Shown here: positions 1-64,000 of the stretch, one piece after another
Numbering within the stretch: the first letter of the stretch is position 1
Layout of the letters: each line of letters starts with the position of its first letter
Origin: an uncultured Gammaproteobacteria bacterium
Lineage (GTDB): Bacteria; Patescibacteriota; Patescibacteriia; UBA9934
Length of the DNA stretch: 64,000 nt
Direction: 5' to 3'
Assembly: GCA_964414795.1 (NCBI GenBank)
Contig: CAYPWV010000004.1
Location: 1,591-65,590 of the forward strand
The notes under the pieces: model-generated
Databases searched by the model: none
Seen by the model: the letters and a program-made list of their open reading frames with translations, nothing else
What the model was told of the DNA's origin: nothing
Translations under genes and position numbers: made by a program

Positions 1-526
1 GACGGTAGCCCATCTCGACCTTCGCTTTCAGTCCGCGTTTGATGTTGATGCTCTTGTTGTCGTTTTCCAACTTCGCCTGACTACAGAGCATCATGAGCAT
101 GAACTTGTCGCTCGGTGAGTTCGTGAACCGCGATCCGTTCGTCCGAATCTCACGGATAAACCCTTGATCCATCATATCCACGATTGTTCCTAGATCTCCT
201 GCGTTACGGCTCAAACGATCTGGTGCCCAAGCAAGGATGCCATCAAACCGCTTGAGCTTTATGTCGTCGATGAGCCGATTGAACTCCGGTCGCTGACCCG
301 ATGCTTTCGCTGAATGGCTCTCGCGACGGATTTCGGTAACGAGTAATCCGTCCCGTTCCGCCGTTGCAAGCATCTCCTTAACTTGTGATTCAATCGATAA
401 AGCTTGAAGTTCGTCTTGTTCTGTACTCTTACGTGAGTACAGGCAGTACCGAATTGGTCCTAACGGTATCGGCTGTTCCCCTTGTAAAACCCCTTTCTGC
501 ACCTCAAAAGTCGCCATGTTGTCCAT
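1..526 (-). CDS. Serine recombinase (resolvase/integrase family), N-terminal catalytic domain; partial, continues past left window edge
   Basis: Reverse-complement translation from ATG at 526: MDNMATFEVQ...YSRKSTEQ...ILAWAPDRLSRNAGDL...KRGLKAKVEMGY. The active-site Ser-containing YxRxS motif and the DRLSR motif are typical of serine recombinases. The ORF track misses it because it runs off the window. Confidence 0.6.
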   Translation of the reverse strand, partial: MDNMATFEVQKGVLQGEQPIPLGPIRYCLYSRKSTEQDELQALSIESQVKEMLATAERDGLLVTEIRRESHSAKASGQRPEFNRLIDDIKLKRFDGILAWAPDRLSRNAGDLGTIVDMMDQGFIREIRTNGSRFTNSPSDKFMLMMLCSQAKLENDNKSINIKRGLKAKVEMGYR

Positions 527-787
527 ATTATTGCCTTGTTATGTGGCATGGACATTAATGCCACGTCTGTCCGGGGTGCCTAGTCCCCAAACTGTAGGTA
601 ACTAAGGAAGAAAGATTGAGAGAATACCATGCGTCTGTTGTTGATTATTTGACGACAAGCAAGTAATAGCTTATTCTGACACTACATGCGATTCAACTGC
701 GCAAACAATAATAACCAGAATAATCAGAACCAGCCCACGCTGGCGTTGTTTGCATAATCGCAAGGATTAGATCAAAAGCAAACAAAG

Positions 788-812
788 GCCAGCGGAAACG
801 CTGGTCTTTTTT
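788..812 (+). terminator. GC-rich hairpin (CCAGCG-GAAA-CGCTGG) followed by T-run; intrinsic terminator-like
   Basis: Seen directly in the sequence, 10 nt upstream of tRNA-Asn. It may terminate an unannotated transcript in the 530-790 gap or act on the opposite strand. Confidence 0.3.
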
Positions 813-821
813 GTGGAATAT

Positions 822-896
822 TCGGGTGTAGTTCAACGGTAGAACGCTGCCCTGTTAAGGCAGATGTTGCAGGTTCAAGTCCTGCCGCCCGAGCCA
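822..896 (+). tRNA. tRNA-Asn (anticodon GTT)
   Basis: Cloverleaf folded by hand: acceptor TCGGGTG/CGCCCGA, D-stem GTTC/GAAC, anticodon stem CTGCC/GGCAG, loop CTGTTAA, T-arm GCAGG-TTCAAGT-CCTGC, encoded CCA. Confidence 0.85.
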
Positions 897-912
897 ATTT
901 AAATCAAATCAT

Positions 913-1203
913 ATGCTTATCGATAAAGATCTCGTGAAAAAGGTAGCGGACTTATCCAAGATCACATTGGAGGATTCAGAGGTTGACCATTTTGTAAAAG
1001 AAATGACCGATGTACTCAACTACGCAGATCAACTCGCCGAAGCCGATGTAACAAATGTTATCCCCACGGATCAAGTAACCGGATTATCGAACGTATTTCG
1101 AGAAGATGTAGTGAATGACTATCCGGCTGATAAGCGGGCGAAACTTCTGAATACAGTCCCAAGGTTTGAGAACGGATATGTCGTCGTCCCTAAGGTCATC
1201 TAA
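913..1203 (+). CDS. gatC: Asp-tRNA(Asn)/Glu-tRNA(Gln) amidotransferase subunit C
   Basis: 96 aa, GatC-like sequence, immediately upstream of gatA and gatB. Confidence 0.85.
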   Translation: MLIDKDLVKKVADLSKITLEDSEVDHFVKEMTDVLNYADQLAEADVTNVIPTDQVTGLSNVFREDVVNDYPADKRAKLLNTVPRFENGYVVVPKVI

Positions 1204-1208
1204 GTACT

Positions 1209-2645
1209 ATGAGTCTAAGTTTTCTATCCATTGAGGAGTTGCACGCCGGCCTAAAGGCCAGGACGTTTACTTGCCGCGAGATCATCGAGGATTGTTTGGC
1301 ATGCATTAAAGAAAAAGATTCTGAAATCCACGCGTTTCTATCCGTCTACCCAGAACATGCTTTGGAACGCGCAGATGCCATCGATAAAAAGATACAAGCA
1401 GGCGAAGCAATCGGTTTGCTTGAAGGAATTCCTTTTTCGGTAAAGGACGTTATCTTGGTCGAGGATATGCAGGCGACGGGTGGGTCAAAAATGTTGGAAC
1501 CATTTGTCGCGCCATACGACGCGACGGTTATAAAACGCTTGAAAGAAGCCGGGGCAATTGTCATCGGAAAGACAAACTGTGACGCTTACGGATTTGGAAG
1601 TTCAACCGAAAACTCTGACTTCGGTGTCACGAAAAACCCACATGACTTAAGCAGGGTGGCCGGAGGATCGAGCGGTGGGTCTGCCGCCTCCGTTGCTGCT
1701 GGCATGTGCGTATTTTCGCTTGGAGAAGATACTGGTGGTTCTATACGCCAGCCATCGTCATTTTGTGGTATTTATGGTCTGAAAGTCAGCTATGGACGAG
1801 TCTCTCGTTACGGATCTATCGCCTATGCTTCTTCGTTTGATTCTATCGGCCCGATGGCCAGATCGACGCGTGATGTTGCCATTGTTCTCTCGGTAATTGC
1901 CGGACACGATCCAATGGATTCGACCTCCATTCCAGGATCATTGCCAGACTATATCGCTCAGCTTGATGCACCAGAGTTGAAACCGAAACGAATCGGTATT
2001 CCAAAAGAATACTTTTCCGGTCTCGATGCAACCATGACGAAACTAATGCACGAGGCGTTAGATACGTTCAAGAAAAGTGGATACGAGGTTGTCGAGATTT
2101 CTTTACCGCACACAAAGTATGCGATTGCTGCGTATTATCTTCTCGTCACTTCCGAGGCTAGCTCCAACCTTTCAAGACTGGACGGAGTTCGATTTGGTTA
2201 CCAAGTACCAGATCCATCCAGCATCGAAGATCTCTACAAACGTTCCCGCTCTCACGGGTTTGGTTCCGAGGTAAAACGACGCATCATGCTTGGATCATTT
2301 GCCTTGTCTTCAGGTTATATTGATGCCTATTACAAACGCGCACAAAAAGTCCGATCGCTCATTCGGGAAGACTTCCGCAAAGCGTTTGAGGCAGTTGATC
2401 TTATCATCACTCCCACATCCCCATTCCCAGCTTTTTCCATCGGCGAGAAAGTTAATGACCCTATGTCCATGTATCTCGCAGATGTTTTCACCGTTGGTTT
2501 TAGTTTAGCTGGACTTCCGACCATGAACGTCCCATGCGGAACAATTGGTCATCTACCCGTTGGGATGCAGATTACCGCCCCGTACCTTGATGAGATATCC
2601 GTTCTTCAAGCAGCAACGGACTTTGAGCGAGCAACCCGTAAGTAA
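1209..2645 (+). CDS. gatA: Asp-tRNA(Asn)/Glu-tRNA(Gln) amidotransferase subunit A
   Basis: 478 aa; amidase signature GGSSGGSAASVAAG; position in the gatCAB cluster. Confidence 0.95.
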   Translation: MSLSFLSIEELHAGLKARTFTCREIIEDCLACIKEKDSEIHAFLSVYPEHALERADAIDKKIQAGEAIGLLEGIPFSVKDVILVEDMQATGGSKMLEPFVAPYDATVIKRLKEAGAIVIGKTNCDAYGFGSSTENSDFGVTKNPHDLSRVAGGSSGGSAASVAAGMCVFSLGEDTGGSIRQPSSFCGIYGLKVSYGRVSRYGSIAYASSFDSIGPMARSTRDVAIVLSVIAGHDPMDSTSIPGSLPDYIAQLDAPELKPKRIGIPKEYFSGLDATMTKLMHEALDTFKKSGYEVVEISLPHTKYAIAAYYLLVTSEASSNLSRLDGVRFGYQVPDPSSIEDLYKRSRSHGFGSEVKRRIMLGSFALSSGYIDAYYKRAQKVRSLIREDFRKAFEAVDLIITPTSPFPAFSIGEKVNDPMSMYLADVFTVGFSLAGLPTMNVPCGTIGHLPVGMQITAPYLDEISVLQAATDFERATRK

Positions 2646-2650
2646 TTCAT

Positions 2651-4096
2651 ATGGAAGATTTAGAAACAGTTATCGGTCTAGAAATTCACGTCGAGCTGAA
2701 AACAGCTTCGAAAATGTTTTGCGCTTGCAAAAACGATCCGACGTGCACAGAACCAAACCGACACGTTTGCCCAACGTGCATGGGTATTGTTGGAACGTTA
2801 CCCCTCCTCAACAAGCGTGCCTTTGAGCAAACGGTTCTGCTGGCATCCGCAATGAAAAGCGCGATCGCTCGGCACACCAAATGGGATCGTAAATCGTACT
2901 TCTATCCTGACCTGCCCAAAGGGTATCAAATATCCCAGTATGACCTCCCGATTGGACAAGGTGGTGAATTGGTTTTCCCGCTGAACGATTCTTTGTGTTC
3001 GGCACGCATGAATCGCGTCCACCTTGAAGAGGATGCGGCGAAATCCCTCCACGATGCGGACAGAACGCTTATCGATTTTAATCGCTCATCCGTTCCGCTT
3101 ATGGAAATGGTGACGGAGCCGGATTTACGATCCTCGGAAGAGGCAAAGGCACTCTTGAAAGCTATTCGGAGACTCGTAAAAGATTTGGGCATCAGCGATG
3201 CGGACATGGAAAAAGGACAGATGCGTTGCGATGCAAGTATCTCGCTGCGAAGAATTGGCGAAGAAAAACTGTATCCGCGAGTAGAGATAAAAAACTTAAA
3301 CTCATTCCGAAGCGTAGAGAATGCGTTGGAATATCAAAGAGAGAAATTAAAAGTGGAATGGGATGCTGGAATCTACCCGACCGTAGCATCAACCGTTCTT
3401 TGGGATGATGACCGCGCAGCAACTTACCCGATGCGATCAAAAGAATCAGCGGCTGATTATCGTTACTTTCCTGAGCCCGATATCTCTGTCGTGGAGTTAT
3501 CAGAAGATGCGATTCAACAACTCACAAAGGAAGTTCCTCGTCTAAGAAAGGACGTATTCGCGACGATGATTGAGGAAGGGATGGAGATGACAAAACTCGT
3601 TAGCATTCTCGACACAGCCGAATTGTTTTGGTCGTTCGATGCCAGTTATCAAAAACTGGATAGCAAATCGAAAAAAGACACGCTTCTTAATTTTTACATG
3701 GCCGAGGTTCCTCTTCTCATGAAGTCAACCGGAACGATACCGTTTAGCGCCGAGGAGATTCTTTTGCTCGTGGAAAAAGTGGAGGACAAGTCTCTTCCCG
3801 TTTCAACGGCAAAAAGATTCCTCAGTTCTTGTGCCAAAGAGGGTGATCTCGCTCGATCTATCGAGGAATTTGAAACGTTGTCACGTACGACAAAAATAAG
3901 TCTGAACGACATTGTTGGTAACGTACTATCCGATAATTCGTCTCTTGTAGACCAGTACATCGCTGGTGAAGAAAAGGTGTTCCAAGCACTTATTGGTCGT
4001 GTTATGCGGGAAACAAAAGGAATGTTTGGTGGAGAAGAAGTCATTGCGGTTATACGCGAGCGCTTAGAGACGATAAAACTTGCTCGCTCTAAATAA
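2651..4096 (+). CDS. gatB: Asp-tRNA(Asn)/Glu-tRNA(Gln) amidotransferase subunit B
   Basis: 481 aa; N-terminus MEDLETVIGLEIHVEL...CAC is typical of GatB; follows gatA. Confidence 0.95.
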   Translation: MEDLETVIGLEIHVELKTASKMFCACKNDPTCTEPNRHVCPTCMGIVGTLPLLNKRAFEQTVLLASAMKSAIARHTKWDRKSYFYPDLPKGYQISQYDLPIGQGGELVFPLNDSLCSARMNRVHLEEDAAKSLHDADRTLIDFNRSSVPLMEMVTEPDLRSSEEAKALLKAIRRLVKDLGISDADMEKGQMRCDASISLRRIGEEKLYPRVEIKNLNSFRSVENALEYQREKLKVEWDAGIYPTVASTVLWDDDRAATYPMRSKESAADYRYFPEPDISVVELSEDAIQQLTKEVPRLRKDVFATMIEEGMEMTKLVSILDTAELFWSFDASYQKLDSKSKKDTLLNFYMAEVPLLMKSTGTIPFSAEEILLLVEKVEDKSLPVSTAKRFLSSCAKEGDLARSIEEFETLSRTTKISLNDIVGNVLSDNSSLVDQYIAGEEKVFQALIGRVMRETKGMFGGEEVIAVIRERLETIKLARSK

Positions 4097-4101
4097 ACGA
4101 T

Positions 4102-5415
4102 ATGGAAATTACTTTCGCTCAATCGTTAGGCGACCAAGATGGTCAACGAGTCTGTCTTCAGGGATTCGCCCAAACAATTCGCAAACAAAGCAAAACCTGC
4201 TTTCTCCTATTACGAGACAAAACGGGCTTGATTCAGTGCGTCGTCGACGAATCATCTCCTGACCTTTTCGCTCAAGCTGAATCTTTGGCGACCGAATCCG
4301 TTGTGAAAATCACTGGACTGGTATGTAAAGAAGAAAGAGCAATGGGAGGGTACGAAGTTCAAATTCAAGAACTGGTTATTCTTTCTGCTTCAGAAGCACA
4401 AAAGCCTCTGCCAATTTTTAGCTCAGACGCGGAGTCTGTTGATCCAAATGTGCGCATGGATTACCGATGGCTTGATCTGCGTAAACCAGAGAAACGGCTT
4501 ATCTTTGAAGTATGGACGGCGCTCGAACATGCTCTTCGTTCTTTTTGGATGAAGAAAGAATTCTTGGAAATTCACTCACCAAAGTTAATGAGCGCCGCAA
4601 GCGAAGGTGGTGCGGAGTTTTTCGAAGTTTCCTACTTTGATCGCAAAGCCTATTTAGCTCAATCACCGCAATTCTATAAACAAATGGCGATGGCTTCTGG
4701 TTTTGAGCGGGTATTTGAGGTGGGGCCGGTGTTTCGCGCTGAACCGTCCTTTACCCCGCGACACGCTACAGAGTTTACTGGCTACGATATGGAGCTTTCC
4801 TGGATTGAGTCTCACGAGGACGTGATGAAGATTTGGGAGGAAGGGATCGCTTTTGCCCTGGCTGAAATCAAGGCGTCTCTGGGGGTGCGCATTCAGAAAT
4901 TATACGGACGTGAACTGGTTGTTCCCCCGTTACCATTTCCACACCTGACCCTAAAAGAAGTAAAAGCGTTGCTCCAAGAACGAGGAATACCCGACCAACG
5001 TGACGGTGATCTTTCACCTGAAGAGGAACGTGAAATATCGGCGATCGTAAAAGAACGCTATGGTCACGAGTTCGTCTACATAACCGAGTATCCCAAGAAG
5101 GTTCGAGCGTTTTACCACATGCGTCTCGAATCTGATCCGTCTCTCACCAAGAGCTTTGATTTGCTTTGGTCTGGAATTGAAATAACGACCGGTGCCCAAC
5201 GGGAGCACCGTTACGAGCAGCTAAAGCAACAGGCTTTGGAGAAGGGTGTTAAAATTGAATCCATACAAACGTATCTCGATTTCTTCCGTTATGGTTGCCC
5301 TCCGCATGGTGGCATGGGAGCCGGAGCGGCACGGATGGTTATGAAGATTCTTGACCTCCCAAACATTCGGGAAGCCACGTATCTCCATCGATCTGTTCAT
5401 CGGTTGACTCCGTAA
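4102..5415 (+). CDS. aspS: Aspartyl-tRNA synthetase, archaeal/type-2 short form; AsnRS not strictly excluded
   Basis: 437 aa class IIb aaRS with motif 2 FRAEPSFTPRHATEF and motif 3 GGMGAGAARMVM. Directly downstream of gatCAB, so I infer a non-discriminating AspRS. Confidence 0.75.
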   Translation: MEITFAQSLGDQDGQRVCLQGFAQTIRKQSKTCFLLLRDKTGLIQCVVDESSPDLFAQAESLATESVVKITGLVCKEERAMGGYEVQIQELVILSASEAQKPLPIFSSDAESVDPNVRMDYRWLDLRKPEKRLIFEVWTALEHALRSFWMKKEFLEIHSPKLMSAASEGGAEFFEVSYFDRKAYLAQSPQFYKQMAMASGFERVFEVGPVFRAEPSFTPRHATEFTGYDMELSWIESHEDVMKIWEEGIAFALAEIKASLGVRIQKLYGRELVVPPLPFPHLTLKEVKALLQERGIPDQRDGDLSPEEEREISAIVKERYGHEFVYITEYPKKVRAFYHMRLESDPSLTKSFDLLWSGIEITTGAQREHRYEQLKQQALEKGVKIESIQTYLDFFRYGCPPHGGMGAGAARMVMKILDLPNIREATYLHRSVHRLTP

Positions 5416-5442
5416 TTAAGTTTAAGTTGGTAAACTGAACCT

Positions 5443-6141
5443 ATGACTAAATCTAAGAAAACCATTGGAATTTTGGCTGGTATGGGTCCACGATCAACGG
5501 CTCCATTCTTGAATATGGTGTTAGACGAATGTCAAAAACAGTATGGAGCAAAGTATGATGATGAATTTCCTCGCATCATGATTTACTCGTTACCAACACC
5601 TTTCTACATTGATAAACCAGTTGATGCGACAAAGTTAAAAGAGGTGGTGTGCGAAGGACTCAAACGCTTGGAGTCAACCGGGGTCGATTTCATCGTTGTT
5701 CCATGCGGGAGCGTACATACATTCTTTGATGATATGGCGGCATCCGTAAGTGTTCCTGTTTTACACATGATTGAGGAATCAATTGTACATATTTCTTCAG
5801 ATGTAACTTCCATTGGTTTAGTTGCCACTAAAATGACAGCTGACGGTAAGCTCTATCAAGATGCCTTGAAGAAAAAAGGAATTCAAACCATCGAATCAGG
5901 TGACTTACAAGCTCAAGTGGATCGGCTCATTCTTGGCGTCAAAACTGGTTGGTCGAAAGCACAACTGGATGAAGAATTTAAGACCTTTATCAATCTTTTG
6001 CACGAACGCGGCGCAGGGGCTGTTTTGGTCGCTTGTACTGATTTGAGCGAACTTGCTAAATCCCCACAGACTCTTCCCGTCTTTGATGCGGTTGCCGGGC
6101 TCGCTCGGTCGACAGTTGAACGATACCTGCGACTGTCTTAA
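5443..6141 (+). CDS. Aspartate/glutamate racemase family protein
   Basis: N-terminal KKTIGILAGMGPRSTAPF and a second Cys motif VACTDLS are typical of Asp racemases. Confidence 0.7.
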   Translation: MTKSKKTIGILAGMGPRSTAPFLNMVLDECQKQYGAKYDDEFPRIMIYSLPTPFYIDKPVDATKLKEVVCEGLKRLESTGVDFIVVPCGSVHTFFDDMAASVSVPVLHMIEESIVHISSDVTSIGLVATKMTADGKLYQDALKKKGIQTIESGDLQAQVDRLILGVKTGWSKAQLDEEFKTFINLLHERGAGAVLVACTDLSELAKSPQTLPVFDAVAGLARSTVERYLRLS

Positions 6142-6159
6142 ATCAATCCCGGCAATATT

Positions 6160-6765
6160 ATGTCGAATCTTTTCTCCCTGTTCATAGTCGGTTTCACTGC
6201 AGCTGCGCTGCCCGGTGCAGTACAAACTACTGTTTTTCTTGTAACCATTGAAGGCGATATACGAAGCGGGCTGAAATTAGCTCTCGGGGCAGCAATGATG
6301 GACGGGCTTTACCTATCCTTGGCATGCCTCGGTTTGGTTTCTTTTATCGGAAACTTTCCCGTTCTTCGTATTGGGATAGGTCTCGGAGGCGTGATCTTCA
6401 TGGTGTATTTAGGCGTTCAAGGAATTCGACAGGCATGGATAGGAAAAACAATAAATGCCGAGAATAAGAAAAGCGGTGGTTTTCTAACCGGCTTCTTGCT
6501 TGTACTGCTTCACATCCCAACCATGCTCTACTTTATTGGGGTAGCTGGTACGATGTGTAGAGAAAATACATCTGTCTCTTCCGCAATTTCAGGAGCCGCA
6601 AGCTTGTTTGTTGGAGCTTTTGTGTGCTTTGTCTGTGTTGCTTTCATAGCGTGGCTAAGTAAACGTTTTGGTGGCAAAGTTTTGATTCGAGTGCTTCAAA
6701 TTGGTTCGGCGGTTATTCTTATTATTTTCGCAATCAAAACTTTCATCAGCTTATTTAGTGTGTAA
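6160..6765 (+). CDS. LysE/RhtB-type amino-acid exporter family membrane protein
   Basis: 201 aa, about 6 TM helices, LysE-like N-terminus. Inference from hydrophobicity pattern. Confidence 0.5.
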   Translation: MSNLFSLFIVGFTAAALPGAVQTTVFLVTIEGDIRSGLKLALGAAMMDGLYLSLACLGLVSFIGNFPVLRIGIGLGGVIFMVYLGVQGIRQAWIGKTINAENKKSGGFLTGFLLVLLHIPTMLYFIGVAGTMCRENTSVSSAISGAASLFVGAFVCFVCVAFIAWLSKRFGGKVLIRVLQIGSAVILIIFAIKTFISLFSV

Positions 6766-7010
6766 CAAAAATGTTACATGGGCCGGGACTGGCTAGTCCT
6801 AAAAGGCTTGAAAAGACCTAAAAATACAAGGGTAGGGAGGGGGTTAGACAGTTGGTAACCAGACTTCACTTTCGGTGGTTTGTAAGCTATACTTTCGTTG
6901 TCTAGGTTCGACCTCCTTACAGGGGCATATTTTGCCTATCCGGATCGCACGCAATAAGCGGCATCCGGTTAAAACGACACTCGTACGATCCGTACGGGGG
7001 GTCGGGCCTA

Positions 7011-7038
7011 GACACCACCGGGTGTCGCTTTTTGTTTT
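7011..7038 (+). terminator. Intrinsic terminator (GACACC-ACCG-GGTGTC + TTTTTGTTTT)
   Basis: Seen directly. It ends the ~250-nt ORF-less structured region after the LysE-like gene. Confidence 0.45.
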
Positions 7039-7078
7039 AGAGCCACACCACGGGGTCACTAATTCCTAACTGCCCCGT

Positions 7079-7813
7079 ATGGCTCAATCGTTCGAGTGCT
7101 TCGAATGTAAGCACGTCTTCAATAAGCCCCACGACCCGTTACTGACGATCGGTAGTTTTATTCTTTTCGTCGTTGCCATCGGTTTTCTGTTCGGGTTCTT
7201 TCCGATCAGCATCGGTCTTTTCTTACTCATCTGGTGGATGAATCAAAGTCACTGTCCAAAGTGCAAATCGAAACGCATCGTTGCCACAACCAAGGCAGTT
7301 GCATACGTTGAAAGCAAAGAACCGACTCGAGTCCAACAGCCACACAAGAAGGGCTGGACTGGTTTGCAAAAGTTTATCGTCGGGATCGTTATTTTCACTG
7401 CCGCATCACTTGGTTTTCTCGCTATCGTTGCGGCGAATGCTCCCAAGCCACCAACCCTTACCCAGGAACAAATCGACGCAATGAACAACCTTGTTACCTC
7501 GATTAGTTTCTATAAGGATTCCGAAGGAACACCGCAAGTAAAACTGTCATTCAAGAATACTTTCGACAAGACCATTGATGCAGTCGACGTGCGGTTCTAT
7601 CCGCAAAATGCAGCTGGTGAATATCTCGAGTTCACAGAGTTTGGCGGTGACGAACCGATGCCGTATGTGTTCTGGTCACAACAAACGGTTGCACCTGGTG
7701 AGACTGAAACCGACGACTCTAACTTTCTTCTTTATCCAACCGCAACACAGGCAAAAAATGTAGAAGTCATCCGTGTCCATTTCAGCGACAGTACGGAAAT
7801 CACAAGGCAGTAG
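7079..7813 (+). CDS. Hypothetical membrane protein with split Zn-ribbon (CxxC...CxxC) and two TM helices
   Basis: CFECKH...TM...CPKCKSK, second TM, then a soluble domain. No family recognised. Confidence 0.45.
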   Translation: MAQSFECFECKHVFNKPHDPLLTIGSFILFVVAIGFLFGFFPISIGLFLLIWWMNQSHCPKCKSKRIVATTKAVAYVESKEPTRVQQPHKKGWTGLQKFIVGIVIFTAASLGFLAIVAANAPKPPTLTQEQIDAMNNLVTSISFYKDSEGTPQVKLSFKNTFDKTIDAVDVRFYPQNAAGEYLEFTEFGGDEPMPYVFWSQQTVAPGETETDDSNFLLYPTATQAKNVEVIRVHFSDSTEITRQ

Positions 7814-8315
7814 GCTCTTCGGGAGTAGTCGGCGGCACCTCTGGTGATTGCGGATCATGAATCACGAGACCCTCGTTCTTATACTGTGCCTGAAATACGG
7901 TTATATCTTCGAGCATCATGTCTAACTTCCTCTTTTGTTCATCAGTCATCTCTCTTTTGCTCTCTTCAAACTTCTCAAGACGCTTCTGTTTGAAAGCTGC
8001 AGCGACTGGGCTGAACTTATGGTGCCGGTGCTTTAAATAGAAGAACACGGCACTCGGGTCTGCACGATTGATAAGCTCAAGAAGCTTGGATTCAGCAACA
8101 TCGTCGAGAACGTCTGCCCCAGCTTCCATTGCCTTGTTATATGCCTTGGCGAAAGCGGGATCCTCGTCTCTCCAGCGATATATAGTGGATCGCGAAACAT
8201 CGATCTTCTTACAGACGGCTTCGAGAATTGGCATCTTCACGAGCTGCTCAAGCAACAGCTGTTTCTGGAGTTTTATGCGCTGCTCAGCCCTCGGATATTT
8301 CTTTTTGGTTTTCAT
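7800..8315 (-). CDS. HTH protein resembling phage terminase small subunit (TerS-like)
   Basis: KIDVSRSTIYRWRDEDPAFAKAYNKAMEAGADVLDD is typical of TerS/HTH_23-like phage proteins. It sits in an operon with two DNA methyltransferases. Confidence 0.45.
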   Translation of the reverse strand: MKTKKKYPRAEQRIKLQKQLLLEQLVKMPILEAVCKKIDVSRSTIYRWRDEDPAFAKAYNKAMEAGADVLDDVAESKLLELINRADPSAVFFYLKHRHHKFSPVAAAFKQKRLEKFEESKREMTDEQKRKLDMMLEDITVFQAQYKNEGLVIHDPQSPEVPPTTPEEPTAL

Positions 8316-9069
8316 ATGGAGGGTTTATCATTTGCGCCCTCTCCCCAGAGAGTCGTTCCCATAACATGACGATCGTTTCGCAATACTCGACATCTATCTC
8401 AATCATGAGGCACTTACGTTTCGTCTGCTCACATGCAAGAAGGGTAGAACCACCGCCTCCGAACGGGTCATAGACGGTATCCCCGATCTCGCTGCTGTTA
8501 AGAATCAGCCGACGAAGCAAACCGATCGGCTTGGATGTCGGATGATATCTACTTTTACTCGGCTTCGGATATACAAGGATGCTCTTGTCCTTGGACTGCA
8601 TGAACTCGTGTCGTCCGTACCAGCCATAGAGAATAATCTCGTGTTGAGGCAAGTAATCCATGCGACCAATGACTGCGTGCGTCTTCGCCCATATGAGCAT
8701 CTGTGCAAATTTAAATCCCGTTCGCTCCATTCCGTTACGAAGTGCAAAGAGCATCTTGTCCGTGTTGAAAATATAGACCGAGTTTTTATCCGCCATTGCT
8801 GACACGATCGGCTTCATCCAGCTTTCGGTGAACGACTGATATTCTTCTTCGGTCTGCGCATGATCATTCAGAATTACTTTTGGTTTCGCGAGTGATTGTG
8901 TGAAGTCCGCTTTTCCTTCCACATACTCACATGCATACGGAGGGTCAGTCAGCACAAGATCGATCTTTCTTTCCTGCAATACTTGTGTAATATTCACTGA
9001 GTCGGTCGAGTCTCCACAAAGCAAGTAATGCTCGCCGAGTTTTACAAGGTCTCCTTTTTGAATCGTCAT
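8284..9069 (-). CDS. DNA methyltransferase (N6-adenine/N4-cytosine, DPPY type), no ParB domain
   Basis: DPPY motif (LTDPPYACEY) and C-terminal SAM motif DPFGGGGSTLLACEQ. Paralogous to the C-terminal half of the upstream gene. Confidence 0.85.
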   Translation of the reverse strand: MTIQKGDLVKLGEHYLLCGDSTDSVNITQVLQERKIDLVLTDPPYACEYVEGKADFTQSLAKPKVILNDHAQTEEEYQSFTESWMKPIVSAMADKNSVYIFNTDKMLFALRNGMERTGFKFAQMLIWAKTHAVIGRMDYLPQHEIILYGWYGRHEFMQSKDKSILVYPKPSKSRYHPTSKPIGLLRRLILNSSEIGDTVYDPFGGGGSTLLACEQTKRKCLMIEIDVEYCETIVMLWERLSGERAQMINPPYENQKEISEG

Positions 9070-9070
9070 A

Positions 9071-10345
9071 TTAGTCGTTGAGTTTTTGTGCGACCTTTCC
9101 GGTCATCTTTTCGAACCGTCGAATGATCACATCGCAGAATGCTGGATTGATCTCGCACAGTCTCGCCCGCCGATGCATCTGCTCGCACGCAAGCAACGTG
9201 CTTCCACCGCCACCAAAAAGGTCAATCACGATGTCTCCGGGCTTTGTACAACGTTTGAGAGGCTTCTCGTGAAGGCTCAAAGGCTTTTGCGTAGGGTGTT
9301 CGTATTCGTTTGCTGGATCACGCTTCGCGAGCCAAATATCGAAGATACTGAAAATATCGTCGTGCGTGCGGTTTCCTGCGTCCACATTTTGGTTCATGAT
9401 CTCGTGGAGGTTTGCGATGTCTTCGTTGAGATACGGTTTACCGATTGTTCCATATACGCACGGCTCGTAAGCTTTGTTGAATGCCGTCTGCGGAGTCATG
9501 TTGAAGTTGTTTTTGACCCAAAGACACACGCGTTTGTTTTGAACTCCGTGCTTTGCGAATAGTTGCTGGAACATCCAGATATATCGCTGATCACAATAAT
9601 AGAAAACGTGAGCATCAGGCTTCGCAACGGCTAAGGTGTTTGCGAGAATTGTACTAATAAATGTGCCGTATTCTTCATCAGATAACGAATCGTTCACATC
9701 GCCTTGGTACTTACCGTCTGTAGAAATGCCATTGCTATAGTCCAACCCAAGATTGTAAGGCGGATCGCAGGAGATAACGTCGGCGCGATCATCACCCATG
9801 AGCTGAACGACGACGTTTGGATCTAACGAATCTCCGCAGACAAGACGATGGTCTCCGAGCTGAAAAATGTCCCCGAGTTTTGTTGTCGGCTCCTCGTGTG
9901 AGGGTTCTTCCTTTGGTGCAGCTTGGTCATCGATTCCGCCGATATCTGCCCAGACAGCCGACAAATCCTTGTCATCGAACCCAACATCAAGAAGCATGGA
10001 CAAGTCGAATTCCTTCAGAAGTTCATAATCGAATTCGCCAGTATTGCGATTGAGACGAAGTGTCAGCTCTTTCTCGCGCTCAAGATCGGGAATGTTTACG
10101 TAGACGACAGGAACTTCTTTAAAGCCAAGCTCTTTAGCGACAAGCAAACGGAACGCACCTCCTATCACAATATTCAGCCGTTCAGGAGTAGAATTACATA
10201 TTATCGGGTCAACTAGACCGAAACGCGTAATACTCTCCGTGAGTTTTTCTTTTGCCTTCTTATCGTGCTTACGAGCACTGTACGTGGTGGGGATGAGTTT
10301 ATTAATGTCGACGTATACAGTCTGAATGTTTTCCTGTGTGCTCAT
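9071..10345 (-). CDS. ParB-like nuclease domain fused to DNA methyltransferase
   Basis: N-terminal ParB/Srx fold (PIICNSTPERLNIVIGGAFRLLVAKELG), then DPPYNLG and DLFGGGGSTLLACEQ. This phage/plasmid-type architecture is common. Confidence 0.85.
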   Translation of the reverse strand: MSTQENIQTVYVDINKLIPTTYSARKHDKKAKEKLTESITRFGLVDPIICNSTPERLNIVIGGAFRLLVAKELGFKEVPVVYVNIPDLEREKELTLRLNRNTGEFDYELLKEFDLSMLLDVGFDDKDLSAVWADIGGIDDQAAPKEEPSHEEPTTKLGDIFQLGDHRLVCGDSLDPNVVVQLMGDDRADVISCDPPYNLGLDYSNGISTDGKYQGDVNDSLSDEEYGTFISTILANTLAVAKPDAHVFYYCDQRYIWMFQQLFAKHGVQNKRVCLWVKNNFNMTPQTAFNKAYEPCVYGTIGKPYLNEDIANLHEIMNQNVDAGNRTHDDIFSIFDIWLAKRDPANEYEHPTQKPLSLHEKPLKRCTKPGDIVIDLFGGGGSTLLACEQMHRRARLCEINPAFCDVIIRRFEKMTGKVAQKLND

Positions 10346-10492
10346 ACATGTGTTCTTAATTTCTTAATGAACACATCAAATCATGCCTTTCACCCTAGGC
10401 GACATGCAGCGCTCCTATAGTGACCGCTCCCTGAAAACGTAAAAATAGCCATGGGACGGCTACTTTTTACGAGTTATGCACTATAGGAACTT

Positions 10493-11161
10493 TTAGATAT
10501 TTGGGTTTCGTTTGTCGACTTCGACAAAAAGATGTTTCACGAGTCGAAAACCCAATGTCCGTTCGTTGATAGCGATCTTAGTTGTGAGCTTAAAGACATT
10601 GAATCCAATCCTGTTCAATCGACGGACTGCATCATAAAAAGCCGGTTCGCTGTTGTATCCCGTGTATTCGCACAGCGCCTTGGTTTTCCGATACGTTTTC
10701 TTTAAGCTGGAGAGCATTCGCTGCATTTTCGGTGAAAGCAGGTGCGTTTTACTGGGATCGTCCTGATCGACTAAAAACCCTTCAATGGTAATGCGAAGAT
10801 GGTGCCTCTGAGCTAATGGCTCATTGATTTGCGTTACCCGATCTTCGATTTCATCGATCAAAACATCCGACGGTTCTGATTCTTCGGTTATTTCATCGGT
10901 CGAAGTTCCTTCAGGATCATGAATGAGGCTTTTTCTGTATAAACCTTGAAGATACTTCGTCCATTCTTCAATGGCATCGTTGCGTTCGAAAAGCTTGTTT
11001 ATGAATTCTGGTATCGGTATTGGTTTGAGGAGTTTATCCAAATCAGTGACAGAAGCGATTTTCTCGCTCAAAGCCTTGTCCCTAGCTATCATTTCATCGA
11101 CATATAAGGAAATCCCTGCTTTATCGGGTGGATTGGCGAGATTATTATTCTTTACGACCAT
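10493..11161 (-). CDS. Hypothetical protein, acidic middle and possible winged-helix C-terminus; first gene of the methyltransferase operon
   Basis: The track ORF extends to 11323, but that overlaps the divergent OLD gene. The internal ATG at 11161 (MVVKNNN) leaves an AT-rich divergent promoter gap. Confidence 0.35.
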   Translation of the reverse strand: MVVKNNNLANPPDKAGISLYVDEMIARDKALSEKIASVTDLDKLLKPIPIPEFINKLFERNDAIEEWTKYLQGLYRKSLIHDPEGTSTDEITEESEPSDVLIDEIEDRVTQINEPLAQRHHLRITIEGFLVDQDDPSKTHLLSPKMQRMLSSLKKTYRKTKALCEYTGYNSEPAFYDAVRRLNRIGFNVFKLTTKIAINERTLGFRLVKHLFVEVDKRNPNI

Positions 11162-11251
11162 ATTGCTCTTAGAATAGCAAAAATAAGGGGTAATTGATAG
11201 AATAACCGTATCTAACTTTTGATTATCCTCGAAATCGATCCGGGAAATGGT

Positions 11252-13267
11252 ATGTATATTGAGGATATCCAAATAGAGAATTTTCGCCTTCTTCAAGATG
11301 CGAATATTCAACTCGAAAAACAAACGACCGTAATAGTCGGTCGTAATAATAGTGGAAAGACATCTCTCACTGAGATTTTTCGGAGACTGCTCCAGGATGG
11401 AAGTCCTGTTTTTCGACTAGAGGACTTTTCCCTGTCCGCACATGAGCTTTTTTGGACTGCATTTAGTTCAAAGTTGGCGGGTAAGGACGAAAGCGAAATT
11501 AGAAGTTCTTTACCAGCCATTAAAGTCACATTGACTGTCTCTTATGATAAAACAGCAAACCTCGGTGCATTAAGTGAATTCATTATCGATCTCGATGATG
11601 CGTGCACAAAAACCAAGATCGAAATTCGCTATGAGCTGGAGGATGGAAAGTTACAGGCGCTCTTTGCATCCATAGAGCTTGACCCGAAGGGAACGGAGGA
11701 AAATAACAAAGTTGCTTTTTTCAAAAAAATGAAAGAGGTGCTGCCTAAACTTTACAAAACATCATTGTTTGCGATTGATCCAAATGATGAGTCGAATGAA
11801 AAAGCGGTGGAGTGGAATAGGCTTGCATCGGTCATTCAGGCTGGTTTTATTAATGCTCAGCGCGGTTTGGACGATACAACACATAAGGATAACGCGGTTC
11901 TCGGTAAAATATTTGGAGTTCTTTTCGAGACAGCCCTATCGGCATCCGCACTCCCTACCGATCAAACAACGGCACAAGTTCTAACAGATGCAGTACATGA
12001 AATTCAAGAGGAGGTCGATACAAAGTTTAATAGTCAGTTGAACGCGCTTGTACCGGCATTCAAACTATTCGGATATCCCGGCTTGTCAGATCCGAAATTA
12101 CGAACGGAAACAACTTTTGATGTTGAACGACTTTTAACGAATTATACAAAGGTGGTTTATTCTGGGACGAACGGAGTTCATTTACCAGAAGCCTTCAATG
12201 GTTTGGGAGCGCGAAATCTGATATACATTTTGCTGAAGCTTTACGAATTTTTCAAAACGTTTAAAACGACTCCCTGTTCGCCAGGAGTCCATATCATTTT
12301 TATCGAGGAACCAGAGGCTCATCTGCACCCACAGATGCAGGAAGTCTTTATTAAAAAATTAAGCGAAGTTGCGGCAGCTTTTGCTAAGGATTGTGGAGAC
12401 GGCGAGGAGTGGCCGGTACAATTTATCGTTACAACTCATTCATCCCACATGGCAAACCGGGCATCCTTCAGTGCCATCCGATATTTTCTTGTAACGGAAA
12501 CAAAGCAGTCCGACATTACATACTGCCGAACGAAAATCAAGGATCTAAATACAGGCTTGACGGGCATATCTGCTGACGACAAAAAATTCCTTCATCAGTA
12601 TATGACCCTGACCCGATGCGATCTTTTATTCGCAGACAAGATTATCTTGATTGAAGGTACTTCCGAACGATTATTACTGCCAAAAATCATTGAAAAGTTA
12701 GACAACGGAAAACAGCCGGAAGAAAAATTGTCGAGCCAATACATTTCGATCATGGAGGTCGGTGGTGCATATGCGCATAAATTCTTTGACCTTCTCAACT
12801 TTTTGGAGTTAAAAACGCTTATCATTACTGATCTCGATAGCGCGAAGCTTTCTGGTAGAAAATACAAGGCGGAACCCGTACAGAGCGGAACCCGTACAAC
12901 AAATTCCTGTCTTAAGACTTGGTTTGAGAAAGACGATATTTCTCCAACTGAACTTCTTGCGAAGGTTGACGCAGAAAAAATAAAGGAGGATCGTCGTATC
13001 GCCTATCAAATTCCTGAGACGCCTGGGGATTTATGTGGTCGTAGCTTTGAAGAGGCGTTTATTTTAGCAAATACTGCTTTATTTGATCTTACATCAACAA
13101 CTGCTTGGGATCTCGCGGGTGAACAAAAGAAATCAGAATTCGCTTTGAAGCACGCGATTGATGTACATGAATGGAATTCTCCTCGTTACATTACAGAAGG
13201 TTTGATTTGGCTCTCTCAGAATCAGTCCCCCATAGGGGCAATTGTTGCTCCAACTCCCGAGGAATAA
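11252..13267 (+). CDS. OLD-family ATP-dependent endonuclease (ABC ATPase + TOPRIM), GajA-like / class 2 OLD
   Basis: Walker A GRNNSGKTS, H-loop TTHSSHM, TOPRIM Glu in ILIEGTSERLLLP and DxD in ITDLDSAKL. Start chosen at ATG 11252 (MYIEDIQIENFRLL). Confidence 0.8.
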   Translation: MYIEDIQIENFRLLQDANIQLEKQTTVIVGRNNSGKTSLTEIFRRLLQDGSPVFRLEDFSLSAHELFWTAFSSKLAGKDESEIRSSLPAIKVTLTVSYDKTANLGALSEFIIDLDDACTKTKIEIRYELEDGKLQALFASIELDPKGTEENNKVAFFKKMKEVLPKLYKTSLFAIDPNDESNEKAVEWNRLASVIQAGFINAQRGLDDTTHKDNAVLGKIFGVLFETALSASALPTDQTTAQVLTDAVHEIQEEVDTKFNSQLNALVPAFKLFGYPGLSDPKLRTETTFDVERLLTNYTKVVYSGTNGVHLPEAFNGLGARNLIYILLKLYEFFKTFKTTPCSPGVHIIFIEEPEAHLHPQMQEVFIKKLSEVAAAFAKDCGDGEEWPVQFIVTTHSSHMANRASFSAIRYFLVTETKQSDITYCRTKIKDLNTGLTGISADDKKFLHQYMTLTRCDLLFADKIILIEGTSERLLLPKIIEKLDNGKQPEEKLSSQYISIMEVGGAYAHKFFDLLNFLELKTLIITDLDSAKLSGRKYKAEPVQSGTRTTNSCLKTWFEKDDISPTELLAKVDAEKIKEDRRIAYQIPETPGDLCGRSFEEAFILANTALFDLTSTTAWDLAGEQKKSEFALKHAIDVHEWNSPRYITEGLIWLSQNQSPIGAIVAPTPEE

Positions 13268-13269
13268 AT

Positions 13270-15003
13270 ATGCCGGAAATTAACTCAACCAATCCCGCAG
13301 AAGAGGCATCAAAGTCTGCATTGGAAAAAATGTTTTTTGCCATAGGTAATAATCAGAATTTTTTGTTGGAAGCAGGAGCAGGAGCCGGAAAAACATTCTC
13401 ACTTATCAAAGCTCTTCAATATTTGATCGAAAAGAGAGGCGCGGAGTTTTTGCGTAAGCACCAATCGATCGCGTGCATTACCTACACAAATGTCGCCAGT
13501 GATGAAATTCGATCTCGAATCGACAGTCATCCAGCTGTTTTCTCTTCAACAATCCATGCCTTTTGCTGGTCACTTATCAAAGACTTTCAACCCGAGTTAA
13601 GAAAAAATCTTGCTTTAATAGAAAAATGGTCTGAAAGAATCATAGAGGCAGGAGGACTTGGCGATAAAAAAGTTAAATATGAATTAGGGTATCCGAAGAT
13701 CGACGAAGATATCTTACTTGGACACGGAGACGTGATTACACTCACTATCGCTCTCTTGGACAGTCAAAAGTTCCGTGATATTTTTGTAAGTCGTTACCCA
13801 GTGGTGCTGATCGACGAGTATCAGGATACAGATGAAAACTTCGTTGAAGCCCTTAAGAAGTACATGTTTGTAGGCGAACGCAAGCCACTAATCGGATTCT
13901 TCGGAGACCATTGGCAAAAAATTTATGAGGAGGGCGGCGAGCAGGTTGAACATCCAGAATTATCTGTTATAGGAATGGGGGCAAACTTTAGATCAGCTCC
14001 TGTCATTGTGGATGTTCTCAACAAAATGCGACCAGAACTCGCTCAAGCAGTGAAGGATGCTACGCTACTTGGAACCGCTAACGTTTATCACACGAACTCA
14101 TGGGCAGGTGTACGGCAAACCAAGCCCCACTGGAAGGGTGACCTACCCGCCGATGAGGCTCACAATTACCTTGAGAAGTTAAAACAGATTCTCATTGATA
14201 CTGGATGGGATTTTACATCTGGTAAAACTAAAATCCTGATGCTAACCCATAACGTTTTGGCAAAGGAGCAGGGATATAGCGGCATTGTCGAAGCTTTTGA
14301 TGGAAAAAATGATCGTTTCGTCAAAAAGGAAGATCGCCATATTAAATTTCTAGTAGAAGTGGTTGAACCACTCTGCTTGGCTTACGAACAAAAACGTTTC
14401 GGTGAAATGTTCAAAGTGATTGGCGGTGGACATCCGACGATTCATTCTCACGCGGACAAGACGGGCTGGAAAAGAGATATGGAAACACTGATGACTATTC
14501 GTTCCAGTGGAACTGTGGGAGATGTGATTGATCACCTCAAATCGACTGGTAGACCACACCTGCCAGAATCAGTTGAGCGAAAAGAAAGTAAACTTTTATT
14601 GCCGGTCGATCAGCTAGTCAACGATGAAGTTGAATCGATTGATAGACTTCGTGCTTTACGCGGCGTTCCTTACCAAGAAGTTGTCGCCTTGGCAAAATTC
14701 ATTGATGAAAAAACTCCATTTTCTACAAAGCACGGGGTAAAGGGTGCAGAGTTTGAAAATGTTCTTGTTGTGATCGGTAGAGGTTGGAATCATTACGATT
14801 TCAATCAAATGCTGGAATGGTTTCACACGGGTACACCATCGGACAAACTAAAAGCTTTTCATCGAAATAGAAACCTCTTTTACGTTGCCTGTTCACGTGC
14901 AAAGGCAAATCTTGCCTTGTTTCTTACACAAGAACTATCCGATGATGCGTTATCCCAACTCACTTCTTGGTTTTCCCAGGAAAACATTCATCCTATGACC
15001 TAG
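13270..15003 (+). CDS. UvrD/Rep/PcrA-like SF1 helicase, GajB-like partner of the OLD nuclease
   Basis: Walker A EAGAGAGKTFSL and helicase motif ACITYTNVASDEI. ATG at 13270 is 2 nt after the OLD stop; the track start at 13171 is an upstream extension. Confidence 0.8.
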   Translation: MPEINSTNPAEEASKSALEKMFFAIGNNQNFLLEAGAGAGKTFSLIKALQYLIEKRGAEFLRKHQSIACITYTNVASDEIRSRIDSHPAVFSSTIHAFCWSLIKDFQPELRKNLALIEKWSERIIEAGGLGDKKVKYELGYPKIDEDILLGHGDVITLTIALLDSQKFRDIFVSRYPVVLIDEYQDTDENFVEALKKYMFVGERKPLIGFFGDHWQKIYEEGGEQVEHPELSVIGMGANFRSAPVIVDVLNKMRPELAQAVKDATLLGTANVYHTNSWAGVRQTKPHWKGDLPADEAHNYLEKLKQILIDTGWDFTSGKTKILMLTHNVLAKEQGYSGIVEAFDGKNDRFVKKEDRHIKFLVEVVEPLCLAYEQKRFGEMFKVIGGGHPTIHSHADKTGWKRDMETLMTIRSSGTVGDVIDHLKSTGRPHLPESVERKESKLLLPVDQLVNDEVESIDRLRALRGVPYQEVVALAKFIDEKTPFSTKHGVKGAEFENVLVVIGRGWNHYDFNQMLEWFHTGTPSDKLKAFHRNRNLFYVACSRAKANLALFLTQELSDDALSQLTSWFSQENIHPMT

Positions 15004-15027
15004 AATGAGACTACATTTTCATGAAAT

Positions 15028-15834
15028 ATGCATCTCGTTGATTTTGGTATAGATAATCGTAAATTAGCTTCTCTCATCTGGTTGGTGATCGCTTTTCTCT
15101 GGATGTTGTTCAATAACGATATCCGAAAAAGTTTGTTGCAAGTAGTTAAGGCAGTTTCTCATCCGAAAGCATTAACAACACTCTTTTTATGTTCTGTCTA
15201 TGTGTCTTTAATCATTTTCTCACTTGAACATCTCGGCTATTGGCATTTGGGAATGCTCGCGGATTCGATTTTTTGGTTTATTGGAACGGCTCTAGTGCTG
15301 GTAGTGAACTCGAACGACATGGTGGACTCTGAGAAGTTTAAAATAAAGTTGCTTCAATATTTCTCGCTCTCAATCATTTTAGACTTTTTCGTTAACTTAT
15401 ATAGCTTCAGCTTCTTAACAGAAATGGTGATTCTGCCATTAATAACTTTAGTCTTTCTTCTTTTTGCAGTAGCTAATGGCAATATAAAGTACAAAGCGGT
15501 TACTTCTTTAACGACAGTTCTTCTCACGATCGCAGGTCTATTTTATTTATGGAGATCGTCCATCGGGCTATATACCGATCTGCCAGTAATAAATACTTTT
15601 GGAACATTCGAAAACTTTTTATTGATCCCAATATTAACCTTGCTATTCATCCCGTTTCTATACGTCATAGTAATGACCATGGGGTACGGCGCTCTATTTT
15701 CACGAATCCAATTCTTTTTTAAGAATGATCTATCCTTGCAAAGAAGTATAAAATGGAAGGCGGTTAAAACTTGTAACGTAAATTTGAAACGACTAAATAT
15801 TTTCTCTTCATCTTTTTACAAAACCTACGTTTAA
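15028..15834 (+). CDS. Hypothetical polytopic membrane protein (about 7 TM) immediately downstream of the helicase
   Basis: 25-nt gap after the helicase gene; AT-rich; no recognisable family. Confidence 0.4.
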   Translation: MHLVDFGIDNRKLASLIWLVIAFLWMLFNNDIRKSLLQVVKAVSHPKALTTLFLCSVYVSLIIFSLEHLGYWHLGMLADSIFWFIGTALVLVVNSNDMVDSEKFKIKLLQYFSLSIILDFFVNLYSFSFLTEMVILPLITLVFLLFAVANGNIKYKAVTSLTTVLLTIAGLFYLWRSSIGLYTDLPVINTFGTFENFLLIPILTLLFIPFLYVIVMTMGYGALFSRIQFFFKNDLSLQRSIKWKAVKTCNVNLKRLNIFSSSFYKTYV

Positions 15835-16257
15835 GACCATACAAGCAACTGACTTTGTTCGTGTCTTGTTCGTATTTTTACCATTGTAAAAGTCCACTGA
15901 TTTCAGTATTTCTGCGCATGGTACCCCATACTGTATCGTCTCATTTGTCTCATTTCGATACGACCGGAACAGGGTCGGCAAGCATATAGAAGGGTGCTCC
16001 AAAGTCCCCTCAAAGTCTTCAATCTAGACCGGGCCGCAGAACCACAAAGTAGAAACCAAAAACTGGTTTCTATTTTGTTTTTGGTTTCACTTTGTGGTAA
16101 ACCCTACAGTGAACCGAACGCAGTGAGGTTCTACTGTAGGGGAACTATGAGCAGAAACCTCACAGTTTCTGTTTTGCGTTTTGTGGAGTATCCAAACAAC
16201 ATAAAAAATGCTAATCTAAAATCATAATAAGGTTTTAGATGACGTAATTAGAAAAAT

Positions 16258-16473
16258 ATGGCCAGGATTACTTTTGAATCAGTTTTCAAAAAGAATTTAG
16301 ATGGATCCTTCGAACCAACACAACGAATCCGTGTAGGTGGTGTTGAATTTGGTCCTGGTATTCGATTTACTCCTGGCGTCTCTTTTGTTGGCATCGACTT
16401 CACTCAATTGGTTGGAAAAGATTTCGAGGTTGAAACTGACGGTAGTGTTATGGTTTTAAAGGGTGCATATTGA
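16258..16473 (+). CDS. Hypothetical small protein (71 aa)
   Basis: ORF in the AT-rich cassette, preceded by a structured leader. Confidence 0.3.
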   Translation: MARITFESVFKKNLDGSFEPTQRIRVGGVEFGPGIRFTPGVSFVGIDFTQLVGKDFEVETDGSVMVLKGAY

Positions 16474-16825
16474 TATGACACCTAACGAACCAACACTAAA
16501 TAATAGCTCTCAATCAGACTCGGATGAGCTTCCTATTAAGTTTCCAATAGATCCTAAAGATTTATATAAACATCTTGACAGACAAACAAATTTGATCATC
16601 GGAATTTTTTCAATCGCGATCATAACAATGCTTTGTATGGTAGGGGGACTTCTTATTGATGCCTTTCATTTTAACTCAGCAACTTATAGAGAGTATTCTG
16701 AAAAGATAGATACACTTAATCAACTTCAAATAACAAATAAAAGTCTTCAAGAGCAGATTCAAACAAACGAAAACGCAATCCTCCAACAAAATACACAAAT
16801 TCTAAACATCCTCAATACCAAATAG
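16463..16825 (+). CDS. Hypothetical type-II membrane protein (N-terminal TM + Q/N-rich coiled coil)
   Basis: TM IIGIFSIAIITMLCMVGGLLI followed by a heptad-like Q/N-rich tail. Confidence 0.35.
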   Translation: MHIDMTPNEPTLNNSSQSDSDELPIKFPIDPKDLYKHLDRQTNLIIGIFSIAIITMLCMVGGLLIDAFHFNSATYREYSEKIDTLNQLQITNKSLQEQIQTNENAILQQNTQILNILNTK

Positions 16826-16846
16826 ACCTGCCTAATCAATTCTTTT

Positions 16847-17146
16847 ATGATTTATTTACTTCTTTTAATCATTATTGCATTACTCACTTATAATGCATTT
16901 TTTACATCAGAAAAAATTGAGCAACGAGAGATAAAACGGATGCAGAAATTATTTAATACGCCGCTGTATCCGAATGCAGTAAAATTTATAGCAAACGACG
17001 AAAGAAATAACTTATATCCTGACGAAATTGTTAAATTAGGATTAAAATATACAACGAGAAGAGAAGCGACAAATAAGTTAATTGAAACCAAGAAGCAATA
17101 CCCAAATCTAAGTGAAGAAGAAATCCAAATATTCGCCCAACTATAA
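16847..17146 (+). CDS. Hypothetical small membrane-anchored protein (99 aa)
   Basis: N-terminal TM MIYLLLLIIIALLTY, then a charged soluble domain. Confidence 0.3.
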   Translation: MIYLLLLIIIALLTYNAFFTSEKIEQREIKRMQKLFNTPLYPNAVKFIANDERNNLYPDEIVKLGLKYTTRREATNKLIETKKQYPNLSEEEIQIFAQL

Positions 17147-17179
17147 AAAGATTCAACACGATTAAACTTTATAGGCTCT

Positions 17180-17488
17180 ATGATTCCATTAGCAGATATT
17201 ATCCAAATTGCCATATTTTGTGCCATTGTCATTTATACGTGGGAAACGCACACTCTTCGCGAATGGCAGCAAAAACAAGTACAACTCACTATCCTCAATA
17301 TGGAGATGGATCGCCGTGGTAAGGACGCTATAATTCCAAGTTATTATCCGAAGGCGGTTTTGGAGATTTATCACGACGCATATTTCGATCCCAACGAAAT
17401 GTACTCACCTATTTATCGCATCCCACTTAACTTTGTTCAAAAGATAAAAAAGTTTTTTCACAGCTCTCGACAAAACACCCGTCGCTAA
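17180..17488 (+). CDS. Hypothetical small membrane-anchored protein (102 aa)
   Basis: N-terminal TM IIQIAIFCAIVIY; third consecutive single-TM small ORF in the AT-rich cassette. Confidence 0.3.
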   Translation: MIPLADIIQIAIFCAIVIYTWETHTLREWQQKQVQLTILNMEMDRRGKDAIIPSYYPKAVLEIYHDAYFDPNEMYSPIYRIPLNFVQKIKKFFHSSRQNTRR

Positions 17489-17701
17489 ATGCAAACTTCT
17501 TACTTTGGCCTCGTTATCCAAAGTTTTACACGACCGGGATAGGGTTTACCGGGCACAAAGGCAGAAATGCTGGTATTTTTTGTCCTGAATTTCTAATCTT
17601 TTCAACGATCAATAGATCATCTTTTAACATGATCAAACTTTTCAGTTACGCAGTTTTGGCACTCACCACACAATCTGCTACTCTCCTCTGAGGAGGTGCT
17701 C

Positions 17702-18328
17702 ATGTTTTTTCTCAGCCTTCTTCTCATCGCCTGCACCGCGCCTGGTGAACGCGTCACAATCAAGGCTACGCTTCTGTCTGCTCAGATAGAAGACGGAGCA
17801 ATCGTAGAAAAAACGCGAATGAAGGAAGGAGTCGAATTTTCGATCACGAAAGGGCTTCAAAATCCGGCGGCAAAAACCGATCCGGCAACTATCGTCGTAA
17901 CCGGAAAAACGCCGGAAATGGTCAACCTGACTCCTGGAATCTATTGCGTTACATTCAACTACACGGCGCCAAAAGGTGCGCCGTACGTTGGTGAACGGAC
18001 ATGCTTTTTCGTCGGTCTCCAGCCAGAGACCGTCACTACCACGCTCTGCGCAGATCTTACGGGCGACTGGATCTGCGAAGACATGTGGGGCGCGGTGGGA
18101 ACGCCGGATATATTTTATACGAATAACGACGTGACGATGCATGACTGCAAAGTTGAACTCACGGGTATCAGCTGGGGCGGACAACCAATTACGGTCGTCG
18201 GCAACAAGCTCACCTTCGAGCTTGGGGATTACGCCGCAGACGGCATCGTAGATGAGACCGGGTCCCTCATCACGTTCCGCGTCGACTACGGAATAGGCTA
18301 CTGGTCAACCTGCCAAAAGCTCTACTGA
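17702..18328 (+). CDS. Predicted lipoprotein (lipobox LLIAC), function unknown
   Basis: Strong SD GAGGAGG 8 nt upstream of ATG 17702; signal peptide plus Cys lipobox. The antisense ORF 17678..18184 is rejected. Confidence 0.5.
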   Translation: MFFLSLLLIACTAPGERVTIKATLLSAQIEDGAIVEKTRMKEGVEFSITKGLQNPAAKTDPATIVVTGKTPEMVNLTPGIYCVTFNYTAPKGAPYVGERTCFFVGLQPETVTTTLCADLTGDWICEDMWGAVGTPDIFYTNNDVTMHDCKVELTGISWGGQPITVVGNKLTFELGDYAADGIVDETGSLITFRVDYGIGYWSTCQKLY

Positions 18329-18383
18329 GGATTCCGCTCAAGCCCGACATGCGTCGGGCTTTTTCGTTGCCTCTCCATAGAAA

Positions 18384-19295
18384 TTACCCCTTCAAAAACT
18401 TGCGTACCGCACCTGCAGTCGTAACTACACCCAACAACGAAAGTCCAATCCATTGCACCAAAAAGAGTGCAATGCCATTTTCAAAATAAAACCGTACAAG
18501 ACTCACCGGAACTCCCGAAAAGAAACGTGCAATAAGCGGCTCAAGCGAAATAAGGACAACCGCAAGAAGACCAGTCATGAGCAACGTTGCAGCAAGGGCA
18601 TAAAAAATGGCTTCAAGCAAAAACGGTGCGCGAATAAACCAGTCTTTCGCACCCACCAATTTCATGACTGAAATTTCATCACGATGCGTATAAATACCTA
18701 CACGAATCGTATTGAACACGATAAGAATGGAAATAAGGCCGAAAAATGCCGCAAGTCCCATACCGCCCCAACGAATGTGATTGGTAAACGTGGAAAGACG
18801 TTCAATAACGTTTTGATAATCTGCGTAATCTTTATCTTTAATATACTGAGAAAATTCGGGGCTATTTACCGCTTCAAGAATAAAGGGGAAATCTTCGGGA
18901 TGCTCGGCCTGCACACGCAGTGCATCACCAAACGGATTACCGTCTACTTCTTTAAGTGCCGCCAAAATCTCTGCGTCATTTGCATGGCGTTCGGTAAAAG
19001 AGATAAGCGCCTCATCAGCAGAAACGGTGGTAACATCACGCACTTGGGGCAAACCAATAAGATACCCGCGCACCGATTTCACCACATCCTCACTTGTTCC
19101 CGGAACAAAATACACTTCAACCTGCACCCGATCTTCAATAGCCTTAATGGAAGCATCGGCAAGCACATTGAGAATAATCACTGCGTTGATGGTAACAAGC
19201 GTAAGAAAAAGAACCGACGTAGTAACAAACGAAAGCCAAAAATTACGAAAGATTCCTTGAAAGGCAAACCTGATCATGCGAAAAAATGCGCGCAT
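18384..19295 (-). CDS. ftsX: Cell division permease FtsX
   Basis: Four-TM topology with a large extracytoplasmic loop, directly downstream of ftsE. Start taken at MRAFFRMIRF; the track start overlaps ftsE. Confidence 0.8.
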   Translation of the reverse strand: MRAFFRMIRFAFQGIFRNFWLSFVTTSVLFLTLVTINAVIILNVLADASIKAIEDRVQVEVYFVPGTSEDVVKSVRGYLIGLPQVRDVTTVSADEALISFTERHANDAEILAALKEVDGNPFGDALRVQAEHPEDFPFILEAVNSPEFSQYIKDKDYADYQNVIERLSTFTNHIRWGGMGLAAFFGLISILIVFNTIRVGIYTHRDEISVMKLVGAKDWFIRAPFLLEAIFYALAATLLMTGLLAVVLISLEPLIARFFSGVPVSLVRFYFENGIALFLVQWIGLSLLGVVTTAGAVRKFLKG

Positions 19296-19296
19296 A

Positions 19297-19980
19297 TTAT
19301 CCAAGATGATATTTTCCTTTTGCGATATCGGAAACCACTTCTCCTTTTTGCATTGTAATAACGCGGCGATTAAGCGCATTCACGATGTCGCGATCATGCG
19401 TTACAAGTACGACCGTGGTGCCAAATTCATTGATACGCTTCAGAAGCTCAATAATTTCTCGTGCGGTTACCGCATCCAAATTACCCGTCGGCTCATCGGC
19501 GAGCATAATTTTTGGACGATGCACGAGCGAACGCGCAATAGAAACACGCTGCTGCTCACCCCCCGAAAGCTGCCGAGGATACCGATGCGCCTTATCTGCA
19601 AGCCCCACAATTTTTAATACTTGCGGAACGATCTCATTGATGCGCTTGTTAGACTCTCCCGCAACTTCAAGCGCAAACGCAACATTTTCAAAAGCGGTTT
19701 TTTTGGGAAGAAGTTTATAATCCTGAAAAACCATCCCAAGCTGTCGGCGCAATGCAGGAACTTGATAATGAGGAATTTTAGAAATATCCCATTCGCCAAT
19801 AAGCACCTGACCTTCGCTGGGTTTTTCTTCTGCGGAAATGAGTTTTGCAATAGTGGTTTTTCCGCTTCCGCTGGAACCGACGATCGAAACAAATTCCCCC
19901 GACTCAATATGAAACGTAACTCCGCGAAGTGCGTGCACATCGGGAGGATAGATTTTCGTAACATTGCGCAGCGTAATCAT
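19297..19980 (-). CDS. ftsE: Cell division ATP-binding protein FtsE (ABC ATPase)
   Basis: Walker A GSSGSGKTT, ABC signature LSGGEQQRVSIARSL, Walker B IMLADEPTGNLD. Confidence 0.9.
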   Translation of the reverse strand: MITLRNVTKIYPPDVHALRGVTFHIESGEFVSIVGSSGSGKTTIAKLISAEEKPSEGQVLIGEWDISKIPHYQVPALRRQLGMVFQDYKLLPKKTAFENVAFALEVAGESNKRINEIVPQVLKIVGLADKAHRYPRQLSGGEQQRVSIARSLVHRPKIMLADEPTGNLDAVTAREIIELLKRINEFGTTVVLVTHDRDIVNALNRRVITMQKGEVVSDIAKGKYHLG

Positions 19981-19994
19981 GAAAGTAGTATAGC

Positions 19995-20194
19995 GTATGG
20001 GAAAGTGGGAAGTAGAGAGTTGTTAGTTTGAAGTGAGTGGATGCTATGTTTTGTCGTGATACAGACAACAGACTACAGACGGCAGATGGGGAAAGTGATC
20101 AGAATCAGATATCTCTTATCTGTCGTCTGTAGTCTGTTATCTAAAAGGAACATCTTTTCACTTCAAACTAACAACTACAAACTTCATAACTTCA
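19995..20194. repeat. MITE-like composite palindromic repeat, family A copy 1
   Basis: Terminal inverted repeats AGTTGTTAGTTTGAAGTGA / TCACTTCAAACTAACAACT; internal IR CAGACTACAGACGGCAGAT / ATCTGTCGTCTGTAGTCTG. Shares GTTTGAAGTGAGTGGATG and ACAGACGGCAGATGG modules with the copies at 42.3, 44.3 and 58.8 kb. Confidence 0.7.
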
Positions 20195-20196
20195 AA

Positions 20197-20231
20197 AGAA
20201 AAGACTCCGTGCATATGCACGGAGTCTTTTC
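20197..20231 (-). terminator. Perfect palindromic hairpin with flanking A/T runs; terminator of tRNA-Thr (bidirectional)
   Basis: AAAAGACTCCGTGCAT|ATGCACGGAGTCTTTT directly 3' of the minus-strand tRNA. Confidence 0.6.
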
Positions 20232-20234
20232 TTC

Positions 20235-20310
20235 TGGAGCCGATGACCGGGCTCGAACCGGTGACCTGCGGTTTACGATACCGCTGCTCTACCAACTGAG
20301 CTACATCGGC
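20235..20310 (-). tRNA. tRNA-Thr (anticodon CGT)
   Basis: RC folds as acceptor GCCGATG/CATCGGC, D-arm GCTC-AGTTGGTA-GAGC, anticodon stem GCGGT/ACCGC, loop ATCGTAA, T-arm ACCGG-TTCGAGC-CCGGT, CCA. Confidence 0.85.
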
Positions 20311-20416
20311 GTTTAGCGGACACAGTAAACCACGAAAGGCACTTTTCGTAAAGCAAAGTTTCCCCTGCACTCCAGACGAGGTAGAATACCTTAAAAGAAG
20401 ATAAAAAAAGTATTTT

Positions 20417-21952
20417 ATGGTGGATGGATACGGTCCCGAAATAATCGGAGGTAGAGAACAAGAGAAAACAATTCTTGAACAAAAAATAACGACTTTCTAT
20501 ACCTATGTTGCATCACTTTCTCGTGAGCTCAGTGCATCTGCACGAAGAAAGGCGGTCGTAGAAGCAATCAATGAACGATTTACCGAGAAAGAGTGCAAAC
20601 TTCTCGAAAAAGTTCACGACATTCTTTGGATTGATACGGAGGTATTTTGTAAAAGAACCGGTCAAGAAGTTGCACCCCCAAGCCTCCGTGAGGATATACG
20701 ACGTATTGTAATACTCGAAGAAAAGAATCCCGGAATAGGAAAACGTATCTTTGAAAAATATGGGTATCTTCCTAAAAAAGATGTTTCGTTGGAAGAAATT
20801 CAATGTATGGATACATGCACTGCAGATTTCTTTCATGCCTTTCTCGAGCATTTCGATAATACTCGTGAAGGAGATATACAAACCCTCATAAATATCTGCA
20901 CCGGACTAGAGTCAGCAATACAGCAGAGCAACAAATTATCAGCCGTTCTTGAAATCTTTGATATGTTAGAAAAAAATACTGTTCTCTTGAGAAAGATAAG
21001 AGGTTTACTATCAGAACTTCATACATATGCTATTGATGATCTTCTTGAAGAACTAAGAAACAAAAACGAATATCTCAATAGTGTTGCACAACGCAACAGT
21101 CTTTTTATTACCACCTGTCGTAGATCAGGAATCATAAATCAGGAAAAAACAGTTGCTGAAAAAGAAAAATTGGAAACAGCGCTTGCGCTCATGCTTGGTG
21201 CAAAAGGACTTAACGTGCGAGATTGCTTAGAAGCTTGGCAAAGCACTACTATCGATAACCAGCAAACCATAGAAAAAAATCTCTACGCCATTGATAAGCT
21301 TGAACAAGCAATGCCAGGATCAGCCGCAAAGCTTTATAAACAGTTCGGCATTCGTCACTTCGCACGCTATCCCCAAAAGCTTCTTCTTCGTCAAGCGGAG
21401 TATGCAGAAAATGACACGGTGCCTTATGGAATTGCCCTCTATCCAACCGCTGATCGCAACGGCACATTTTCTTATGACGAAAAAATGTTCACAAATTTGA
21501 GCAATGACTTAAAGGGCATAGGTTGCGAACTTCGTGTAATGGAAGTGAAGGGAAAGCACGATATTGGTCGAAGATTTTTTATGCTTCGGGATGCTTTTCC
21601 AACTCATCTTATTGAGTTTGCAGTCATTGGTGGCCATGGAGATGCAGAGAGCATCACCCTAGGAGGCGATCAAGCGCGAGAAACACTTTCGAAAAAAGAT
21701 TTAACAGGAAGAGGGATGAAAAGAATCGGGGGGTTTTTTGTTCATCAACCATCAATCGTATTGGTGTCTTGCTCTACAGGAAAGGAATCTGGAATAGGTC
21801 AGGAAATTTCGAGTATTTTTGGCGCAGAAGTTACAGCGCCCAAAGAAGACGCAGCTCGTGCAAGTATTCGTGCACAAAAGCGAAACGGAAAAATTATCTT
21901 AAACGCCACCTACAACGTAGAAAAAAACCAATACCTACAGGGAAGATCGTAA
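20417..21952 (+). CDS. Large hypothetical protein with C-terminal caspase-like (CHAT/peptidase C14-type) His-Cys dyad
   Basis: The beta-strand+GHG motif (EFAVIGGHGD) and, about 45 aa later, the beta-strand+Cys motif (IVLVSCSTGKE) match the caspase/CHAT catalytic dyad geometry. The N-terminal ~370 aa is helical. Confidence 0.5.
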   Translation: MVDGYGPEIIGGREQEKTILEQKITTFYTYVASLSRELSASARRKAVVEAINERFTEKECKLLEKVHDILWIDTEVFCKRTGQEVAPPSLREDIRRIVILEEKNPGIGKRIFEKYGYLPKKDVSLEEIQCMDTCTADFFHAFLEHFDNTREGDIQTLINICTGLESAIQQSNKLSAVLEIFDMLEKNTVLLRKIRGLLSELHTYAIDDLLEELRNKNEYLNSVAQRNSLFITTCRRSGIINQEKTVAEKEKLETALALMLGAKGLNVRDCLEAWQSTTIDNQQTIEKNLYAIDKLEQAMPGSAAKLYKQFGIRHFARYPQKLLLRQAEYAENDTVPYGIALYPTADRNGTFSYDEKMFTNLSNDLKGIGCELRVMEVKGKHDIGRRFFMLRDAFPTHLIEFAVIGGHGDAESITLGGDQARETLSKKDLTGRGMKRIGGFFVHQPSIVLVSCSTGKESGIGQEISSIFGAEVTAPKEDAARASIRAQKRNGKIILNATYNVEKNQYLQGRS

Positions 21953-21955
21953 CAA

Positions 21956-22762
21956 TTACCACACAAAAACCCATGCAGGATGTTCTTCGGCGTGGATGCG
22001 CAAAACGTCAGCAAGCGTGGGCTTGTTGATAGCAATGCCGCGCAGATGAATCCAAGCCGTGTCGTCTTTTCCTCCTGCATCAACCACTTTTAACACCCAA
22101 AACGCATCGGTACCCACAAAATCAGCACGAACTTCATCAACCTGCATCGTTGCCGCACCTTGCGCCCATGCAGGAAGATCGGAAACAAGGAAGACCCCCA
22201 AGTCTCCCCCGTTTATCGCCGAACTATCTTCCGAAAAATACCGCGCAATATCCGCAAAGGGCATATCGAGATCAATCTTATCGAGCACATTTTGTAAACG
22301 CATTTCTTGCGAAGGAAGCGCTTTATCTCGCAGTGCATGTGCAGCTCGCATGCGGAAAAAAGGTTCTTCGAGATACTTTTCTTGCTCATACGAAGAAATC
22401 CCTGCATGTGCAAGCGCTGCCGTGTCGCTCTCCGTAAAAAGCGCATCTTGCACCGGCACATCCGCACCATCTAAAAGATCTTTTACACGGGCATCACGCA
22501 CTACAAACGCAAGGGCCTTGGGAAATGCTTCTTGATACGTAGATGCAACCTGAAGCGCCACAAACGCATGTACCGTTTCAACCACACGATGATACGAAAC
22601 CGGAGAACCATGTACCCACGCAGGTGGAAAAACGAGATATGAAACACCTCGCATCATGCCGTCCCCCACATGAAAAAAAACCGCACTCAATTGCAGCAAA
22701 AACCACAATACAAACACCCCACCCCCTACCCCCCACCCCCATTTTTTCTGACGCTCCGTCAT
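21956..22762 (-). CDS. Membrane-anchored parvulin-type peptidyl-prolyl isomerase (PrsA/PpiC-like)
   Basis: N-terminal TM and PpiC motif INGGDLGVFLVSDL. Confidence 0.7.
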   Translation of the reverse strand: MTERQKKWGWGVGGGVFVLWFLLQLSAVFFHVGDGMMRGVSYLVFPPAWVHGSPVSYHRVVETVHAFVALQVASTYQEAFPKALAFVVRDARVKDLLDGADVPVQDALFTESDTAALAHAGISSYEQEKYLEEPFFRMRAAHALRDKALPSQEMRLQNVLDKIDLDMPFADIARYFSEDSSAINGGDLGVFLVSDLPAWAQGAATMQVDEVRADFVGTDAFWVLKVVDAGGKDDTAWIHLRGIAINKPTLADVLRIHAEEHPAWVFVW

Positions 22763-23190
22763 AGCACATCACTCTCTTGCACAGAACTTGGCGAGAAAAA
22801 ATAATAAAACCACTTTACGGGATTACTCAGCGCAGGATCGGTAGCAATATCACCGCCTTCATTTGTTCCTTGGGGGTCGATACGTTGATCGACCCGTACT
22901 TCCGCATCATCTACCACGTACATCGTTTCTCCTTCTTTTGCTAAATTTAATTTGGTGCGCGCCTCACTTTCTACTGCAGTTTCTGTAGAGAGTTGCGCAA
23001 TGAGTTGCAAAGATGCGAGATGCTGCGTATTTAATGCAGCATTTTCTGCCTCCATGCGATCAAGCTCGGTAGCAATATCGATATTGCGCACATATTCGCG
23101 CACAAACGCAAAAGCAACAAGCAAAAGAAGCCCGATAACGCCAACGGTTATCCACGTACGCGAAGAAAATGTTCGTACACTATGCGCCAT
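22759..23190 (-). CDS. Septum formation initiator family protein (FtsB/DivIC-like)
   Basis: Single TM followed by a coiled coil (ELDRMEAENAALNTQHLASLQ), about 140 aa, upstream neighbour of the Mur ligase. Confidence 0.5.
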   Translation of the reverse strand: MAHSVRTFSSRTWITVGVIGLLLLVAFAFVREYVRNIDIATELDRMEAENAALNTQHLASLQLIAQLSTETAVESEARTKLNLAKEGETMYVVDDAEVRVDQRIDPQGTNEGGDIATDPALSNPVKWFYYFFSPSSVQESDVL

Positions 23191-24490
23191 ACCCTAACGA
23201 TAATAGCACGTCACGGGCGATGTGTCGGTCATCCCAAGGAATCATTTTGCCATCTGCAACCGCCATCACGGGCTCGGAACCTTTCCCGGTAATAAGAACA
23301 ATATCCCCCGCTTGCGCCTGCTCGAGCGCAAAACGAATCGCCTCTTTCCGATCGCTTTTAAGAAACAAATTCTCCCCATCTTTCTTGCCGCGCTCACGAG
23401 CTCCTGCTGCTACCGCTTCAATAATACGTTGCGGATCTTCGTCATAGGGATCTTCGTTGGTGACAATCACCACGTCTTCATGCTCAGCTGCAAATGCACC
23501 AATAAGCGGCCTACGCGCCTTATCGCGCCCGCCTCCCGCCGAACCATGCACACCAATCACCTTTCCGGTATGCGGAGGAAGCGACGCAAAAAGCGCCTGA
23601 AGTGCATACGGCTCATACGCATAATCTACAATCACCGCAAAAGGCTGGCCAGCGATGATACGCTCAAAACGGCCTGCAACATCATGCAGTTTTTCAGATG
23701 CACGAAGAACATCGGGAAGCGCGAATCCACATACTCGTACCGTAGCAACCGCAGCAAGCGCATTTAACCGAGAAAAATGTGCGGGCAAGTGCCAATACGC
23801 CGTACGATCTTCAACCTGTATCTGTGCGCCCTCCGCATCGTGTGAAATTTCGTGCGCAATAATATTTTTATTTCCCCCATCCCACCCAAATCCCCAATGC
23901 ACATCCGCAGGAAATTTTGCAAAATATTCCGCATACGCATCATCACTATTCACAATGATCTGCTTCGAAATCTTTTTTCCTCCTATCACCTTATGCGGAC
24001 GCTGTGTAAGATGCGAAAAAAGCAAACCCTTCGCCTGTTGATATTTTTCAAAACTTCCATGCGATTCAATGTGCTCAGGGGTGAGATTGGTAAACACGGC
24101 AATATCGTAATTGATACTTACGTGACGAAACTGCGCCAAACCTTGCGATGACGTTTCAATAATCGCATACGTACATCCCGCATCTTTCATATCACGCAAC
24201 ATTTTCTGCAACGCAAAACGCCCCGGCATCGTCATCTTCATGCGATTTTCAACCGCTTTTCCTGCAATAGAAAATCCGGCCGTAGACGTATATCCCACCT
24301 TTTCGCCAAGCTCGGTAAGCAATTGCGCAATAAACTGCACGGTCGTCGACTTTCCATTTGTTCCTGTAACACCAATAACGATAAGATCATTCGACGGATT
24401 GCCGTACACCATTCCCGCAAGATAGCCAAGCAGTGCATGATATGCCTGAAGTGCAGGTTGAGGAATGTATTTTTTCAGCGCGTGCAGCAT
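23180..24490 (-). CDS. murE: Mur ligase family protein, MurE-like (short N-terminal domain)
   Basis: P-loop VIGVTGTNGKSTT and a C-terminal DNPR-like VIVTNEDPYDEDPQRI. Only ~40 aa precede the P-loop, so a FolC/MurT-like alternative is not fully excluded. Confidence 0.7.
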   Translation of the reverse strand: MLHALKKYIPQPALQAYHALLGYLAGMVYGNPSNDLIVIGVTGTNGKSTTVQFIAQLLTELGEKVGYTSTAGFSIAGKAVENRMKMTMPGRFALQKMLRDMKDAGCTYAIIETSSQGLAQFRHVSINYDIAVFTNLTPEHIESHGSFEKYQQAKGLLFSHLTQRPHKVIGGKKISKQIIVNSDDAYAEYFAKFPADVHWGFGWDGGNKNIIAHEISHDAEGAQIQVEDRTAYWHLPAHFSRLNALAAVATVRVCGFALPDVLRASEKLHDVAGRFERIIAGQPFAVIVDYAYEPYALQALFASLPPHTGKVIGVHGSAGGGRDKARRPLIGAFAAEHEDVVIVTNEDPYDEDPQRIIEAVAAGARERGKKDGENLFLKSDRKEAIRFALEQAQAGDIVLITGKGSEPVMAVADGKMIPWDDRHIARDVLLSLGYGA

Positions 24491-24493
24491 AAT

Positions 24494-24709
24494 TTACTTT
24501 TTCTCTTCCCAATCTTTCAAAGAAATTTTTGCCTGACGTAAAATCTCTGCAAGTAGGGATGCGCCAATGTCATGTTTATGGGAGTTTGGGATATGTAAAA
24601 TGAATGATTCTTTGATCATGAATGGATGCTTACCGCCGTATTCTGGACCCAAAAAACCCAATAATCGCAATCTGCGTACAAGTTCACGCCAGGACACGGG
24701 TTTTGGCAT
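24494..24709 (-). CDS. hicA: HicA-family mRNA interferase toxin
   Basis: 71 aa; WRELVRRLRLLGFLGPEYGGKHPFMIK is typical of HicA (YcfA-like). Confidence 0.7.
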   Translation of the reverse strand: MPKPVSWRELVRRLRLLGFLGPEYGGKHPFMIKESFILHIPNSHKHDIGASLLAEILRQAKISLKDWEEKK

Positions 24710-24959
24710 AGTTTTCTGTGCGAATCTTTTTTGTTTGCATTCCAGGAATGGGAATATTTTTACGGATCTTCAAAAAGAGCCAGGATTCAATAATCTCTGC
24801 AAGTTCGCTTCGGCATTTTTCTAATGTCTTTCCACTCGCCCACACGCCATCAAGACCAGGAACCTCGCCAAAATAGGTTCCATCGCTCAACAGTTTATAT
24901 TTCGCTTTTGCAAGTTGTTCGGAAATATAGCGAGTTATCATACACATATACCATAACAT
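24684..24959 (-). CDS. hicB: HicB-family antitoxin (UPF0150)
   Basis: YFGEVPGLDGVWASGKTLEKCRSELAEIIESWL matches the HicB N-domain; 26-nt overlap with hicA. Confidence 0.65.
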   Translation of the reverse strand: MLWYMCMITRYISEQLAKAKYKLLSDGTYFGEVPGLDGVWASGKTLEKCRSELAEIIESWLFLKIRKNIPIPGMQTKKIRTENYAKTRVLA

Positions 24960-24983
24960 ATCCTTTTGTAAGCTGGAAAGAAC

Positions 24984-25016
24984 AAAAAATACTCCGAAAA
25001 CCGGAGTATTTTTTGA
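24984..25016 (-). terminator. Perfect hairpin AATACTCCG-AAAA-CCGGAGTATT flanked by A6/T6 (bidirectional terminator)
   Basis: Seen directly. It lies 3' of the minus-strand tRNA-like gene. Confidence 0.55.
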
Positions 25017-25119
25017 TCATTCGGGACGTGCCTAACGGCACACCTGACAACAGAAGTAAACCATAAAAAGAACATTTCTACAAGAGCTTGTGGAAAAATG
25101 TGCCGGACCACTGAGGTAT

Positions 25120-25196
25120 TGGTGGACTGGACGAGGATTGAACTCGCAACTCCCGAATGATAAGTCAGGTGTGTTACCAATTAATACCACCAGCCC
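25120..25196 (-). tRNA. tRNA-like gene with atypical D/anticodon arms (identity unassigned; possible pseudo-tRNA)
   Basis: RC gives a good acceptor (GGGCTGG/CCAGTCC with one G-U), a canonical T-arm GCGAG-TTCAATC-CTCGT and CCA. The anticodon stem CCTGA/TCGGG encloses an 8-nt loop CTTATCAT, or a 7-nt loop with a mismatch and anticodon TAT. The D-stem is poor; length is 77 nt. Confidence 0.4.
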
Positions 25197-25390
25197 AGAT
25201 GATCCGGCGAAAGGCATCATATCATAAACATACGAACAAGATACGAACAAAAAATACCCCCATAAAAACAGAGTCCCCCATAGCTCCGAAGAGTACGAGG
25301 GAAGACGATCGGCAGCGCACGAGGGCGCCACCGAATTTTGGGAGAACTCTACCTGTCTCCCTGTCAGGTGCCTCTTCGCCTCGGGGAAGG

Positions 25391-26290
25391 CTAGAAGCGG
25401 TAACCGATGCCGGCGTCGGCGACCCCAGTACCGGCGAACAATCCGCCACCTCCGTCGGTGATCCAGAGGCCACTGCCCCCGGCGCTGCCCGTAACAAAAA
25501 GGTGCCCGTCGTCACCCAGGTTGATCTCGAGGAAGAGGCGGACCTGGCCTCCATCCCCCTTGAGGGTGACAAGGCCGTCATCGAACCCGCCGGCCTCGAT
25601 GTGGAAGTAGCTGATCCGCAGGCCAGCACGACCACGAGAGCTGCCGTAGAAGAGGCCTGCTCCGCCGCTTGCGCCGGTCGAAGCGCTACCGGCGACCATG
25701 AGCGTGGCACCGGCCTCCCAACCCACGCCCGAGGGCTTCAACTGGGAAACCGACAGCCCAACGCTCGAGGTCCAGAGACCTTCGATATGGGTTCCTGCCA
25801 GGTGCGGGTCGTCCATCCAGATTCCTCCGCCGGCGCCGGTGACGGCCAGGCGGACCGGACTTGCGTCGCGGCCATTGGTGCCGTTGGTACCGTTGACACC
25901 GCTGCAGACATAGTAGGTGTTGGTCACCTCGCTCATCTGCAGAGCCTTGTCGCCGTTGAGATCCAAGCCGACTCCGACCTTGACCCCACCTGCAGGGCAA
26001 TGCGCGCCCGGCAGTTCGGGGACAGAGGTCGAGAGGGTGCTCTTGCCGTTCACCCCATCGGTACCATCCACGCCGTCCACGCCGGGCTTGCCGCGGTAAC
26101 CGCGTTTGCCCTCGACGACGGGGACCGTCGTGATGACCGCGCCGCCGCCCTGTTCGCGGATCCGGAGCTCCGCGATCTGAGTGGCCAGGCAGGCCACCCG
26201 CTCCTCGAGCGTCCCGAGGCACATGGCCGGGGGGCTGGTGGGAGCGCTGTCGGCCAGGGCGACTGAGAGAACCAGAGAAGCGATCAGCAT
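25391..26290 (-). CDS. Secreted collagen-like repeat protein with Gly-rich beta-rich C-terminal domain ending in aromatic residue (..GIGYRF)
   Basis: Signal peptide MLIASLVLSVALADSA; G-X-Y repeats GKRGYRGKPGVDGVDGTDGVNGK. The region is visibly GC-rich and all six frames are open, so antisense ORFs are spurious. Confidence 0.5.
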   Translation of the reverse strand: MLIASLVLSVALADSAPTSPPAMCLGTLEERVACLATQIAELRIREQGGGAVITTVPVVEGKRGYRGKPGVDGVDGTDGVNGKSTLSTSVPELPGAHCPAGGVKVGVGLDLNGDKALQMSEVTNTYYVCSGVNGTNGTNGRDASPVRLAVTGAGGGIWMDDPHLAGTHIEGLWTSSVGLSVSQLKPSGVGWEAGATLMVAGSASTGASGGAGLFYGSSRGRAGLRISYFHIEAGGFDDGLVTLKGDGGQVRLFLEINLGDDGHLFVTGSAGGSGLWITDGGGGLFAGTGVADAGIGYRF

Positions 26291-26736
26291 GGAAACACGT
26301 CCTTTCCCGGCTTGTATGCCGGAAATCAGAGGGATTTTCTATCGAGACTAGAACTAAAAAAGAGCGGTTACAGAGGTCTTTTGGGGTCTTGGGGACCCAG
26401 AAAGACTTGTGCCGCAAGAGGGGCTTTCCCAGGGCGAGATATCAGCGTATGCAGTGGAGGAGCATGCACACACGACCTCTCGCCCTGGAAAATCCTCTCA
26501 AAGCGGGACGTTCTAGAGTACCAAAAAAGAGGAGAAAAGTCAAATATATGAAGGGTTATATTATATTGTCCACAAGTTGTTTGACTACTTAAAAATGACG
26601 TGTTTAAATGGAAATAAGCAATCGTGATGCAAATCCTGATTGATGTCATAAATACACTCCCCTGCAAAACAGGTGGGGTGTATTTACTTTCTGCTTCTTT
26701 ATTCTTTTTTCCTTTTTTACTATGCTCTCTATAGCT

Positions 26737-26970
26737 ATGAAAGCTCGTATCCTTTATTACACCGTTCTTCTCCAATCTGAAAAAGAAGGTGGTTTTACGG
26801 TTACCGTTCCCGATCTTCCTGGATGCGTTACGTTTGGATCAACCGTTGAAGAAGCGCAAGAAAAGGCAAAAGATGCTATTACGGGATATTTGGCAAGCAT
26901 TAAAAAGCACAAACAAAAAGTTCCTCATCATACGCACAGTCTTGTTACTTCAGTCGAAGTTCGCGTGTAG
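26737..26970 (+). CDS. HicB-like antitoxin (UPF0150), second copy
   Basis: YTVLLQSEKEGGFTVTVPDLPGCVTFGSTVEEAQEKAKDAITGYL. Confidence 0.55.
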   Translation: MKARILYYTVLLQSEKEGGFTVTVPDLPGCVTFGSTVEEAQEKAKDAITGYLASIKKHKQKVPHHTHSLVTSVEVRV

Positions 26971-27100
26971 TCATTACATTTTCTATCAACCAACAACGGG
27001 AAAACGAGTTGTGGCTCCCCATCACACCAAAGATCTTCCTCGGGGTACGTTGATGGCTATTATTCATGCATCGGGTATTGCGAGAGAGGATTTCTCTTAG
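26873..27100 (+). CDS. HicA-like toxin remnant overlapping the HicB-like ORF out of frame (possibly degenerate)
   Basis: The C-terminus GKRVVAPHHTKDLPRGTLMAIIHASGIAREDF matches the HicA C-terminal half. The N-terminus overlaps hicB by ~100 nt in another frame, suggesting a frameshifted or decaying toxin. Confidence 0.35.
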   Translation: MLLRDIWQALKSTNKKFLIIRTVLLLQSKFACSHYIFYQPTTGKRVVAPHHTKDLPRGTLMAIIHASGIAREDFS

Positions 27101-27164
27101 AGCAGACATTAGAGCAGACCCTCTGGACAGGGATATTTGTTTCTTTTACAATCCCCAAAACCGC

Positions 27165-27260
27165 AAAAAATCCTCTTTCTTGGCCAGAGTGAGCGGATAC
27201 AACGTCTCCTCCTCGCTGTATCTCGTTACCCTCTGGCTGCGAAAGAGGATTTTTTGTTAA
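27165..27260. terminator. Long bidirectional hairpin terminator (AAAAAATCCTCTTTC..GCCAGAG../..CTCTGGC..GAAAGAGGATTTTTT)
   Basis: Seen directly downstream of the M23 peptidase gene. A second GC hairpin GCCCGAGAGG..CCCTCGGGC follows. Confidence 0.5.
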
Positions 27261-27335
27261 GCAAAGCGCCCGAGAGGAGATTCCCCCTCGGGCACACGAC
27301 CTCTTGGTGCCCAACGAATCGGGCGCGCGTAGAGG

Positions 27336-29135
27336 CTAGTCGGTAACGGTGAACGTAAGTCCACAGCCGTCGGACGTGGGATCATCGGAAGCGGAGACGG
27401 TTTGCGAAACGCCGTGCCACGTTGCGGTAGCCGTTCCCTGCAACGTTCCCGCAGGATACGGGGCCAGACACGACCAGCTTGTGGTGGAGCCAACCACGAA
27501 CTCGACCGAGAACCGCAAGCTGTCGCCTTCGGCCATGCTGCGCGTATAGGTTACGCGCGTGGCGCTGGTGACGGAGGCGAGAAAGGGCACCCAGCCGGCG
27601 GGAGATCCGCCGTTTGGCGTGTACTCACCCGAAAGCGTGATGCGACTCGCCTCCACTCCACTCGGGGTTTCCCAGGTGAGCGTGAGCTCATCGCTCGTTG
27701 CTTCTTCGGCCGTGTCACTCGCCTCGATCTCTTCTTCCTCTTCGGTCGCAGTGTCATCGGTTTCTTCGATTGCGGTATCTTCCCCTTCTTCCGCAGCAGA
27801 GTCGCCCTCGTCTTCTTCTTCCTCGGACAAATCGCCCGCGGCGCTGAAGGAACCTTCATCCTCTTCCGGCCCGCCGCAGGTGGTGAGATCAGCTTCGGTG
27901 AGGCAATACGTATCCGTGCTGCAGCTCCCCTTTACGCTCACCACGCTTGCGAACTCGCTCGGATCAACTTCGAGAACCGAACGGCTCCAAAAGCCGGCGA
28001 GCAAATACGTGCCCCAGGTCTCGATGGGCATAGCGATGCCGTTGCTCATGAGATAGACGTCGCTCGCGTCCGACGGCGACACCAGGGTGCCATCGCGGTA
28101 CGTGAGCGCCGAGGTATCTTTGATGGGATAGCGGTCGATGATGTTGTCGAGGTCTGAATTCTGCGGAAGATCGCTGTAGCTTGCTGCATAAATCCCCCAT
28201 GACTGCAGCACGCCTTCCCATCCGGTCGTGCTCACCTTCTGGCGCTGATCGCTTGCGCTCTCGTTGCCAAACAGCATCCACACGCCGGTTCCGCCCTCGT
28301 CGTCGTACACGGCGGCCACCTCGGAGTCGTCGGTGATGTCGTCGCCCACGGTCAGGCACGCAAGCTCAGCGTCCGAGATAAGCGCAATATCGGCGAAACT
28401 ATAGTTCCGCGACACGAAGCTGCTTTCGGTGATGAACGTGCGTGCTGATCCCCCTTCCATGAGATACACCGCGCTGTCGCTGGGCGTTTTCACGAGGCTG
28501 CCGTCGGGATGCCAGAGCGCAACCGGCAGCGCCGAGGTGTAGGAGTGGCCGGCGGTGAGATCGCAGTTGAGGTCATCGACCGCGATGCTCTCCACGCTGG
28601 TGCCGAGCGTGCCATCGGCCGCTGAGAACTCCAGTCCCTCGATCGAGGTTCCGTAGATCCCGTCTTCCGCCGCATCGCCGTCGTGCCTGCCGATGTGCAC
28701 GTGATCACCGGTTGAGGCGCCCGTGGTTCCTTCGAACCCGATGAGCTGACCGGCCGCCACTTCGCTCTCGCTGTCGATGAAGATAGACGAGAGGTGCGCC
28801 ATGATGATGTAGGTGCCGTCACCCATGTCGATGTTCACGTGGTAGCCGAAGTTGGTGTCGGCGTCCGTATCGTGCACATACGCCACGCCGTCCACCGGTG
28901 CATAGAGCGGATCATCGGCGTCGTTGGGCGTATCGAAGTCGGCGTCGTAGCGGGTAGAAGTTCCGCTGTGAGAGTAGCTCCCGCCCGGCCCTTGGCTGCA
29001 GCGATAGCTGTCGCCCGAGGCAAACGGCAAGTTGATGGTGATGGCGTCGTAGCCACCGCCGCTGTTGCCGTTTGTGGCGTTCTGAGAGCAGCCGTTGAGC
29101 AGCATGACGAACAGCATAGAGATGAAAACGAACAT
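27336..29135 (-). CDS. Peptidase M23 (LytM/lysostaphin-like) lipoprotein with acidic linker and C-terminal beta domain
   Basis: Lipobox LLNGC (start taken at MFVFISM, 29135). M23 motifs HVNID (HxxxD) and DHVHIG (HxH). Long E/D-rich linker EEEEDEGDSAAEEGEDTAIEE. GC-rich. Confidence 0.7.
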   Translation of the reverse strand: MFVFISMLFVMLLNGCSQNATNGNSGGGYDAITINLPFASGDSYRCSQGPGGSYSHSGTSTRYDADFDTPNDADDPLYAPVDGVAYVHDTDADTNFGYHVNIDMGDGTYIIMAHLSSIFIDSESEVAAGQLIGFEGTTGASTGDHVHIGRHDGDAAEDGIYGTSIEGLEFSAADGTLGTSVESIAVDDLNCDLTAGHSYTSALPVALWHPDGSLVKTPSDSAVYLMEGGSARTFITESSFVSRNYSFADIALISDAELACLTVGDDITDDSEVAAVYDDEGGTGVWMLFGNESASDQRQKVSTTGWEGVLQSWGIYAASYSDLPQNSDLDNIIDRYPIKDTSALTYRDGTLVSPSDASDVYLMSNGIAMPIETWGTYLLAGFWSRSVLEVDPSEFASVVSVKGSCSTDTYCLTEADLTTCGGPEEDEGSFSAAGDLSEEEEDEGDSAAEEGEDTAIEETDDTATEEEEEIEASDTAEEATSDELTLTWETPSGVEASRITLSGEYTPNGGSPAGWVPFLASVTSATRVTYTRSMAEGDSLRFSVEFVVGSTTSWSCLAPYPAGTLQGTATATWHGVSQTVSASDDPTSDGCGLTFTVTD

Positions 29136-29194
29136 GGTGTGAAGTCCCCTGGAGAGTAAGTGATGATTCACTTGTATTCCCCCTTGAAAGGGAG

Positions 29195-29275
29195 TCCTTT
29201 GGAAATTCAGGGGGAAATGCAAGTGAAAGTTTGAAGTATGAAGTTGGTAGTTTGAAGTGAAAGGATGTTATTTTT
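29195..29275. repeat. Partial family-A repeat (GTTTGAAGT x3 arm + TTCCCCCT/AGGGGGAA hairpin)
   Basis: AGTGAAAGTTTGAAGTATGAAGTTGGTAGTTTGAAGTGAAAGGATG shares the GAAGT-rich arm with the full copies. Confidence 0.5.
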
Positions 29276-29621
29276 TAATAGTTTTTATAAAAGCGTTGAG
29301 CATATTCATCTCTTCATCTAACAATTGTTTTGCTTTTCCCATATCCCGTACATCAATCATTTTTATGCGTAATGCACACAGACATTGCGTCTGTAATTCC
29401 GCAAGAGAGCCTCTTGCCGTAGCGAGAAATGAAAGAAAATCTTTCTTTGTAGAACGATAACTGCCTTCCGCAATGTTGCTCGCTACGCTAATAGCAGATC
29501 TTCTCATCTGAGAAACTAATCCGAATCTTTCACTGTCAGGAAATATATTTGTAACTCTGTATATTTCCTCCACAATCTCCATGGCTTTTTGCCAAATAAG
29601 TAACTTGGTATGACTAAACAT
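29268..29621 (-). CDS. Four-helix-bundle protein (TIGR02436-like)
   Basis: LLIWQKAMEIVEEIYRVTNIFPDSERFGLVSQMRRSAISVASNIAEGSYRSTKKDFLSFLATARGSLAELQTQ matches the family signature. Start taken at MFSHTKLL. Confidence 0.65.
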   Translation of the reverse strand: MFSHTKLLIWQKAMEIVEEIYRVTNIFPDSERFGLVSQMRRSAISVASNIAEGSYRSTKKDFLSFLATARGSLAELQTQCLCALRIKMIDVRDMGKAKQLLDEEMNMLNAFIKTIKK

Positions 29622-30100
29622 AGAAAACCTTCCATTCACTTCAAACTTATCACTTCCCCACTTCACACTCTCACATATTGCCCGGGGCAAGGACTCCCCT
29701 CCTTACCCCTTTAGGACTTAGATATCAACGACTGCTGGCCCAGCTGACGTTTTGTGTACGCAGTGATTGTCCACGAACACAGTGCGATCAGGTGCGCGAG
29801 CACGGGGTGATACAGACGTAACCGAACGTTCCTTGGAAAGATTCGTCTGTGCGAATTCCTCGGTCGTTCTGTATCTATCTCACCACAAAAAAAGAGGTGT
29901 TCAGGACGTGTGCACTAAAAAAAGCATCTTTTTCCAACATTTCCCAAAGAAAATAAAACATCTTGATACACTGTCAGAAAACACTGCACACTTTCTTCTC
30001 CAACGCGCGATAAAAAGCTCCTCGCTGTTCTGCACCTTCTTACACAAAAGAAAAAGTTGTCAGCCGTGCACAAACTGTGGATAAGTGGTGAAAAATAGCC

Positions 30101-30135
30101 TCGTCATTCCGGACTTGATCCGGAATCCATCGCAT
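30101..30135. repeat. REP-like palindromic repeat, family B (single copy)
   Basis: TCGTCATTCCGGACTTGATCCGGAATCCATCGCAT. The same consensus occurs at 45.5, 50.3 and 62.7 kb. Confidence 0.65.
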
Positions 30136-30151
30136 TTCAAAAAATATCGAA

Positions 30152-30186
30152 CTAAAAAAGCTCGAAACATCGTTCGAGCTTTTTTT
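30152..30186. terminator. Perfect hairpin AGCTCGAAC-ATCG-TTCGAGCT with A-run/T-run (bidirectional terminator)
   Basis: Seen directly. Confidence 0.55.
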
Positions 30187-30196
30187 CGTATCGTTT

Positions 30197-30499
30197 CTAT
30201 TCGAGCGTTACGTGTGCATGATTTGCCAACTGAAAGATGTACGATTCTAGACGTTGGTATTTCGCGCGAAGAGAAACAAATTCGAGATCGAGTGTTTTAT
30301 GTAAAACGACAAACCCATCTATGTGGGTAATAAGATCACTCTTCAGTGTCTCTACTTCTTGCTTGGTAGCAAAACGTTCGAGATCTTTCTTGGTTGCAAA
30401 ATCTCGCAATTCCTCTTTTAGTTCCTTTTTGGTCACCATGTTATCGCGCATGAAGTGCACGATGTCGAGAATGTCCTGAAGCATGTGTTCTTGGCTCAT
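30197..30499 (-). CDS. Hypothetical small helical protein (100 aa)
   Basis: ORF only; charged coiled-coil-like (KKELKEELRDFATKKDLERFATKQEVETLKSDL). Confidence 0.35.
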   Translation of the reverse strand: MSQEHMLQDILDIVHFMRDNMVTKKELKEELRDFATKKDLERFATKQEVETLKSDLITHIDGFVVLHKTLDLEFVSLRAKYQRLESYIFQLANHAHVTLE

Positions 30500-30726
30500 A
30501 AAAAAACGTTATTGTTTATAAATACTGAAGCCAAGATCTTGAAAATATAAAAAGCTTCGAGGGATGTTCTTACTATAGAAAAGAGCACGACGTGCGTCAA
30601 CTTTCTTTTCTTCACTACATAACATTGACAAGCAAAAATTTTCTTGCAAAGCTCCATATGATGCTTATTTTGGCATTAACGACTCCCCACAAGGGAGCCG
30701 TGTATTTTTTTTAACAATATCTATGT

Positions 30727-31125
30727 ATGCATATAAAATCTTTTGACAATTGGAATCTTCATAAAAAGAATCTTGATGTGCGAGAAAATCTCTTTCTTTT
30801 TCATGAGGGTGAAATTTGGTGGAGCGCGGTAGGTGTCAATATCGGTGATGAGTCTTGTGGAAAAGGTGAAACATTTCGAAGGCCAGTACTTATTTTGAAA
30901 AAGTTGTCACAAAAAAGCTTTATTGGCATTCCTCTTTCAACAAAGAGAAAAGCGGGATCTTGGTTTACAGAAATACGTATCCATAACGAAATACAAACTG
31001 TACTTCTCTATCAAATTCGCATGTTCAGCACACGAAGATTTCAACGAAGACTTACAACATTAGATTATGCTGATTTTCTTCACATAAAAAATAAGCTTGA
31101 GAACTTGCTCAAGCTTACTTCTTGA
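30727..31125 (+). CDS. MazF/PemK-like mRNA interferase toxin; no adjacent antitoxin seen
   Basis: HEGEIWWSAVGVNIGDESCGKGETFRRPVLILKK...IGIPLSTKRK resembles the MazF/EndoA core (G.E..G.RPVLV ... T). Confidence 0.45.
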   Translation: MHIKSFDNWNLHKKNLDVRENLFLFHEGEIWWSAVGVNIGDESCGKGETFRRPVLILKKLSQKSFIGIPLSTKRKAGSWFTEIRIHNEIQTVLLYQIRMFSTRRFQRRLTTLDYADFLHIKNKLENLLKLTS

Positions 31126-31375
31126 AATAATCACCAGAGCCAAGGCTCTGGATCGGTGGGAAAACCCAAAAGTAGATAAAATATATAGAATGCCATTTTG
31201 CATGTCAAATTTCCCCACTTTTCCCCTCCTTCTTGTAAAAACCTCAAATTTTTGCTATATTTACTTTTGTCAGGTGCTTTTTTAAGCACGGTTTAAACAG
31301 TTTTTCTCAGCTAGAATGCTCGGCAAACCGGGGCAAAAATCGTGTTCTCTCACCACAGTTCCCGCGAGGTGCTCC

Positions 31376-32143
31376 ATGCGAAACGCACTCTTCCTCATAG
31401 TCCTCATGGGCTGCGGGGACTGCCACGGATGTGGCGGTAACTCCGGCGAAACCGGCGACTCGGGCGGCAACAAGGACACCAACCCGACGGTGACGGTCGG
31501 CACTGCCACCCTCACCTACACCGTTTCGGTGCTGGGTGAGGAGGCGGGAGACGCTGCAGTGAACGTGGAGTGCGAGGCCCAGGATTTCGTCTCGACTCGC
31601 TCCGGCGAGACGACCACGGTCGAGGCGCCGAGCTCCTGTCTGGTCACGGCGGGTGACGAGGAGTACACCGACGAGTTCGGGTACCCGATCTACGCTATCG
31701 AGGTCGACGAAGACACGGTTGAGTACTGGGCCGCTCCACCGGTCAGCCTCACCGTGGAGCCCGACCAGACGGTCACCGGCGATTTCTCAGCCTTCAAACT
31801 CTTCGTCCCGGGCAACTATTCGTGCGAGTACGACAAGTACGCGCTCGACGAGGGGGCCGATGAGATGAAGGGCGAGTGGATGCGGAATGAGTCCGTTGAC
31901 ACGCAATTCATCTCCGTAGACCAGAATGGAATCGTGGAGGCGGAAGACAACGCCAACATGAGCGTCATCGGTCGAGACGACGACCACATGAAGATTCAGG
32001 GTGCCAACCTGACCCTGGTCTCTGACAGCGAAAATCCTTCCTACATTTCTCAGTCGAATATCGACATCGAAACGTTCAGCTTGACGGTGGTCAACACCGA
32101 AAGCAAATACGTCGCGGATGTCCGGTGCGGCCTTGACGAGTAG
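31376..32143 (+). CDS. Predicted lipoprotein, acidic Thr/Asp/Glu-rich, in GC-rich islet
   Basis: Start taken at MRNALFLIVLMGCGDC (lipobox LMGC). GC-rich composition unlike its neighbours. Confidence 0.45.
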   Translation: MRNALFLIVLMGCGDCHGCGGNSGETGDSGGNKDTNPTVTVGTATLTYTVSVLGEEAGDAAVNVECEAQDFVSTRSGETTTVEAPSSCLVTAGDEEYTDEFGYPIYAIEVDEDTVEYWAAPPVSLTVEPDQTVTGDFSAFKLFVPGNYSCEYDKYALDEGADEMKGEWMRNESVDTQFISVDQNGIVEAEDNANMSVIGRDDDHMKIQGANLTLVSDSENPSYISQSNIDIETFSLTVVNTESKYVADVRCGLDE

Positions 32144-32332
32144 GGGGATCGCGTGGCCCTCGGACCTGCAGCAGTGCAGTGTTCCGGGGGTCGTTCTTTT
32201 TTTAGCTTGACGGGAGATCCTTCGGTCGACGTAGCACTCCCTCGCCCTTCGCCGGAGGCTTCGGAGCGACAGGTCAGGATGACACACGAAAGCAAACGAA
32301 TCGCAAAAGCAGCTCGGATGAGCTGCTTTTGT

Positions 32333-35300
32333 TTATGGGGTAACAATAATTACTCCGCTATATTCGACCCAAGGATCAATATCTGAATTATCATCAGGAT
32401 AAATTGCGTACGAACACTCGCTATAAGTTTCATCAGATGCCGATTGTATATCATTACCAACCCCCGCAAAGCATCCTGATCGGCCGTCTTCATCGGCGAT
32501 GTTGCCGTCTTCGCACGTGCCCGTACACCAGCCCCAGTTATCGCGGATGTGGATGCGGGGTTTGAAGACGCAGGCGTCGGGGACGTCGTCGCCGGATTGA
32601 TCTACCCAGCAGGGGAAGGAATCGTAATCGTCATCGCCGTCGGCGGGGCTGTCGGAGCAGGCGGCAGAAGAATCGCGCAAGATTTCGGACGAACACGTGT
32701 AGATGTGATTGTACGTGAAGTAATACGGATCACAGCTTTCATCCGTGAGTCCCCACTCGGTTTCTAAGTCACATTTTGAATTTTGCGTGCCTTCTTGCAA
32801 GCCGCGGGCGTTTTTGAAGAAGTTATCATCGGCGTCGGATCCGGTGAAGGAACCGCCATCCACATCATCTCCCCAATCCACCATTACCCTACGAATAGGC
32901 AGCTGATTTTTATCTGCAGCTGCGTAGAATTTGATGGTAGCATTGAAGAACTGAACTCCGGATTGGTCACCCGTGTCTTGGCTGTTGAGCGTAATAGCCT
33001 CTTCTGTTCCCTCTTCACATAACACGCCGTCGTCAGAACAAGACCCTACATCAACCGACCACACTTGCGGAGCAGTTCCCTCTGCGGGACGAACATCGTA
33101 TGTCGTGTACGCATCTGCATCATCAGCACCGTAGCGATCGGCAGAAAGACCTGCGCTTCCCCATGCAGCATTCCAAGAATAAAGTGTGTCGTGGATGCCA
33201 ATATCTGCCGCAGCAAAGAGTTGGTTAACTCTACTAAAAACCGAAGCTGTTGCACCACTTGTAGGACTTACTGACCAAACCTCATCAACCGAGAAGCCCA
33301 CCTTATACAGCTTTAACGTAAAGTCGATGAATGAACGTGCGAGTGCCGTTGCAGGAGCCGTGAAGTTTTCGTATGCATCCGGCGCGTATTCGATGAAGTC
33401 ACCATCGCAAGAATTGAGATTGTCGGTACCATTAGGTGGTACCAAATTTCCATCACCATCCTCACATGCCGCAACTTGGAGCGGCGTTTCTGAGGCATCG
33501 CGGGTTCCTGGATTGGTGGTGATGAATCCAAACGGCGTAGGAACGGTATCGGCAGAGTATTCCATGTTGGGATAATCTGCGTCATTGATATTCGTGAATG
33601 TGGAGTTTGGATTAAGAATACGGTCCGTAAACGCGTATCCTGCGTAATTCGTTGCATCACTTACCTGGAGCACATTTTTACAAGACACATTCTCAAAGCT
33701 GGTATCTTCCTGGAAATGAAGATAGCGATAATTTCCATAAGAATCTCCTGCGTAATCTCCGGAATCGATATTGAAGACATTTGCCGCGAGTTCATCGGTG
33801 TATTCAACACCTTGCGCACGACAACTCTTGAGCGCTGTTGCCATATTGTCGAATTGCGCGAAACCATCGGCAGCAGCATCATCGCCATCACTTGGTTGAC
33901 GCCCTACCGCAAAGGAATTTTCAGGAAGAACACTCTCATAGTCGAAAGCTGAACTATATGCTTCAAGCATTGCCTCGGTGTATGCACCATCTGGGTCACA
34001 CGAACCTCCATCAGCATATGCACCCAGAGGAATGCAGACGTACGGGCAGTCATTTACTTCGAGTGAGGAATCACCTGTACATGCATCTGCCATATGGCCC
34101 AAACCATCCTCCCAAGCTGCTTGACCAAGCAACGTCCAGTATCCGTCAGGACATACGGCATTGTCTCCACACGCACTTATCGTTTCACTTGTATATGACT
34201 TACCGCGAGTAAGATCGCCGTCCCAATCGCTCTCCGCACATGCAATGTCGTTGTTATCATAAGAACCCGTATCCTCGGGAACGTTGCTCGTTCCCAAATC
34301 CACGTAAAAGTCGGAGTTTACACATGCGTAGGTGTCTTCAAAGTAGCCGGCTCCCGTGTATTTTGCTTGCAGATCGGTGTCTCCGGCCAATTCATCAACG
34401 GGCAACCATGAAATACATGCTTTCTTATTGCGATCGCCAAGAATGTTTGTTGACGTATCTTTCTCTAAACAGAAACCGTTGAGGCCGTACATCACATCTT
34501 CACGCGTGGTTTTTGCGCATGTTCCGCCTTCACCGCACTGTTCATTTTCTGTGCAGTAGCCACCTTCCCGATCACCGCTTTCACACAATCCCAACTGACC
34601 GTTTACATCAACACAGGTATCCGATGAACAGTTTGCATCTATAGTACAAATCGTTCCCGCATCAGCATAGGTTTCGAGATCTCCTCCGCAAACGGAGAAG
34701 TCTGCATCCCAGTCTTTGCCGTACACGCGAGAGTCTTGACCGTCACCAAACGTTACCTTGGTGTACGAACAATCGCAATCCTCACCATACGCACAGGTGG
34801 TGGTATTTTCAAAGCCAGAAAGCAGGCTGTACGGTAATGCATCGCCCTGCGGATCGCTTTCAACGGATCCTGGGTTTGCGGGCTCGTACCAACTTTCCAC
34901 CACTTCGTTGGGGAATGGACTATTGCTTTCGGGATATGCACGACAAATCTTTCCTTCGGTGGTGCCGTCGGTGTAGGTTTCACCGTTTGGTGTAAGCAAA
35001 CACTGACTATTTACGCACGAACCCAACTTCATTGCGGCATCGGCAACAAATGTTTCGCTTGAATCGCACGTGGTTGCATCCCCGGTCGCAGAATCATAAT
35101 CCTCAATTTCAACATCATCGCCCACATCTGCACATGCACCGCCGTAACACGTTTGTCCTTCGCTGCAATCTGCTGCGGTTTGACATGCGGTGCTGCTCAC
35201 GTCGTAACACGAACCCACAATACATGCGCCGTCTGAACACTGGTCGCTCGTTGCACATGCAGCGCCATTTTCTTCGCAGTATCCTACCGAGCACGACTCT

Positions 35301-38300
35301 CCTTCATCTTCTGAGCACGTACCCGCATTCAAGACAAGAGCGTAATCTTTTGCCTCAACGATTCCCGCAGCAACGGCGTCATCCGGCGACAAACACGTTC
35401 CTGCACCCGCAGGACCGCATCCTGCGTCCACATCATCACAGGTGCCTCGAAGATCTCCGTTGAAGTCACAATAGCCGATAGGACTTACATCAGCCTGAGT
35501 GAGCGCCTGAACTGGGAAAAGATTAGGGATCGCCATGCCCGAGTATTCATTGCCGTACCACGATGTATCGCGACTTGCATACCAATCCGTATCATAAATT
35601 ACTTCGGGTTTTTCAAAATCCCAATCGGAACAGAAAGAAGATCCTGTTGTTGCATCGTAATCTTTGCACAGTGCAATATCGCCACACGTGGTTACAAAGC
35701 TTGCGGTTGTGGCATCCCACTGCGTATTGGTACTTGAACATGAAAGCCATTCTGAGCAGGAACGATCGCGGTTTACTTTAAGCACGCTGTTCGTGTCGTT
35801 TTCCTGACGCGGCACGCTTGAGAATCCTGTTTCTGCAGAACCGCTTCTCCACTCACTGAATGCTCCTCCAAAAGAGGCTGTCGCAGAAAATGGGTCAACA
35901 CGCACCTGCGTTGCACAAGAAATTGCTTCAATATTTGCGCCGGATTCGCTTTGCACGAGCGGACAATCGGTAGCGTCGTAACACGAGCCACCGAACGTGT
36001 AGAGATCATCGCGATCGTAGTCGCGCGAACTAGTACGTTCGTCGGTAAGTTTTTCTTTGTATGTTGCTCCGTCGCTTAAATCGTACACTTCGCCGTAATC
36101 GTACACGCAGCGCGTTGCACATAAGTCGATCGTGTCTCCGCTTGCCGTGGTGATAGTAGTGTCTCCTGCGTTCTCGCAATCGATAGGGTCAACAAGACCA
36201 TACGCCTCTGTGCCAAAGAGGGTATCCGCATGACGACTTGCTACTTCGGTTGCCGATGCATTTGCCGAGAGCGACGTATCGCCGGTGTCGTAGAACATGG
36301 CGCAGCCGTTTTTGAGGGAAACTTGTCCATCACACTTTTGGCTATCTGAGAGACCGTACTCGCTTAGGCTGTCGTTATTGAGGTAGAAGTAGGATGTACC
36401 GTCGGTTGCGCCGTAGAGCTCGCCATCGTCTTGCGCAAGTTTATCTTGGAATTCGGTACATGTGTCGTACGTTGCTGAACACGTACCTGCCCAGCCCGTA
36501 AATCCATCATCGCCATTATTCCAAATACCCGATTCCGTTCCTCCAATAACGTACGAAGGATTTTCTGCGTTACACGTTTCATCTGATGCGCAGTCTGCGT
36601 TGCTTCCACAGGCATCTCCTTCGTTGCCAAGGGTATCTTCACATGTTCCGTAACAGAAATCATCGGTTTCGGTGCGGAACCAGCCGGTGTATGCCGTGCC
36701 GTCAACCGTCACATCGGTACGATATTCGCACGTTTGGTTGAGCGGATGTTTAAAGTAGAACGTTTCTGCTTCATTTGTAGTAAATGCATCACAGAAAAGC
36801 TCATCGTGCGCACAGAGAATATCGTCGTACGTATCCGGAAGATTCATGAGGTACACGCTGTCGGCTCCCTCGGTGCTGTTGCGATCTTGACTCCACTCCG
36901 GATCACCCAGTTCCATACATCCCGCAACGTCGTCATCACACGTTACCGCATCGTTTACCACAAGGAACATGTCTTGATCTGCCGGCACCACGGTTGTTTC
37001 TGGGCCGTAGGAAACCGCCGTATTATCCATGTCCCATGCAGGAGTAAAGCCGTCTTGCGTAAACAAGCATGACGACTCTCCTGCGGAAATCGTACATAAG
37101 TACGCTGAATCGGTATCAAATGAAGTATCACTAAAGGTAAAGTAATAACATGCGGTTGCCGACGTTGCGATGTCGGGCAAACCGTCGCCATCTATATCGA
37201 GGTTGTTACACGTTGCGTGGTAGGTTTTTGCAGACGTGCTTTCGCTTTCTTGCGTTTTAAAGAATGCCGCACACCCCACCTTATCTTCATCGCACAACGA
37301 ACTAAAGCTCTTCAAATACGCAGTATCCCCTTCTTGCGTGGTGTACTCCTGGCAACCAAGGTAATACTGCGGGCTTGTTTCTCCAGTGAGCGACTGATCG
37401 CATGACGCAGGTGTAACCCAAGAATCGCGAATGACATTGAGGCTTTCTTCTCCTTCGCGGAGCACCACATTGTCCACGTACGCCGAACCCGTAGGAATAA
37501 GCACGAGTGTTGTGCCGTCACCAAAATCGGGATACGTATCCGCATCCATAATGAGCGGGCCGAGATTAAGCACTTGCCAACCGTCATCAAGCTCAACCGC
37601 ATCATCAAAAGCAATGTCGATTTCTGGCGCAGCAGGATCGGCATTGAAGTCAAAACCAAGTTGCAGCGTTCCGGTTCCCTTTGCAACCACGCTTACCGTG
37701 TAGGTTTTTCCTGCAAAAAGTTCGTTATCAAGCGTTCCGCAGTACGTACTTTCTTCTGAGATGGTGCATTCGCCACCAAAGCTCCGCGATGTGCCATCGC
37801 AGCCCGACGCATCGGTACATGCAGATCCGTTATCGACAATGAATGACGTAACCGGACCGGTAAGCAGCATGGAATGACCGTCTGCCGCAAGCGATTCGTT
37901 ACTGTACGTTGCATCCGATGCCGACTCTGCATCCCAAGAATTCAACGTTCCGTCTTCAAAAAGATCTTCAAATACCAAGCGACTGTTGCGGCTTCTGCCT
38001 CCTGCATACGCACGACAGCCATTTGCAGCTTCTTCGCACGACGTGCTTTCTTCGCTGTATCCGTAGTAGCGGCACTCACCCGAATCTGAAACATAGTAAC
38101 CGCCTGAATCTTCACACGTTGCCTCCTGATCTGCGGCAGTATCACCTGCGATTGTGGTTTTGCGATATGCCTGACATGCATCATTTACCGTAACGGTTTG
38201 TTGCCAGTTTCGGTAATGAATATTGCCGTTTTCATCATAGAATTCGCGACAATCGGGGTTGGTGAAAATGTCTGCACGCGCGTTGCAATCCTCACTATCC

Positions 38301-41300
38301 CAATCATAAACGCTATCCCCGTCATCATCGGTTTCATCGGCACAGGTAATGCCGTCATCATTTGCTATCCAGCTGCTACAAGGTGCCTGGTCAGGAGCAG
38401 TATCGGTAACGCCGTCGGTACCCGTGTGCGTGTAGTCGGAAGATCCAAGATTTGATTGGAGTAATTTCCAGGTACGCAATTGATAGCCATCTTCATCAGA
38501 TCCTTCCCACGTATAGTACGTTGCGCCATTATCGGAAGAAACATTTGCATCTGCTTGTGCCTGCGTTACACATGCGCGCATGAAGCTGTAATATTCCTGC
38601 TCTTCGCTGGTAAGATTAGTAAACTCATCACATCCTACTTGCTCCGCAGAACATTCGGTTGCAGTATCGGGGATAAAGTACACCGAATCAACACCGTCAG
38701 GTTCATACAGCGTTGCTTCTTGGCGGTACGTGTCGTAGCCCGAGCACTCTGCGGGACATGTATCTAGTTCTGTAGCGATACCCGAGATGTCGGGATCACC
38801 GTTTGTTGGCGTATACATCGTGCAGCCCATGTCTTGCTCGCTACATACCTGTGCATAGTTTGCGCATTCTGCAGGATCATCCTCACTTCCGGTGCATCCC
38901 AAATACGTAGGAGCAACTTTCACAACAACCGTGGAATAATTCGTGTCGTTATAACCTTCCACCGGAGAAGAAACATCTTCACCTTGTTCAAGCTGCACGC
39001 TGTCGATGTAGCCATTAAAAGGATGTAACGTGAGATCGCCAAAAATACGCAACGAAGAGTCGCTCAGCGGAGGAACGGTAAACGTACAAGAGAAACGCTC
39101 GTAGTCTGAAGATGCGGGCTGCATATCTTCAATACCTACGCCTGTGGTAACCGCAGATCCAGCAAGATTGGTGTACGAGTCATCACAATTTCCCGTTATT
39201 GCAAGCCCCTCGATATCGATCCCTGTTCCTGTTTCGTCGTACAAATCAAGAGAAACGGTTGCAGAAGCGCTGTCTCCGTCATCTCTTTGGCGTGCATAAA
39301 ACGACAACGTGTACGTACGCGCCTGTCCGAGTTCAATTCCTGGCTGATACAGCGCGCCGCTGCCGTCTGATTCTCCGGGAGAAACCGCCACCTCACCTTC
39401 ACGCGCATACGAACCGTCGGTGGAAATGGTGGATGACCAAGAAGTATCAGTCGTGTGCAGGTTGTACCATCCATCGGGCTCTTCATCGGTATCGTCATCT
39501 TGCTCAAAGCTTGGATTATGTACCGTGTTTAAGCGCAAATCTGTATCACGCTCAATAAGCGTAGAACATCCGCCATTTTCTTCGTCACACTCCTCTACCT
39601 GGCTGTTGAAGTAGATGCGATCTGCATATTTTGCAGTATCTGCATCGGCGTCGGCAATGCTGTCGATAGCTGCATATGCATAGGTGCCATCTTCTTGCTC
39701 TTCTTTTTGCGTTGCATACCATCTACAGCCCACGGTATCTTCGGTGCAAGGACCCGGATCAACGGTATTTTTTAAGAGCGCGGTTGATGTACCTTCTGAA
39801 TCTTCAAATGCCAAACAGGATGCCGCATACTCTGGGCAACTTTCCCCACGGAATCTCCAGGTATTTTCTTCGGCAACACAGTATCCGTAGCCTCCTACGC
39901 AATTGCCATTTTCATCTTGGGCAATACAGCTGGGCATGTCTACACACGACTGCGCACGTTCATCCGCTTTGTCGGTAAGGAGCGTTTCACCGTAGGTTTG
40001 CATGCGGCACTGCGTATCGGGGTATTTGAGCACCCAGTCTGGATCGATCATTTTGCACCAGGGATGATTATCATCGGGGAGACCGTCGGGACCGCACGAG
40101 GTAAAACCGTCCATGACCTCTTGCAATGTTGCGGGATCTTCTACCGGATTTGCGGTTGCATTTGCGGCAAGTTCCCAGCCGATAGAAATAACCCGTGCTT
40201 TACGCAACTTTACCAAGTTTCCGTAACAAAAACCGTACGTATAACAAAATGCATCTTGATTTCGCGCAACGTCGGCGGCAGGAATAAGCGGCCACGAACC
40301 GTCAAGCAAGCCCTCATCAATTGCCTCTGCAACGGTGAGTGGCGCTCCTGCATCTGCACGAGCAACTGCGGAGATAAAATTAGCATCAGCAACACAGTTA
40401 TACAGTCCGCGAGAATCCGAACCTGGACAAGTAATGAAATCGGAAAGGATGCTGTAATTGCTTATTTGTAAAGGTGAAAAAGCAAGCAGAGAGCGGTACC
40501 TCTGCGCCGCGTCTTCGGTAGTATCGAGCGCAAAACTTTCCGGATCGAATGGATCAACCTGCGTGGTATCAAAATCAAACATGCCTTGCCAAATACGCTC
40601 TTGAACCTTTGATAATAACGTGTTACTAAACACGCTTCCCGCATGCACACCCAACGACAAGAGCAGATCTTTGTTTGTTAACATGGCGAACGTTGCCTGT
40701 TCTCTTACCTTTGTGCTCGCGTCTTGTGATTCTTCTACTTGCTTCTCAAGAATACTTGCAGGCGTTTCCACTTTTTGTGTAATAGCATTAACGACATCTT
40801 TAAAACCATTATCTTGCAACTTCTTTTGTACGCCAATAAATGGAAGAAGTGTTGTTTCTCCAAAAATATCTGTGGAAAGCTGCAATCCTGCACCAAATTC
40901 CGCTTTTTGCGGATCATACATGTTTGCAAGCTCTTTCAGAATAAGCTGATTTTTTTCTCCATCAGATTTATCTGTGAGATCTGCAATAAAAGAATTCCAC
41001 GTTCCTTCGGGGCCAAACATTTTGTTAAAATCACATTTTGGCTCGGGACGTTTATATACACCTTTAATGCCAAGTTTAAATTGTATCAAGGTGTAGGGAG
41101 ATGACGGTGCGCACAAATTAAAATTCGATAACAAACCTCCCGCACCTTCGATGGTGTCGGAAAGTGAGCCGATAGCTTCTCCAGCGATATCAGCACCTAA
41201 TTGCCCCAAATAAGTTCGTTCGGGCGTGCCATCGTAGAGCGGCTGTTCGGCAGGGCCACCGGTTGCAATACGTACCGCAGCATCGTATGCCAAACGATCA

Positions 41301-41524
41301 GCGGTAAAAGAAACTGTATTCACCAGTGCGGTTGCAACTGCGGCTTGCATGGTACTTTGTAAAAAGTATTTCACGCTATCTTTTACCCAAATAGCAAACT
41401 GTTGTGCATCAAAAACTGGAGCGCCTTGTGCGTGCGCGATATTTGCCCCCAAGAGCGGCGTGCTCAAAAAAAACAACGCCAGCCAGGCAGTAAAAAGCTT
41501 TTTTGCAAAATCATGAATACGCAT
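32333..41524 (-). CDS. Giant secreted Cys-rich protein (3063 aa), probably cell-surface/adhesion
   Basis: One uninterrupted 9.2-kb ORF. Signal peptide MRIHDFAKKLFTAWLALFFLSTPLLGANIAHAQ. A less Cys-rich N-terminal ~330 aa is followed by a large number of Cys residues with D/G/T/Y/S/E richness. At least two stretches resemble jelly-roll/CBM-like domains (..DGWYNLHTTDTSW..; ..DGTLNSWDAESASD..). Antisense ORFs are spurious. Confidence 0.85.
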   Translation of the reverse strand: MRIHDFAKKLFTAWLALFFLSTPLLGANIAHAQGAPVFDAQQFAIWVKDSVKYFLQSTMQAAVATALVNTVSFTADRLAYDAAVRIATGGPAEQPLYDGTPERTYLGQLGADIAGEAIGSLSDTIEGAGGLLSNFNLCAPSSPYTLIQFKLGIKGVYKRPEPKCDFNKMFGPEGTWNSFIADLTDKSDGEKNQLILKELANMYDPQKAEFGAGLQLSTDIFGETTLLPFIGVQKKLQDNGFKDVVNAITQKVETPASILEKQVEESQDASTKVREQATFAMLTNKDLLLSLGVHAGSVFSNTLLSKVQERIWQGMFDFDTTQVDPFDPESFALDTTEDAAQRYRSLLAFSPLQISNYSILSDFITCPGSDSRGLYNCVADANFISAVARADAGAPLTVAEAIDEGLLDGSWPLIPAADVARNQDAFCYTYGFCYGNLVKLRKARVISIGWELAANATANPVEDPATLQEVMDGFTSCGPDGLPDDNHPWCKMIDPDWVLKYPDTQCRMQTYGETLLTDKADERAQSCVDMPSCIAQDENGNCVGGYGYCVAEENTWRFRGESCPEYAASCLAFEDSEGTSTALLKNTVDPGPCTEDTVGCRWYATQKEEQEDGTYAYAAIDSIADADADTAKYADRIYFNSQVEECDEENGGCSTLIERDTDLRLNTVHNPSFEQDDDTDEEPDGWYNLHTTDTSWSSTISTDGSYAREGEVAVSPGESDGSGALYQPGIELGQARTYTLSFYARQRDDGDSASATVSLDLYDETGTGIDIEGLAITGNCDDSYTNLAGSAVTTGVGIEDMQPASSDYERFSCTFTVPPLSDSSLRIFGDLTLHPFNGYIDSVQLEQGEDVSSPVEGYNDTNYSTVVVKVAPTYLGCTGSEDDPAECANYAQVCSEQDMGCTMYTPTNGDPDISGIATELDTCPAECSGYDTYRQEATLYEPDGVDSVYFIPDTATECSAEQVGCDEFTNLTSEEQEYYSFMRACVTQAQADANVSSDNGATYYTWEGSDEDGYQLRTWKLLQSNLGSSDYTHTGTDGVTDTAPDQAPCSSWIANDDGITCADETDDDGDSVYDWDSEDCNARADIFTNPDCREFYDENGNIHYRNWQQTVTVNDACQAYRKTTIAGDTAADQEATCEDSGGYYVSDSGECRYYGYSEESTSCEEAANGCRAYAGGRSRNSRLVFEDLFEDGTLNSWDAESASDATYSNESLAADGHSMLLTGPVTSFIVDNGSACTDASGCDGTSRSFGGECTISEESTYCGTLDNELFAGKTYTVSVVAKGTGTLQLGFDFNADPAAPEIDIAFDDAVELDDGWQVLNLGPLIMDADTYPDFGDGTTLVLIPTGSAYVDNVVLREGEESLNVIRDSWVTPASCDQSLTGETSPQYYLGCQEYTTQEGDTAYLKSFSSLCDEDKVGCAAFFKTQESESTSAKTYHATCNNLDIDGDGLPDIATSATACYYFTFSDTSFDTDSAYLCTISAGESSCLFTQDGFTPAWDMDNTAVSYGPETTVVPADQDMFLVVNDAVTCDDDVAGCMELGDPEWSQDRNSTEGADSVYLMNLPDTYDDILCAHDELFCDAFTTNEAETFYFKHPLNQTCEYRTDVTVDGTAYTGWFRTETDDFCYGTCEDTLGNEGDACGSNADCASDETCNAENPSYVIGGTESGIWNNGDDGFTGWAGTCSATYDTCTEFQDKLAQDDGELYGATDGTSYFYLNNDSLSEYGLSDSQKCDGQVSLKNGCAMFYDTGDTSLSANASATEVASRHADTLFGTEAYGLVDPIDCENAGDTTITTASGDTIDLCATRCVYDYGEVYDLSDGATYKEKLTDERTSSRDYDRDDLYTFGGSCYDATDCPLVQSESGANIEAISCATQVRVDPFSATASFGGAFSEWRSGSAETGFSSVPRQENDTNSVLKVNRDRSCSEWLSCSSTNTQWDATTASFVTTCGDIALCKDYDATTGSSFCSDWDFEKPEVIYDTDWYASRDTSWYGNEYSGMAIPNLFPVQALTQADVSPIGYCDFNGDLRGTCDDVDAGCGPAGAGTCLSPDDAVAAGIVEAKDYALVLNAGTCSEDEGESCSVGYCEENGAACATSDQCSDGACIVGSCYDVSSTACQTAADCSEGQTCYGGACADVGDDVEIEDYDSATGDATTCDSSETFVADAAMKLGSCVNSQCLLTPNGETYTDGTTEGKICRAYPESNSPFPNEVVESWYEPANPGSVESDPQGDALPYSLLSGFENTTTCAYGEDCDCSYTKVTFGDGQDSRVYGKDWDADFSVCGGDLETYADAGTICTIDANCSSDTCVDVNGQLGLCESGDREGGYCTENEQCGEGGTCAKTTREDVMYGLNGFCLEKDTSTNILGDRNKKACISWLPVDELAGDTDLQAKYTGAGYFEDTYACVNSDFYVDLGTSNVPEDTGSYDNNDIACAESDWDGDLTRGKSYTSETISACGDNAVCPDGYWTLLGQAAWEDGLGHMADACTGDSSLEVNDCPYVCIPLGAYADGGSCDPDGAYTEAMLEAYSSAFDYESVLPENSFAVGRQPSDGDDAAADGFAQFDNMATALKSCRAQGVEYTDELAANVFNIDSGDYAGDSYGNYRYLHFQEDTSFENVSCKNVLQVSDATNYAGYAFTDRILNPNSTFTNINDADYPNMEYSADTVPTPFGFITTNPGTRDASETPLQVAACEDGDGNLVPPNGTDNLNSCDGDFIEYAPDAYENFTAPATALARSFIDFTLKLYKVGFSVDEVWSVSPTSGATASVFSRVNQLFAAADIGIHDTLYSWNAAWGSAGLSADRYGADDADAYTTYDVRPAEGTAPQVWSVDVGSCSDDGVLCEEGTEEAITLNSQDTGDQSGVQFFNATIKFYAAADKNQLPIRRVMVDWGDDVDGGSFTGSDADDNFFKNARGLQEGTQNSKCDLETEWGLTDESCDPYYFTYNHIYTCSSEILRDSSAACSDSPADGDDDYDSFPCWVDQSGDDVPDACVFKPRIHIRDNWGWCTGTCEDGNIADEDGRSGCFAGVGNDIQSASDETYSECSYAIYPDDNSDIDPWVEYSGVIIVTP

Positions 41525-41540
41525 ACCAAAACAAGATCGT

Positions 41541-42224
41541 TTAAGGGATTGTTACCGAGGTGTCTGTTGATGCGTCATCTTCTTGCAGGGAAGTTGCCGC
41601 TTGTCCAAGTGCATCAAGATAGACAGTCATGACCTGCTCATCGGAGAGCGCATCAAGAGTTGCGGCGTCCATACCTGAGCTCAAAAGAAACTCACGAACC
41701 TCGCCTACAGAAAGTTGCTGCAGGGCGCCCACCGTATCGACAAGCGTGGGTGTGGAAGTATTCTCCGCAACCGGAGCTTCTGATGCTAAAAAGTCTGCTA
41801 CAGCACCTGCCTGCAGTAATTCTGATGATGCACATGTTTTACCGAGTGCGCAGTTTGGATCCCCTCCCTCGCCGATCTCTATACCATCCGCACGTCCATC
41901 AGAATCGGTATCTGCGATGTAGGGACTTGTAGAAAAGATATGGAGTTCGTCGTAATCGGAAATACCGTCTGCATCGGTATCTGCAATGCGCTGAAGCGCA
42001 ATTTCTTCGCTTTCTTTTTCGGCCGACGTGCTGTAGCGCGGGCCTGTATAAGAAACAAGGAATGGCTTCTTTACATTGCTAAAGAAAAACAGACTTCCAA
42101 AAATAACTGCTCCTACACCACAAACGGCAAGAAAACCAAACGCCACACGCTCCTCGTGTGTAGATGTTTTTTTTGACCGCTCGAGTAACAAGCGTGCTCC
42201 GGATTCTTGGGGCACTTCACTCAT
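41541..42224 (-). CDS. Membrane-anchored protein with thrombospondin-type-3/dockerin-like Ca-binding repeats, immediately upstream of giant gene
   Basis: Start taken at MSEVPQES (42224), since the track extension is repeat-derived. TM FGFLAVCGVGAVIFGSLFFF. Repeats DTDADGISDYDE and DTDSDGRADGIEIGEGGDP. 16-nt gap to the giant gene. Confidence 0.55.
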   Translation of the reverse strand: MSEVPQESGARLLLERSKKTSTHEERVAFGFLAVCGVGAVIFGSLFFFSNVKKPFLVSYTGPRYSTSAEKESEEIALQRIADTDADGISDYDELHIFSTSPYIADTDSDGRADGIEIGEGGDPNCALGKTCASSELLQAGAVADFLASEAPVAENTSTPTLVDTVGALQQLSVGEVREFLLSSGMDAATLDALSDEQVMTVYLDALGQAATSLQEDDASTDTSVTIP

Positions 42225-42298
42225 ATGCGTCTCAAAGTATATCAAAAAATGCACCTCCGTATTCAGGGAAGGTACATCATGTGTGCATAGGTTTTTGG

Positions 42299-42582
42299 GG
42301 AAGTTCTGAAGTGGTGAAGATATGAAGTTGGGAAGATGTGAGTAGGGGCGGAACATCTTCCGCCCGTACTGAAGTGAGTGGATGTTATGTTTTTGTTGGG
42401 ATGAAGATGAAAGACAGCAGACTACAGACGGCAGATGGAAGAAATGATTTGAGGTCACAAGATCCTGAGCTCGGCGAAGGATCTCGAGAAGACCATTTGT
42501 CAGGAGACTTTTCCGTTCCATCCGTCCGATAGGTTCTTCCGATCACTTCAAACTCTTAACTTCCAGCTTCAAACTCTTCTCC
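42299..42582. repeat. MITE-like composite palindromic repeat, family A copy 2
   Basis: Modules are a GAAGT-rich arm, GGGCGGAACATCTTCCGCCC hairpin, GTACTGAAGTGAGTGGATG, GACAGCAGACTACAGACGGCAGATGG, CACAAGATCCTGAGCTCGGCGAAGGATCTCGAGAA, and the CACTTCAAACTCTTAACTTCCAGCTTCAAACTCTTCTCC arm. About 80% similar to the copy at 44.3 kb. Its end is translated as the rsmA C-terminus. Confidence 0.75.
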
Positions 42583-43367
42583 AAAACACTCCACACCTCC
42601 AACGACACCTCCTCGGGTCGGGCGAGCGGGCTGAGGCCTTGTGCTGCAAGAAGATCGCCTATTTCTTCGCGTTTTCCCGCGCCTGCTTGGGCGAGGGTTT
42701 GCCGCAATTGCCTGCGAGGATGTGCGAAACCTTTTTTTGCGAGTGCAATAATGCGTTCAGCACGATCTTGCGGATACTTTTGCTCTGCAGTAAGTTTTAA
42801 AACCACCGAGTCTACCTTGGGCGGAGGAGTAAAAGCTCCTGGCTTTACCGTGCAAATACGCTTTCCCTCGGTTTTTAATTGCATTGCCACAGAAAGCACA
42901 CTCATGCCGGGCGGATGCGCGAGGATGCGATCTCCTATTTCTTTTTGCAACATCACTACCGCAGACACCGGAGGATGCGCGCACCAAAAAACATCATTCA
43001 CAATTGCGGTTCCGACATTATAGGGAAGATTGCTCACCAAAAGCCAAGGCTCTCCTTTGAGAAGATCTTGCCAATGTATTTCCGTTGCATCGGCATGCAC
43101 AAGCGTTGCTTGGGGAAAGCGATCTCGCAAATCGGGAAGTAAATCTGCATCAATTTCAATAAGCATCAAATCCTCTCCCCTTCCCTCTTGCACGAGCTTT
43201 TCATAGAGTGGCACCGTGAGCGCCCCACGACCTGGACCTATCTCAACTATTTTCTTTGCGGAGTCAAAATCTACCGCCGCAAGAATCTTCTGAATGATTG
43301 CTGCGTCGTGAAGAAAATGCTGGCCAAAGCTTTTTTTAGCGGCTGAATGTTGCTTTGTACCAATCAT
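42543..43367 (-). CDS. rsmA: 16S rRNA (adenine1518/1519-N6)-dimethyltransferase
   Basis: QHFLHDAAIIQKI...IVEIGPGRGALT is the KsgA/RsmA SAM motif. The last ~13 codons are encoded by the repeat arm. Confidence 0.9.
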   Translation of the reverse strand: MIGTKQHSAAKKSFGQHFLHDAAIIQKILAAVDFDSAKKIVEIGPGRGALTVPLYEKLVQEGRGEDLMLIEIDADLLPDLRDRFPQATLVHADATEIHWQDLLKGEPWLLVSNLPYNVGTAIVNDVFWCAHPPVSAVVMLQKEIGDRILAHPPGMSVLSVAMQLKTEGKRICTVKPGAFTPPPKVDSVVLKLTAEQKYPQDRAERIIALAKKGFAHPRRQLRQTLAQAGAGKREEIGDLLAAQGLSPLARPEEVSLEVWSVLEKSLKLEVKSLK

Positions 43368-44277
43368 AGGTTTTTTGCAAGCCGTCTTGAAATGACGTGC
43401 GCATCTTCCATCCTAAAAGCTCTTGCGCAGAAGAAGGATCGAGCACACTCTTATACACCTCGCCCGCACGTTCGGAAGCAAAAACAAAAGGATGTTCTTT
43501 TCCGTGTATTTTGAGAAGCTCGTCCACAAGCTCGCGCACCGTTACCTCTTGTCCGGATCCCACGTTTATCGTGCCCGACAAAGAACTTTGCGCAGCTTGC
43601 ACTAATGCCTCCACTGCATCGCCTACATGCAAAAAGTCTCTTCCTGCAGACCCATCACCAAAAATAGTAAACGGCTCGCCTGTAACCAGAAGTTTATCAA
43701 GAAAAAGAGAGATGACGTTGCCTTCACCCATGGGCTTTGCTACCTGCTGCCTGGCACCGTACAGGTTAGAAAAACGCAGTGATATGCAAGAAACGCCTTC
43801 GGTTTTTGCCGCGCTTTGCAGATAGTGTTCAAACGTTTGCTTGCCAATGCCATAGGGCGACAATGGCTGCGCATCATGCAACAGCGGCGTGGGACGAACA
43901 GGATGATCGCCATAAATTGCACCGCCCGACGACGCAAAAATAATCTTTCCTACACCTGCATTTTTACACCACTCTAAAAAGCGTACCGAGGCAACGATAT
44001 TATTTTTTGCGTCATTAATAGGAAAAAGCACAGAATTTGTAACGCTAATCTGCGCCGCAAGATGAAACACCACATCCGGACGAGCCTCCATAAGCACTTC
44101 GCGTACATGCGGATCCGTAAAATCTAAACGATGCACTTCAACGCTTTGCGGAAGAAAACGCAATTTCTCTTTTTTATGATGATCAACAACAATCACCCGA
44201 TCACCTCGAGCGACGAATGCGTCAGCCAAATGAGAACCGAGAAATCCCGCACCGCCGGTGATGAGAATAGTGGACAT
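43336..44277 (-). CDS. NAD-dependent epimerase/dehydratase (GalE-like)
   Basis: Rossmann ILITGGAGFLGSHLADAFVARGDRVIVVD and catalytic Y..xK. Start taken at MSTILITGG because the track's N-terminal extension is repeat-encoded. Confidence 0.85.
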   Translation of the reverse strand: MSTILITGGAGFLGSHLADAFVARGDRVIVVDHHKKEKLRFLPQSVEVHRLDFTDPHVREVLMEARPDVVFHLAAQISVTNSVLFPINDAKNNIVASVRFLEWCKNAGVGKIIFASSGGAIYGDHPVRPTPLLHDAQPLSPYGIGKQTFEHYLQSAAKTEGVSCISLRFSNLYGARQQVAKPMGEGNVISLFLDKLLVTGEPFTIFGDGSAGRDFLHVGDAVEALVQAAQSSLSGTINVGSGQEVTVRELVDELLKIHGKEHPFVFASERAGEVYKSVLDPSSAQELLGWKMRTSFQDGLQKTYDWYKATFSR

Positions 44278-44280
44278 AGT

Positions 44281-44577
44281 TGGGAAGTTATGAAGTAATG
44301 AAGTTCGGAAGAGATGAAGTGGCGGAACATCTTCCGCCCGTATCAAGTGAGTGGATGTTGTTTTTTTGTGGGATGAAGATGAAAGACGGCAGACTGCAGA
44401 TGGAAGAAATGATCTGAATTCACAAGATCCTGAGCTTTGCGAAGGATCTCGAGAAAATCCATTCGTCAGGAAACTTTCTTAGTCGTGCGATAGGTCCTTC
44501 GCTGTCGCTCAGGATCCTACTCAGTAAAAAACTACCTTTCACTTCAAACTTATAACTCCAAACTTCACACTTTCTCC
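44281..44577. repeat. MITE-like composite palindromic repeat, family A copy 3
   Basis: Same module order as copy 2 (GGCGGAACATCTTCCGCC; CAAGTGAGTGGATG; GACGGCAGACTGCAGATGGAAGAAATGATCTGA; CACAAGATCCTGAGCTTTGCGAAGGATCTCGAGAA; CACTTCAAACTTATAACTCCAAACTTCACAC). It sits between two paralogous epimerase genes. Confidence 0.75.
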
Positions 44578-45482
44578 CTATACCATTTCACCGTTTCCTC
44601 TATTCCCTCCCCCAACTGCTTAACCGGCTTCCAGCCAAGAACATCTTGCGCTTTTGCGTAAGAAAGTGAAACACGAGAAACGAGGTCGGTGACTTCTGGG
44701 CGATAGAGGGGCTTTTGCGATGCACCAACCGCCTGCGCAACGTGTGCAAATATTTCTTCGGTAGACGTTTCAATGCCTGTTCCGATATTCATCACCGTTT
44801 CGTTGGAACTAGCGAGTGCGCGCAAAAACGCATCAACCACATCGGCAACATACACGTAATCACGTGTTGTTTTTCCGGTTCCGTTAATAAAGGGCGACTC
44901 TTTGGCAAGAAGCTTCTTGGTAAAGATGGCGATCGCTCCGCATTCCTTGCTTCCATCTTGGCGAGGACCGTACACGTTTGCCAAACGCAATGTGCACGTT
45001 GAAAGACCAAGTTGCAACGTAAAATAGCGCAAATAGCGCTCACCGGTAAGCTTACTTACCGCATAGGGTGTGAGCGGTTTTGGCACTGCGTCTTCGGTAA
45101 TGGGTAGAATATCTTGGTTGCCATATACCACACCGGTCGAGGCAAAGAGGACACGTTTTGCACCCGAAATGCGCGCCGCATCCAAAACGTTAATTGTACC
45201 GAGGATATTATGCTCCGCATTTTCCACCGGTTCACGCACCGAAGCGCGATCATCAATATGTGCCGCTAAGTGGATAACGTATTCCGGACGAACATCCATA
45301 AACATATCTGCCAAATGCGTATCGCGAATATCGCGCTGTACATAGGTTGCTTTTTCATTACCCCATACCGGATGCGCAGGAACAATATCCACCACCGTCA
45401 CCTCATCTCCACGCTCAACAAGCGCATCTACAAGATGCGAGCCAATGAATCCCGAACCGCCGGTTATAAGAATACTAGACAT
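44565..45482 (-). CDS. NAD-dependent epimerase/dehydratase, second paralogue
   Basis: MSSILITGGSGFIGSHLVDALVERGDEVTVVD. Confidence 0.85.
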   Translation of the reverse strand: MSSILITGGSGFIGSHLVDALVERGDEVTVVDIVPAHPVWGNEKATYVQRDIRDTHLADMFMDVRPEYVIHLAAHIDDRASVREPVENAEHNILGTINVLDAARISGAKRVLFASTGVVYGNQDILPITEDAVPKPLTPYAVSKLTGERYLRYFTLQLGLSTCTLRLANVYGPRQDGSKECGAIAIFTKKLLAKESPFINGTGKTTRDYVYVADVVDAFLRALASSNETVMNIGTGIETSTEEIFAHVAQAVGASQKPLYRPEVTDLVSRVSLSYAKAQDVLGWKPVKQLGEGIEETVKWYREKV

Positions 45483-45489
45483 AGCATGC

Positions 45490-45574
45490 GCGTCATCCCG
45501 GGCTTGACCCGGGATCCATCGTTATTTAATTAAGCTATTGGCGATGGATGCCGGATCGGTGTCCGGCATGACGA
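45490..45574. repeat. REP-like family B, inverted pair
   Basis: GCGTCATCCCGGGCTTGACCCGGGATCCATCGTT ... AACGATGGATGCCGGATCGGTGTCCGGCATGACG, between the prfB stop and the epimerase start. Confidence 0.7.
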
Positions 45575-45575
45575 A

Positions 45576-46691
45576 TTACACAGAACTCTCCCTCCTCTTT
45601 TCTCTTCGCAAATACGACTCGATGAAAGCAAGGATATCACCTCCAAGGACTGCTTCGGTATCTGTGGTTTCTTCATCGGTACGATGATCTTTTACCATTT
45701 TATACGGATGAAGCACGTAACTGCGAATTTGGTTGCCCCACGCGGCGGTTTTGTGTTCGCCTTTTACATCGGCAATTTTTTCTGCGCGCGCCTCTACCAT
45801 GAGCCGATAGAGCTTTGCTTTAAGAAGACGCATGGCGATTTCTTTGTTCTGCGATTGCGATCGCTCGTTTTGACACGAGACGACGATATTTGTAGGAAGA
45901 TGCGTGATGCGAATTGCGGAATATGTGGTGTTTACCGATTGCCCACCCTTGCCGGACGAAAGATACGTATCAATACGCAAGTCATCTGGATCAAGCTCAA
46001 TGGCGGACGCGTCTACCTCAGCAAATTCGGGAAGCACTTCGCAAAGCGCAAACGTGGTGTGACGCATTTGCTCGGCGTCAAATGGCGAAATGCGCACCAA
46101 GCGATGCACGCCATGTTCGCTTTTTAAATACCCATACGCATATCTTCCCTTAATGACAACCGTAATACTTTTGTATCCCGCAACTTCCGCAGGAGATTCT
46201 TCCATAACCTCTACCGACCATCCCTGCTTCTCTGCAAAGCGCGTATACATGCGGAGTAACATTGCCACCCAGTCATTTGCATCCGTTCCTCCAGCTCCCG
46301 CGTGGAGAGAAATAATGGCGTTTCGTGTATCAAATTCTCCCGAAAAAAGCATCTTAAATTCCATGCTCGCAAAACGTTCTTCAATAGCCGCAATCCCCTG
46401 TTCTACCTGCACCTTCGACACCTCATCATCCGTGTTTTCAACAAGTGCGAGTAAATCTTTATATTCTTGTGTGTCCGCTTTTATTTTTTGCCACGCTTCA
46501 GCTTCTTTTTTTAAATCGGATGCTTCTTGCGCAACTGCACGTGCTTTTTCGGGAGCGTTCCAAAATGCAGGATCGTTCATCTCCGCTTCAAGCTCTTGTA
46601 CACGCACAAAAACCGCATCAAGCCGCAAGGTTTCCCATGCGGATTGAATGCGCTCTTCGAGTATCTTTATGCGATCCGCAAGTAACGACAT
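45576..46691 (-). CDS. prfB: Peptide chain release factor 2
   Basis: SPF tripeptide and GGQ motif (GGQSVNTTYSAIRITHLPT); 371 aa as one continuous ORF with no programmed frameshift site. Confidence 0.9.
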   Translation of the reverse strand: MSLLADRIKILEERIQSAWETLRLDAVFVRVQELEAEMNDPAFWNAPEKARAVAQEASDLKKEAEAWQKIKADTQEYKDLLALVENTDDEVSKVQVEQGIAAIEERFASMEFKMLFSGEFDTRNAIISLHAGAGGTDANDWVAMLLRMYTRFAEKQGWSVEVMEESPAEVAGYKSITVVIKGRYAYGYLKSEHGVHRLVRISPFDAEQMRHTTFALCEVLPEFAEVDASAIELDPDDLRIDTYLSSGKGGQSVNTTYSAIRITHLPTNIVVSCQNERSQSQNKEIAMRLLKAKLYRLMVEARAEKIADVKGEHKTAAWGNQIRSYVLHPYKMVKDHRTDEETTDTEAVLGGDILAFIESYLRREKRRESSV

Positions 46692-46696
46692 GTGCG

Positions 46697-47053
46697 CTAT
46701 AGTTTAATGTCGTTTGCAAACCTTCCCACCACGGGCAATTCCCATTTTTCACCTTTATATGCATGCCATGCTCCTCCAAGAACAAGAAGAATCATAAGCA
46801 AGTTATACACACACACCGCAAACCATCCAATAACAGGAATAAGCCATGCAACAAATGGGCTTAAAATTGCACCTGCAACACAAAGCACCGTTACTATCAA
46901 TCCCTGTTTCCCGTGCCAAAGAGAAAAGCTGTGTTTTTTTCCCAAATAAAGAGGAACAAAGAAAAGGGGCGGAATGTACCCAATAGCTGAAAACAAACGA
47001 GACTGTTCATCGGGCATCTGCGTCTTCGGAGAAGTTTCGGGAGTTGTATTCAT
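46697..47053 (-). CDS. Small membrane protein (2-3 TM), DUF4870-like
   Basis: Hydrophobic pattern only. Confidence 0.35.
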   Translation of the reverse strand: MNTTPETSPKTQMPDEQSRLFSAIGYIPPLFFVPLYLGKKHSFSLWHGKQGLIVTVLCVAGAILSPFVAWLIPVIGWFAVCVYNLLMILLVLGGAWHAYKGEKWELPVVGRFANDIKL

Positions 47054-47124
47054 ACGTCTTGATCGTACCAGATTCCTTGAGAGACGCCAAACAAAAATCC
47101 CAGCGTATTGCTGGGATTTTTGTG

Positions 47125-48783
<1,659 letters not shown>

Positions 48784-48815
48784 TCAGAAAGTTTTTGGTT
48801 TATGGTTGGGGAAAG

Positions 48816-49118
48816 TTACGCGATGATTGCCATGACGTCGCTTGCGCTTACTACAAGATACTTTTTTGTTTCTCCTCCGTCCTTTACTTCAACTTCATCC
48901 GGTGCGTATTTTTTGAAAATAATTACATCGCCTACATTCACTTCCATTGCTTCGCGAGATCCATTTTCTAGCATTTTTCCGGGGCCAACGGCAATAACCG
49001 TTCCTCGTTCGGGGCGCTCTTTATCGCCGCTATCGGGCAAAATAATGCCAAATGACGTTACGTGTTCTTTTTCCACTGCTGACACAATTATGTGACTTCC
49101 GAGAGGTTTTAACATCAT
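48816..49118 (-). CDS. groES: Co-chaperonin GroES
   Basis: Start taken at MMLKPLGSHIIV; mobile loop and ..GTVIAVGPGK..; the track start is an upstream extension. Confidence 0.9.
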   Translation of the reverse strand: MMLKPLGSHIIVSAVEKEHVTSFGIILPDSGDKERPERGTVIAVGPGKMLENGSREAMEVNVGDVIIFKKYAPDEVEVKDGGETKKYLVVSASDVMAIIA

Positions 49119-49159
49119 AAAGTATGGTAAAGAATTTTTTATCCTGATTTTTACAAAAA

Positions 49160-50596
49160 TCATTTTATCTCGTCAAGCACTCCCTGGTCGAGAGTGCTAA
49201 TTCTACTCTGCCCTCCCGCAAAAACAAGAGCAAAAGAAACCGCGGTATAGGCCATTCCGCTCCAAGATGTCCACAGGGCGTGATCGAAGAGAGCGAGGGA
49301 GAAGAGAGTGGTGAAGAGGGGGTAACAGATGGTAGACGGTAGATGGTAGATAGTGAGAGTCGAAAAATGAGACTCAGAAACATCTGTAGTCTGTCGTCTG
49401 CCGTCTGTAGTCTTGATACAAAGGAATATCCATACTCCTAATCCCAGCACTCCACACCCAACTACTCCCACTTCTGCAAGAATCAGCAAAAACACATTAT
49501 GCATCGGCTGGTAGGCCCACGCAGGAAGTGAAGCTCCCTGTACTTGCGCAACGGCCTGAGGATATTCGTATAAGCCCGTGCCAAAAAGACCGTCGCGATA
49601 CATGACTTGCCACCAAGTGCTCATCTGCTCTACGCGCTCTGCAATCGACTGTTGTTCGGTAAATGATTGTCCGCGCAGTGCAAGGATGCTCGGAGAAATA
49701 AATTGCAGCGACCACACGAGAACGGGAAGAAGAAATGCGAGTAAAAGTATTTTTTTATGCTGACGTGAAACTGCATATGCCGCGATGCTTGCACACGCCA
49801 TCGCAAGCGCTGCACTGCGAGATATGCAAAAGAGGACGAGGAGGATGGATGTGATCAAGATAGTTATTTGTAATGAGCTTGGTGCCATCTTGTGTCGGGA
49901 TGACGAGGTAGCTAGAGCTCCAAAAACAAGTGCGATTGCTACGCCAAAAATATTAGGGTGTGGAAATGATCCGTACATGCGCAATATTCTATCGCCATGA
50001 ACCGTAATGATCGCATCTCCAAGATGCGCTGCGTTGCGTGATGCAAGACCAAAAAATGTACTTGCAGGCGACCATCCCGCAATCATCTGCCAAACGCCCA
50101 ATAATAAAACGGGAATAAAACTCGCAAGCAACACTATAACAACACTGCGCACATCTTGTTTTGCGGCTTGATACGTTGCGTATCCAAGAAATATCGCAAA
50201 ACATATATTCAGTATCCAGGCATGGGCGGGGGAAGGATACGTGAGGAAAAAGATGAGGAGAGAAAACAGACAACAGATGGCAGACGGGAGACATGCGTCA
50301 TGCCGGACTTGATCCGGCCTGCCTGTCCGGTAGGCAGGCATCCATCGCATTAAGAAACGATGGATCCCGGGTCGGTGCCCGGGATGACGAATGTGACGAA
50401 CAACCAATCTCCATCCCACTGCCGCACCCAATGCAAGAAGCATGGTGACGTACACGCTGATGACGCCAAATTCAGATTCGGTGGTTCCGACTATAGGTTG
50501 CCAAAAGATGTAGCGCATTTGCCAGGGCAATAAAAAAAGACATGCGAGAGTGAGAAATTTCGGCCATTGTTCTCGTAACAATAAATACCATCTCAT
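49160..50596 (-). CDS. O-antigen ligase (Wzy_C/WaaL-like) family polytopic membrane protein carrying an in-frame REP-like repeat insertion
   Basis: Wzy_C-like RMYGSFPHPNIFGVAIAL. Residues ~65-100 (VRHIRHPGHRPGIHRFLMRW..DACLPSAICC) are encoded by the family-B repeat pair at 50296-50393. The 3' end (49290-49440) overlaps a partial family-A repeat, so the exact stop is uncertain. Confidence 0.55.
   Translation of the reverse strand: MRWYLLLREQWPKFLTLACLFLLPWQMRYIFWQPIVGTTESEFGVISVYVTMLLALGAAVGWRLVVRHIRHPGHRPGIHRFLMRWMPAYRTGRPDQVRHDACLPSAICCLFSLLIFFLTYPSPAHAWILNICFAIFLGYATYQAAKQDVRSVVIVLLASFIPVLLLGVWQMIAGWSPASTFFGLASRNAAHLGDAIITVHGDRILRMYGSFPHPNIFGVAIALVFGALATSSSRHKMAPSSLQITILITSILLVLFCISRSAALAMACASIAAYAVSRQHKKILLLAFLLPVLVWSLQFISPSILALRGQSFTEQQSIAERVEQMSTWWQVMYRDGLFGTGLYEYPQAVAQVQGASLPAWAYQPMHNVFLLILAEVGVVGCGVLGLGVWIFLCIKTTDGRRQTTDVSESHFSTLTIYHLPSTICYPLFTTLFSLALFDHALWTSWSGMAYTAVSFALVFAGGQSRISTLDQGVLDEIK
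49290..49440. repeat. Partial family-A repeat (inverted orientation)
   Basis: GTAACAGATGGTAGACGGTAGATGGTAGATAG ... CATCTGTAGTCTGTCGTCTGCCGTCTGTAGTCTTG is a palindromic version of the ACAGACGGCAGATGG module. Confidence 0.55.
50296..50393. repeat. REP-like family B inverted pair, located inside a coding sequence
   Basis: GCGTCATGCCGGACTTGATCCGG-(CCTGCCTGTCCGGTAGGCAGG)-CATCCATCGCAT ... AACGATGGATCCCGGGTCGGTGCCCGGGATGACGAATG. The reading frame of the host ORF is maintained. Confidence 0.7.
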
Positions 50597-51495
50597 AAAC
50601 CTGCTTGCTGCATATGTAAACGTACAAATGCAGAAATTGCCGCACGCCGATCATCATCATGGAACTTGAGTATATGATCGTTGATCACGACATGCGTAGA
50701 CTGATTGCGTTTTGTTTTAATACGCTCCGAAAAAAGCTTTTCCTGTATCCATCGCGCACAAGATTCTGGGAAAAAGAATGGGAGATGCACCACATTTCCT
50801 ACGGTCATGGACGAGACAATGCGAACAAGCTGCACGTGCGGAAGAGTCTCGCGCATCCACGTATTTTCTTTACAAAATTGCTCTCTCAGTGCATCGGATC
50901 CGCCAATCCATGCAAGCGACGTAGCCCAATACGCCAAATACCAATCTTCATCCCCTTCTCGTAGCGATCCGAGCGCAAGTGTCTGGCTATCCACAAAAAA
51001 ACTCAAACACACGGGATCTATTTCAGCCTCCCCCGGTCGCATACGAAACAAACGCAAAGGGAGCATGGCAAATAATCGTGCAGTCCATATTTTCCCTGGA
51101 CGCGTCACGATAAAAAGATCGATATCGCTTCCCCTGTGCGTGAGATGCCATGCTAAAGAGTTACATACCGCAACGCCTACAATGCCCGGAATACGCATAA
51201 GATACGATGCGATACGAAGCGCTTTTGCATGTTTTCTCTGCGCATCGAGATACTTTCTTTCACGTTCCCTTACCCACTGTTCGCACTCTTTCAAACTGAT
51301 ATACAGTCCAAAACGGTCGCTATGCGCACGAATCCAAACGGATTGCGCGATGCAGTCTTCAACTTCATTAAGCGTATAGACACGATCCGGAGCAAGAATC
51401 CATTGATGTGCTTCGCGATACGTGAGGGGAAACTGAAAATAGGCAAAATATGCCAGAGTACGAAAAAGAGCTTTTTCAAGTGCGGTGGGTTCCAT
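50593..51495 (-). CDS. Hypothetical protein with nucleotidyltransferase-fold motif (hG[S]x..DxD)
   Basis: LTHRGSDIDLFIV resembles the Pol-beta superfamily NTase signature. Weak. Confidence 0.35.
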   Translation of the reverse strand: MEPTALEKALFRTLAYFAYFQFPLTYREAHQWILAPDRVYTLNEVEDCIAQSVWIRAHSDRFGLYISLKECEQWVRERERKYLDAQRKHAKALRIASYLMRIPGIVGVAVCNSLAWHLTHRGSDIDLFIVTRPGKIWTARLFAMLPLRLFRMRPGEAEIDPVCLSFFVDSQTLALGSLREGDEDWYLAYWATSLAWIGGSDALREQFCKENTWMRETLPHVQLVRIVSSMTVGNVVHLPFFFPESCARWIQEKLFSERIKTKRNQSTHVVINDHILKFHDDDRRAAISAFVRLHMQQAGL

Positions 51496-51524
51496 ACCCC
51501 TATCCTACCAAGACCTACCATTTT

Positions 51525-52547
51525 CTACGACTTATCCATTTTAGTACGTCGGTCGCGACCGACGTACACAGATCCTTCACGAATTCCGTGCAGTGCACCA
51601 ATAGTAATGAAAATGAAATCGCGTAAACGAATGATCATCGTAAATGCAATTGCGGGAGTGCCTATACCAAGTGCGACTAACATCGCGGTCATACTTGCTT
51701 CAAAAAGGCCTAATCCTCCCGGAACAGGGATAAAAAGCACAAGACCTGGGATGGTGCTTAACAAAATCGCTTCTGAAAAAGTAATCGACTGACCAAAGCA
51801 AAAGGCAATAAACCCCATTTCCACCGCACGAAATCCTGTCATCATGAGCGAAAGTACAATGACCACCACAAGCGTGTGCGATCGTCCTGCAAAAAAATGC
51901 GTCATAGCTCCTTCAACTTCTAAGAGCCATTCCGCGAGTACCTCTATTTTTTTATGCTTTTTAAAAAAAGGACGCTGTAAAAAGGCGTGAAACACATTCC
52001 ATCCTTTTGCAACCGACACGAAAAACAACGTCATTAACGTTACAAAAACTCCAAGAATAATATATGCTGCAACGCCAAATGTGCCTGCACCCACGCCTGT
52101 AGAAAGCGCGAGTACCATGCCGAGCGTTACGTATAACAGAAATGCAGAAATTTCGAATGCCAAGTCGAGCACTACGGAACTTGTTGCGGTGTTTGTGGAG
52201 ATTCCGTCATGCGCAAGAAGGGCGACACGCACTGGCTCCCCTGCTACCTGGGCAGCAGGCGTAAGATAGCCCATTGCAAATCCACTCATGCGATGCAAGA
52301 ATAAACGGAAATAGGAGATATGTACTTCTTTTTGCATTTCTCCCAAAATAATCTTCCACCGAAGCGTATACAGTCCAAAATTCAGGAGCGAAATGCACAC
52401 GAAGAAACAAAACGGGAGTAAACCAAATTGCGTGAGCTCTTTCCATGTTAATACAATTCCTGCTTTCCACACCAAAAAAACAAAAAGCGCCCCGCCAAGA
52501 AACGTTGCAAAAATGGCTGCTACGATATGGTAGGTGCGCTCTTGCAT
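51525..52547 (-). CDS. Flippase-like (UPF0104/MprF-TM-like) membrane protein
   Basis: About 8 TM; LRWKIILGE...MGYLTPAAQVAGEPVRVALL resembles UPF0104. Confidence 0.5.
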   Translation of the reverse strand: MQERTYHIVAAIFATFLGGALFVFLVWKAGIVLTWKELTQFGLLPFCFFVCISLLNFGLYTLRWKIILGEMQKEVHISYFRLFLHRMSGFAMGYLTPAAQVAGEPVRVALLAHDGISTNTATSSVVLDLAFEISAFLLYVTLGMVLALSTGVGAGTFGVAAYIILGVFVTLMTLFFVSVAKGWNVFHAFLQRPFFKKHKKIEVLAEWLLEVEGAMTHFFAGRSHTLVVVIVLSLMMTGFRAVEMGFIAFCFGQSITFSEAILLSTIPGLVLFIPVPGGLGLFEASMTAMLVALGIGTPAIAFTMIIRLRDFIFITIGALHGIREGSVYVGRDRRTKMDKS

Positions 52548-52551
52548 GGAT

Positions 52552-53304
52552 TTACGTAAGAGTAAGAGGAGGTGTTTTCTTTATACGAGGCTTTCCTAAA
52601 AAGACTGCGTACATCAGATACGTGAGTACCGTACTCATAATAATATACATCGTAAGTCCTGCGGGAAGTGTCGTTGCACCCAAGATAAGCATCATAACCG
52701 GAAGTGCATAGAGCATGCTCTTGTTCATCGCCGCCGCCATGTCTTCATCAAGCGAGGCGGCACCTTCGCGAGCTACTTTTGGTGGACGTTGCGTAACCAT
52801 TTGCCGGGCTTGAATATACTGCGTAACACCCGCAATAATACCAAGAAGTGGAGATACCACACGCAAATCCATACCCAAAAAAAATGCACTCATCGTTCCG
52901 GGGTTATGCACAAAGCCATAGAGAGCTCCTGCATTCACCTCTCCAAGCCCTGCAGAAAGCACTTGGTAAAGCGCAATAAAAATAAACATCTGCACAATTG
53001 CCGGCAAACAGGATGCAAACGGATTCACTTTATGCACCTTGTACACTTCCATGAGCTCCTTTGCCATGGCTTCCTTATTGTCCTTCAAACGCTCACGAAT
53101 TTCAGCAATTTTTGGCTGAATTTCTTGCATTTCTTTTTGTGCCTTGAGTGATTTATACGTAAGCGGAAGAACAAGGGCTTTAACCAAAATAGTAACAAAA
53201 ATAATGGCAAGACCCAGCCCTCCCCACGCAGGAAGAAAATCGTACACCGCAACAAGAAGATTATAGAGCGGCTGATAAAGAACGATGTAGAAAAGATTTC
53301 CCAT
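52552..53304 (-). CDS. yidC: Membrane protein insertase YidC (short form)
   Basis: LAIIFVTILVKALVLPLTYKSLKAQKEMQEIQPK..NPFASCLP; 250 aa short YidC. Confidence 0.85.
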   Translation of the reverse strand: MGNLFYIVLYQPLYNLLVAVYDFLPAWGGLGLAIIFVTILVKALVLPLTYKSLKAQKEMQEIQPKIAEIRERLKDNKEAMAKELMEVYKVHKVNPFASCLPAIVQMFIFIALYQVLSAGLGEVNAGALYGFVHNPGTMSAFFLGMDLRVVSPLLGIIAGVTQYIQARQMVTQRPPKVAREGAASLDEDMAAAMNKSMLYALPVMMLILGATTLPAGLTMYIIMSTVLTYLMYAVFLGKPRIKKTPPLTLT

Positions 53305-53307
53305 AGA

Positions 53308-54576
53308 TTATGCTGCATCTGTTGAATTCTCATCAAGAACCTCGGGTGTTTCGAGGGAAACTTCGTCCGTGCTTGATACTTCTTCTGACGCAGAATCTTC
53401 GGCTGTAGTTGCAGGTTCAACCACCACACCTTCTTCTAAGATATTAATTTTCCAGCCCGTCAACCGAGCTGCCAAGCGTACATTTTGTCCTCCACGACCA
53501 ATAGCAAGAGAAAGTTGTTCTGTTGCTACTTTTACGGTTGCAACGCGTTCTTCTTGATTAAGATCTAGCGAAATAATTTTCGCAGGAGCAAGCGCTTGAG
53601 TGATGAAGTGCGTAGGATCATCATTCCATTCAATAATATCAATCTTTTCTCCCGAAAGTTCAGCGATAATGGTTTGAATGCGCGTTCCCCGCTGACCGAT
53701 ACATGCACCGATAGGATCCACACGAGGATCGCGCGAAGACACGGCAATTTTTGTACGAGATCCTGCCTCACGTGCAATGCCACGAATTTCTACTGCGCCT
53801 TCGCTTATTTCGGGAATTTCTGTTTCAAAAAGCTTTTGCACGAGCATTTCGTGCGTACGAGAGAGCAAAATCTGTGGACCACGTTGACCCAACGATACCT
53901 CTCGCACATACACTTGCACGCGATCTCCCGAGCGATACCGATCGGTGGTCATTTGATCTTCTGGGCGCAAAATTCCTGCGGTGCGACCAATATCCACTAA
54001 CACAATGCGACCTTCGCGGCGCTGGACGGTTCCGGTAATCACGGTTCCCTCAATATCTTTGTATTCATTGAAGATAATTTCTCGCTCAGCCTCGCGGAGC
54101 TTTTGCATAATGACCTGCTTTGCGGTCATGGCTGCCATGCGACCAAATTCTCCCGGCAAAGGCAGTTCGCGGCGCAACGTTTCGCCAAGGGCTACACTCA
54201 TCTTCAATACCCGTGCATCAGAAATCATGATGTCGGTTTTTGGATTAAATACCGGCCCGCTTTCCGAAGGAAGATCTTCGGGGATAACCTCTCCCGCAAT
54301 ACGACGTGCTTCACGAAGTGAAGACGCTTCCGCTTCTTTTTGACGAATTTCTTCAAGCTCCTCGGGAGAAATATCTTCAACAACGGTTTTTACATCAAAT
54401 ACGCGAACACCTCCCGTTTCGGGATCAAATTGCGCTTCGAGATTGTGATATTTATCACCAAAATCTTTGCGATACGCTGCAGCAAGTGCGGCTTCAATAG
54501 TTGAAAGTACCGATTCGTACGCTAAACCTTTTTCCTCACAAATTTGACGCATGGCTTGTTCGATTGCAGAAGACAT
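53308..54576 (-). CDS. nusA: Transcription termination/antitermination factor NusA
   Basis: N-terminal domain followed by S1 and two KH domains (..GIAREAGSRTKIAV..; ..IGQRGTRIQTI..; ..AIGRGGQNVRLAARLTGWKI). Confidence 0.9.
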   Translation of the reverse strand: MSSAIEQAMRQICEEKGLAYESVLSTIEAALAAAYRKDFGDKYHNLEAQFDPETGGVRVFDVKTVVEDISPEELEEIRQKEAEASSLREARRIAGEVIPEDLPSESGPVFNPKTDIMISDARVLKMSVALGETLRRELPLPGEFGRMAAMTAKQVIMQKLREAEREIIFNEYKDIEGTVITGTVQRREGRIVLVDIGRTAGILRPEDQMTTDRYRSGDRVQVYVREVSLGQRGPQILLSRTHEMLVQKLFETEIPEISEGAVEIRGIAREAGSRTKIAVSSRDPRVDPIGACIGQRGTRIQTIIAELSGEKIDIIEWNDDPTHFITQALAPAKIISLDLNQEERVATVKVATEQLSLAIGRGGQNVRLAARLTGWKINILEEGVVVEPATTAEDSASEEVSSTDEVSLETPEVLDENSTDAA

Positions 54577-54589
54577 AAGTGAAAAGTTT

Positions 54590-54680
54590 GAAGTTGATAG
54601 TTAATAGTTTGAAGTGATTGGTATCCTTCTTTCTAAACGAATGACCTGGCGGAACAGCCAGGTCAGATATATGCAGAATA
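54590..54680. repeat. Partial family-A repeat (GTTTGAAGT x2 + GACCTGGCGGAACAGCCAGGTC hairpin)
   Basis: Shares the GTTTGAAGTGA motif and a GGCGGAACA-type hairpin with the full copies. Located between the nusA start and the yraN stop. Confidence 0.5.
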
Positions 54681-54704
54681 CCTTATGATGTTCAGGAACG
54701 CAAG

Positions 54705-55067
54705 CTAGCCTACAGACGGAAAATGCTGCAAGAAAATAGGCTTTTGCGGAAACATATCCAGCGCAATAACGTCAATGCGATATCGGATATTCTTTGTACC
54801 GAGAGTGCGAAGATATGCGTACAATGTGCGCGTTATTTTTCTGATTTTATACGGCGTTACCGCTTGCTCGGGAGTTCCGTACGTGTGTGAACGTCGCGCC
54901 TTTACTTCAATAAATACCCAAATCCCTTTTGGATCTTTTGCGATGATATCGATTTCACCTAAACGTGTTCTAAACTGCCTTGCAACAATCTTCCATCCTA
55001 ACCGTTCAAGATACTGCGCTGCATATTCTTCCGCCCATGTTCCTTGCATTTGTTTTGTACTTGGCAT
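54705..55067 (-). CDS. yraN: YraN family (UPF0102) endonuclease
   Basis: QYLERLGWKIVARQFRTRLGEIDIIAKDPKGIWVFIEVKARR. Confidence 0.75.
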   Translation of the reverse strand: MPSTKQMQGTWAEEYAAQYLERLGWKIVARQFRTRLGEIDIIAKDPKGIWVFIEVKARRSHTYGTPEQAVTPYKIRKITRTLYAYLRTLGTKNIRYRIDVIALDMFPQKPIFLQHFPSVG

Positions 55068-55132
55068 AAAAGAAAAAACTCACCGAGTGGGGAGTTTTTT
55101 CGGGCAATACCTGTAATGTAGCACATTTTTTT

Positions 55133-55609
55133 CTACCGAGCGCGACGAGGAATGTATTTATGTTGCGCAATGCTTGTATTGCGACGCAACCGCTCTTCGG
55201 GCATTTCTCTTTTATAGTGAATAAAGAGCTTTCTTCCTGCATACACTATCCCCAACATCCAGAACAAAAACCAAAAACGAGAACCGAAGAACGAAATTTC
55301 TTCAAACGAAAAGAAGAGCCAAAAGAAACCGAGGATGCCCCACGTTATGGTTTTTCCGGTAAAATCTGCGAGAAAGTTTTTCATCGCTTTATCTACTTCG
55401 GCATTTCTTTTTGCAATGCGTGCAAGCATTGCTGCAATAATCATTCCCGAAAAAAGAACAAAAAAAGTAACGTTAAACACATGTCCCATCCGCACGGGAG
55501 TCATATCAAACCAAAAGGAGAAATCGAGAATGTTTAACATAGTTGCGTGCATGGTAACGAAGCGCTCCGTGTTCGTCAAAACGCTTGGTACACCCGTGCC
55601 CAATGCCAC
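55133..55609 (-). CDS. Hypothetical membrane protein (about 4 TM)
   Basis: ORF plus hydrophobicity; the overlapping plus-strand ORFs were judged less likely. Confidence 0.3.
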   Translation of the reverse strand: MALGTGVPSVLTNTERFVTMHATMLNILDFSFWFDMTPVRMGHVFNVTFFVLFSGMIIAAMLARIAKRNAEVDKAMKNFLADFTGKTITWGILGFFWLFFSFEEISFFGSRFWFLFWMLGIVYAGRKLFIHYKREMPEERLRRNTSIAQHKYIPRRAR

Positions 55610-56118
55610 GGCGTCACCTGTACGCGCTCAACTGCACGCAGTCCGGTATGCGCAAGCATAACATCGAGCTTTTTTGGATCGATACGAAAATCCCACCGCG
55701 GAGCAAGCACATGAGCGCCTTCGGGCGACCAATCTACCACCACAATTTTTCCTTCTTTTCCCAAACTTCGCGCAATGCGTAAAAACGTTTCTCCATGATT
55801 TTTAAACATCCATGCGGTGTTTACCACAAATACTACATCAACATCTGCAAGAGGAATTTCGTGTTCACCTTCAATATCCATCCACAAAAAATCTACATGA
55901 TGGAGCAAATACTGCCGACGCAAACCTTCAAGCATCTCAAGCGTATCGTGCGCAATATCTAATCCCACCACTTTTCCTTTTGCTCCTACGCGTGTTGCCG
56001 CAGGAAAAAGCACATGACCCGTACGCCCTGGCCCAATATCAAGCACGCACTGCCCTTCTTCAAGCCCGGCAATATCAAGAAGCACTTGTGTAGGAAGAAA
56101 TGCAGATCCTGCGCGCAT
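55576..56118 (-). CDS. Class I SAM-dependent methyltransferase
   Basis: VLDIGPGRTGHVLFPAATRVGAKGKVVGLDI is SAM-binding motif I. Confidence 0.7.
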   Translation of the reverse strand: MRAGSAFLPTQVLLDIAGLEEGQCVLDIGPGRTGHVLFPAATRVGAKGKVVGLDIAHDTLEMLEGLRRQYLLHHVDFLWMDIEGEHEIPLADVDVVFVVNTAWMFKNHGETFLRIARSLGKEGKIVVVDWSPEGAHVLAPRWDFRIDPKKLDVMLAHTGLRAVERVQVTPWHWARVYQAF

Positions 56119-56120
56119 AG

Positions 56121-56366
56121 TTACACACTAAAAACTGACCGAACAAATCCACCCACAATAATTTCAAACAGGTTCGTCATAATCATCACGCCAATAATGA
56201 TAATTCCTACACCAAGTAATTTATAAAATGTTGTTGTGCCTCCTCCGCCAAACGTACGATCGGCCCAGGGCACTGAGCCTAACAGCTCGTAAAAAAATCT
56301 CGTTTTCCATACAAAGCAAAAACCTACAAAGCCGATAACCATTCCAAGAAGAATACGCGTGAGCAT
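56121..56366 (-). CDS. Small membrane protein (81 aa)
   Basis: Two TM helices; ORF only. Confidence 0.3.
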   Translation of the reverse strand: MLTRILLGMVIGFVGFCFVWKTRFFYELLGSVPWADRTFGGGGTTTFYKLLGVGIIIIGVMIMTNLFEIIVGGFVRSVFSV

Positions 56367-56427
56367 AGAGTATTCGCAGTATACAACAAAAAAACCTCAA
56401 AACTCTTCAAGAGTAATGAGGATTTTT

Positions 56428-56504
56428 TGGTGGACGCTGAGGGATTCGAACCCGCGACCCTCTCGGTGTAAACGAGATGCTCTAACCAGCTGAGCTAAGC
56501 GTCC
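56428..56504 (-). tRNA. tRNA-Val (anticodon TAC)
   Basis: RC GGACGCTTAGCTCAGCTGGTTAGAGCATCTCGTTTACACCGAGAGGGTCGCGGGTTCGAATCCCCTCAGCGTCCACCA; anticodon stem TCTCG/CGAGA, loop TTTACAC. Confidence 0.85.
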
Positions 56505-56596
56505 TTACTGTTGGGAACGAAAAAGAGAATACAACATCCTTTTGGTCTTGCCAAGGGTTTCATCCTTTAGTATTCTTTCCCGGCTTACAGAAACCT

Positions 56597-56683
56597 GCGG
56601 ACGTGGCGGAATTGGTATACGCGCTAGCTTGAGGGGCTAGTGCCAGCAATGGCTTGAGGGTTCGAGTCCCTCCGTCCGCACCA
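56597..56683 (+). tRNA. tRNA-Leu (anticodon GAG), type II with long variable arm
   Basis: Acceptor GCGGACG/CGTCCGC, anticodon stem CTAGC/GCTAG, loop TTGAGGG, variable arm TGCCAGCAATGGC, T-arm GAGGG-TTCGAGT-CCCTC, CCA. Confidence 0.85.
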
Positions 56684-56685
56684 GA

Positions 56686-56716
56686 AAAAGCTCAACTTCG
56701 GTTGAGTCTTTTTTGT
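56686..56716 (+). terminator. Intrinsic terminator (GCTCAAC-TTCG-GTTGAGTC + TTTTTTG) after tRNA-Leu
   Basis: Seen directly. Confidence 0.6.
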
Positions 56717-56765
56717 TGAAAAAATAATTGTTTTCAAATCCCTTCCCTGGTATGCTTTTCTCACT

Positions 56766-57428
56766 ATGTCTTTTGGACTTTCTCGCGGTTTCCGCTTTGG
56801 GCTGTACGGTATTGCGGTTTTTATTCTTGCGGCAAGTATGTATGCCCTGGCAAAACCTTCGGTAAGCGGAAGTGTTCCTCCGGTTTCTGAAGCCGATCAC
56901 GCACGGGGCGGCACAAGCGCCCCAGTAACGCTTATTGAATATTCAGATTTTCAATGCCCTGCATGTGCGGCATTTGAACCGCTTCTTGCAAACGTCCTCA
57001 CAGTCTATGGAGATAATCTCCAGGTTGTTTATCGCCACTTCCCCCTCTTCACTATCCATGCAAATGCCGAAGAAGCTGCCTATGCATCCGAAGCAGCTGC
57101 ACAGCAGGGAAAGTTCTGGGAAATGCACGACCTTCTCCTTGATCGCCAGGCTGACTGGGAAAATCTTGCAGACACTACAGATATGTTTGTCGCATATGCG
57201 GATATTCTTGGGTTAAATGTTGAACAATTTAAAACCGATCTTACCAGTGATGTGGTAAAAGATCGTGTAAAGGTTGATGTAAAATCCGCAAACGCAGCGA
57301 ATATCAACTCAACTCCAACATTCTATCTCAACGGAACTGCGCTTTCTTTTCCAAAGACAGAAAGCCCTGAAGTGTATTTAAGGGCACAGATTGACGCTGT
57401 ACTTGCTGCAACACAACCAACGCCGTAA
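56766..57428 (+). CDS. DsbA-like thioredoxin-fold thiol:disulfide oxidoreductase, membrane-anchored
   Basis: N-terminal TM and CxxC active site in YSDFQCPACAAFEP. Confidence 0.75.
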   Translation: MSFGLSRGFRFGLYGIAVFILAASMYALAKPSVSGSVPPVSEADHARGGTSAPVTLIEYSDFQCPACAAFEPLLANVLTVYGDNLQVVYRHFPLFTIHANAEEAAYASEAAAQQGKFWEMHDLLLDRQADWENLADTTDMFVAYADILGLNVEQFKTDLTSDVVKDRVKVDVKSANAANINSTPTFYLNGTALSFPKTESPEVYLRAQIDAVLAATQPTP

Positions 57429-57531
57429 ATGTACGGGCGGATCAACGTATCCGCCCCCGAATTCTCGTCTTAATACTTCATTTTCACGATCTCATTATGA
57501 GACGCCATAACATGGCGTCTCTACGCCCTCT

Positions 57532-57963
57532 ATGCTTCCAAAATGGACTCCTGTTATCGCTCTTCTTGCATTTATTGGTCTTGCCGATGCTCTTTACCTT
57601 ACCTTGAGTCACTATTTCGGCATTCCTCTTGCATGTGGTCCCTTTTCGGGATGCGAAACGGTAACGTCGAGTGCGTATTCTGTAATATATGGCGTTCCTG
57701 TTGCTCTTGGCGGTGTATTTTATTACACGGCAATGTTCTTTGGCATCCTATTTGCGTGGGAATACAAATCAGTCACGTATTTTAGATATCTGTGTCTTTT
57801 CTCCGTGTGCGGAGTGCTCGCTTCTGGATGGTTTGTATTTGTGATGGCGTTTTTGCTCCACGCGTGGTGTACCTACTGTCTTATTTCCGCAACCACGTCG
57901 ACATTACTGTTTATAACGTGCATGTACGGACGATATGTCACGAAACCGAATATTATTGCCTAG
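57532..57963 (+). CDS. Vitamin K epoxide reductase (VKOR) family protein; DsbB-functional analogue
   Basis: Four TM; loop Cys pair (..CGPFSGC..) and CxxC (WCTYC) in the last helix, as in bacterial VKOR. Adjacent to the DsbA-like gene. Confidence 0.7.
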   Translation: MLPKWTPVIALLAFIGLADALYLTLSHYFGIPLACGPFSGCETVTSSAYSVIYGVPVALGGVFYYTAMFFGILFAWEYKSVTYFRYLCLFSVCGVLASGWFVFVMAFLLHAWCTYCLISATTSTLLFITCMYGRYVTKPNIIA

Positions 57964-58058
57964 CCCAAACGTCCATACTGCGCAGTGAAAAGAGAGGGGG
58001 TAATTTCGAGATGTAAAATAAAAAGCTACAAAAAAATCTCTCCTTAAACGGAGAGATT

Positions 58059-58802
58059 TTAAATGACGAACTTCCGTTCACGGCCGGTGATGACGCGCAG
58101 GCGCGCGGGGAGGGTGCGGAAGGAAAATTCTTGGGCGATGATTTTTTTTCCGTCGGCTTGAAGGGTTACTTGTTTTGGTGCGTAGACGCGCATGTTGGCA
58201 ACGTGCACTTTTCCTACGTCGTGCTTTTTTCCAAAAAGGGATAAACGAGCAAGACGGGTTACGAGCGTTAACTTTCCGTCGGTTGGGCTTACCACGCCTA
58301 CATCCGGCACTTCGGCGGAAAGATTAATATACGAAAATTGTGTTCGGCGTTTTACCGAAAGCGTGTAGCGGTCATCGCACGAAACCACACACCCTGTTCC
58401 GTCCATCGTTGCCTCGTGCAAAAACCGATGACCATTCACCTCGCCCATATCAATATCCTCAACCAAACGCGCAGAAAGAATGTCGCACGCTGCAACGCCC
58501 TGAGGAACGCCCAAAAGTTCTGCAAACGGATTGTCTGGAGTGATGGGAATGTAGCCCACCACGGTGCGCGTTTCTTCAACGGCATTGAGCACTTTTTCGA
58601 GCGTTGCATCGTTTCCTACTGCGACGATCGTTTTGATGCCTTTGCGAATTTCTTGGTGCAACACTTGCTGTACATCGCGAAAAAAAGCAAGCCGGACAAT
58701 GTTGCCGGTAATGCCAAGATCGGTAAGGCGCGTTTCTATGAGACTAATATCTCGCTCGTACCGCCGATCCTGAAGAAAATCATCGTAAACGTAGATGTAC
58801 AT
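58059..58802 (-). CDS. Diacylglycerol/lipid kinase catalytic-domain family protein (DAGK_cat/YegS-like)
   Basis: TIVAVGNDATLEKVLNAV resembles the GGDGT nucleotide-binding motif region. Confidence 0.55.
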   Translation of the reverse strand: MYIYVYDDFLQDRRYERDISLIETRLTDLGITGNIVRLAFFRDVQQVLHQEIRKGIKTIVAVGNDATLEKVLNAVEETRTVVGYIPITPDNPFAELLGVPQGVAACDILSARLVEDIDMGEVNGHRFLHEATMDGTGCVVSCDDRYTLSVKRRTQFSYINLSAEVPDVGVVSPTDGKLTLVTRLARLSLFGKKHDVGKVHVANMRVYAPKQVTLQADGKKIIAQEFSFRTLPARLRVITGRERKFVI

Positions 58803-58804
58803 GG

Positions 58805-59086
58805 GGGAAGTTGGAAGTTTGTAGTTGTTAGTTTGAAGTGAGTGGATGTTGTTTTGAGTAGGATCCTGAGCTCTGCGAAGGATCTATCGGACAACTAAGA
58901 GAGTCTTCTCATAAATGGGTTTCTCTAGATCCTTCCCTTCGGAGGACCTCAGGGCGCCGCGCAGAGCTCAGGATCTTGTGACCTGGAAGTTCCTTCGGTC
59001 GACTTGAAATCTCCCTCAGGATGACACACTAACCTAAAAGCCTTCCTTTCACTTCAAACTCTTAACTAAAAACTTCAAACTCTCAC
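58805..59086. repeat. MITE-like composite palindromic repeat, family A copy 4
   Basis: GTTGTTAGTTTGAAGTGAGTGGATG arm; GGATCCTGAGCTCTGCGAAGGATC with inverted partner GCAGAGCTCAGGATCTTG; terminal CACTTCAAACTCTTAACTAAAAACTTCAAACTCTCACC. Confidence 0.7.
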
Positions 59087-59479
59087 CTACTCTTCACTCT
59101 CCGCGCTCTTCTTTCCTCCTTTTTTCCCTACATTCACCACCTGCGCAGCTTCTTCACCCATGCGTACCGTACCATTTACCTGAGCGCCGGCGTTTACCGA
59201 AAGCACATCTACCGACAAATCGCCTGTAAACTTTGAAGAAGGCATAAGTTCAAGCTTTCCTAAAATGTGCATCGTACCTCGAACATCTCCCGAAATAACT
59301 GCATTTTGCGCACGAATATCGGCCTCAACCTTTGCGCCGTCACCAATACGCAAATCGCCTGCGGTGGTGATTGTTCCACGAACTTCTCCCTCAATAACAA
59401 TGTCCCCTTCTGCAATAAACTCTCCCTCAATACGGACACCGTGCGCAATGATTGTTTCGTTGTAGGTATTTTTTGCCAT
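59087..59479 (-). CDS. Bactofilin (polymer-forming cytoskeletal protein)
   Basis: Repetitive beta-helical bactofilin domain (GDIVIEGEVRGTITTAGDLRIGDGAKVEADIRAQNAVISGDVRG) with a charged tail. Confidence 0.75.
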   Translation of the reverse strand: MAKNTYNETIIAHGVRIEGEFIAEGDIVIEGEVRGTITTAGDLRIGDGAKVEADIRAQNAVISGDVRGTMHILGKLELMPSSKFTGDLSVDVLSVNAGAQVNGTVRMGEEAAQVVNVGKKGGKKSAESEE

Positions 59480-59496
59480 AAGATGGATAGAGTGTG

Positions 59497-61200
59497 TTAC
59501 ATTTCTTCAATTGCTGCAATGCCAAGGAGGCCTAGGGCGTTAATAAGCACCTGACGCACGGCGCTACAAAGTGCCAACCGCTCTGCGGTTCCCTCGAGAT
59601 CATCTTCTGAAAGGACGCGTACGGATTCGTAGTATCGAGCATATGTTTGTGCGACATCAAAGGCGTATTGAGCAATGACCGATGCCTTGAGCTGCAGTCC
59701 GGCTTGTAAAACGACTTCGGGATATCTCGCAATCGCCAGAAAAAGTTCGCGCTCGAGTGCGTGCCCTACGTGTGTTATTTCTTTTGCGGGCTTTACCCCT
59801 GCTTTTTTAAGGATGCTTGAAATGCGCGCGATGGTATACATCACGTAGGGTCCAGTAAATCCCTCAGCTGCCATCGCCTCTTCCATGGAGAAGGTGATCA
59901 CCTTATCTGGATCTTGTTTGAGCATGCCAAACTTGATGGAAGCAAAGAGCAGGGCTTTTGCCGTTTTTTGAACTTGCTTCTCTTTCCAATCTGCATGACG
60001 AGAGCGGATGGCTTCGACAAGTTTTTTCATCATGGTATCTCTTACGAGGCTCCACCGAATTGCCGTGCCCTTACGAGAGCTCATAGCGCCCTCGGGAAGA
60101 GTTACAAAATCATATCCCAAATGCACCACTTCTCGAGCAAAGCCCATTTTCTTGAGCGTTGCTGCAAGCTGCTTCATGGCAAGTGCCTGGCGAACGTCGA
60201 TTACATATAAGGAACGGTCTGCGTGATAATCTTGTTCTTTATGCAACGCAAGCGCGAGGTCTTTTGCGTTGTAGAGCAATGTTCCATCGGTTTTGCGCAG
60301 TAAATTTACTCCGAGTTTTTCTTCCTCAAGATCAACAATTGCTGCACCTTGAGACATTTTTGCAATGCCGTCGGTAAGCAACTTTTTTACAATTTCGTGT
60401 GACTCTTCAATGAAATCATGTTCGAGATAAATTTTATCGAGCTCTAAACCAAACTCGGCAAATACTTCTTTCAAACCGTCCATCGACCACTTGTGTGTTT
60501 TTTTCCAAAGCGCGACATGTGGACCTTCCATGTTTTCTAAATCGCGTTGGATTTGGGAAACTTCAGCCCGTTTTGTGTCATCATTTTCTACCGCTGCAAC
60601 GCCTTCAACATAGGCGGTATCGAGAAAGTTTAATTTATCTCCCTCTGGTTCAACGTCAGGATAAATATGCATCAGACCCCAAATACACTTTGCAACATTG
60701 TTTCCAAGATCGTTGATGTAGGAAACTGGAACAACCTCATATCCGTTTGCACGAAGGATCTCTACCGCGGATTGCCCGACGGTAAAATTGCGAATGTGCC
60801 CGATGTGGACATCTTTATGCGTGTTGAGATTTGCATACTCCACCATCACGCGTTTTCCTTTTCCGGTGGTTCCTTTTCCGTACCGACTCTTTTGCGTAAG
60901 AACATCCTTTACGGCATGTGCGGCAAAAGCATCGGTGTTGAATACAAAGTTTACATAGGGTCCAACTGCATGAATACGGCTAATAAGCGGGGATGGTCCG
61001 ATTTTTGCAGAAAGTTCGATAGCGATTTCCGCAGGATTGCGCTGCATGCCTTTTGCAAGTTGGAAACAGGGAAAGCTGAGATCTCCGTACTCTGGTTTTG
61101 GAGGTGCAGAAAGCATGTCACCCGTAACGGTGAATGTTTTGCCGATGTGCTTTTTAAGCGCGGTGAGCGCTTCTTTTTTTGCTTGTTGGAGGGCGTACAT
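59497..61200 (-). CDS. argS: Arginyl-tRNA synthetase
   Basis: Class I HIGH (DVHIGHIRN); C-terminal DALR anticodon-binding domain (..YAFDVAQTYARYYESVRVL..). Confidence 0.9.
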   Translation of the reverse strand: MYALQQAKKEALTALKKHIGKTFTVTGDMLSAPPKPEYGDLSFPCFQLAKGMQRNPAEIAIELSAKIGPSPLISRIHAVGPYVNFVFNTDAFAAHAVKDVLTQKSRYGKGTTGKGKRVMVEYANLNTHKDVHIGHIRNFTVGQSAVEILRANGYEVVPVSYINDLGNNVAKCIWGLMHIYPDVEPEGDKLNFLDTAYVEGVAAVENDDTKRAEVSQIQRDLENMEGPHVALWKKTHKWSMDGLKEVFAEFGLELDKIYLEHDFIEESHEIVKKLLTDGIAKMSQGAAIVDLEEEKLGVNLLRKTDGTLLYNAKDLALALHKEQDYHADRSLYVIDVRQALAMKQLAATLKKMGFAREVVHLGYDFVTLPEGAMSSRKGTAIRWSLVRDTMMKKLVEAIRSRHADWKEKQVQKTAKALLFASIKFGMLKQDPDKVITFSMEEAMAAEGFTGPYVMYTIARISSILKKAGVKPAKEITHVGHALERELFLAIARYPEVVLQAGLQLKASVIAQYAFDVAQTYARYYESVRVLSEDDLEGTAERLALCSAVRQVLINALGLLGIAAIEEM

Positions 61201-61289
61201 AGTAATGAGTTGGGCTAGTGGGGCTAGTAGGCTAGGTAAGAAACATGCTTATACCTAGCCCGCCTAGCACAACTAGCCTACTTTAGAAC

Positions 61290-62669
61290 TTATTTAACTA
61301 ATCTCACAAATCCTCTTTTTCCCTTCTGCAATACCAGTGGCAATGCAGAGGCATCAATCTTCATCTCTTCATCCTTCACTACTTCATTACCTACCTTCAC
61401 ACCTCCTTGCCCAATTAACTGACGAGCATTTGTTTTTGATGTGGCTAATTTGGTGTTCACGAGAATGTCGACAAGCGGCGTTCCGTCCGCAACGTGCACT
61501 TCGTCCATTTCTTCGGGTGCGGCATGCTCTTGGAAGACTTGGACGAAATGCGCACGAGCTTTCTCCCCTGCTTCGTTGCCATGATAGAGGCCAACGACAC
61601 GTTCTGCGAGTTCCATTTTAATATCACGAGGATTTTCTCCGGAGTCGAGGCGACTCTTTATGTTCGTGAGATCAGCTTCTGTTGCGTCGAGCACGTACGT
61701 GAAATATGACGTAATCATGCTATCGCCCATGGACATGATTTTTCCAAACATGTCCTCTGGTGCATCATCGATTGCAATCATACCGCCTTCTGATTTGCTC
61801 ATTTTCTTTCCTTCGTCGTTTGTCAGCAACTTTACTGCAACAACGAACTTTTCTTTTGGTTTGTGGCCAAGAACACCCGCTTTCATAAGCGTTCGACCTG
61901 CGAGCATGTTGAACGTTTGATCGTTTCCGCCAATTTCGATATCAACATCCATCGCAACAGAATCAAATCCTTGCATGAGCGGGTACATGAATTCGTGGAG
62001 ACCGATTGGAGATGGAGGTAAAAACTTACTCTTATCCCCTGCGATATAATTTAATTTTTTACAAACAGAACATTTTACTCGAGTTTCTTTAAAAATATCA
62101 CTATTTGTTTCTTCAAAAACCTCCAAAGATTCAAATGAAAATGGAGAGATGAAGGTATTTTTGCAAGAGTCGCAAATAATTTTCCAACTCGAACGCTTCT
62201 CGAACATGTCGCGTTCCATCATTTGTTGCACGGTAAATTGAGACGAAAGCTCAACAACTTCCTTGAGGGTCAATTTCGCGAGCCATTCGTCGTTGAATAG
62301 CATTTTTGCAGGATTTTCTCCGTCGAAGCGAATGATTTTTGCCGCTTGTCCTTTGTACGTTTGCGCGTTCGCCATCACTTCGTCGGCTGTGAGTTGCTTG
62401 CGGGTTGCAGCTTTGTCGGTTGGGTCACCGATCATTGCGGTAAATGAACCGATGAGCAAAATGACCTCGTGGCCGAGATCTTGAAACTCACGCAGCTTTT
62501 TGAACTGCATGGCATGGCCGATGTGGAGGTGGGGAGAAGTTGGATCAACACCCACGTACAAGCGGAGCTTTTTTCCGGATTCGAGAACCTTTTGGAGAGC
62601 TTCGGCAGTTGGATAGACGCGCTCGACGTTATGCGTGAGGACGTGGTTGATAGGATTAGGGATTTGCAT
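61290..62669 (-). CDS. tyrS: Tyrosyl-tRNA synthetase with Zn-ribbon insertion
   Basis: HIGH (SPHLHIGH), KMSKS (KMSKSEGG), C-terminal S4-like domain. Inserted CxxC..CxxC segment (CDSCKNTF..KCSVCKKLNY). Start chosen at MQIPNP because upstream ATGs lie inside the REP repeat. Confidence 0.85.
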   Translation of the reverse strand: MQIPNPINHVLTHNVERVYPTAEALQKVLESGKKLRLYVGVDPTSPHLHIGHAMQFKKLREFQDLGHEVILLIGSFTAMIGDPTDKAATRKQLTADEVMANAQTYKGQAAKIIRFDGENPAKMLFNDEWLAKLTLKEVVELSSQFTVQQMMERDMFEKRSSWKIICDSCKNTFISPFSFESLEVFEETNSDIFKETRVKCSVCKKLNYIAGDKSKFLPPSPIGLHEFMYPLMQGFDSVAMDVDIEIGGNDQTFNMLAGRTLMKAGVLGHKPKEKFVVAVKLLTNDEGKKMSKSEGGMIAIDDAPEDMFGKIMSMGDSMITSYFTYVLDATEADLTNIKSRLDSGENPRDIKMELAERVVGLYHGNEAGEKARAHFVQVFQEHAAPEEMDEVHVADGTPLVDILVNTKLATSKTNARQLIGQGGVKVGNEVVKDEEMKIDASALPLVLQKGKRGFVRLVK

Positions 62670-62680
62670 ATATGTACTTA

Positions 62681-62787
62681 TCGTCATGCCGGACACCGAT
62701 CCGGCATCCATCGTTTCTTGATGCGCTGGATCCCGGGTCGAGCCACTGTCGTTCGCGAACGACGTGGTCGAGCCCGGGATGACGAAG
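62681..62787. repeat. REP-like family B inverted pair with inner palindrome
   Basis: TCGTCATGCCGGACACCGATCCGGCATCCATCG ... GGATCCCGGGTCGAGCC-(ACTGTCGTTCGCGAACGACG)-TGGTCGAGCCCGGGATGACGAAG, between the valS stop and the tyrS start. Confidence 0.7.
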
Positions 62788-62794
62788 ACTCACC

Positions 62795-64000
62795 TTATTC
62801 TCCCACACTTTTTAATTCTCTACGAAGTGCATCGTGACGTGCCTGGGCGTCGGCGAGCTTTTGCTTTTCTTGGGCGATGACGTGCTCGGGAGCACGGGCA
62901 ACGAATTCGGCGTTTTCGAGCTTTGCAGAAAGTTGCGTGACGAACTTTTCTACGGATGCGATTTCTTTTTCTAATCGTTCGCGCTCTTTTGCAACGTCGA
63001 CCATACCCGCAAGAGGCATAGCGATGGTCATGCTGCCAACCACTGCTTTTGCAACTCCTTCGGATGGAATAACGTCCACGGACTCGATGGTGACGCGCGC
63101 CATTTTTTCGATCATGGTTTTGTCGGCACTGAGAGACGCCATAAATGGCGTCTCTACGAACACGTTCACCGTCGCTTTCTGATCCACCTTGTACTGCGCA
63201 CGGATATTACGGATTGCAACGATGACTTCTTGTACTTCAGCAAATTGCTTTTCTGCAGATTCGTTTACCAAATGCTTGAGATCATCAGCTTTCGGCCATT
63301 CAGCAACGATAATAAGTCCGCTTTTCCATTGCTTGTAGATTTCTTCGGTAACAAACGGCATGAAGGGGTGCCAGAGAATGAGGAGACGTTCGAGTATAAA
63401 CAAGAGGATATCGTCTTTTTTAGCCTGAAGGGAAGGTAATCCTTCTCCTTCAGGCTTTCCTTCTGCTTTCGCGATTTCAAGATACCAGTCGGCAAATTCT
63501 CCCCACGTAAAGTCGCGAAGGATTTCTCCGGCGAGCGACAGGTCGTATGACTCGTGCAGCTTTGTCACTTTTCCGACGACAGTTGCAAAGCGAGAAAGAA
63601 TCCACTTGTCTGCGAGGGTGTGGGGTGTTGGGAGTGGGGTGTGACGAACTTCAGAAACACCTCCGAGGACAAAACGGGAAATGTTCCACAGTTTGTTGGT
63701 AAAATTACGGAAGCCTGCAATTTTTTCTTCGGAAAGTTTGAGATCGTTTCCGGGAGTGTTGCCGAGCACAAGGGAAAGACGCGTTGCATCTGCACCGTAT
63801 TTTTCAATCATCGTTAGCGGATCGATAATATTGCCGAGCGATTTGCTCATTTTTCTTCCCTGTTCATCGCGCACAAGACCGTGCAGATAGACCGTTTTGA
63901 ACGGCACATCGTTCACCAAGTACGTTGACATGAGAATCATGCGCGCAACCCAAAAGAACAAAATATCGTATCCGGTTTCAAGAACGGAAGTGGGGTGATA
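62795..64000 (-). CDS. valS: Valyl-tRNA synthetase, C-terminal part (partial; continues past right window edge)
   Basis: KMSKSLGNIIDPL, the anticodon-binding region, and a C-terminal coiled coil (..LENAEFVARAPEHVIAQEKQKLADAQARHDALRREL). Confidence 0.85.
   Translation of the reverse strand, partial: YHPTSVLETGYDILFFWVARMILMSTYLVNDVPFKTVYLHGLVRDEQGRKMSKSLGNIIDPLTMIEKYGADATRLSLVLGNTPGNDLKLSEEKIAGFRNFTNKLWNISRFVLGGVSEVRHTPLPTPHTLADKWILSRFATVVGKVTKLHESYDLSLAGEILRDFTWGEFADWYLEIAKAEGKPEGEGLPSLQAKKDDILLFILERLLILWHPFMPFVTEEIYKQWKSGLIIVAEWPKADDLKHLVNESAEKQFAEVQEVIVAIRNIRAQYKVDQKATVNVFVETPFMASLSADKTMIEKMARVTIESVDVIPSEGVAKAVVGSMTIAMPLAGMVDVAKERERLEKEIASVEKFVTQLSAKLENAEFVARAPEHVIAQEKQKLADAQARHDALRRELKSVGE

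What the first reader, a model, noticed from the sequence alone, without database searches (positions are those of the whole stretch)
11161..15834. Gabija/class-2-OLD-like defense pair (OLD ATPase-TOPRIM nuclease + UvrD-like helicase) with an unassigned membrane protein tail gene
The 11252-13267 gene has an ABC-ATPase head (Walker A GRNNSGKTS, H-loop TTHSSHM) and a TOPRIM domain (E in IEGTSE, DLD). It is followed 2 nt later by an SF1 UvrD-like helicase. This two-gene architecture defines Gabija (GajA/GajB) and class 2 OLD systems. If this genome is CPR-like, as I infer with low support, it would be a less-sampled lineage for such defense loci. A 268-aa polytopic membrane protein follows after 25 nt and could be a lineage-specific third component or effector.
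Basis: partly seen in the sequence, partly recalled or inferred. Interest (0 to 1): 0.6.

Follow-up and report, generated by a model that had tools for sequence, protein, structure and literature searches.

The report
Gabija defence pair with portable membrane gene
This is an ordinary two-gene Gabija anti-phage system sitting in a swappable "defence slot" of a small mobile-element remnant in a CPR/Patescibacteria genome, and its third gene is not a Gabija part but a member of a large, unnamed membrane-protein family that recurs as the last gene of many different DNA-targeting defence operons.

Summary
Gene 11252-13267 is a full-length GajA (ABC ATPase plus OLD-type TOPRIM; PADLOC GajA E 3.6e-281). 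Gene 13270-15003, 2 nt later, is a full-length GajB (UvrD-like SF1 helicase; E 6.4e-253). The catalytic motifs are intact. The pair is not housekeeping. A close relative of the same island (ParB-methylase 90% identical) carries DUF4297+HerA in that position, and a more distant relative carries a Dsr1-like gene. The host is probably CPR, because its FtsE is 94% identical to one from a Patescibacteria MAG. The 268-aa membrane protein (15028-15834) is probably co-transcribed with the pair and has the same third-codon GC as gajAB. It is not Gabija-specific: none of the 48 related GajAB loci has it. It belongs to an unannotated family with seven predicted membrane segments (3,819 clusters at 50% identity). 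The family matches no Pfam, NCBIfam or PADLOC model. The AlphaFold model is confident (pLDDT 94) and has no Foldseek match in PDB or BFVD. Family members sit directly after type IIG and type I restriction enzymes, OLD-like ATPases, a Dsr1-like gene and PADLOC candidate systems. Verdict: a known system and a new member of it. The one modestly novel lead is the defence-associated membrane family.

The parts
11162..11251 (.). 90-nt divergent intergenic region upstream of gajA. The left junction of the swapped cargo lies at about 11199/11200.
   Evidence: Nucleotide homology to the sister island L094 runs over window 8020-11199 and stops there. Sequence. No sigma-70 consensus hit in this region.
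11252..13267 (+). gajA: OLD-family (class 2) ABC-ATPase + TOPRIM nuclease, 671 aa. Walker A at 11339-11365, Walker B (IIFIEEPE) at 12293-12331, H-loop at 12431-12451, TOPRIM Glu (LIEGTSE) at 12647-12667, Gly (EVGGAY) at 12755-12772, DxD (ITDLDS) at 12824-12841.
   Evidence: Pfam AAA_15 3.2e-57 and OLD-like_TOPRIM 4.7e-19. PADLOC GajA PDLC00063 3.6e-281, full length. The alignment to B. cereus GajA places E379, G409 and D432xD434 on identical residues. Motif coordinates.
13270..15003 (+). gajB: UvrD-like SF1 helicase, 577 aa. Walker A GAGAGKTF at 13375-13398, DEYQD box at 13810-13833.
   Evidence: Pfam UvrD-helicase 1.4e-24, AAA_19, UvrD_C, UvrD_C_2. PADLOC GajB PDLC00113 6.4e-253. Best PDB matches are GajB chains, with the Walker A and DEYQD regions aligned. 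This exact protein is on record in the public collection.
15028..15834 (+). Tail gene: 268-aa polytopic membrane protein. Seven hydrophobic segments and a basic C-terminal tail. Family-invariant residues are R11, W83 and E132. It belongs to a large unannotated family associated with defence operons.
   Evidence: No Pfam, PADLOC or PHROG hit, and none for 126 diverse relatives in Pfam, PADLOC or NCBIfam. The family has 3,819 clusters at 50% identity. AF2 pLDDT 93.9, with no Foldseek match in PDB or BFVD. Hydropathy. GC3 is 0.405, close to gajA 0.394 and gajB 0.389.
16044..16078 (+). First strong terminator-like hairpin (15-pair stem plus T-run) downstream of the three genes; probable end of the transcription unit.
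   Evidence: No terminator-like site was found in the 24-nt GajB-to-membrane spacer or the 2-nt GajA-to-GajB spacer.
15853..16002 (-). Truncated 5' remnant (about 50 codons) of a gene that is at least 197 aa in sister island L094. It marks the right junction of the cargo at about 15852/15853.
   Evidence: blastn matches L094 39-153 to window 15965-15853. Translations compared.
7800..11161 (-). Conserved island backbone next to the slot: a TerS-like HTH protein (7800-8315), an N6/N4 DNA methylase (8284-9069), a ParB-N-fused methylase (9071-10345) and an unknown 222-aa protein (10493-11161).
   Evidence: Pfam, PHROGs terminase small subunit. Amino-acid identity to L094 is 68%, 85%, 90% and 63% for the four proteins. 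Both methylases are 58-59% identical to L050 and the TerS-like HTH protein about 33-34%; the unknown 222-aa protein has no detectable L050 match. GC3 is 0.46-0.54 against 0.39-0.41 for the cargo.

Best explanation
[quoted passage not shown] By analogy with the studied B. cereus system, GajA and GajB should assemble into a nuclease-helicase complex. In that complex the GajA TOPRIM site nicks or cleaves phage DNA under nucleotide control, and GajB acts on the resulting DNA ends and hydrolyses (d)NTPs. This mechanism is inferred from family membership and conserved catalytic residues; it is not shown for this clade. The pair and the downstream membrane gene make up a 4.65-kb cargo of low third-codon GC (about 11200-15852). 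The cargo occupies a variable slot beside a conserved methylase / ParB-methylase / TerS-like backbone. This is shown by comparison with two related elements that carry DUF4297+HerA or a Dsr1-like gene in the same slot. The host chromosome is probably Patescibacteria (CPR). The membrane gene is most likely co-transcribed (24-nt spacer, no terminator), but it is not a Gabija component. It belongs to a very large unannotated family with seven predicted membrane segments. Family members are typically the tightly coupled last gene of otherwise unrelated DNA-targeting defence operons: type IIG and type I restriction-modification, OLD-like ATPases, a Dsr1-like gene and PADLOC candidates. My best guess for its role, inferred with low confidence, is a self-contained membrane-level accessory or second-layer defence module that travels with such operons, rather than an effector wired specifically to GajAB.
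For: Gabija identity rests on full-length PADLOC GajA and GajB hits, the Pfam domains, and TOPRIM E/G/DxD, Walker A and DEYQD motifs aligned to the residues defined for B. cereus Gabija. gajA followed by gajB is conserved in 48 of 49 related loci. The pair is not housekeeping and the slot is variable: L094 has DUF4297 (1.6e-33) and HerA (5.3e-249) between the same backbone genes, with 78% nucleotide identity over 3.2 kb of backbone. L050 has a Dsr1-like gene (4.5e-46) plus an unknown gene and a membrane homologue. The cargo is a compositional unit, with GC3 of 0.39-0.41 for all three genes against 0.52-0.54 for the methylase/TerS-like backbone genes (0.46 for the unknown 222-aa gene) and 0.26-0.28 downstream. 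L050 and L094 show the same pattern. The membrane gene is independent of Gabija: 0 of 48 related GajAB loci carry it and no conserved third gene exists there. The family has 3,819 clusters. Its contexts are type IIG RM with 1-nt overlap (L056, L059, L061, L068, L097), type IIG RM upstream with other spacing (L058, L070, L089), type I RM (L096), an OLD-like ATPase (L080), PDC-M34B (L062), PDC-S06 (L079) and a Mokosh-like helicase-nuclease (L063). CPR host: FtsE is 94% identical to a Patescibacteria MAG protein.
Against: The pair resembles the experimentally studied B. cereus Gabija only distantly (phmmer E about 7e-10 and 3e-7, partial coverage). The detailed mechanism is therefore extrapolated. 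Co-transcription of the membrane gene is inferred from spacing only. The contexts I sampled are few (about 21 evaluated distinct loci) and biased towards one Bacteroidota clade. At least two loci (L085, L095) show no recognisable defence neighbour. The fact that the membrane gene shares GC3 and cassette junctions with gajAB would also fit a functional three-gene unit. The CPR assignment rests on one protein cluster. No att repeats or intact recombinase define the island.
Confidence: 0.8

Rival explanations
1. The three genes are one functional three-component Gabija variant. In this reading the membrane protein is the dedicated downstream effector or anchor of GajAB, for example membrane disruption triggered by GajAB activation.
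For: The spacer is 24 nt with no terminator. All three genes have the same GC3. The swapped segment relative to L094 includes all three genes.
Against: None of the 48 related GajAB loci has this or any conserved third gene. The closest homologue of the membrane protein (47% identity) follows a Dsr1-like gene instead, and the bulk of the family follows restriction enzymes. Published Gabija works as a two-protein complex (abstracts).
Confidence: 0.12
2. The membrane gene is simply a backbone or flanking gene of the mobile element next to the hotspot, with a role in the element's own biology (for example superinfection exclusion or transport). It would have no relation to the neighbouring defence genes.
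For: It is kept in both the window and L050 while the upstream cargo differs, and in L050 it lies directly before the serine recombinase. Some family members (L095, L085) have no recognisable defence neighbour.
Against: Its GC3 matches the cargo and not the backbone, in both the window and L050. The closest backbone relative, L094, lacks it. Outside this element family it is translationally coupled (1-nt overlaps) to restriction enzymes in chromosomal defence islands that have no such backbone.
Confidence: 0.15
3. The OLD-UvrD pair is a housekeeping DNA-repair module (a UvrD/PcrA orthologue with an accessory nuclease) and not an immune system.
For: GajB carries generic UvrD/PcrA/Rep motifs, and PcrA and Rep appear among its PDB hits.
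Against: The best matches by far are full-length Gabija-specific HMMs. The pair is missing from the syntenic position in the sister island L094. Its GC3 is atypical. The nearest homologues, at no more than 54% identity, are scattered across unrelated phyla.
Confidence: 0.02
4. The pair belongs to another OLD or ABC-ATPase defence family (PARIS AriAB, Septu, retron-associated OLD, class 1 OLD) and not to Gabija.
For: The AriA model matches the ATPase half (1e-55), and the Old model matches at 1.5e-33.
Against: Those hits cover only part of the protein and are more than 200 orders of magnitude weaker than the GajA hit. The partner is a UvrD-like helicase and not AriB, PtuB or a reverse transcriptase.
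Confidence: 0.03

Closest known systems
Gabija (GajA/GajB) of Bacillus cereus VD045, i.e. class 2 OLD nuclease + UvrD-like helicase
   Same: Two adjacent co-oriented genes. GajA has an ABC-ATPase head and an OLD TOPRIM with E, G and DxD. GajB is an SF1A helicase with Walker A and a DEXQD box.
   Different: Pairwise similarity is only distant (E 7e-10 and 3e-7). GajA is 671 aa against 578 aa. The pair falls in other PADLOC subfamilies (PDLC00063 and PDLC00113), whose nearest members are mostly proteobacterial at no more than 54% identity. An extra co-transcribed membrane gene is present. The host is CPR.
Class 2 OLD nucleases of Burkholderia pseudomallei / Xanthomonas (PDB 6NK8)
   Same: OLD TOPRIM catalytic region encoded next to a UvrD/PcrA/Rep-like helicase (text). 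The window's C-terminal half hits 6NK8 weakly (E 3.4e-4).
   Different: The sequence match is very weak. Those proteins were studied only as isolated nuclease regions.
Defence hotspots of P2-like prophages and P4-like satellites (Rousset et al. 2022, PMC9122126)
   Same: Conserved flanking element genes bracket a slot that holds different anti-phage systems in different copies. Here the slot holds Gabija, DUF4297+HerA or a Dsr1-like gene.
   Different: The backbone is unrelated (TerS-like HTH, methylase, ParB-methylase). Only three copies were seen. The window's copy lacks a terminase large subunit and an adjacent recombinase, so it looks like a remnant. The host is probably CPR.
Membrane components of known defence systems (Kiwa KwaA, Zorya ZorAB, Tmn, TM effectors of CBASS/Pycsar)
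   Same: A polytopic membrane protein encoded inside a defence operon.
   Different: Neither the window protein nor any of 126 relatives matches the 5,027 PADLOC models consistently (a single stray BrxB hit at E 0.0055). No Foldseek match in PDB or BFVD. This family pairs with many unrelated partners and not with one fixed partner.

Membership tests
Gabija | GajA has an N-terminal ABC-type ATPase domain (AAA_15/AAA_21) with Walker A, Walker B and H-loop | tested here: met
   AAA_15 3.2e-57 over residues 1-401, AAA_21 3.5e-15. Motifs located.
Gabija | GajA has a C-terminal OLD-type TOPRIM with the invariant Glu, Gly and DxD (E379, G409, D432/D434 in B. cereus GajA) | tested here: met
   OLD-like_TOPRIM 4.7e-19. 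The residues are defined in PMC10781630. The alignment puts them on E468, G504 and D527/D529 of the window protein (numbering).
Gabija | GajB is an SF1 UvrD-like helicase with Walker A Gx4GK[T] and a DEXQD box | tested here: met
   UvrD-helicase 1.4e-24, UvrD_C, UvrD_C_2. GAGAGKTF and IDEYQD align to B. cereus GajB. Motif definition.
Gabija | gajA is directly followed by gajB on the same strand | tested here: met
   2-nt spacer. The same order is found in 48 of 49 related loci; the 49th contig ends inside gajA.
Gabija | Full-length match to curated Gabija profile HMMs (the PADLOC rule) | tested here: met
   GajA PDLC00063 3.6e-281 and GajB PDLC00113 6.4e-253.
Gabija | Forms a GajA4-GajB4 complex, shows nucleotide-regulated DNA nicking and protects against phage | not testable with these tools
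   Known only for B. cereus and a few other systems (abstracts). Extrapolated here.
Housekeeping UvrD/PcrA | Conserved in syntenic position in related genomes | tested here: not met
   The sister island L094 (ParB-methylase 90% identical) has DUF4297+HerA in place of the pair.
PARIS (AriA/AriB) | An AriA ATPase paired with an AriB (DUF4435 TOPRIM) gene | tested here: not met
   The AriA model covers only the ATPase half (1e-55). The TOPRIM is fused in cis and the partner is a helicase.
Three-component Gabija variant with a membrane effector | The membrane gene co-occurs with this GajAB clade | tested here: not met
   tblastn finds the membrane protein in 0 of 49 GajA loci, and all 8 loci carrying it at that stage lacked GajAB. 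No conserved gene and no polytopic membrane protein follows GajB elsewhere.
Prophage/satellite-type defence hotspot | Conserved flanking genes with different defence systems in between | tested here: met
   The same methylase / ParB-methylase / TerS-like backbone carries Gabija (window), DUF4297+HerA (L094) or a Dsr1-like gene (L050). The cargo GC3 differs from the backbone in all three. Only three copies were sampled.
Known membrane defence proteins (PADLOC-DB v2) | Sequence match to any model such as KwaA, ZorA/B or Tmn | tested here: not met
   No hit for the window protein. Among 126 diverse relatives there was one stray hit (BrxB, E 0.0055).

The most novel reading that the evidence does not exclude
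The 268-aa tail protein would represent a new, very widespread family (3,819 clusters at 50% identity) with seven predicted membrane segments, no Foldseek match in PDB or BFVD and no annotation. The family would be a portable anti-phage accessory or effector module. It would plug into the 3' end of many unrelated DNA-targeting immune operons: type IIG and type I RM, Gabija, OLD-like ATPases and Dsr1-like genes. Possible roles are a membrane-level second line of defence or a tether at the site of phage DNA entry. The invariant intramembrane E132/W83 and N-terminal R11 would form its functional core.
Probability: 0.35. Interest if true: 0.65.

Novelty: new member of a known kind. Interest (0 to 1): 0.38.

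Why it matters
The Gabija pair itself adds little. Gabija is reported in more than 15% of sequenced genomes (abstract), and CPR defence repertoires have already been surveyed (PMC12259885). Two by-products are more useful. First, the same methylase-bearing element backbone carries three different defence systems in one slot, one copy lying in a probable CPR genome; the hosts of the other two copies were not determined. This is a small example of hotspot-type immune gene exchange. Second, the tail gene exposes a large membrane-protein family without a Pfam, NCBIfam or PADLOC model. The family is repeatedly coupled to restriction enzymes and other nucleases. If it contributes to immunity, it would be a common and so far overlooked accessory of restriction-modification systems.

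Tried and rejected
- An AF2 model built on a 3-sequence alignment was useless (pLDDT 45.6). It was replaced by a model built on 126 sequences.
- The membrane family has no relatives in IMG/VR viral contigs or in 50,697 phage records. A phage origin is therefore not supported.
- An exact look-up of the window's own membrane protein on contigs failed. A second cluster look-up for taxonomy returned no names.
- No att-like direct repeats flank the island, so its ends and its mobility mechanism remain undefined.
- The sigma-70 scan found no promoter in the gajA upstream region. This may only reflect a non-consensus CPR promoter.
- A literature search for DUF7149/DUF7814 found no paper. A search for membrane partners of type IIG enzymes was screened by title and abstract only and showed nothing relevant.
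- I considered the membrane gene as an element backbone gene and rejected this as the primary reading, because of GC3 and its absence from L094.
- I considered PARIS, Septu and class 1 OLD and rejected them on HMM coverage and partner type.
Full report
**1. What is in the sequence**

The region holds three co-oriented ORFs on the + strand. They are 11252-13267 (671 aa), 13270-15003 (577 aa, 2-nt spacer) and 15028-15834 (268 aa, 24-nt spacer). The finding's start, 11161, is the start codon of a divergent minus-strand gene (10493-11161). A 90-nt intergenic region separates that gene from the first ORF. The only strong terminator-like hairpin on the + strand after these genes lies at 16044-16078. 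None lies between the genes. The three genes therefore look like one transcription unit, but this is inferred from spacing and has not been shown.

**2. Genes 1 and 2 are Gabija**

- Gene 1 matches Pfam AAA_15 (3.2e-57, residues 1-401), AAA_21 and OLD-like_TOPRIM (4.7e-19).
- Gene 2 matches UvrD-helicase (1.4e-24), AAA_19, UvrD_C and UvrD_C_2.
- Against PADLOC, both proteins match a Gabija subfamily model end to end: GajA PDLC00063 at E 3.6e-281 and GajB PDLC00113 at E 6.4e-253. Models for other OLD or ABC families (AriA 1e-55, Old 1.5e-33) cover only part of the protein.
In GajA these are GRNNSGKTS, IIFIEEPE, TTHSSHM, LIEGTSE, EVGGAY and ITDLDS. In GajB they are GAGAGKTF and IDEYQD.
- The B. 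cereus GajA active site is defined as E379, G409 and D432/D434, and GajB by Walker A plus a DEXQD box (PMC10781630). The phmmer alignments to PDB GajA and GajB chains put all of these on identical residues.
- Pairwise similarity to the solved B. cereus proteins is nevertheless weak (E about 7e-10 and 3e-7, partial coverage). This is a different Gabija clade, and the published mechanism is extrapolated to it. That mechanism comprises a GajA4B4 complex, NTP-inhibited nicking by GajA, and GajB sensing DNA ends and hydrolysing (d)NTPs (abstracts).

**3. The pair is not housekeeping: it sits in a variable defence slot**

- A scan of GTDB species representatives found 49 loci with a GajA relative (30-56% identity over the best aligned segment; full-length matches reach 54%), mostly Proteobacteria but also Streptomyces, Verrucomicrobiota, Nitrospirota and a Methanobrevibacter MAG.
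- GajB directly follows GajA in 48 of them. The 49th contig ends inside gajA.
- The flanks of the window's region are housekeeping genes. To the left are GatA, GatB, a class II aaRS, a racemase and LysE (1209-6765). To the right are FtsX and FtsE (18384-19980).
- Between them lies an island with a TerS-like HTH protein (7800-8315), an N6/N4 methylase (8284-9069), a ParB-fused methylase (9071-10345) and an unknown 222-aa protein.
- A Logan contig, L094, carries the same backbone. Amino-acid identity is 90% for the ParB-methylase, 85% for the methylase, 68% for the TerS-like protein and 63% for the unknown protein, with 78% nucleotide identity over window 8020-11199.
- Homology to L094 stops at 11199 and resumes at 15853. 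In between, L094 has DUF4297 (1.6e-33) plus HerA (5.3e-249), a different known defence system.
- At the right junction the window keeps only about 50 codons of a gene that is at least 197 aa in L094.
- A more distant copy is L050, from a Hainich groundwater MAG, with methylases 58-59% identical. In the slot it has a Dsr1-like 1,166-aa protein (4.5e-46) and an unknown 372-aa protein, then a homologue of the membrane gene and a serine recombinase. A weak TerL-like gene sits on the other side.
- Third-codon GC separates cargo from backbone in all three copies. In the window, gajA is 0.394, gajB 0.389 and the membrane gene 0.405, against 0.52-0.54 for the methylases and the TerS-like gene (0.46 for the unknown 222-aa gene) and 0.26-0.28 for the downstream small ORFs. 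L050 and L094 behave the same way.
- This is a hotspot-type arrangement like that described for P2 and P4 elements (PMC9122126).
- I found no att repeats. The window's copy has no adjacent recombinase and looks like a remnant.

**4. Host**

FtsE (19297-19980) falls in a 90%-identity cluster that includes MEK9157003.1, labelled 'Patescibacteria group bacterium'. The two proteins are 94% identical, and that label corresponds to the CPR clade. Defence systems in CPR MAGs have already been catalogued at scale (PMC12259885), so Gabija in a CPR genome is not in itself news.

**5. The membrane gene: family and fold**

- The protein has seven hydrophobic segments and a basic C-terminal tail, with 9 K/R in residues 226-268.
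- It matches nothing in Pfam, PADLOC or PHROGs.
- A word-indexed search found only two relatives (47% and 35% identity). A profile search then found 222. An exhaustive HMM search of 1.84 billion cluster representatives found 3,819 clusters at E<=1e-3, of which 1,314 score at E<=1e-30.
- Named members come from Flavobacterium, Algoriphagus, Fulvivirga, Pleomorphovibrio, Lutibacter and Moorella. Plasmid-borne copies occur in Salmonella and Arcobacter.
- 126 diverse members have no consistent Pfam, PADLOC or NCBIfam match.
- R11, W83 and E132 are invariant. E12, W18, Y58, W72, K78, F120, F127, P137, P209, Y212, Y220 and K242 are nearly invariant.
- Longer forms of about 415-525 aa add varied C-terminal domains. 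One of these (P0149) contains an HELLH motif.

**6. The membrane gene: genomic company**

- It is absent from all 49 GajA loci. No conserved third gene and no polytopic membrane protein follows GajB in those loci.
- None of the family loci examined outside the window encodes a detectable relative of this GajA-GajB pair; L080 has only a distant OLD-like ATPase upstream.
- Genes found directly upstream, on the same strand, are listed here:
  - A DUF7149-DUF7814-MmeI/Eco57I-TaqI_C type IIG restriction-modification enzyme. The overlap is 1 nt in L056, L059, L061 (the same locus as L074) and L068, and 4 nt in L070. In L058 a 232-aa gene lies in between. In L089 the enzyme is split.
  - A second kind of type IIG enzyme, also with a 1-nt overlap (L097/L098).
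  - The HsdR gene of a type I RM operon (L096, 214 nt).
  - An OLD-like AAA_15 ATPase (L080).
  - PDC-M34B (L062, 1.2e-72).
  - The unknown 372-aa gene that follows the Dsr1-like gene (L050).
- Nearby genes include PDC-S06 (L079), a Mokosh-like SF1 helicase with a DUF559 nuclease (L063/L065), an SLFN-type helicase with an S24 peptidase (L083), a TIR protein (L061), an M78/DUF4411 pair (L097) and integrases (L067, Salmonella).
- Two evaluated loci show no obvious defence neighbour (L085 with a Usp protein, L095 with a Metallophos protein).
- About 16 of 21 evaluated distinct loci place the gene within two genes of a recognised defence gene, usually as the tightly coupled last gene of the operon. 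This count was made by hand and is biased towards one Bacteroidota clade. It is a lead and not a statistic.

**7. Interpretation**

- The Gabija call is secure (about 0.9).
- The membrane gene belongs to the cargo and not to the backbone. The evidence is its GC3, the L094 junctions, and its presence next to a different cargo in L050.
- It is not a Gabija-specific component. It behaves as a portable tail module of DNA-targeting defence operons.
- Its function is unknown. I favour an autonomous or accessory membrane-level defence role (about 0.35), for example a second-line effector or an anchor at the membrane. This reading rests on the invariant intramembrane acidic residue and tryptophan, the basic cytoplasmic tail, the variable C-terminal fusions and the partner spectrum.
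- I give about 0.12 to a dedicated GajAB effector and about 0.15 to a defence-unrelated element gene. The rest is undetermined.

**8. Verdict**

The locus is a new member of a known kind. Interest is modest (0.38). It comes mainly from the unannotated defence-associated membrane family and from the three-way cargo swap in one slot.

Noticed in passing
window 8-457 (minus strand, cut by the window start): The N-terminal 150 aa of a serine recombinase, 63% identical to the recombinase that directly follows the membrane gene in L050. It lies next to tRNA-Asn (822-896) and about 6 kb from the island, with housekeeping genes in between. It may belong to another integrated element or reflect a rearrangement.
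   Followed up: partly
L094 605-3486: A sister copy of the island backbone carries a DUF4297 + HerA defence system in the slot where the window has GajAB plus the membrane gene.
   Followed up: yes
L050 5354-9986: The Dsr1-like 1,166-aa protein matches only Dsr1 profile positions 291-1214, and its first 218 aa have no Pfam match, so no SIR2 domain is recognisable. It is followed by an unknown 372-aa protein. This may be an undescribed Dsr1 variant.
   Followed up: partly
L059 8873-9838 and L068 6516-7490; L061 8864-9982: In type IIG loci the membrane gene is itself overlapped by a further conserved unknown gene of 321-324 aa (60% identical between loci). In L061 an 82-aa gene plus a TIR-domain protein take that place. 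The type IIG-membrane unit may therefore be part of larger operons.
   Followed up: partly
P0149, P0173, P0198, P0246, P0269, P0270 (family members): Long forms (415-525 aa) fuse the membrane core to different C-terminal domains. P0149 contains an HELLH motif of the metalloprotease type, and P0173 adds more membrane segments.
   Followed up: partly
L092 8001-8765: This contig has 21% GC. Its membrane-family homologue has nine in-frame TGA codons and no other stops, which suggests an organism that reads TGA as sense (genetic code 4 or 25).
   Followed up: partly
window 25120-25196 (minus strand): ARAGORN reports a tRNA with an undetermined identity and a four-base anticodon 'tatc'. Rfam scores it as a weak tRNA (38.8 bits). 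It overlaps the start of ORF 25157-26266.
   Followed up: no
window 25000-30000: GC rises to 0.54-0.60 here, against a window mean of 0.47, and then drops to 0.41 at 29-31 kb. This is a second compositionally atypical stretch.
   Followed up: no
window 32333-41524 (minus strand): A single ORF of 3,063 aa, not examined.
   Followed up: no
window 20009-20239: Three inverted repeats with 25-35-nt arms (80-92% complementary) lie in the 250 nt between ftsE and tRNA-Thr (20235-20310).
   Followed up: no
window 8284-10345: Two adjacent N6/N4 DNA methylases, one fused to a ParB N-terminal domain, with no nuclease homologue detected among the adjacent island genes scanned. These look like orphan methylases of the phage or mobile-element type.
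   Followed up: partly
window 16258-17488: Four small ORFs (71-120 aa). Three have very low GC3 (0.26-0.28). None has a homologue in any fetched locus. This is a third compositional block between the cargo and ftsX.
   Followed up: no
window 6770-6909: A 140-nt non-coding segment just beyond the island's left end is 82% identical to L094 7710-7851, although the genes beyond it differ in the two contigs. It could be an element end or an attachment-related sequence.
   Followed up: partly

Follow-up and report, generated by a model that had tools for sequence, protein, structure and literature searches.

What are the palindromic repeats that recur at gene boundaries in this stretch of DNA from an uncultured Patescibacteria-type bacterium (the window, 64 kb in all), and what kind of element do they represent? 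The sequence-only reading had described a dispersed, composite palindromic family able to fold as long hairpins and had called it MITE-like; we refer to it as Family A. It was confirmed that the repeats are genuine and not a chance likeness. The core GTTTGAAGTGA has 10 matches in the window at one mismatch or fewer, 9 of them exact, where 1.8 (sd 1.4) are expected, and none of 100 shuffles contained 10 or more. Eleven arms could be aligned (n = 11), which shows the copies to be related rather than unrelated, and the alignment gave the consensus GGAAAGTnTGAAGTTnGTAGTTnnnAGTTTGAAGTGAnTGGATGTTnTTTTTT, in which an AAGTGA core is invariant. Folding bore out the long hairpins: in the whole elements the outer arms are paired, with minimum free energies (MFE) of -79 to -134 kcal/mol and z scores of -3.9 to -10.9 against mononucleotide shuffles. 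Opposing arms (about 50 nt) are 74-87% complementary and paired in the MFE folds, and terminal inverted repeats are present. An assembly artefact was ruled out, since the copies are mutually diverged and orthologous copies are found in the independent assemblies L044, L003, L179 and L180.

Table 1. Family A elements and associated features (window positions, except for the E4 orthologue).
Feature	Position	Strand	Structure or remarks
E1, ORF-less cassette	19995..20196	-	GAAGT-type arms 19995-20050 and 20144-20196
E1 interior, CAGACNN-heptamer hairpin	20056-20142
E2, complete cassette	29209..29672	-	arms 29212-29267 and 29622-29672; loop wholly the 4HB ORF
Four-helix-bundle (4HB) gene, 117 aa	29268..29621	-	PF05635 23S_rRNA_IVP, TIGR02436
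Terminator-like hairpin with T-run, downstream of E3	42254..42271	-
E3, ORF-less composite copy	42296..42590	-	in order: outer arm, GGCGGAACATCTTCCGCC hairpin 42347-42364, inner arm end AAGTGAGTGGATG 42372-42384, CAGAC half-array, GATCCTGAGC module 42461-42484, right arm 42529-42590
E4, ORF-less composite copy	44278..44585	-	separates two epimerase genes; collinear with E3
E4 orthologue	L003 2421-2637		MAG H41-bin180_1
Stand-alone CAGAYGR-heptamer hairpin	49325..49413	.	without GAAGT arms
E5, solo arm	54578..54631	-	ACUUC type on the mRNA; touches nusA start codon (ATG 54576)
Small hairpin GACCTGGCGGAACAGCCAGGTC beside E5	54643..54664	.	related to the GGCGGAAC hairpin of E3/E4
E6, ORF-less copy	58803..59090	-	arms 58803-58858 and 59030-59090

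The four copies that had been described as full were recovered at their positions as E1, E3, E4 and E6 (Table 1), and the modules named for them, the GGCGGAACATCTTCCGCC hairpin, CAGACGGCAGATGG and the GATCCTGAGC module, were all found. The three supposed fragments proved to be of different kinds. The one at 29195-29275 belongs to a complete copy of 464 bp (E2, the fifth full copy in the window), whose left arm it represents. The one at 54590-54680 does hold a partial copy, the solo arm E5 abutting the nusA start, together with a small GGCGGAAC-type hairpin. The one at 49290-49440 has only the CAGAYGR heptamer module in common with the family and is a different heptamer hairpin. It lies in frame within a Wzy/O-antigen-ligase-like ORF (49160-50596, minus strand), and the orthologous site in L003 (7376-7504) carries a diverged hairpin of the same type.

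E1 is situated between the terminator hairpin of a tRNA-Thr gene and the start codon of an ftsE-like gene (ATG at 19980), and E6, whose arms flank a GATCCTGAGCTC...GAGCTCAGGATC palindrome, takes up all of the sequence between the bactofilin stop (59087) and the start of the DAGK-like gene (58802). The arms had also been read as the last or first codons of the adjoining genes. The last codons stand: RsmA takes its final 13 codons and its stop from the right arm of E3, and the second epimerase takes about three final codons from an arm, whereas the "first codons" are artefacts of choosing the longest ORF. On the mRNA the purine-rich GAAGU arm directly follows a stop codon or a tRNA, sometimes supplying the stop, and the G-free ACUUC arm directly precedes the next start codon. 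This polarity holds without exception across 16 arms or elements from the window and a related MAG, including about eight solo arms, for which the rule is non-trivial. E1, E4, E5 and E6 end 0-14 nt from an ATG without a Shine-Dalgarno (SD) sequence, a signal that is nearly absent across the window anyway. The sense strand is favoured neither by G-U pair counts nor by MFEs, and the antisense fold is equally or more stable for E1, E3, E4 and E6; the hairpin may therefore form at the DNA level or reflect plain symmetry.

Hairpins at gene ends could be terminators or attenuators, alike in sequence merely through common function, and the related MAG does have some solo arms next to GC-rich terminator hairpins. 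We nevertheless find this explanation very hard to credit, since the long stems are AT-rich, measure 35-50 bp and have no T-run after them, and since E4 and E6 lie inside apparently co-transcribed gene strings. One member, moreover, holds a conserved protein gene in its loop. A separate canonical terminator is present downstream of E3; this hairpin sits between E3 and the true start of the next gene (ATG 42234) and is kept, with compensatory changes, in the related MAG.

The arms themselves are mutually inverted, degenerate 7-nt arrays of about 50 nt (GAAGTTT/GAAGTGA type) with a period-7 signal. The ORF-less copies keep the inner ends AAGGnnnTTTT(AT) / GTGAAAGGnnGTTTT(T)AT(G) upstream and AAAAnATAACATCC downstream, and a minimal "empty" form was found in L031. 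Small palindromes of other kinds occupy their loops (the CAGAYNN heptamer hairpin, the GATCCTGAGC palindrome and the GGCGGAAC hairpin), and a search of these loops for a remnant of the 4HB ORF detected none. From the arms and the approximately 15 nt retained at each inner end, it is likely that the ORF-less copies derive from the ORF-bearing form.

In the window that form is represented by E2. Its ORF matches PF05635 (E 1.2e-35) and TIGR02436 (E 2.7e-35), and the protein is homologous to PDB 2GSC (E 3.7e-25). The ORF is intact and under purifying selection, with a dN/dS of 0.16 against its orthologue in L044. The gene is promoterless, co-oriented with the host genes and makes up the whole loop. 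PF22296 and NF033474 are also matched by the protein, and the DGR accessory protein Avd belongs to the same four-helix-bundle superfamily (PMC10053308). Identity with Avd was rejected, since the NF033474 score of 44.1 bits is below the equivalog cutoff of 80, the window contains no reverse transcriptase (RT) and there are no template/variable repeats nearby. Orthologous E2-type cassettes are present in four assemblies, namely that of the window, L044, L179 and L180. The two arms of these cassettes co-evolve: their sequence varies between assemblies while complementarity is kept, and self duplexes (-52 to -62 kcal/mol, where the cross-species mean is -44) are the best in 4/4 rows.

In loci sampled from several phyla, 4HB genes are usually bracketed by inverted heptamer arrays. 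With a flank counted as bearing an array at a period-7 score of 0.71 or higher, the gene has one beside it in 26 of 36 independent 4HB loci, while among 804 control ORFs the figure is 3.6% (binomial P about 5e-30). The flanking arrays are mostly inverted, an exception being the 4HB locus L140, where the two are non-complementary, and the gene is co-directional with both neighbours at all 10 annotated loci. Conversely, a 4HB gene adjoins only 1 of 43 GAAGTTT-type array loci in other genomes, which means that such arrays also occur independently of the gene.

Some copies appear to be young. Over 278 nt, E3 matches E4 at 82% identity, compared with 61% between E4 and its own orthologue, which shows that copying or conversion has taken place within the genome recently. 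Units also turn over from site to site among relatives. The spacer 3' of rsmA is the site of E3 in the window. In L003 it has a CAGACGG hairpin alone, with GAAGT arms absent, and among more distant relatives its content ranges from other hairpins through a bare terminator to none at all. The position of E4 between two epimerase genes had been taken to suggest a repeat-mediated duplication, which is refuted: the pair are old paralogues of 36% identity, and both genes together with the same spacer element are present in a genome whose RsmA is 70% identical.

An alternative is that the 7-nt tandem arrays evolved in the host by replication slippage in situ at gene boundaries and are not mobile, being kept for translation initiation or mRNA stability in an SD-less genome, as proposed for the TAACTGA repeats; the 4HB protein would then be a passenger or an array-binding protein. 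Cyanobacterial STRR heptamers are further comparable 7-nt repeats. The TAACTGA repeats of marine Beggiatoaceae, Cyanobacteria and Bacteroidetes (MacGregor 2015, PMC4679880) resemble Family A in forming 7-nt tandem arrays a few nt upstream of starts that have no ribosome-binding site, in sometimes overlapping the upstream stop codon, in their patchy distribution across phyla and in having indels in 7-nt steps. The ACUUC arrays of Family A likewise abut SD-less start codons, in a window where almost no gene has an SD and where G-free leaders match the genome norm. It is also consistent with slippage that GAAGTTT arrays are known from many phyla, for the most part with no 4HB gene, that the array ends are fuzzy with no target-site duplication (TSD) seen, and that orthologous hairpins stay at the same site while their sequence drifts. 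We consider this origin unlikely all the same. The sequence common to the copies runs to about 50 nt, is ordered and non-periodic, and takes in specific inner ends and whole composite interiors, and E3 and E4 resemble each other more closely than orthologues do; none of this is produced by slippage in situ. Some relatives have nothing in these spacers, so the arrays can be dispensed with. The inverted layout and the co-evolution of the arms point to a stem and not to a single-stranded leader; the TAACTGA repeats, in contrast, are nearly always direct and single (1 inverted in 170), whereas Family A consists of inverted pairs forming hairpins, with the unit (A/T)AACTTC / GAAGTTT. Four-helix-bundle genes receive 0 mentions in the paper on the TAACTGA repeats (PMC4679880).

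If Family A were a classical MITE, it would be a deletion derivative of a DNA transposon (IS630, Tc1 or IS200/IS605-like), moved by a transposase that acts in trans and is encoded at another place in the genome. The terminal inverted repeats, the multiple dispersed intergenic copies, the hairpin potential and one apparently recent copy (E3) would all suit such an element. Direct reading of the E1-E6 flanks revealed no consistent direct repeat, though the fuzzy boundaries could hide very short TSDs; instead, the palindrome continues into the flanks. Neither near any copy nor elsewhere in the 64-kb window was a transposase, integrase or RT found, the sole partial exception being a small HTH/terminase-like ORF in an unrelated island, and the only ORF-bearing copy, E2, encodes a PF05635 protein instead. 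The arms are fuzzy-ended heptamer arrays, unlike the defined TIRs of transposases, and their sequence differs between related cassettes while complementarity is kept, which is not what transposase-recognised TIRs do. Furthermore, orientation to transcription is strict, even for solo arms. The term MITE-like is therefore apt as an analogy, in that the inner ends of an ORF-bearing cassette persist in the ORF-less copies, and descent from a DNA transposon is improbable. Among other small repeats, the Correia elements of Neisseria (CREE/NEMIS; also ERIC, RUP and BOX elsewhere) are similarly intergenic, 100-300 bp long and inverted at their ends, and their presence differs among related genomes (PMC2649163). 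They are co-transcribed with their neighbours, and in Neisseria the stem is bound or cut by RNase III (PMC2649163). They carry defined TIRs of 26 bp and a TA target duplication. The arms of Family A, by contrast, are periodic with fuzzy ends and have no TSD beside them, and Family A in addition has a strict transcriptional polarity and a protein-coding full-length member.

Two further classes were rejected. An integron cassette would have an attC core (RYYYAAC ... GTTRRRY), to which the arm sequences, read directly, gave no match; there is no integrase, and the flanking genes are housekeeping genes in conserved synteny. REP/REPIN sequences are GC-rich palindromes of 20-40 bp, as opposed to the AT-rich, periodic arms of about 50 nt in Family A; a GTAG or CGTC tag is a further criterion for REP/REPIN sequences (PMC3733652). 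The window also contains a separate CGTC-tagged repeat family.

Taking these observations together, we propose that Family A probably consists of hairpin cassettes whose plan is that of the intervening sequences (IVS) in bacterial 23S rRNA genes, placed in the spacers of protein-coding operons and accompanied by MITE-like empty derivatives. In the IVS of Coxiella burnetii, Leptospira and others, an S23p ORF of the PF05635 four-helix-bundle family forms the loop (in Family A, that of E2 only), terminal inverted repeats make a long stem, and an SD-like region lies within the stem (PMC4990558). The S23p ORF in the Coxiella 23S IVS is preceded by tandem GACAGAT heptamers, comparable with the CAGAYNN repeats of the second hairpin type in the window, and its 28-bp terminal inverted-repeat stem is cut by RNase III (PMC4990558). 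Insertions in CPR rRNA genes include 23S_rRNA_IVP ORFs (bioRxiv 10.1101/2024.02.27.582315). There are also differences. IVS reside in rRNA helices, whereas the window contains no rRNA gene and every copy has protein-coding or tRNA genes on its two sides. The arms of Family A are longer (arrays of about 50 nt), several ORF-less copies with nested small palindromes occur per 64 kb, and the ORF is under purifying selection where that of Coxiella is decaying.

By analogy with these systems, the unit would be transcribed within the host operon and its arms would pair into an imperfect duplex of 35-50 bp, which may then be cut by RNase III. New copies would arise through some copying process, for which the 4HB protein is the most plausible trans-acting factor. 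Cutting by RNase III would make the insert tolerable in transcribed spacers and would uncouple the flanking cistrons.

The palindromic repeats of Family A, a dispersed set of units with GAAGT-type arms of about 50 nt, are confirmed as a feature of the window, with corrections to the inventory. Repeat detection in the window recovered the arms as both direct and inverted families. The core GTTTGAAGTGA had nine exact matches and ten with at most one mismatch, against an expectation of 1.8 ± 1.4 for the window, and ten matches were reached in 0/100 dinucleotide-preserving shuffles. Eleven aligned arms, which are degenerate arrays of 7-nt units (GAAGTTT/GAAGTGA), share the consensus GGAAAGTnTGAAGTTnGTAGTTnnnAGTTTGAAGTGAnTGGATGTTnTTTTTT. 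Since they have diverged from each other and have orthologues in independent assemblies, an assembly artefact caused by collapsed repeats is excluded. The four full copies of the sequence-only reading could all be read directly where it had placed them, and whole units fold as long hairpins as it had proposed, the outer arms being paired in each full unit (MFE -79 to -134 kcal/mol; z -3.9 to -10.9 relative to mononucleotide shuffles). Its three fragments fared differently. The one at 29195-29275 does belong to Family A, though as part of a complete fifth unit, E2, whose left arm it forms, while that at 54590-54680 is a solo arm adjoining the nusA start together with a small hairpin. The third, at 49290-49440, is without GAAGT arms and is a separate CAGAYGR-heptamer hairpin.

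Coordinates of Family A units and other features (window positions unless another sequence is named)
Feature	Position	Strand	Remark
E1, ORF-less copy	19995-20196	-	core pair as inverted arms, 20026(+)/20158(-)
E2, ORF-bearing cassette	29209-29672		core pair as inverted arms, 29250(+)/29636(-)
ORF of E2	29268-29621	-	entire loop
E3, ORF-less copy	42296-42590	-	core in right arm, 42543(-), opposite interrupted left arm
E4, ORF-less copy	44278-44585	-	core in right arm, 44539(-), opposite interrupted left arm
E5, solo arm at nusA	54578-54631		core 54607(+)
E6, ORF-less copy	58803-59090	-	core pair as inverted arms, 58831(+)/59049(-)
CAGAYGR-heptamer hairpin	49325-49413		in frame within Wzy/O-antigen-ligase-like membrane protein gene
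Diverged hairpin of CAGAYGR type	L003 7376-7504		orthologous Wzy-like site
CGTC-tagged palindromic family	30102-30135, 45489-45576, 50294-50392, 62681-62790		
Conserved non-coding block	29690-30100; L044 1700-2140; L179 1-120; L180 1-320	- (window)	L-numbers, other genomes
PemK/MazF-type toxin gene	30727-31125	+	E 1.4e-10
Low-GC island	~7.8-17.5 kb		
Gabija-like defence pair	11219-15003		
AAA_15 + OLD-TOPRIM ATPase	11219-13267		first gene of pair
UvrD-family helicase	13171-15003		second gene of pair
tRNA-like gene	25120-25196	-	
3063-aa ORF	32333-41524	-	
Period-7 tracts in coding regions	22713-22741, 63616-63643		(CCCCCAN)n and (GGGGTGT)n-like

The CAGAYGR hairpin in the Wzy-like gene has a diverged counterpart at the orthologous site of a related MAG, H41-bin180_1 (L003). 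It is translated in both species, as inserts of 132 and 129 nt, and its sequence has diverged with the hairpin kept; this intragenic insert is tolerated by the protein. A second palindromic family, unrelated to Family A, has the form CGTCATkCCGGrC-nnnn-GAyCCGGvATCCATCG, often as inverted pairs; it is REP/REPIN-like and also lies at gene boundaries, such as that between prfA and epimerase 2. Two more period-7 tracts are found within coding regions. Elsewhere in the window, the Gabija-like pair is adjoined by two N6/N4 DNA methylases (one a ParB_N fusion) and a small HTH/terminase-like ORF, within an island whose drop in GC (down to 0.38-0.42) suggests that it is an integrated mobile island. The single 3063-aa ORF is of the kind usual for giant surface proteins in Patescibacteria. 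At gathering threshold, Rfam found only tRNAs in the window. One tRNA-like gene, with an Rfam tRNA score of only 38.8 bits, was given a 4-base anticodon, 'tatc', and no assigned amino acid by ARAGORN, and may be a frameshift-suppressor-like or degenerate tRNA.

The placement of Family A follows a fixed order on the coding strand, in which a stop codon (or a tRNA and terminator) is followed by the GAAGU-type arm, the loop, the ACUUC-type arm and then the next gene. All genes flanking the copies in the window are minus-strand genes. The arms examined in the related MAG all showed this polarity, solo arms among them, where symmetry alone would not produce it. The distance from the end of the 3' arm to the ATG is 0-14 nt for ftsE, epimerase 1, nusA and the DAGK-like gene. 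It had been suggested that the arms are read as the last or first codons of genes; this holds for the last codons, as the 5' arm encodes the final 13 codons and stop of RsmA and about three codons of epimerase 2, while the supposed first codons are longest-ORF artefacts. The next gene after E3 has its true start at 42234, separated from the element by a conserved terminator hairpin and a TATACT box. We rejected an intrinsic-terminator reading of Family A, which has no T-run and, at E3, a separate terminator downstream. An integron attC reading was also rejected, there being no core sites and the neighbours being housekeeping genes. No sigma-70-type promoters were found inside E1, E3 or E4. Shine-Dalgarno motifs within 18 nt of the start are practically absent from the genes of the whole window, so that a G-free array before a start codon fits the normal leaders of this genome. 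Several starts have a TATACT/TATAAT-like box just 6-10 nt 5' (for example at 42234-42260 and 19980-19995), which together with the scarcity of Shine-Dalgarno motifs suggests SD-independent, possibly leaderless translation in this organism.

The identity of Family A is best seen from E2, whose loop is an intact ORF encoding a 23S rRNA-intervening-sequence or four-helix-bundle (4HB) protein (PF05635, E 1.2e-35; TIGR02436, E 2.7e-35; PDB 2GSC, E 3.7e-25), with a sub-threshold match to the DGR Avd model. An exact-match search with the 4HB protein of the window gave no record. Orthologous cassettes are present in four assemblies with protein identities of 61-69%, a dN/dS of 0.16 indicates purifying selection on the ORF, and E2 is ancient. 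The arms differ in sequence among the four assemblies and have kept their complementarity, each upstream arm pairing best with its own downstream arm (4/4; -52 to -62 versus a mean of -44 kcal/mol). The cause is either selection on the stem or homogenisation between the two arms. Rfam gave nothing credible around E2 at E<=1. Directly upstream of E2 is a non-coding block of about 400 nt, conserved in four assemblies, with a perfect DnaA-box-like TTATCCACA and a terminal hairpin GGGGTAAGGAGGGGAGTCCTTGCCCC; it had no Rfam match and may be regulatory or else an unclassified RNA gene. L179 is a related cassette from another genome, followed by glmS where the window has the M23 peptidase. A PemK/MazF-type toxin gene lies near the E2 locus.

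The ORF-less copies retain about 15 nt at each inner end, corresponding to the stretches that border the ORF in E2. The upstream inner end, GTGAAAGGnnGTTTT(T)AT(G), comprises the spacer and an ATG remnant, and the downstream one, AAAAnATAACATCC, the last Lys codons and a stop remnant; in L031, from the related MAG, these two ends are joined directly as a minimal form. No significant remnants of the 4HB ORF itself were detected in the ORF-less copies by tblastn, maximum-sensitivity HMM search or blastn-short. Their loops are filled by other small palindromes in an order conserved between E3 and E4. Small conserved ORFs in the interiors of E3 and E4 were discounted on direct reading, the frame being broken by indels between copies. 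In L179 the 4HB start codon is separated from the arm by a CAGAC array, and arrays of CAGAC type are found beside 4HB genes in other places too (L172). Since such arrays accompany 4HB genes in L179, L172 and, as GACAGAT, Coxiella, both heptamer types of the window are '4HB-arm' types, and E1 looks like one type nested inside the other.

The host is a Patescibacteria-type organism. Its nearest genome is H41-bin180_1, which is collinear with the window over 41.7-49.8 kb and has an RsmA 70% identical. The E4 orthologue in this MAG is only 61% identical to E4, whereas E3, 2 kb from E4, is collinear with E4 and 82% identical; at the position orthologous to E3 the MAG carries just a CAGACGG hairpin. 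It follows that E3 arose as a copy of an E4-like unit, or was converted by one, once the two species had separated. The rsmA spacer of more distant relatives is empty or contains a bare terminator or other heptamer-like hairpins, which means that the elements are dispensable and turn over. The proposal that repeats had mediated duplication of the two epimerase genes is refuted, since the proteins are only 36% identical, ruling out a recent duplication, and both are conserved in the relative.

Beyond this lineage, a 28-nt arm pattern matched 43 loci, spread over at least 15 phyla, among the scanned species representatives, which do not include the source genome; on our own estimate, from the 21 specified bases of the pattern and the collection size, chance would give about 0.3. 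Most of these loci are (GAAGTTT)n arrays, in many cases with a complementary partner at a distance of a few tens of nt, and only one of the 43 has an adjacent 4HB gene. Taken from the other side, 4HB genes of unrelated genomes have co-directional housekeeping genes on both sides (cysD/cysN, S18/yebC, metK/ahcY, pth/ychF, epimerase/epimerase), and those sampled are bracketed by short tandem arrays, usually of 7-nt units and usually mutually inverted. The unit varies by lineage (GGAGTTA, GCCCTAG, GTTGAGC, GTGACGA, GGCAGAA, AGAGTGG and others). A flank period-7 score of at least 0.71 was obtained for 26/36 non-redundant 4HB loci sampled from several phyla compared with 3.6% of 804 control ORFs (P ~5e-30). 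In Thiohalophilus sp. (L137, JAXHMV010000011.1), a gammaproteobacterium, a 4HB cassette with (GGAGTTA)x8 and (TAACTCC)x3 lies between two NAD-dependent epimerase genes, a neighbourhood of the same kind as that of E4; the resemblance may be fortuitous or reflect a preference for polysaccharide loci. In the Coxiella rRNA intervening sequence (IVS), the S23p ORF is preceded by three GACAGAT heptamers, and RNase III cuts a terminal stem of 28 bp (PMC4990558). TAACTGA heptamers near start codons have been described separately, unconnected to the Coxiella remark (PMC4679880). Apart from that remark, we found no prior description of heptamer-array-flanked 4HB genes outside rRNA in the searchable literature, outside which most subscription journals lie.

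The sequence-only reading had likened Family A to MITEs, and this is supported in part, the likeness holding only as an analogy. A search for a cognate transposase found none near any copy in the window, nor was an integrase or RT found there, and no target-site duplication was seen at the copies; a classical MITE is therefore unlikely for the window. Family A is alike in type to IVS-type 4HB cassettes but lies in mRNA spacers and has ORF-less derivatives, and is best filed with them as an mRNA-spacer form. Since the units have no promoter-like sites and the 4HB gene always runs in the direction of the genes beside it, co-transcription with these genes is probable. The 35-50-bp stem would then be a putative RNase III substrate, as in rRNA IVSs (PMC4990558) and Correia elements (PMC2649163), and cutting would render the insertion harmless and uncouple the cistrons. 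G-U pairs show no sense-strand bias, or a slightly contrary one, which counts against a purely RNA-level view. As for maintenance or spread, the most probable trans factor would be the 4HB protein, whose Avd-like fold is nucleic-acid-binding (PMC10053308).

A broader proposal, which we consider rather unlikely, is that 4HB genes would mark a widespread, unrecognised class of hairpin cassettes that lack a promoter and end in inverted heptamer arrays, serving as their characteristic cargo and perhaps acting on them in trans. Such cassettes would colonise transcribed spacers generally, rRNA helices as IVSs and also operon junctions, and leave ORF-less heptamer hairpins, some inside coding genes, spreading other than by classical transposition, for example by RNA-mediated copying or array-guided copying or conversion. 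If true, rRNA IVSs, the 'orphan' heptamer repeats found close to start codons and the large TIGR02436 family would come under one explanation. For the annotation of Patescibacteria, the arms are now read as gene extensions or spurious ORFs, yet they give housekeeping genes such as rsmA real C-terminal codons. What the rRNA IVS and its S23p/4HB ORF do has been without a clear answer for some 30 years, as the Coxiella paper states (PMC4990558). The main interest of Family A is the cross-phylum link of 4HB genes to inverted heptamer arrays, which makes this old question testable. Taken with an IVS architecture outside rRNA, in mRNA spacers, and with empty derivatives that retain the cassette ends, this link extends what was a peculiarity of rRNA to a cassette model that is general and can be tested.

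Follow-up and report, generated by a model that had tools for sequence, protein, structure and literature searches.

A CPR-centred family of predicted clan CD cysteine endopeptidases with distant kinship to DUF4347 and C80

Cysteine peptidases of clan CD share, as a hallmark conserved in all families, a glycine adjoining the catalytic histidine, and an S1 pocket formed by L1/α1, L4 and L5, and differ in what follows strand β5, where caspases have helices, whereas in family C80 a 'β-flap' between β5 and β6 takes the place of helices α4/α5 (PMC4357240). In the MARTX CPD, the P1 Leu of autoprocessing lies 30 residues N-terminal to β1 (PMC4357240). The newly solved Tce1 of Pseudomonas aeruginosa (PA0256; PDB 9qpe chain G), an Hcp3-loaded T6SS effector and an example of DUF4347 (PF14252), is classed as a putative cysteine protease only, with His186 and Cys240 as its proposed catalytic residues, and is reported to superpose on the TcdB CPD (PMC13323088). 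Here we compare with these systems a protein encoded in a patescibacterial stretch of DNA (the window, 64,000 nucleotides, analysed as a whole), which is probably a cytoplasmic clan CD cysteine endopeptidase belonging to an unannotated CPR-wide family that is distant kin of DUF4347/C80. CPR/Patescibacteria have small genomes with many proteins of unknown function and, to our knowledge, almost no enzymology exists for these organisms; a literature search returned no papers on a caspase-type cysteine protease in Patescibacteria.

The gene had been noticed in the sequence as an open reading frame with two motifs 45 residues apart, EFAVIGGHGD (with His407) and VLVSCSTGKE (with Cys452), flanked by a tRNA-Thr, a repeat and a parvulin gene, all of which we recovered (Table 1), although the Rotamase_3 match of the parvulin (PpiC-like) neighbour barely exceeds the Pfam threshold. 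The start of the protein (MVDG..) is similar to the MxEG.. starts of homologues, which supports the annotated ATG as the start codon. The gene is monocistronic at this locus, lying between a divergent tRNA-Thr on its upstream side and the PpiC-like gene, which converges on it from downstream; in the wider surroundings, DivIC and a Mur ligase lie past the PpiC-like gene, and FtsE and FtsX lie upstream. A HicA/HicB pair is located ~2.5 kb from the open reading frame. No second copy of the protease domain was found elsewhere in the window. The GC3 of the gene (0.318) is the window minimum (window mean, 0.47) and is lower in the N-terminal half (0.277) than in the C-domain (0.357); in our reading, this low GC reflects quick evolution under weak constraint in the N-terminal half, and does not prove a recent transfer. 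We considered but rejected the idea that the gene sits on a tRNA-linked genomic island: despite the low GC3, no integrase was noticed beside the tRNA-Thr in the list of open reading frames (nine neighbouring ones were profile-scanned), no direct repeats were seen flanking the gene there, and the flanks are housekeeping.

Table 1. Positions of the gene, its neighbours, its domains and its conserved residues within the window
Feature	Position	Strand	Remarks
CDS, 511 aa + stop	20417..21952	+	ATG start, TAA stop
tRNA-Thr(CGT)	20235..20310	-	Upstream of the 511-aa ORF, opposite strand
PpiC-type PPIase gene	21956..22762	-	Convergent, downstream; Rotamase_3 24.4 bits, Pfam cut-off 22.5
Nested palindrome ('family-A repeat')	20009-20185		Arm sequence present 9 times in the window
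Residues 1-249, variable all-helical N-terminal region	20417..21163	+	Low AF2 confidence, pLDDT about 40-80
Residues 250-336, conserved helical module	21164..21424	+	Conservation in 141 representatives; pLDDT above 90
Residues 337-508, alpha/beta protease core (predicted), about 172 aa	21425..21940	+	AF2 and Foldseek
Leu306 codon	21332..21334	+	Sole invariant residue of the helical module, 31 residues before β1
Asp346 codon	21452..21454	+	Invariant acidic, loop after β1; candidate S1-pocket or His-orienting residue
Glu376 codon	21542..21544	+	Invariant acidic, C-terminal end of β2; role inferred
His407 codon CAT	21635-21637	+	GGHG motif directly after β3; predicted general base
Cys452 codon TGC	21770-21772	+	SCSTG motif directly after β4; predicted nucleophile

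The full-length AF2 model was confident for residues 250–505 only, and a model of residues 250–511 alone had a mean pLDDT of 94.2 and a pTM of 0.91. The earlier note had assigned a helical nature to the first 370 residues and a caspase fold to the C-terminal ~150; the former is indeed helical, though its helical part ends near residue 330, and the latter is predicted to have that fold, with a larger core than proposed and with the helical module as part of the conserved unit (Table 1). In the models, this module packs against the core, the two forming one unit. The core comprises 10 strands and 4 helices: the main strands β1 (337–343), β2 (371–377), β3 (399–405), β4 (441–450) and β5 (471–475), two short strands in the β3–β4 loop, a hairpin (482–499) and a last strand (505–508), with no helices after β5. 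His407–Gly408 directly follow β3, and Cys452 directly follows β4. Outside close relatives, the N-terminal half is unconserved, and a full-length family profile searched against the PDB matched this half only to helical-repeat and designed proteins with high bias; given those bias scores, we took the matches as compositional and rejected them as evidence for HEAT/ARM repeats. In agreement with the first description, profile searches of the window protein and of family members found no TPR, and no SAVED domain, and no transmembrane-like or signal-like hydrophobic segment was seen among 151 family members.

We assessed how strictly the putative catalytic residues are kept in a set of 182 family sequences, most of which represent clusters at 50% identity. 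At covered positions, His407 was present in 179 of 179 and Cys452 in 178 of 178, an invariance indicating that the motifs are not a matter of chance, and Asp346 (174/174), Glu376 (176/176) and Leu306 (174/174) were equally strict. The residues invariant in 141–142 representatives were L306, G338, D346, E376, H407 and C452, all of which except G338 hold across the 182 sequences, with G406, G408, R317, Y318, R373, S451, T454 and G455 almost invariant in the same representatives (Gly406 at ~100%). Conserved residues of the helical module are W274, N288, E296, P300-G301, L306, G311-I312, F315 and R317-Y318-P319. Six basic positions are also conserved (R317, R373, K380, R385, K398 (in the family) and R436).

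To the profile libraries this protein is invisible: the window protein had no match in Pfam (at E up to 10), NCBIfam, PADLOC or PDB sequences. In structure-based searches of the PDB with Foldseek, by contrast, Tce1 (9qpe_G) was the top match of either model (E 1.1e-3 and 2.7e-4, probability 1.00, target-normalised TM-score 0.55–0.56), followed by caspase-4, -11, -3, -8 and -1, CED-3, a Bacteroides C11 peptidase, legumain, the GPI transamidase subunit GPI8 and SAVED-CHAT, so that the confident matches were mostly clan CD peptidases, at TM-scores that are low (0.3–0.55) and with E<1e-3 reached by one match only. The predicted structure has the three-layer α/β/α core of clan CD, with the His at the end of β3 and the Cys at the end of β4, and a glycine adjoins the His in nearly all sequences (Gly408, 177/179). 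Together, these model-based comparisons support a caspase–haemoglobinase (clan CD) fold for the C-terminal part, with the dyad in canonical positions, as the His/Cys signature had first suggested. The remaining, weaker Foldseek matches include Rossmann-like enzymes at low probabilities (UDP-glucose dehydrogenase, enoyl reductases and type II dehydroquinase), and they raise the alternative of a Rossmann- or flavodoxin-like ligand-binding or transferase domain without protease activity, in which GGHG would be a glycine-rich ligand loop, or of a catalytically dead scaffold. The remotest sequence match of the family (P0177) weakly matches a SLOG family (E 0.0019), and clan CD also holds transamidases and ligases such as GPI8 and legumain. 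However, the non-clan CD matches are of low probability (0.2–0.6) or cover only a generic three-layer sandwich, the strict invariance of His and Cys at clan CD positions, with the Gly that adjoins the His, would be unexpected for a nucleotide loop or a dead scaffold, and two independent methods both lead to Tce1, leaving a non-protease very unlikely.

The second of these methods was sequence-based. A C-domain profile searched against 177,635 PDB sequences gave two matches only, one of which, and the sole relevant one, was the Tce1 chain (E 0.31); the alignment sets iigGHGt against LIATHGT and LvSCStG against LYGCDfAG, pairing His407 and Cys452 with Tce1 His186 and Cys240 (hmmsearch, and the same by hhalign; chain offset +109). 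The earlier note had named a His and a Cys falling off the catalytic positions as grounds against its reading; given this pairing and the placement of both residues in the model, that objection does not arise. Further links came from the members themselves, with weak, sub-threshold DUF4347 matches in 13 of 48 (best E 1.1e-4, Pfam scan). One member (P0045) scored 25.0 bits, above the gathering cut-off of 24.6, over profile positions 14–149 of 164, corresponding to about residues 361–503 of the window protein, and another (P0037) scored 20.2 bits, below that cut-off. From the Foldseek result, the profile alignment and the score of P0045, we therefore place the family as a distant branch of the DUF4347/C80-like lineage of clan CD. 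Formally, the window protein itself belongs to no curated family; it had no match to PF14252 even at E≤10, hence no formal DUF4347 membership. A homologue search with Tce1 returned 5 sequences only, near-identical or low-quality.

This kinship brings with it another possible mode of action, in which the conserved unit would be a C80-like autoprocessing module that cuts the polypeptide it belongs to, perhaps after Leu306 or else upstream of the helical module, and so frees the variable N-terminal region to serve as 'cargo' or effector; activation could come from a small anionic ligand that binds to a patch of conserved basic residues. Its nearest relatives being C80/DUF4347-type domains, the protein also combines a variable N-terminus with a conserved C-terminal protease, as in the GTD-CPD arrangement of TcdB, and its post-β5 hairpin (AF2) resembles the C80 β-flap. 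The N-terminal half is AT-rich and fast-evolving, the six conserved basic positions could offer a ligand site, and Leu306 lies 31 residues ahead of β1, close to the 30 residues of the MARTX CPD P1 Leu (PMC4357240), a correspondence to be taken as a lead only. In some members, the helix-PG-helix-FG motif of the module is duplicated upstream. In the window protein, an HMM of the module finds a weak second copy at residues 85–116 (i-E 0.0018), a degenerate version of its helix-PG-helix-(F/Y)G motif (LEEKNPGIGKRIFEKYG within residues 85–116, against LEQAMPGSAAKLYKQFG at 295–311), and about six other family members carry clearer second copies, indicating that the module is occasionally duplicated; this weak internal duplicate also explains why jackhmmer, started from residues 1–249, strayed into the C-domain. 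Against self-cleavage, Leu306 is predicted to lie inside a well-packed helix of a module that co-folds with the core (pLDDT above 90) and not in an extended linker, and ~45 residues upstream of it are also conserved, unlike at CPD cleavage sites. InsP6 is not known as a bacterial metabolite, no activator is known, and the searches turned up neither a secretion signal nor a neighbouring secretion-system or immunity gene. We thus regard a C80-like autoprocessing module as unlikely. Its most far-reaching version, a CPR-wide, ligand-gated, self-cleaving C80-type module whose diversifying N-terminal domain is freed as a lineage-specific effector, with release that could occur in the symbiont or after transfer into a host bacterium, seems less likely again.

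To place the protein in its wider family, an exhaustive phmmer search of 1.84 billion cluster representatives was used. It recovered 1375 proteins at E≤1e-3, of which 943 reach E≤1e-10 and 236 reach E≤1e-30; the total is a count of clusters at 50% identity, and all of them align only over residues about 250–505. None of the family proteins carried a precomputed Pfam domain or an informative name, and searching for homologues with the domain profile brought in no annotated relative. A genome scan yielded 28 loci, in which all but two records were labelled Patescibacteria/CPR (one was titled only 'uncultured bacterium'), spanning Paceibacteria, Levybacteria, Saccharibacteria, Liptonbacteria, Magasanikbacteria, Moranbacteria, Kaiserbacteria, Doudnabacteria, WS2, Peribacteria and Parcubacteria; a member from Giovannonibacteria, beyond these 28 loci, came from a separate search. 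A single 'Bdellovibrionales' contig has an IleRS neighbour in common with two Moranbacteria loci, and is therefore probably a CPR contig in the wrong genome bin. In what was sampled, then, the family is CPR-centred and occurs across most CPR lineages, and its occurrence in nearly every CPR class suggests that it is old and has been inherited mainly vertically.

Genomic context bears on the CHAT-type label of the earlier note and its mention of conflict-system effectors (type III CRISPR-, CBASS- or Avs-like), which can be framed as the reading that the protein is an anti-phage or conflict effector whose sensor partner is lost or lies elsewhere. Such a role would be in keeping with the fold held in common with SAVED-CHAT (8tl0, Foldseek E 1.3e-2, probability 0.98), with the adjoining tRNA and the atypically low GC3 (0.318 versus a mean of 0.47), and with the HicA/HicB pair about 2.5 kb off. 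However, neither the CHAT profile (PF12770) nor the C14 profile (PF00656) matched the window protein (E≤10) or any of 48 members (E≤1), the nearest family being DUF4347/C80-like, and the PADLOC search was empty. All-against-all clustering of neighbours found no family in more than 3 of 30 loci and hence no conserved neighbour, immediate neighbours differing across loci in strand, size and distance; those that are shared include S20, IleRS, UvrA, RNase J, YebC, ClpB and PBP (read by eye from motifs). Each of the 30 loci holds one copy of the family, housekeeping genes lie nearby, and no partner gene emerged among these loci, in line with the lack of an adjacent one remarked on at the outset. 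A toxin–immunity pair was likewise considered and rejected, as no small neighbour recurred among the loci examined. Viral relatives were absent from a scan of IMG/VR contigs, and BFVD gave one uncharacterised Myoviridae protein (E 2e-4) and otherwise uninformative matches. With no conserved neighbour, housekeeping surroundings and no IMG/VR relative, the context favours an old CPR gene that works alone over a defence or conflict operon; the absence of a noticed integrase by the tRNA (list of open reading frames, nine neighbouring ones profile-scanned) and the spread over nearly all CPR classes point the same way. Neither the CHAT/C14 assignment nor the conflict-system framing is supported; a CHAT-type conflict effector is largely refuted and, in our view, most improbable.

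For the preferred reading, a stand-alone cytoplasmic clan CD endopeptidase, the analysis directly shows the open reading frame, the invariant dyad, the size and sampled CPR-centred distribution of the family and the lack of a partner gene in the 30 loci. The fold and the dyad at strand ends are predicted by modelling, whereas the protease activity and, given the lack of transmembrane or signal-like segments, the cytoplasmic location are inferred. Cys452, at the end of β4, would act as the nucleophile, and His407, at the end of β3 between Gly406 and Gly408, as the general base. Asp346, in the loop after β1, and Glu376, at the end of β2, are predicted on the same strand-end side as the dyad and may shape S1 or position the His, Asp346 being, by analogy with clan CD, a candidate for either role. 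The helical module (250–336) would be an integral part of the enzyme, and the fast-evolving helical N-terminus (1–249) may select substrates or regulate activity.

This analysis assigns a predicted fold, dyad and nearest relative to more than 1,300 sequence clusters that are absent from curated libraries, and ties Tce1 to a much larger set of homologues. Should the protease prove active, the family would be a tractable candidate for a role in regulated proteolysis or in the host interaction of CPR bacteria. If instead the self-cleaving reading were true, the module would be a bacterial-host counterpart of the toxin CPDs triggered by InsP6, and a candidate for a part in the CPR episymbiotic lifestyle.

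Among described systems, CHAT (PF12770) and C14 (PF00656) proteins resemble the window protein in their clan-level fold and in the order, placement and spacing (about 45–50 residues) of His and Cys, but here no profile match exists and TM-scores are only about 0.3; unlike in caspases, post-β5 helices are absent from the model and, unlike CHAT proteins, the protein comes without TPR, SAVED or other sensor partners. Closer is MEROPS family C80 (PF11713; cysteine protease domains of MARTX toxins and of Clostridioides difficile TcdA/TcdB, and Shigella OspB), likewise a clan CD family with His and Cys at the β3 and β4 ends, the protease C-terminal to a variable 'cargo' region, and an invariant Leu about 30 residues upstream of β1; the β-hairpin that the AF2 model shows after β5, with no helices, may correspond to the C80 β-flap (PMC4357240). 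In contrast to C80, the window protein is not part of a large secreted toxin, and InsP6 dependence and autoprocessing are only circumstantially hinted at, by the position of Leu306 and the basic residues; PF11713 gave no match for the window protein and one among 48 members (E 0.037), and no C80 structure was among the top 50 Foldseek matches.

Tce1 is the nearest relative, and its C-terminal domain likewise has 10 strands and 4 helices (Tce1 per PMC13323088; here AF2), with an additional N-terminal domain ahead of the protease core in both proteins. Sequence identity is only about 14–17%, however, and the CPR family differs in its conserved 85-residue helical module and long variable helical N-terminus, in its housekeeping surroundings, with no T6SS gene among the neighbours examined, and in being large and CPR-centred, whereas PA0256 is almost confined to P. 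aeruginosa (PMC8262886). Because both fold and chemistry are well known, the system is not new in kind; what is new is the family, inside a known clan and with a helical module of its own.

Within the family of CPR-centred relatives of the 511-aa protein, the gene was broken into two ORFs at two loci (L029, 5572-6664; L030, 693-2191), one in a Paceibacterota MAG and the other in a Saccharibacteria MAG, and these splits could reflect a frameshift, a pseudogene or faulty assembly. A few members, including P0042 (725 aa) and P0045 (667 aa), extended 135-245 aa beyond the protease domain; the P0042 extension showed weak, below-threshold likeness to an AbiEii-type nucleotidyltransferase (E = 0.0048).

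Features of the window by position.
Feature	Position (nt)	Strand	Remarks
Nested imperfect palindrome	20009-20185		Between ftsE and tRNA-Thr
Copies related to this palindrome	near 29243, 29636, 42412, 42543, 44539, 54600, 58824, 59049
Perfect-loop hairpin	20190-20239		25-nt arms; directly 3' of minus-strand tRNA-Thr
HicA/HicB-like pair	24494-24959		Neighbours tRNA-like gene
tRNA-like gene	25120-25196	-	ARAGORN call
High-GC gene block	25391-32143		GC 0.60-0.67
Single ORF, 3063 aa	32333-41524	-

Downstream of the family gene, the high-GC block lay far above the rest of the window in composition, with GC3 of 0.75-0.79 where the window averaged 0.47, and has the look of inserted foreign DNA. Among its genes, one encodes a DUF7151 protein and another an M23 peptidase. 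At the edge of this block, adjoining the HicA/HicB-like pair, was the tRNA-like gene, for which ARAGORN gave an unassignable four-base anticodon ('tatc') and the Rfam tRNA model a score of only 38.8 bits.

Two inverted-repeat structures were found upstream of the family gene. The arms of the hairpin were 92% complementary and separated by 0 nt, with the distal arm running over the final few bases of tRNA-Thr as called; this hairpin is probably the terminator of tRNA-Thr. The second structure, the nested palindrome (outer arms of 35 nt with an 80% match; inner arms of 25 nt with a 92% match), is what the earlier note had called a 'family-A repeat' beside tRNA-Thr, and its repetitive nature was borne out: the outer-arm core, GTTGTTAGTTTGAAGTGA, occurred 9 times within the window, versus 0.09 expected by chance. 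Copies of this core were mostly near the ends of the long ORFs listed for the window, frequently as inverted pairs. Together, the palindrome and its related copies look like a dispersed intergenic element of the REP/MITE-like kind.
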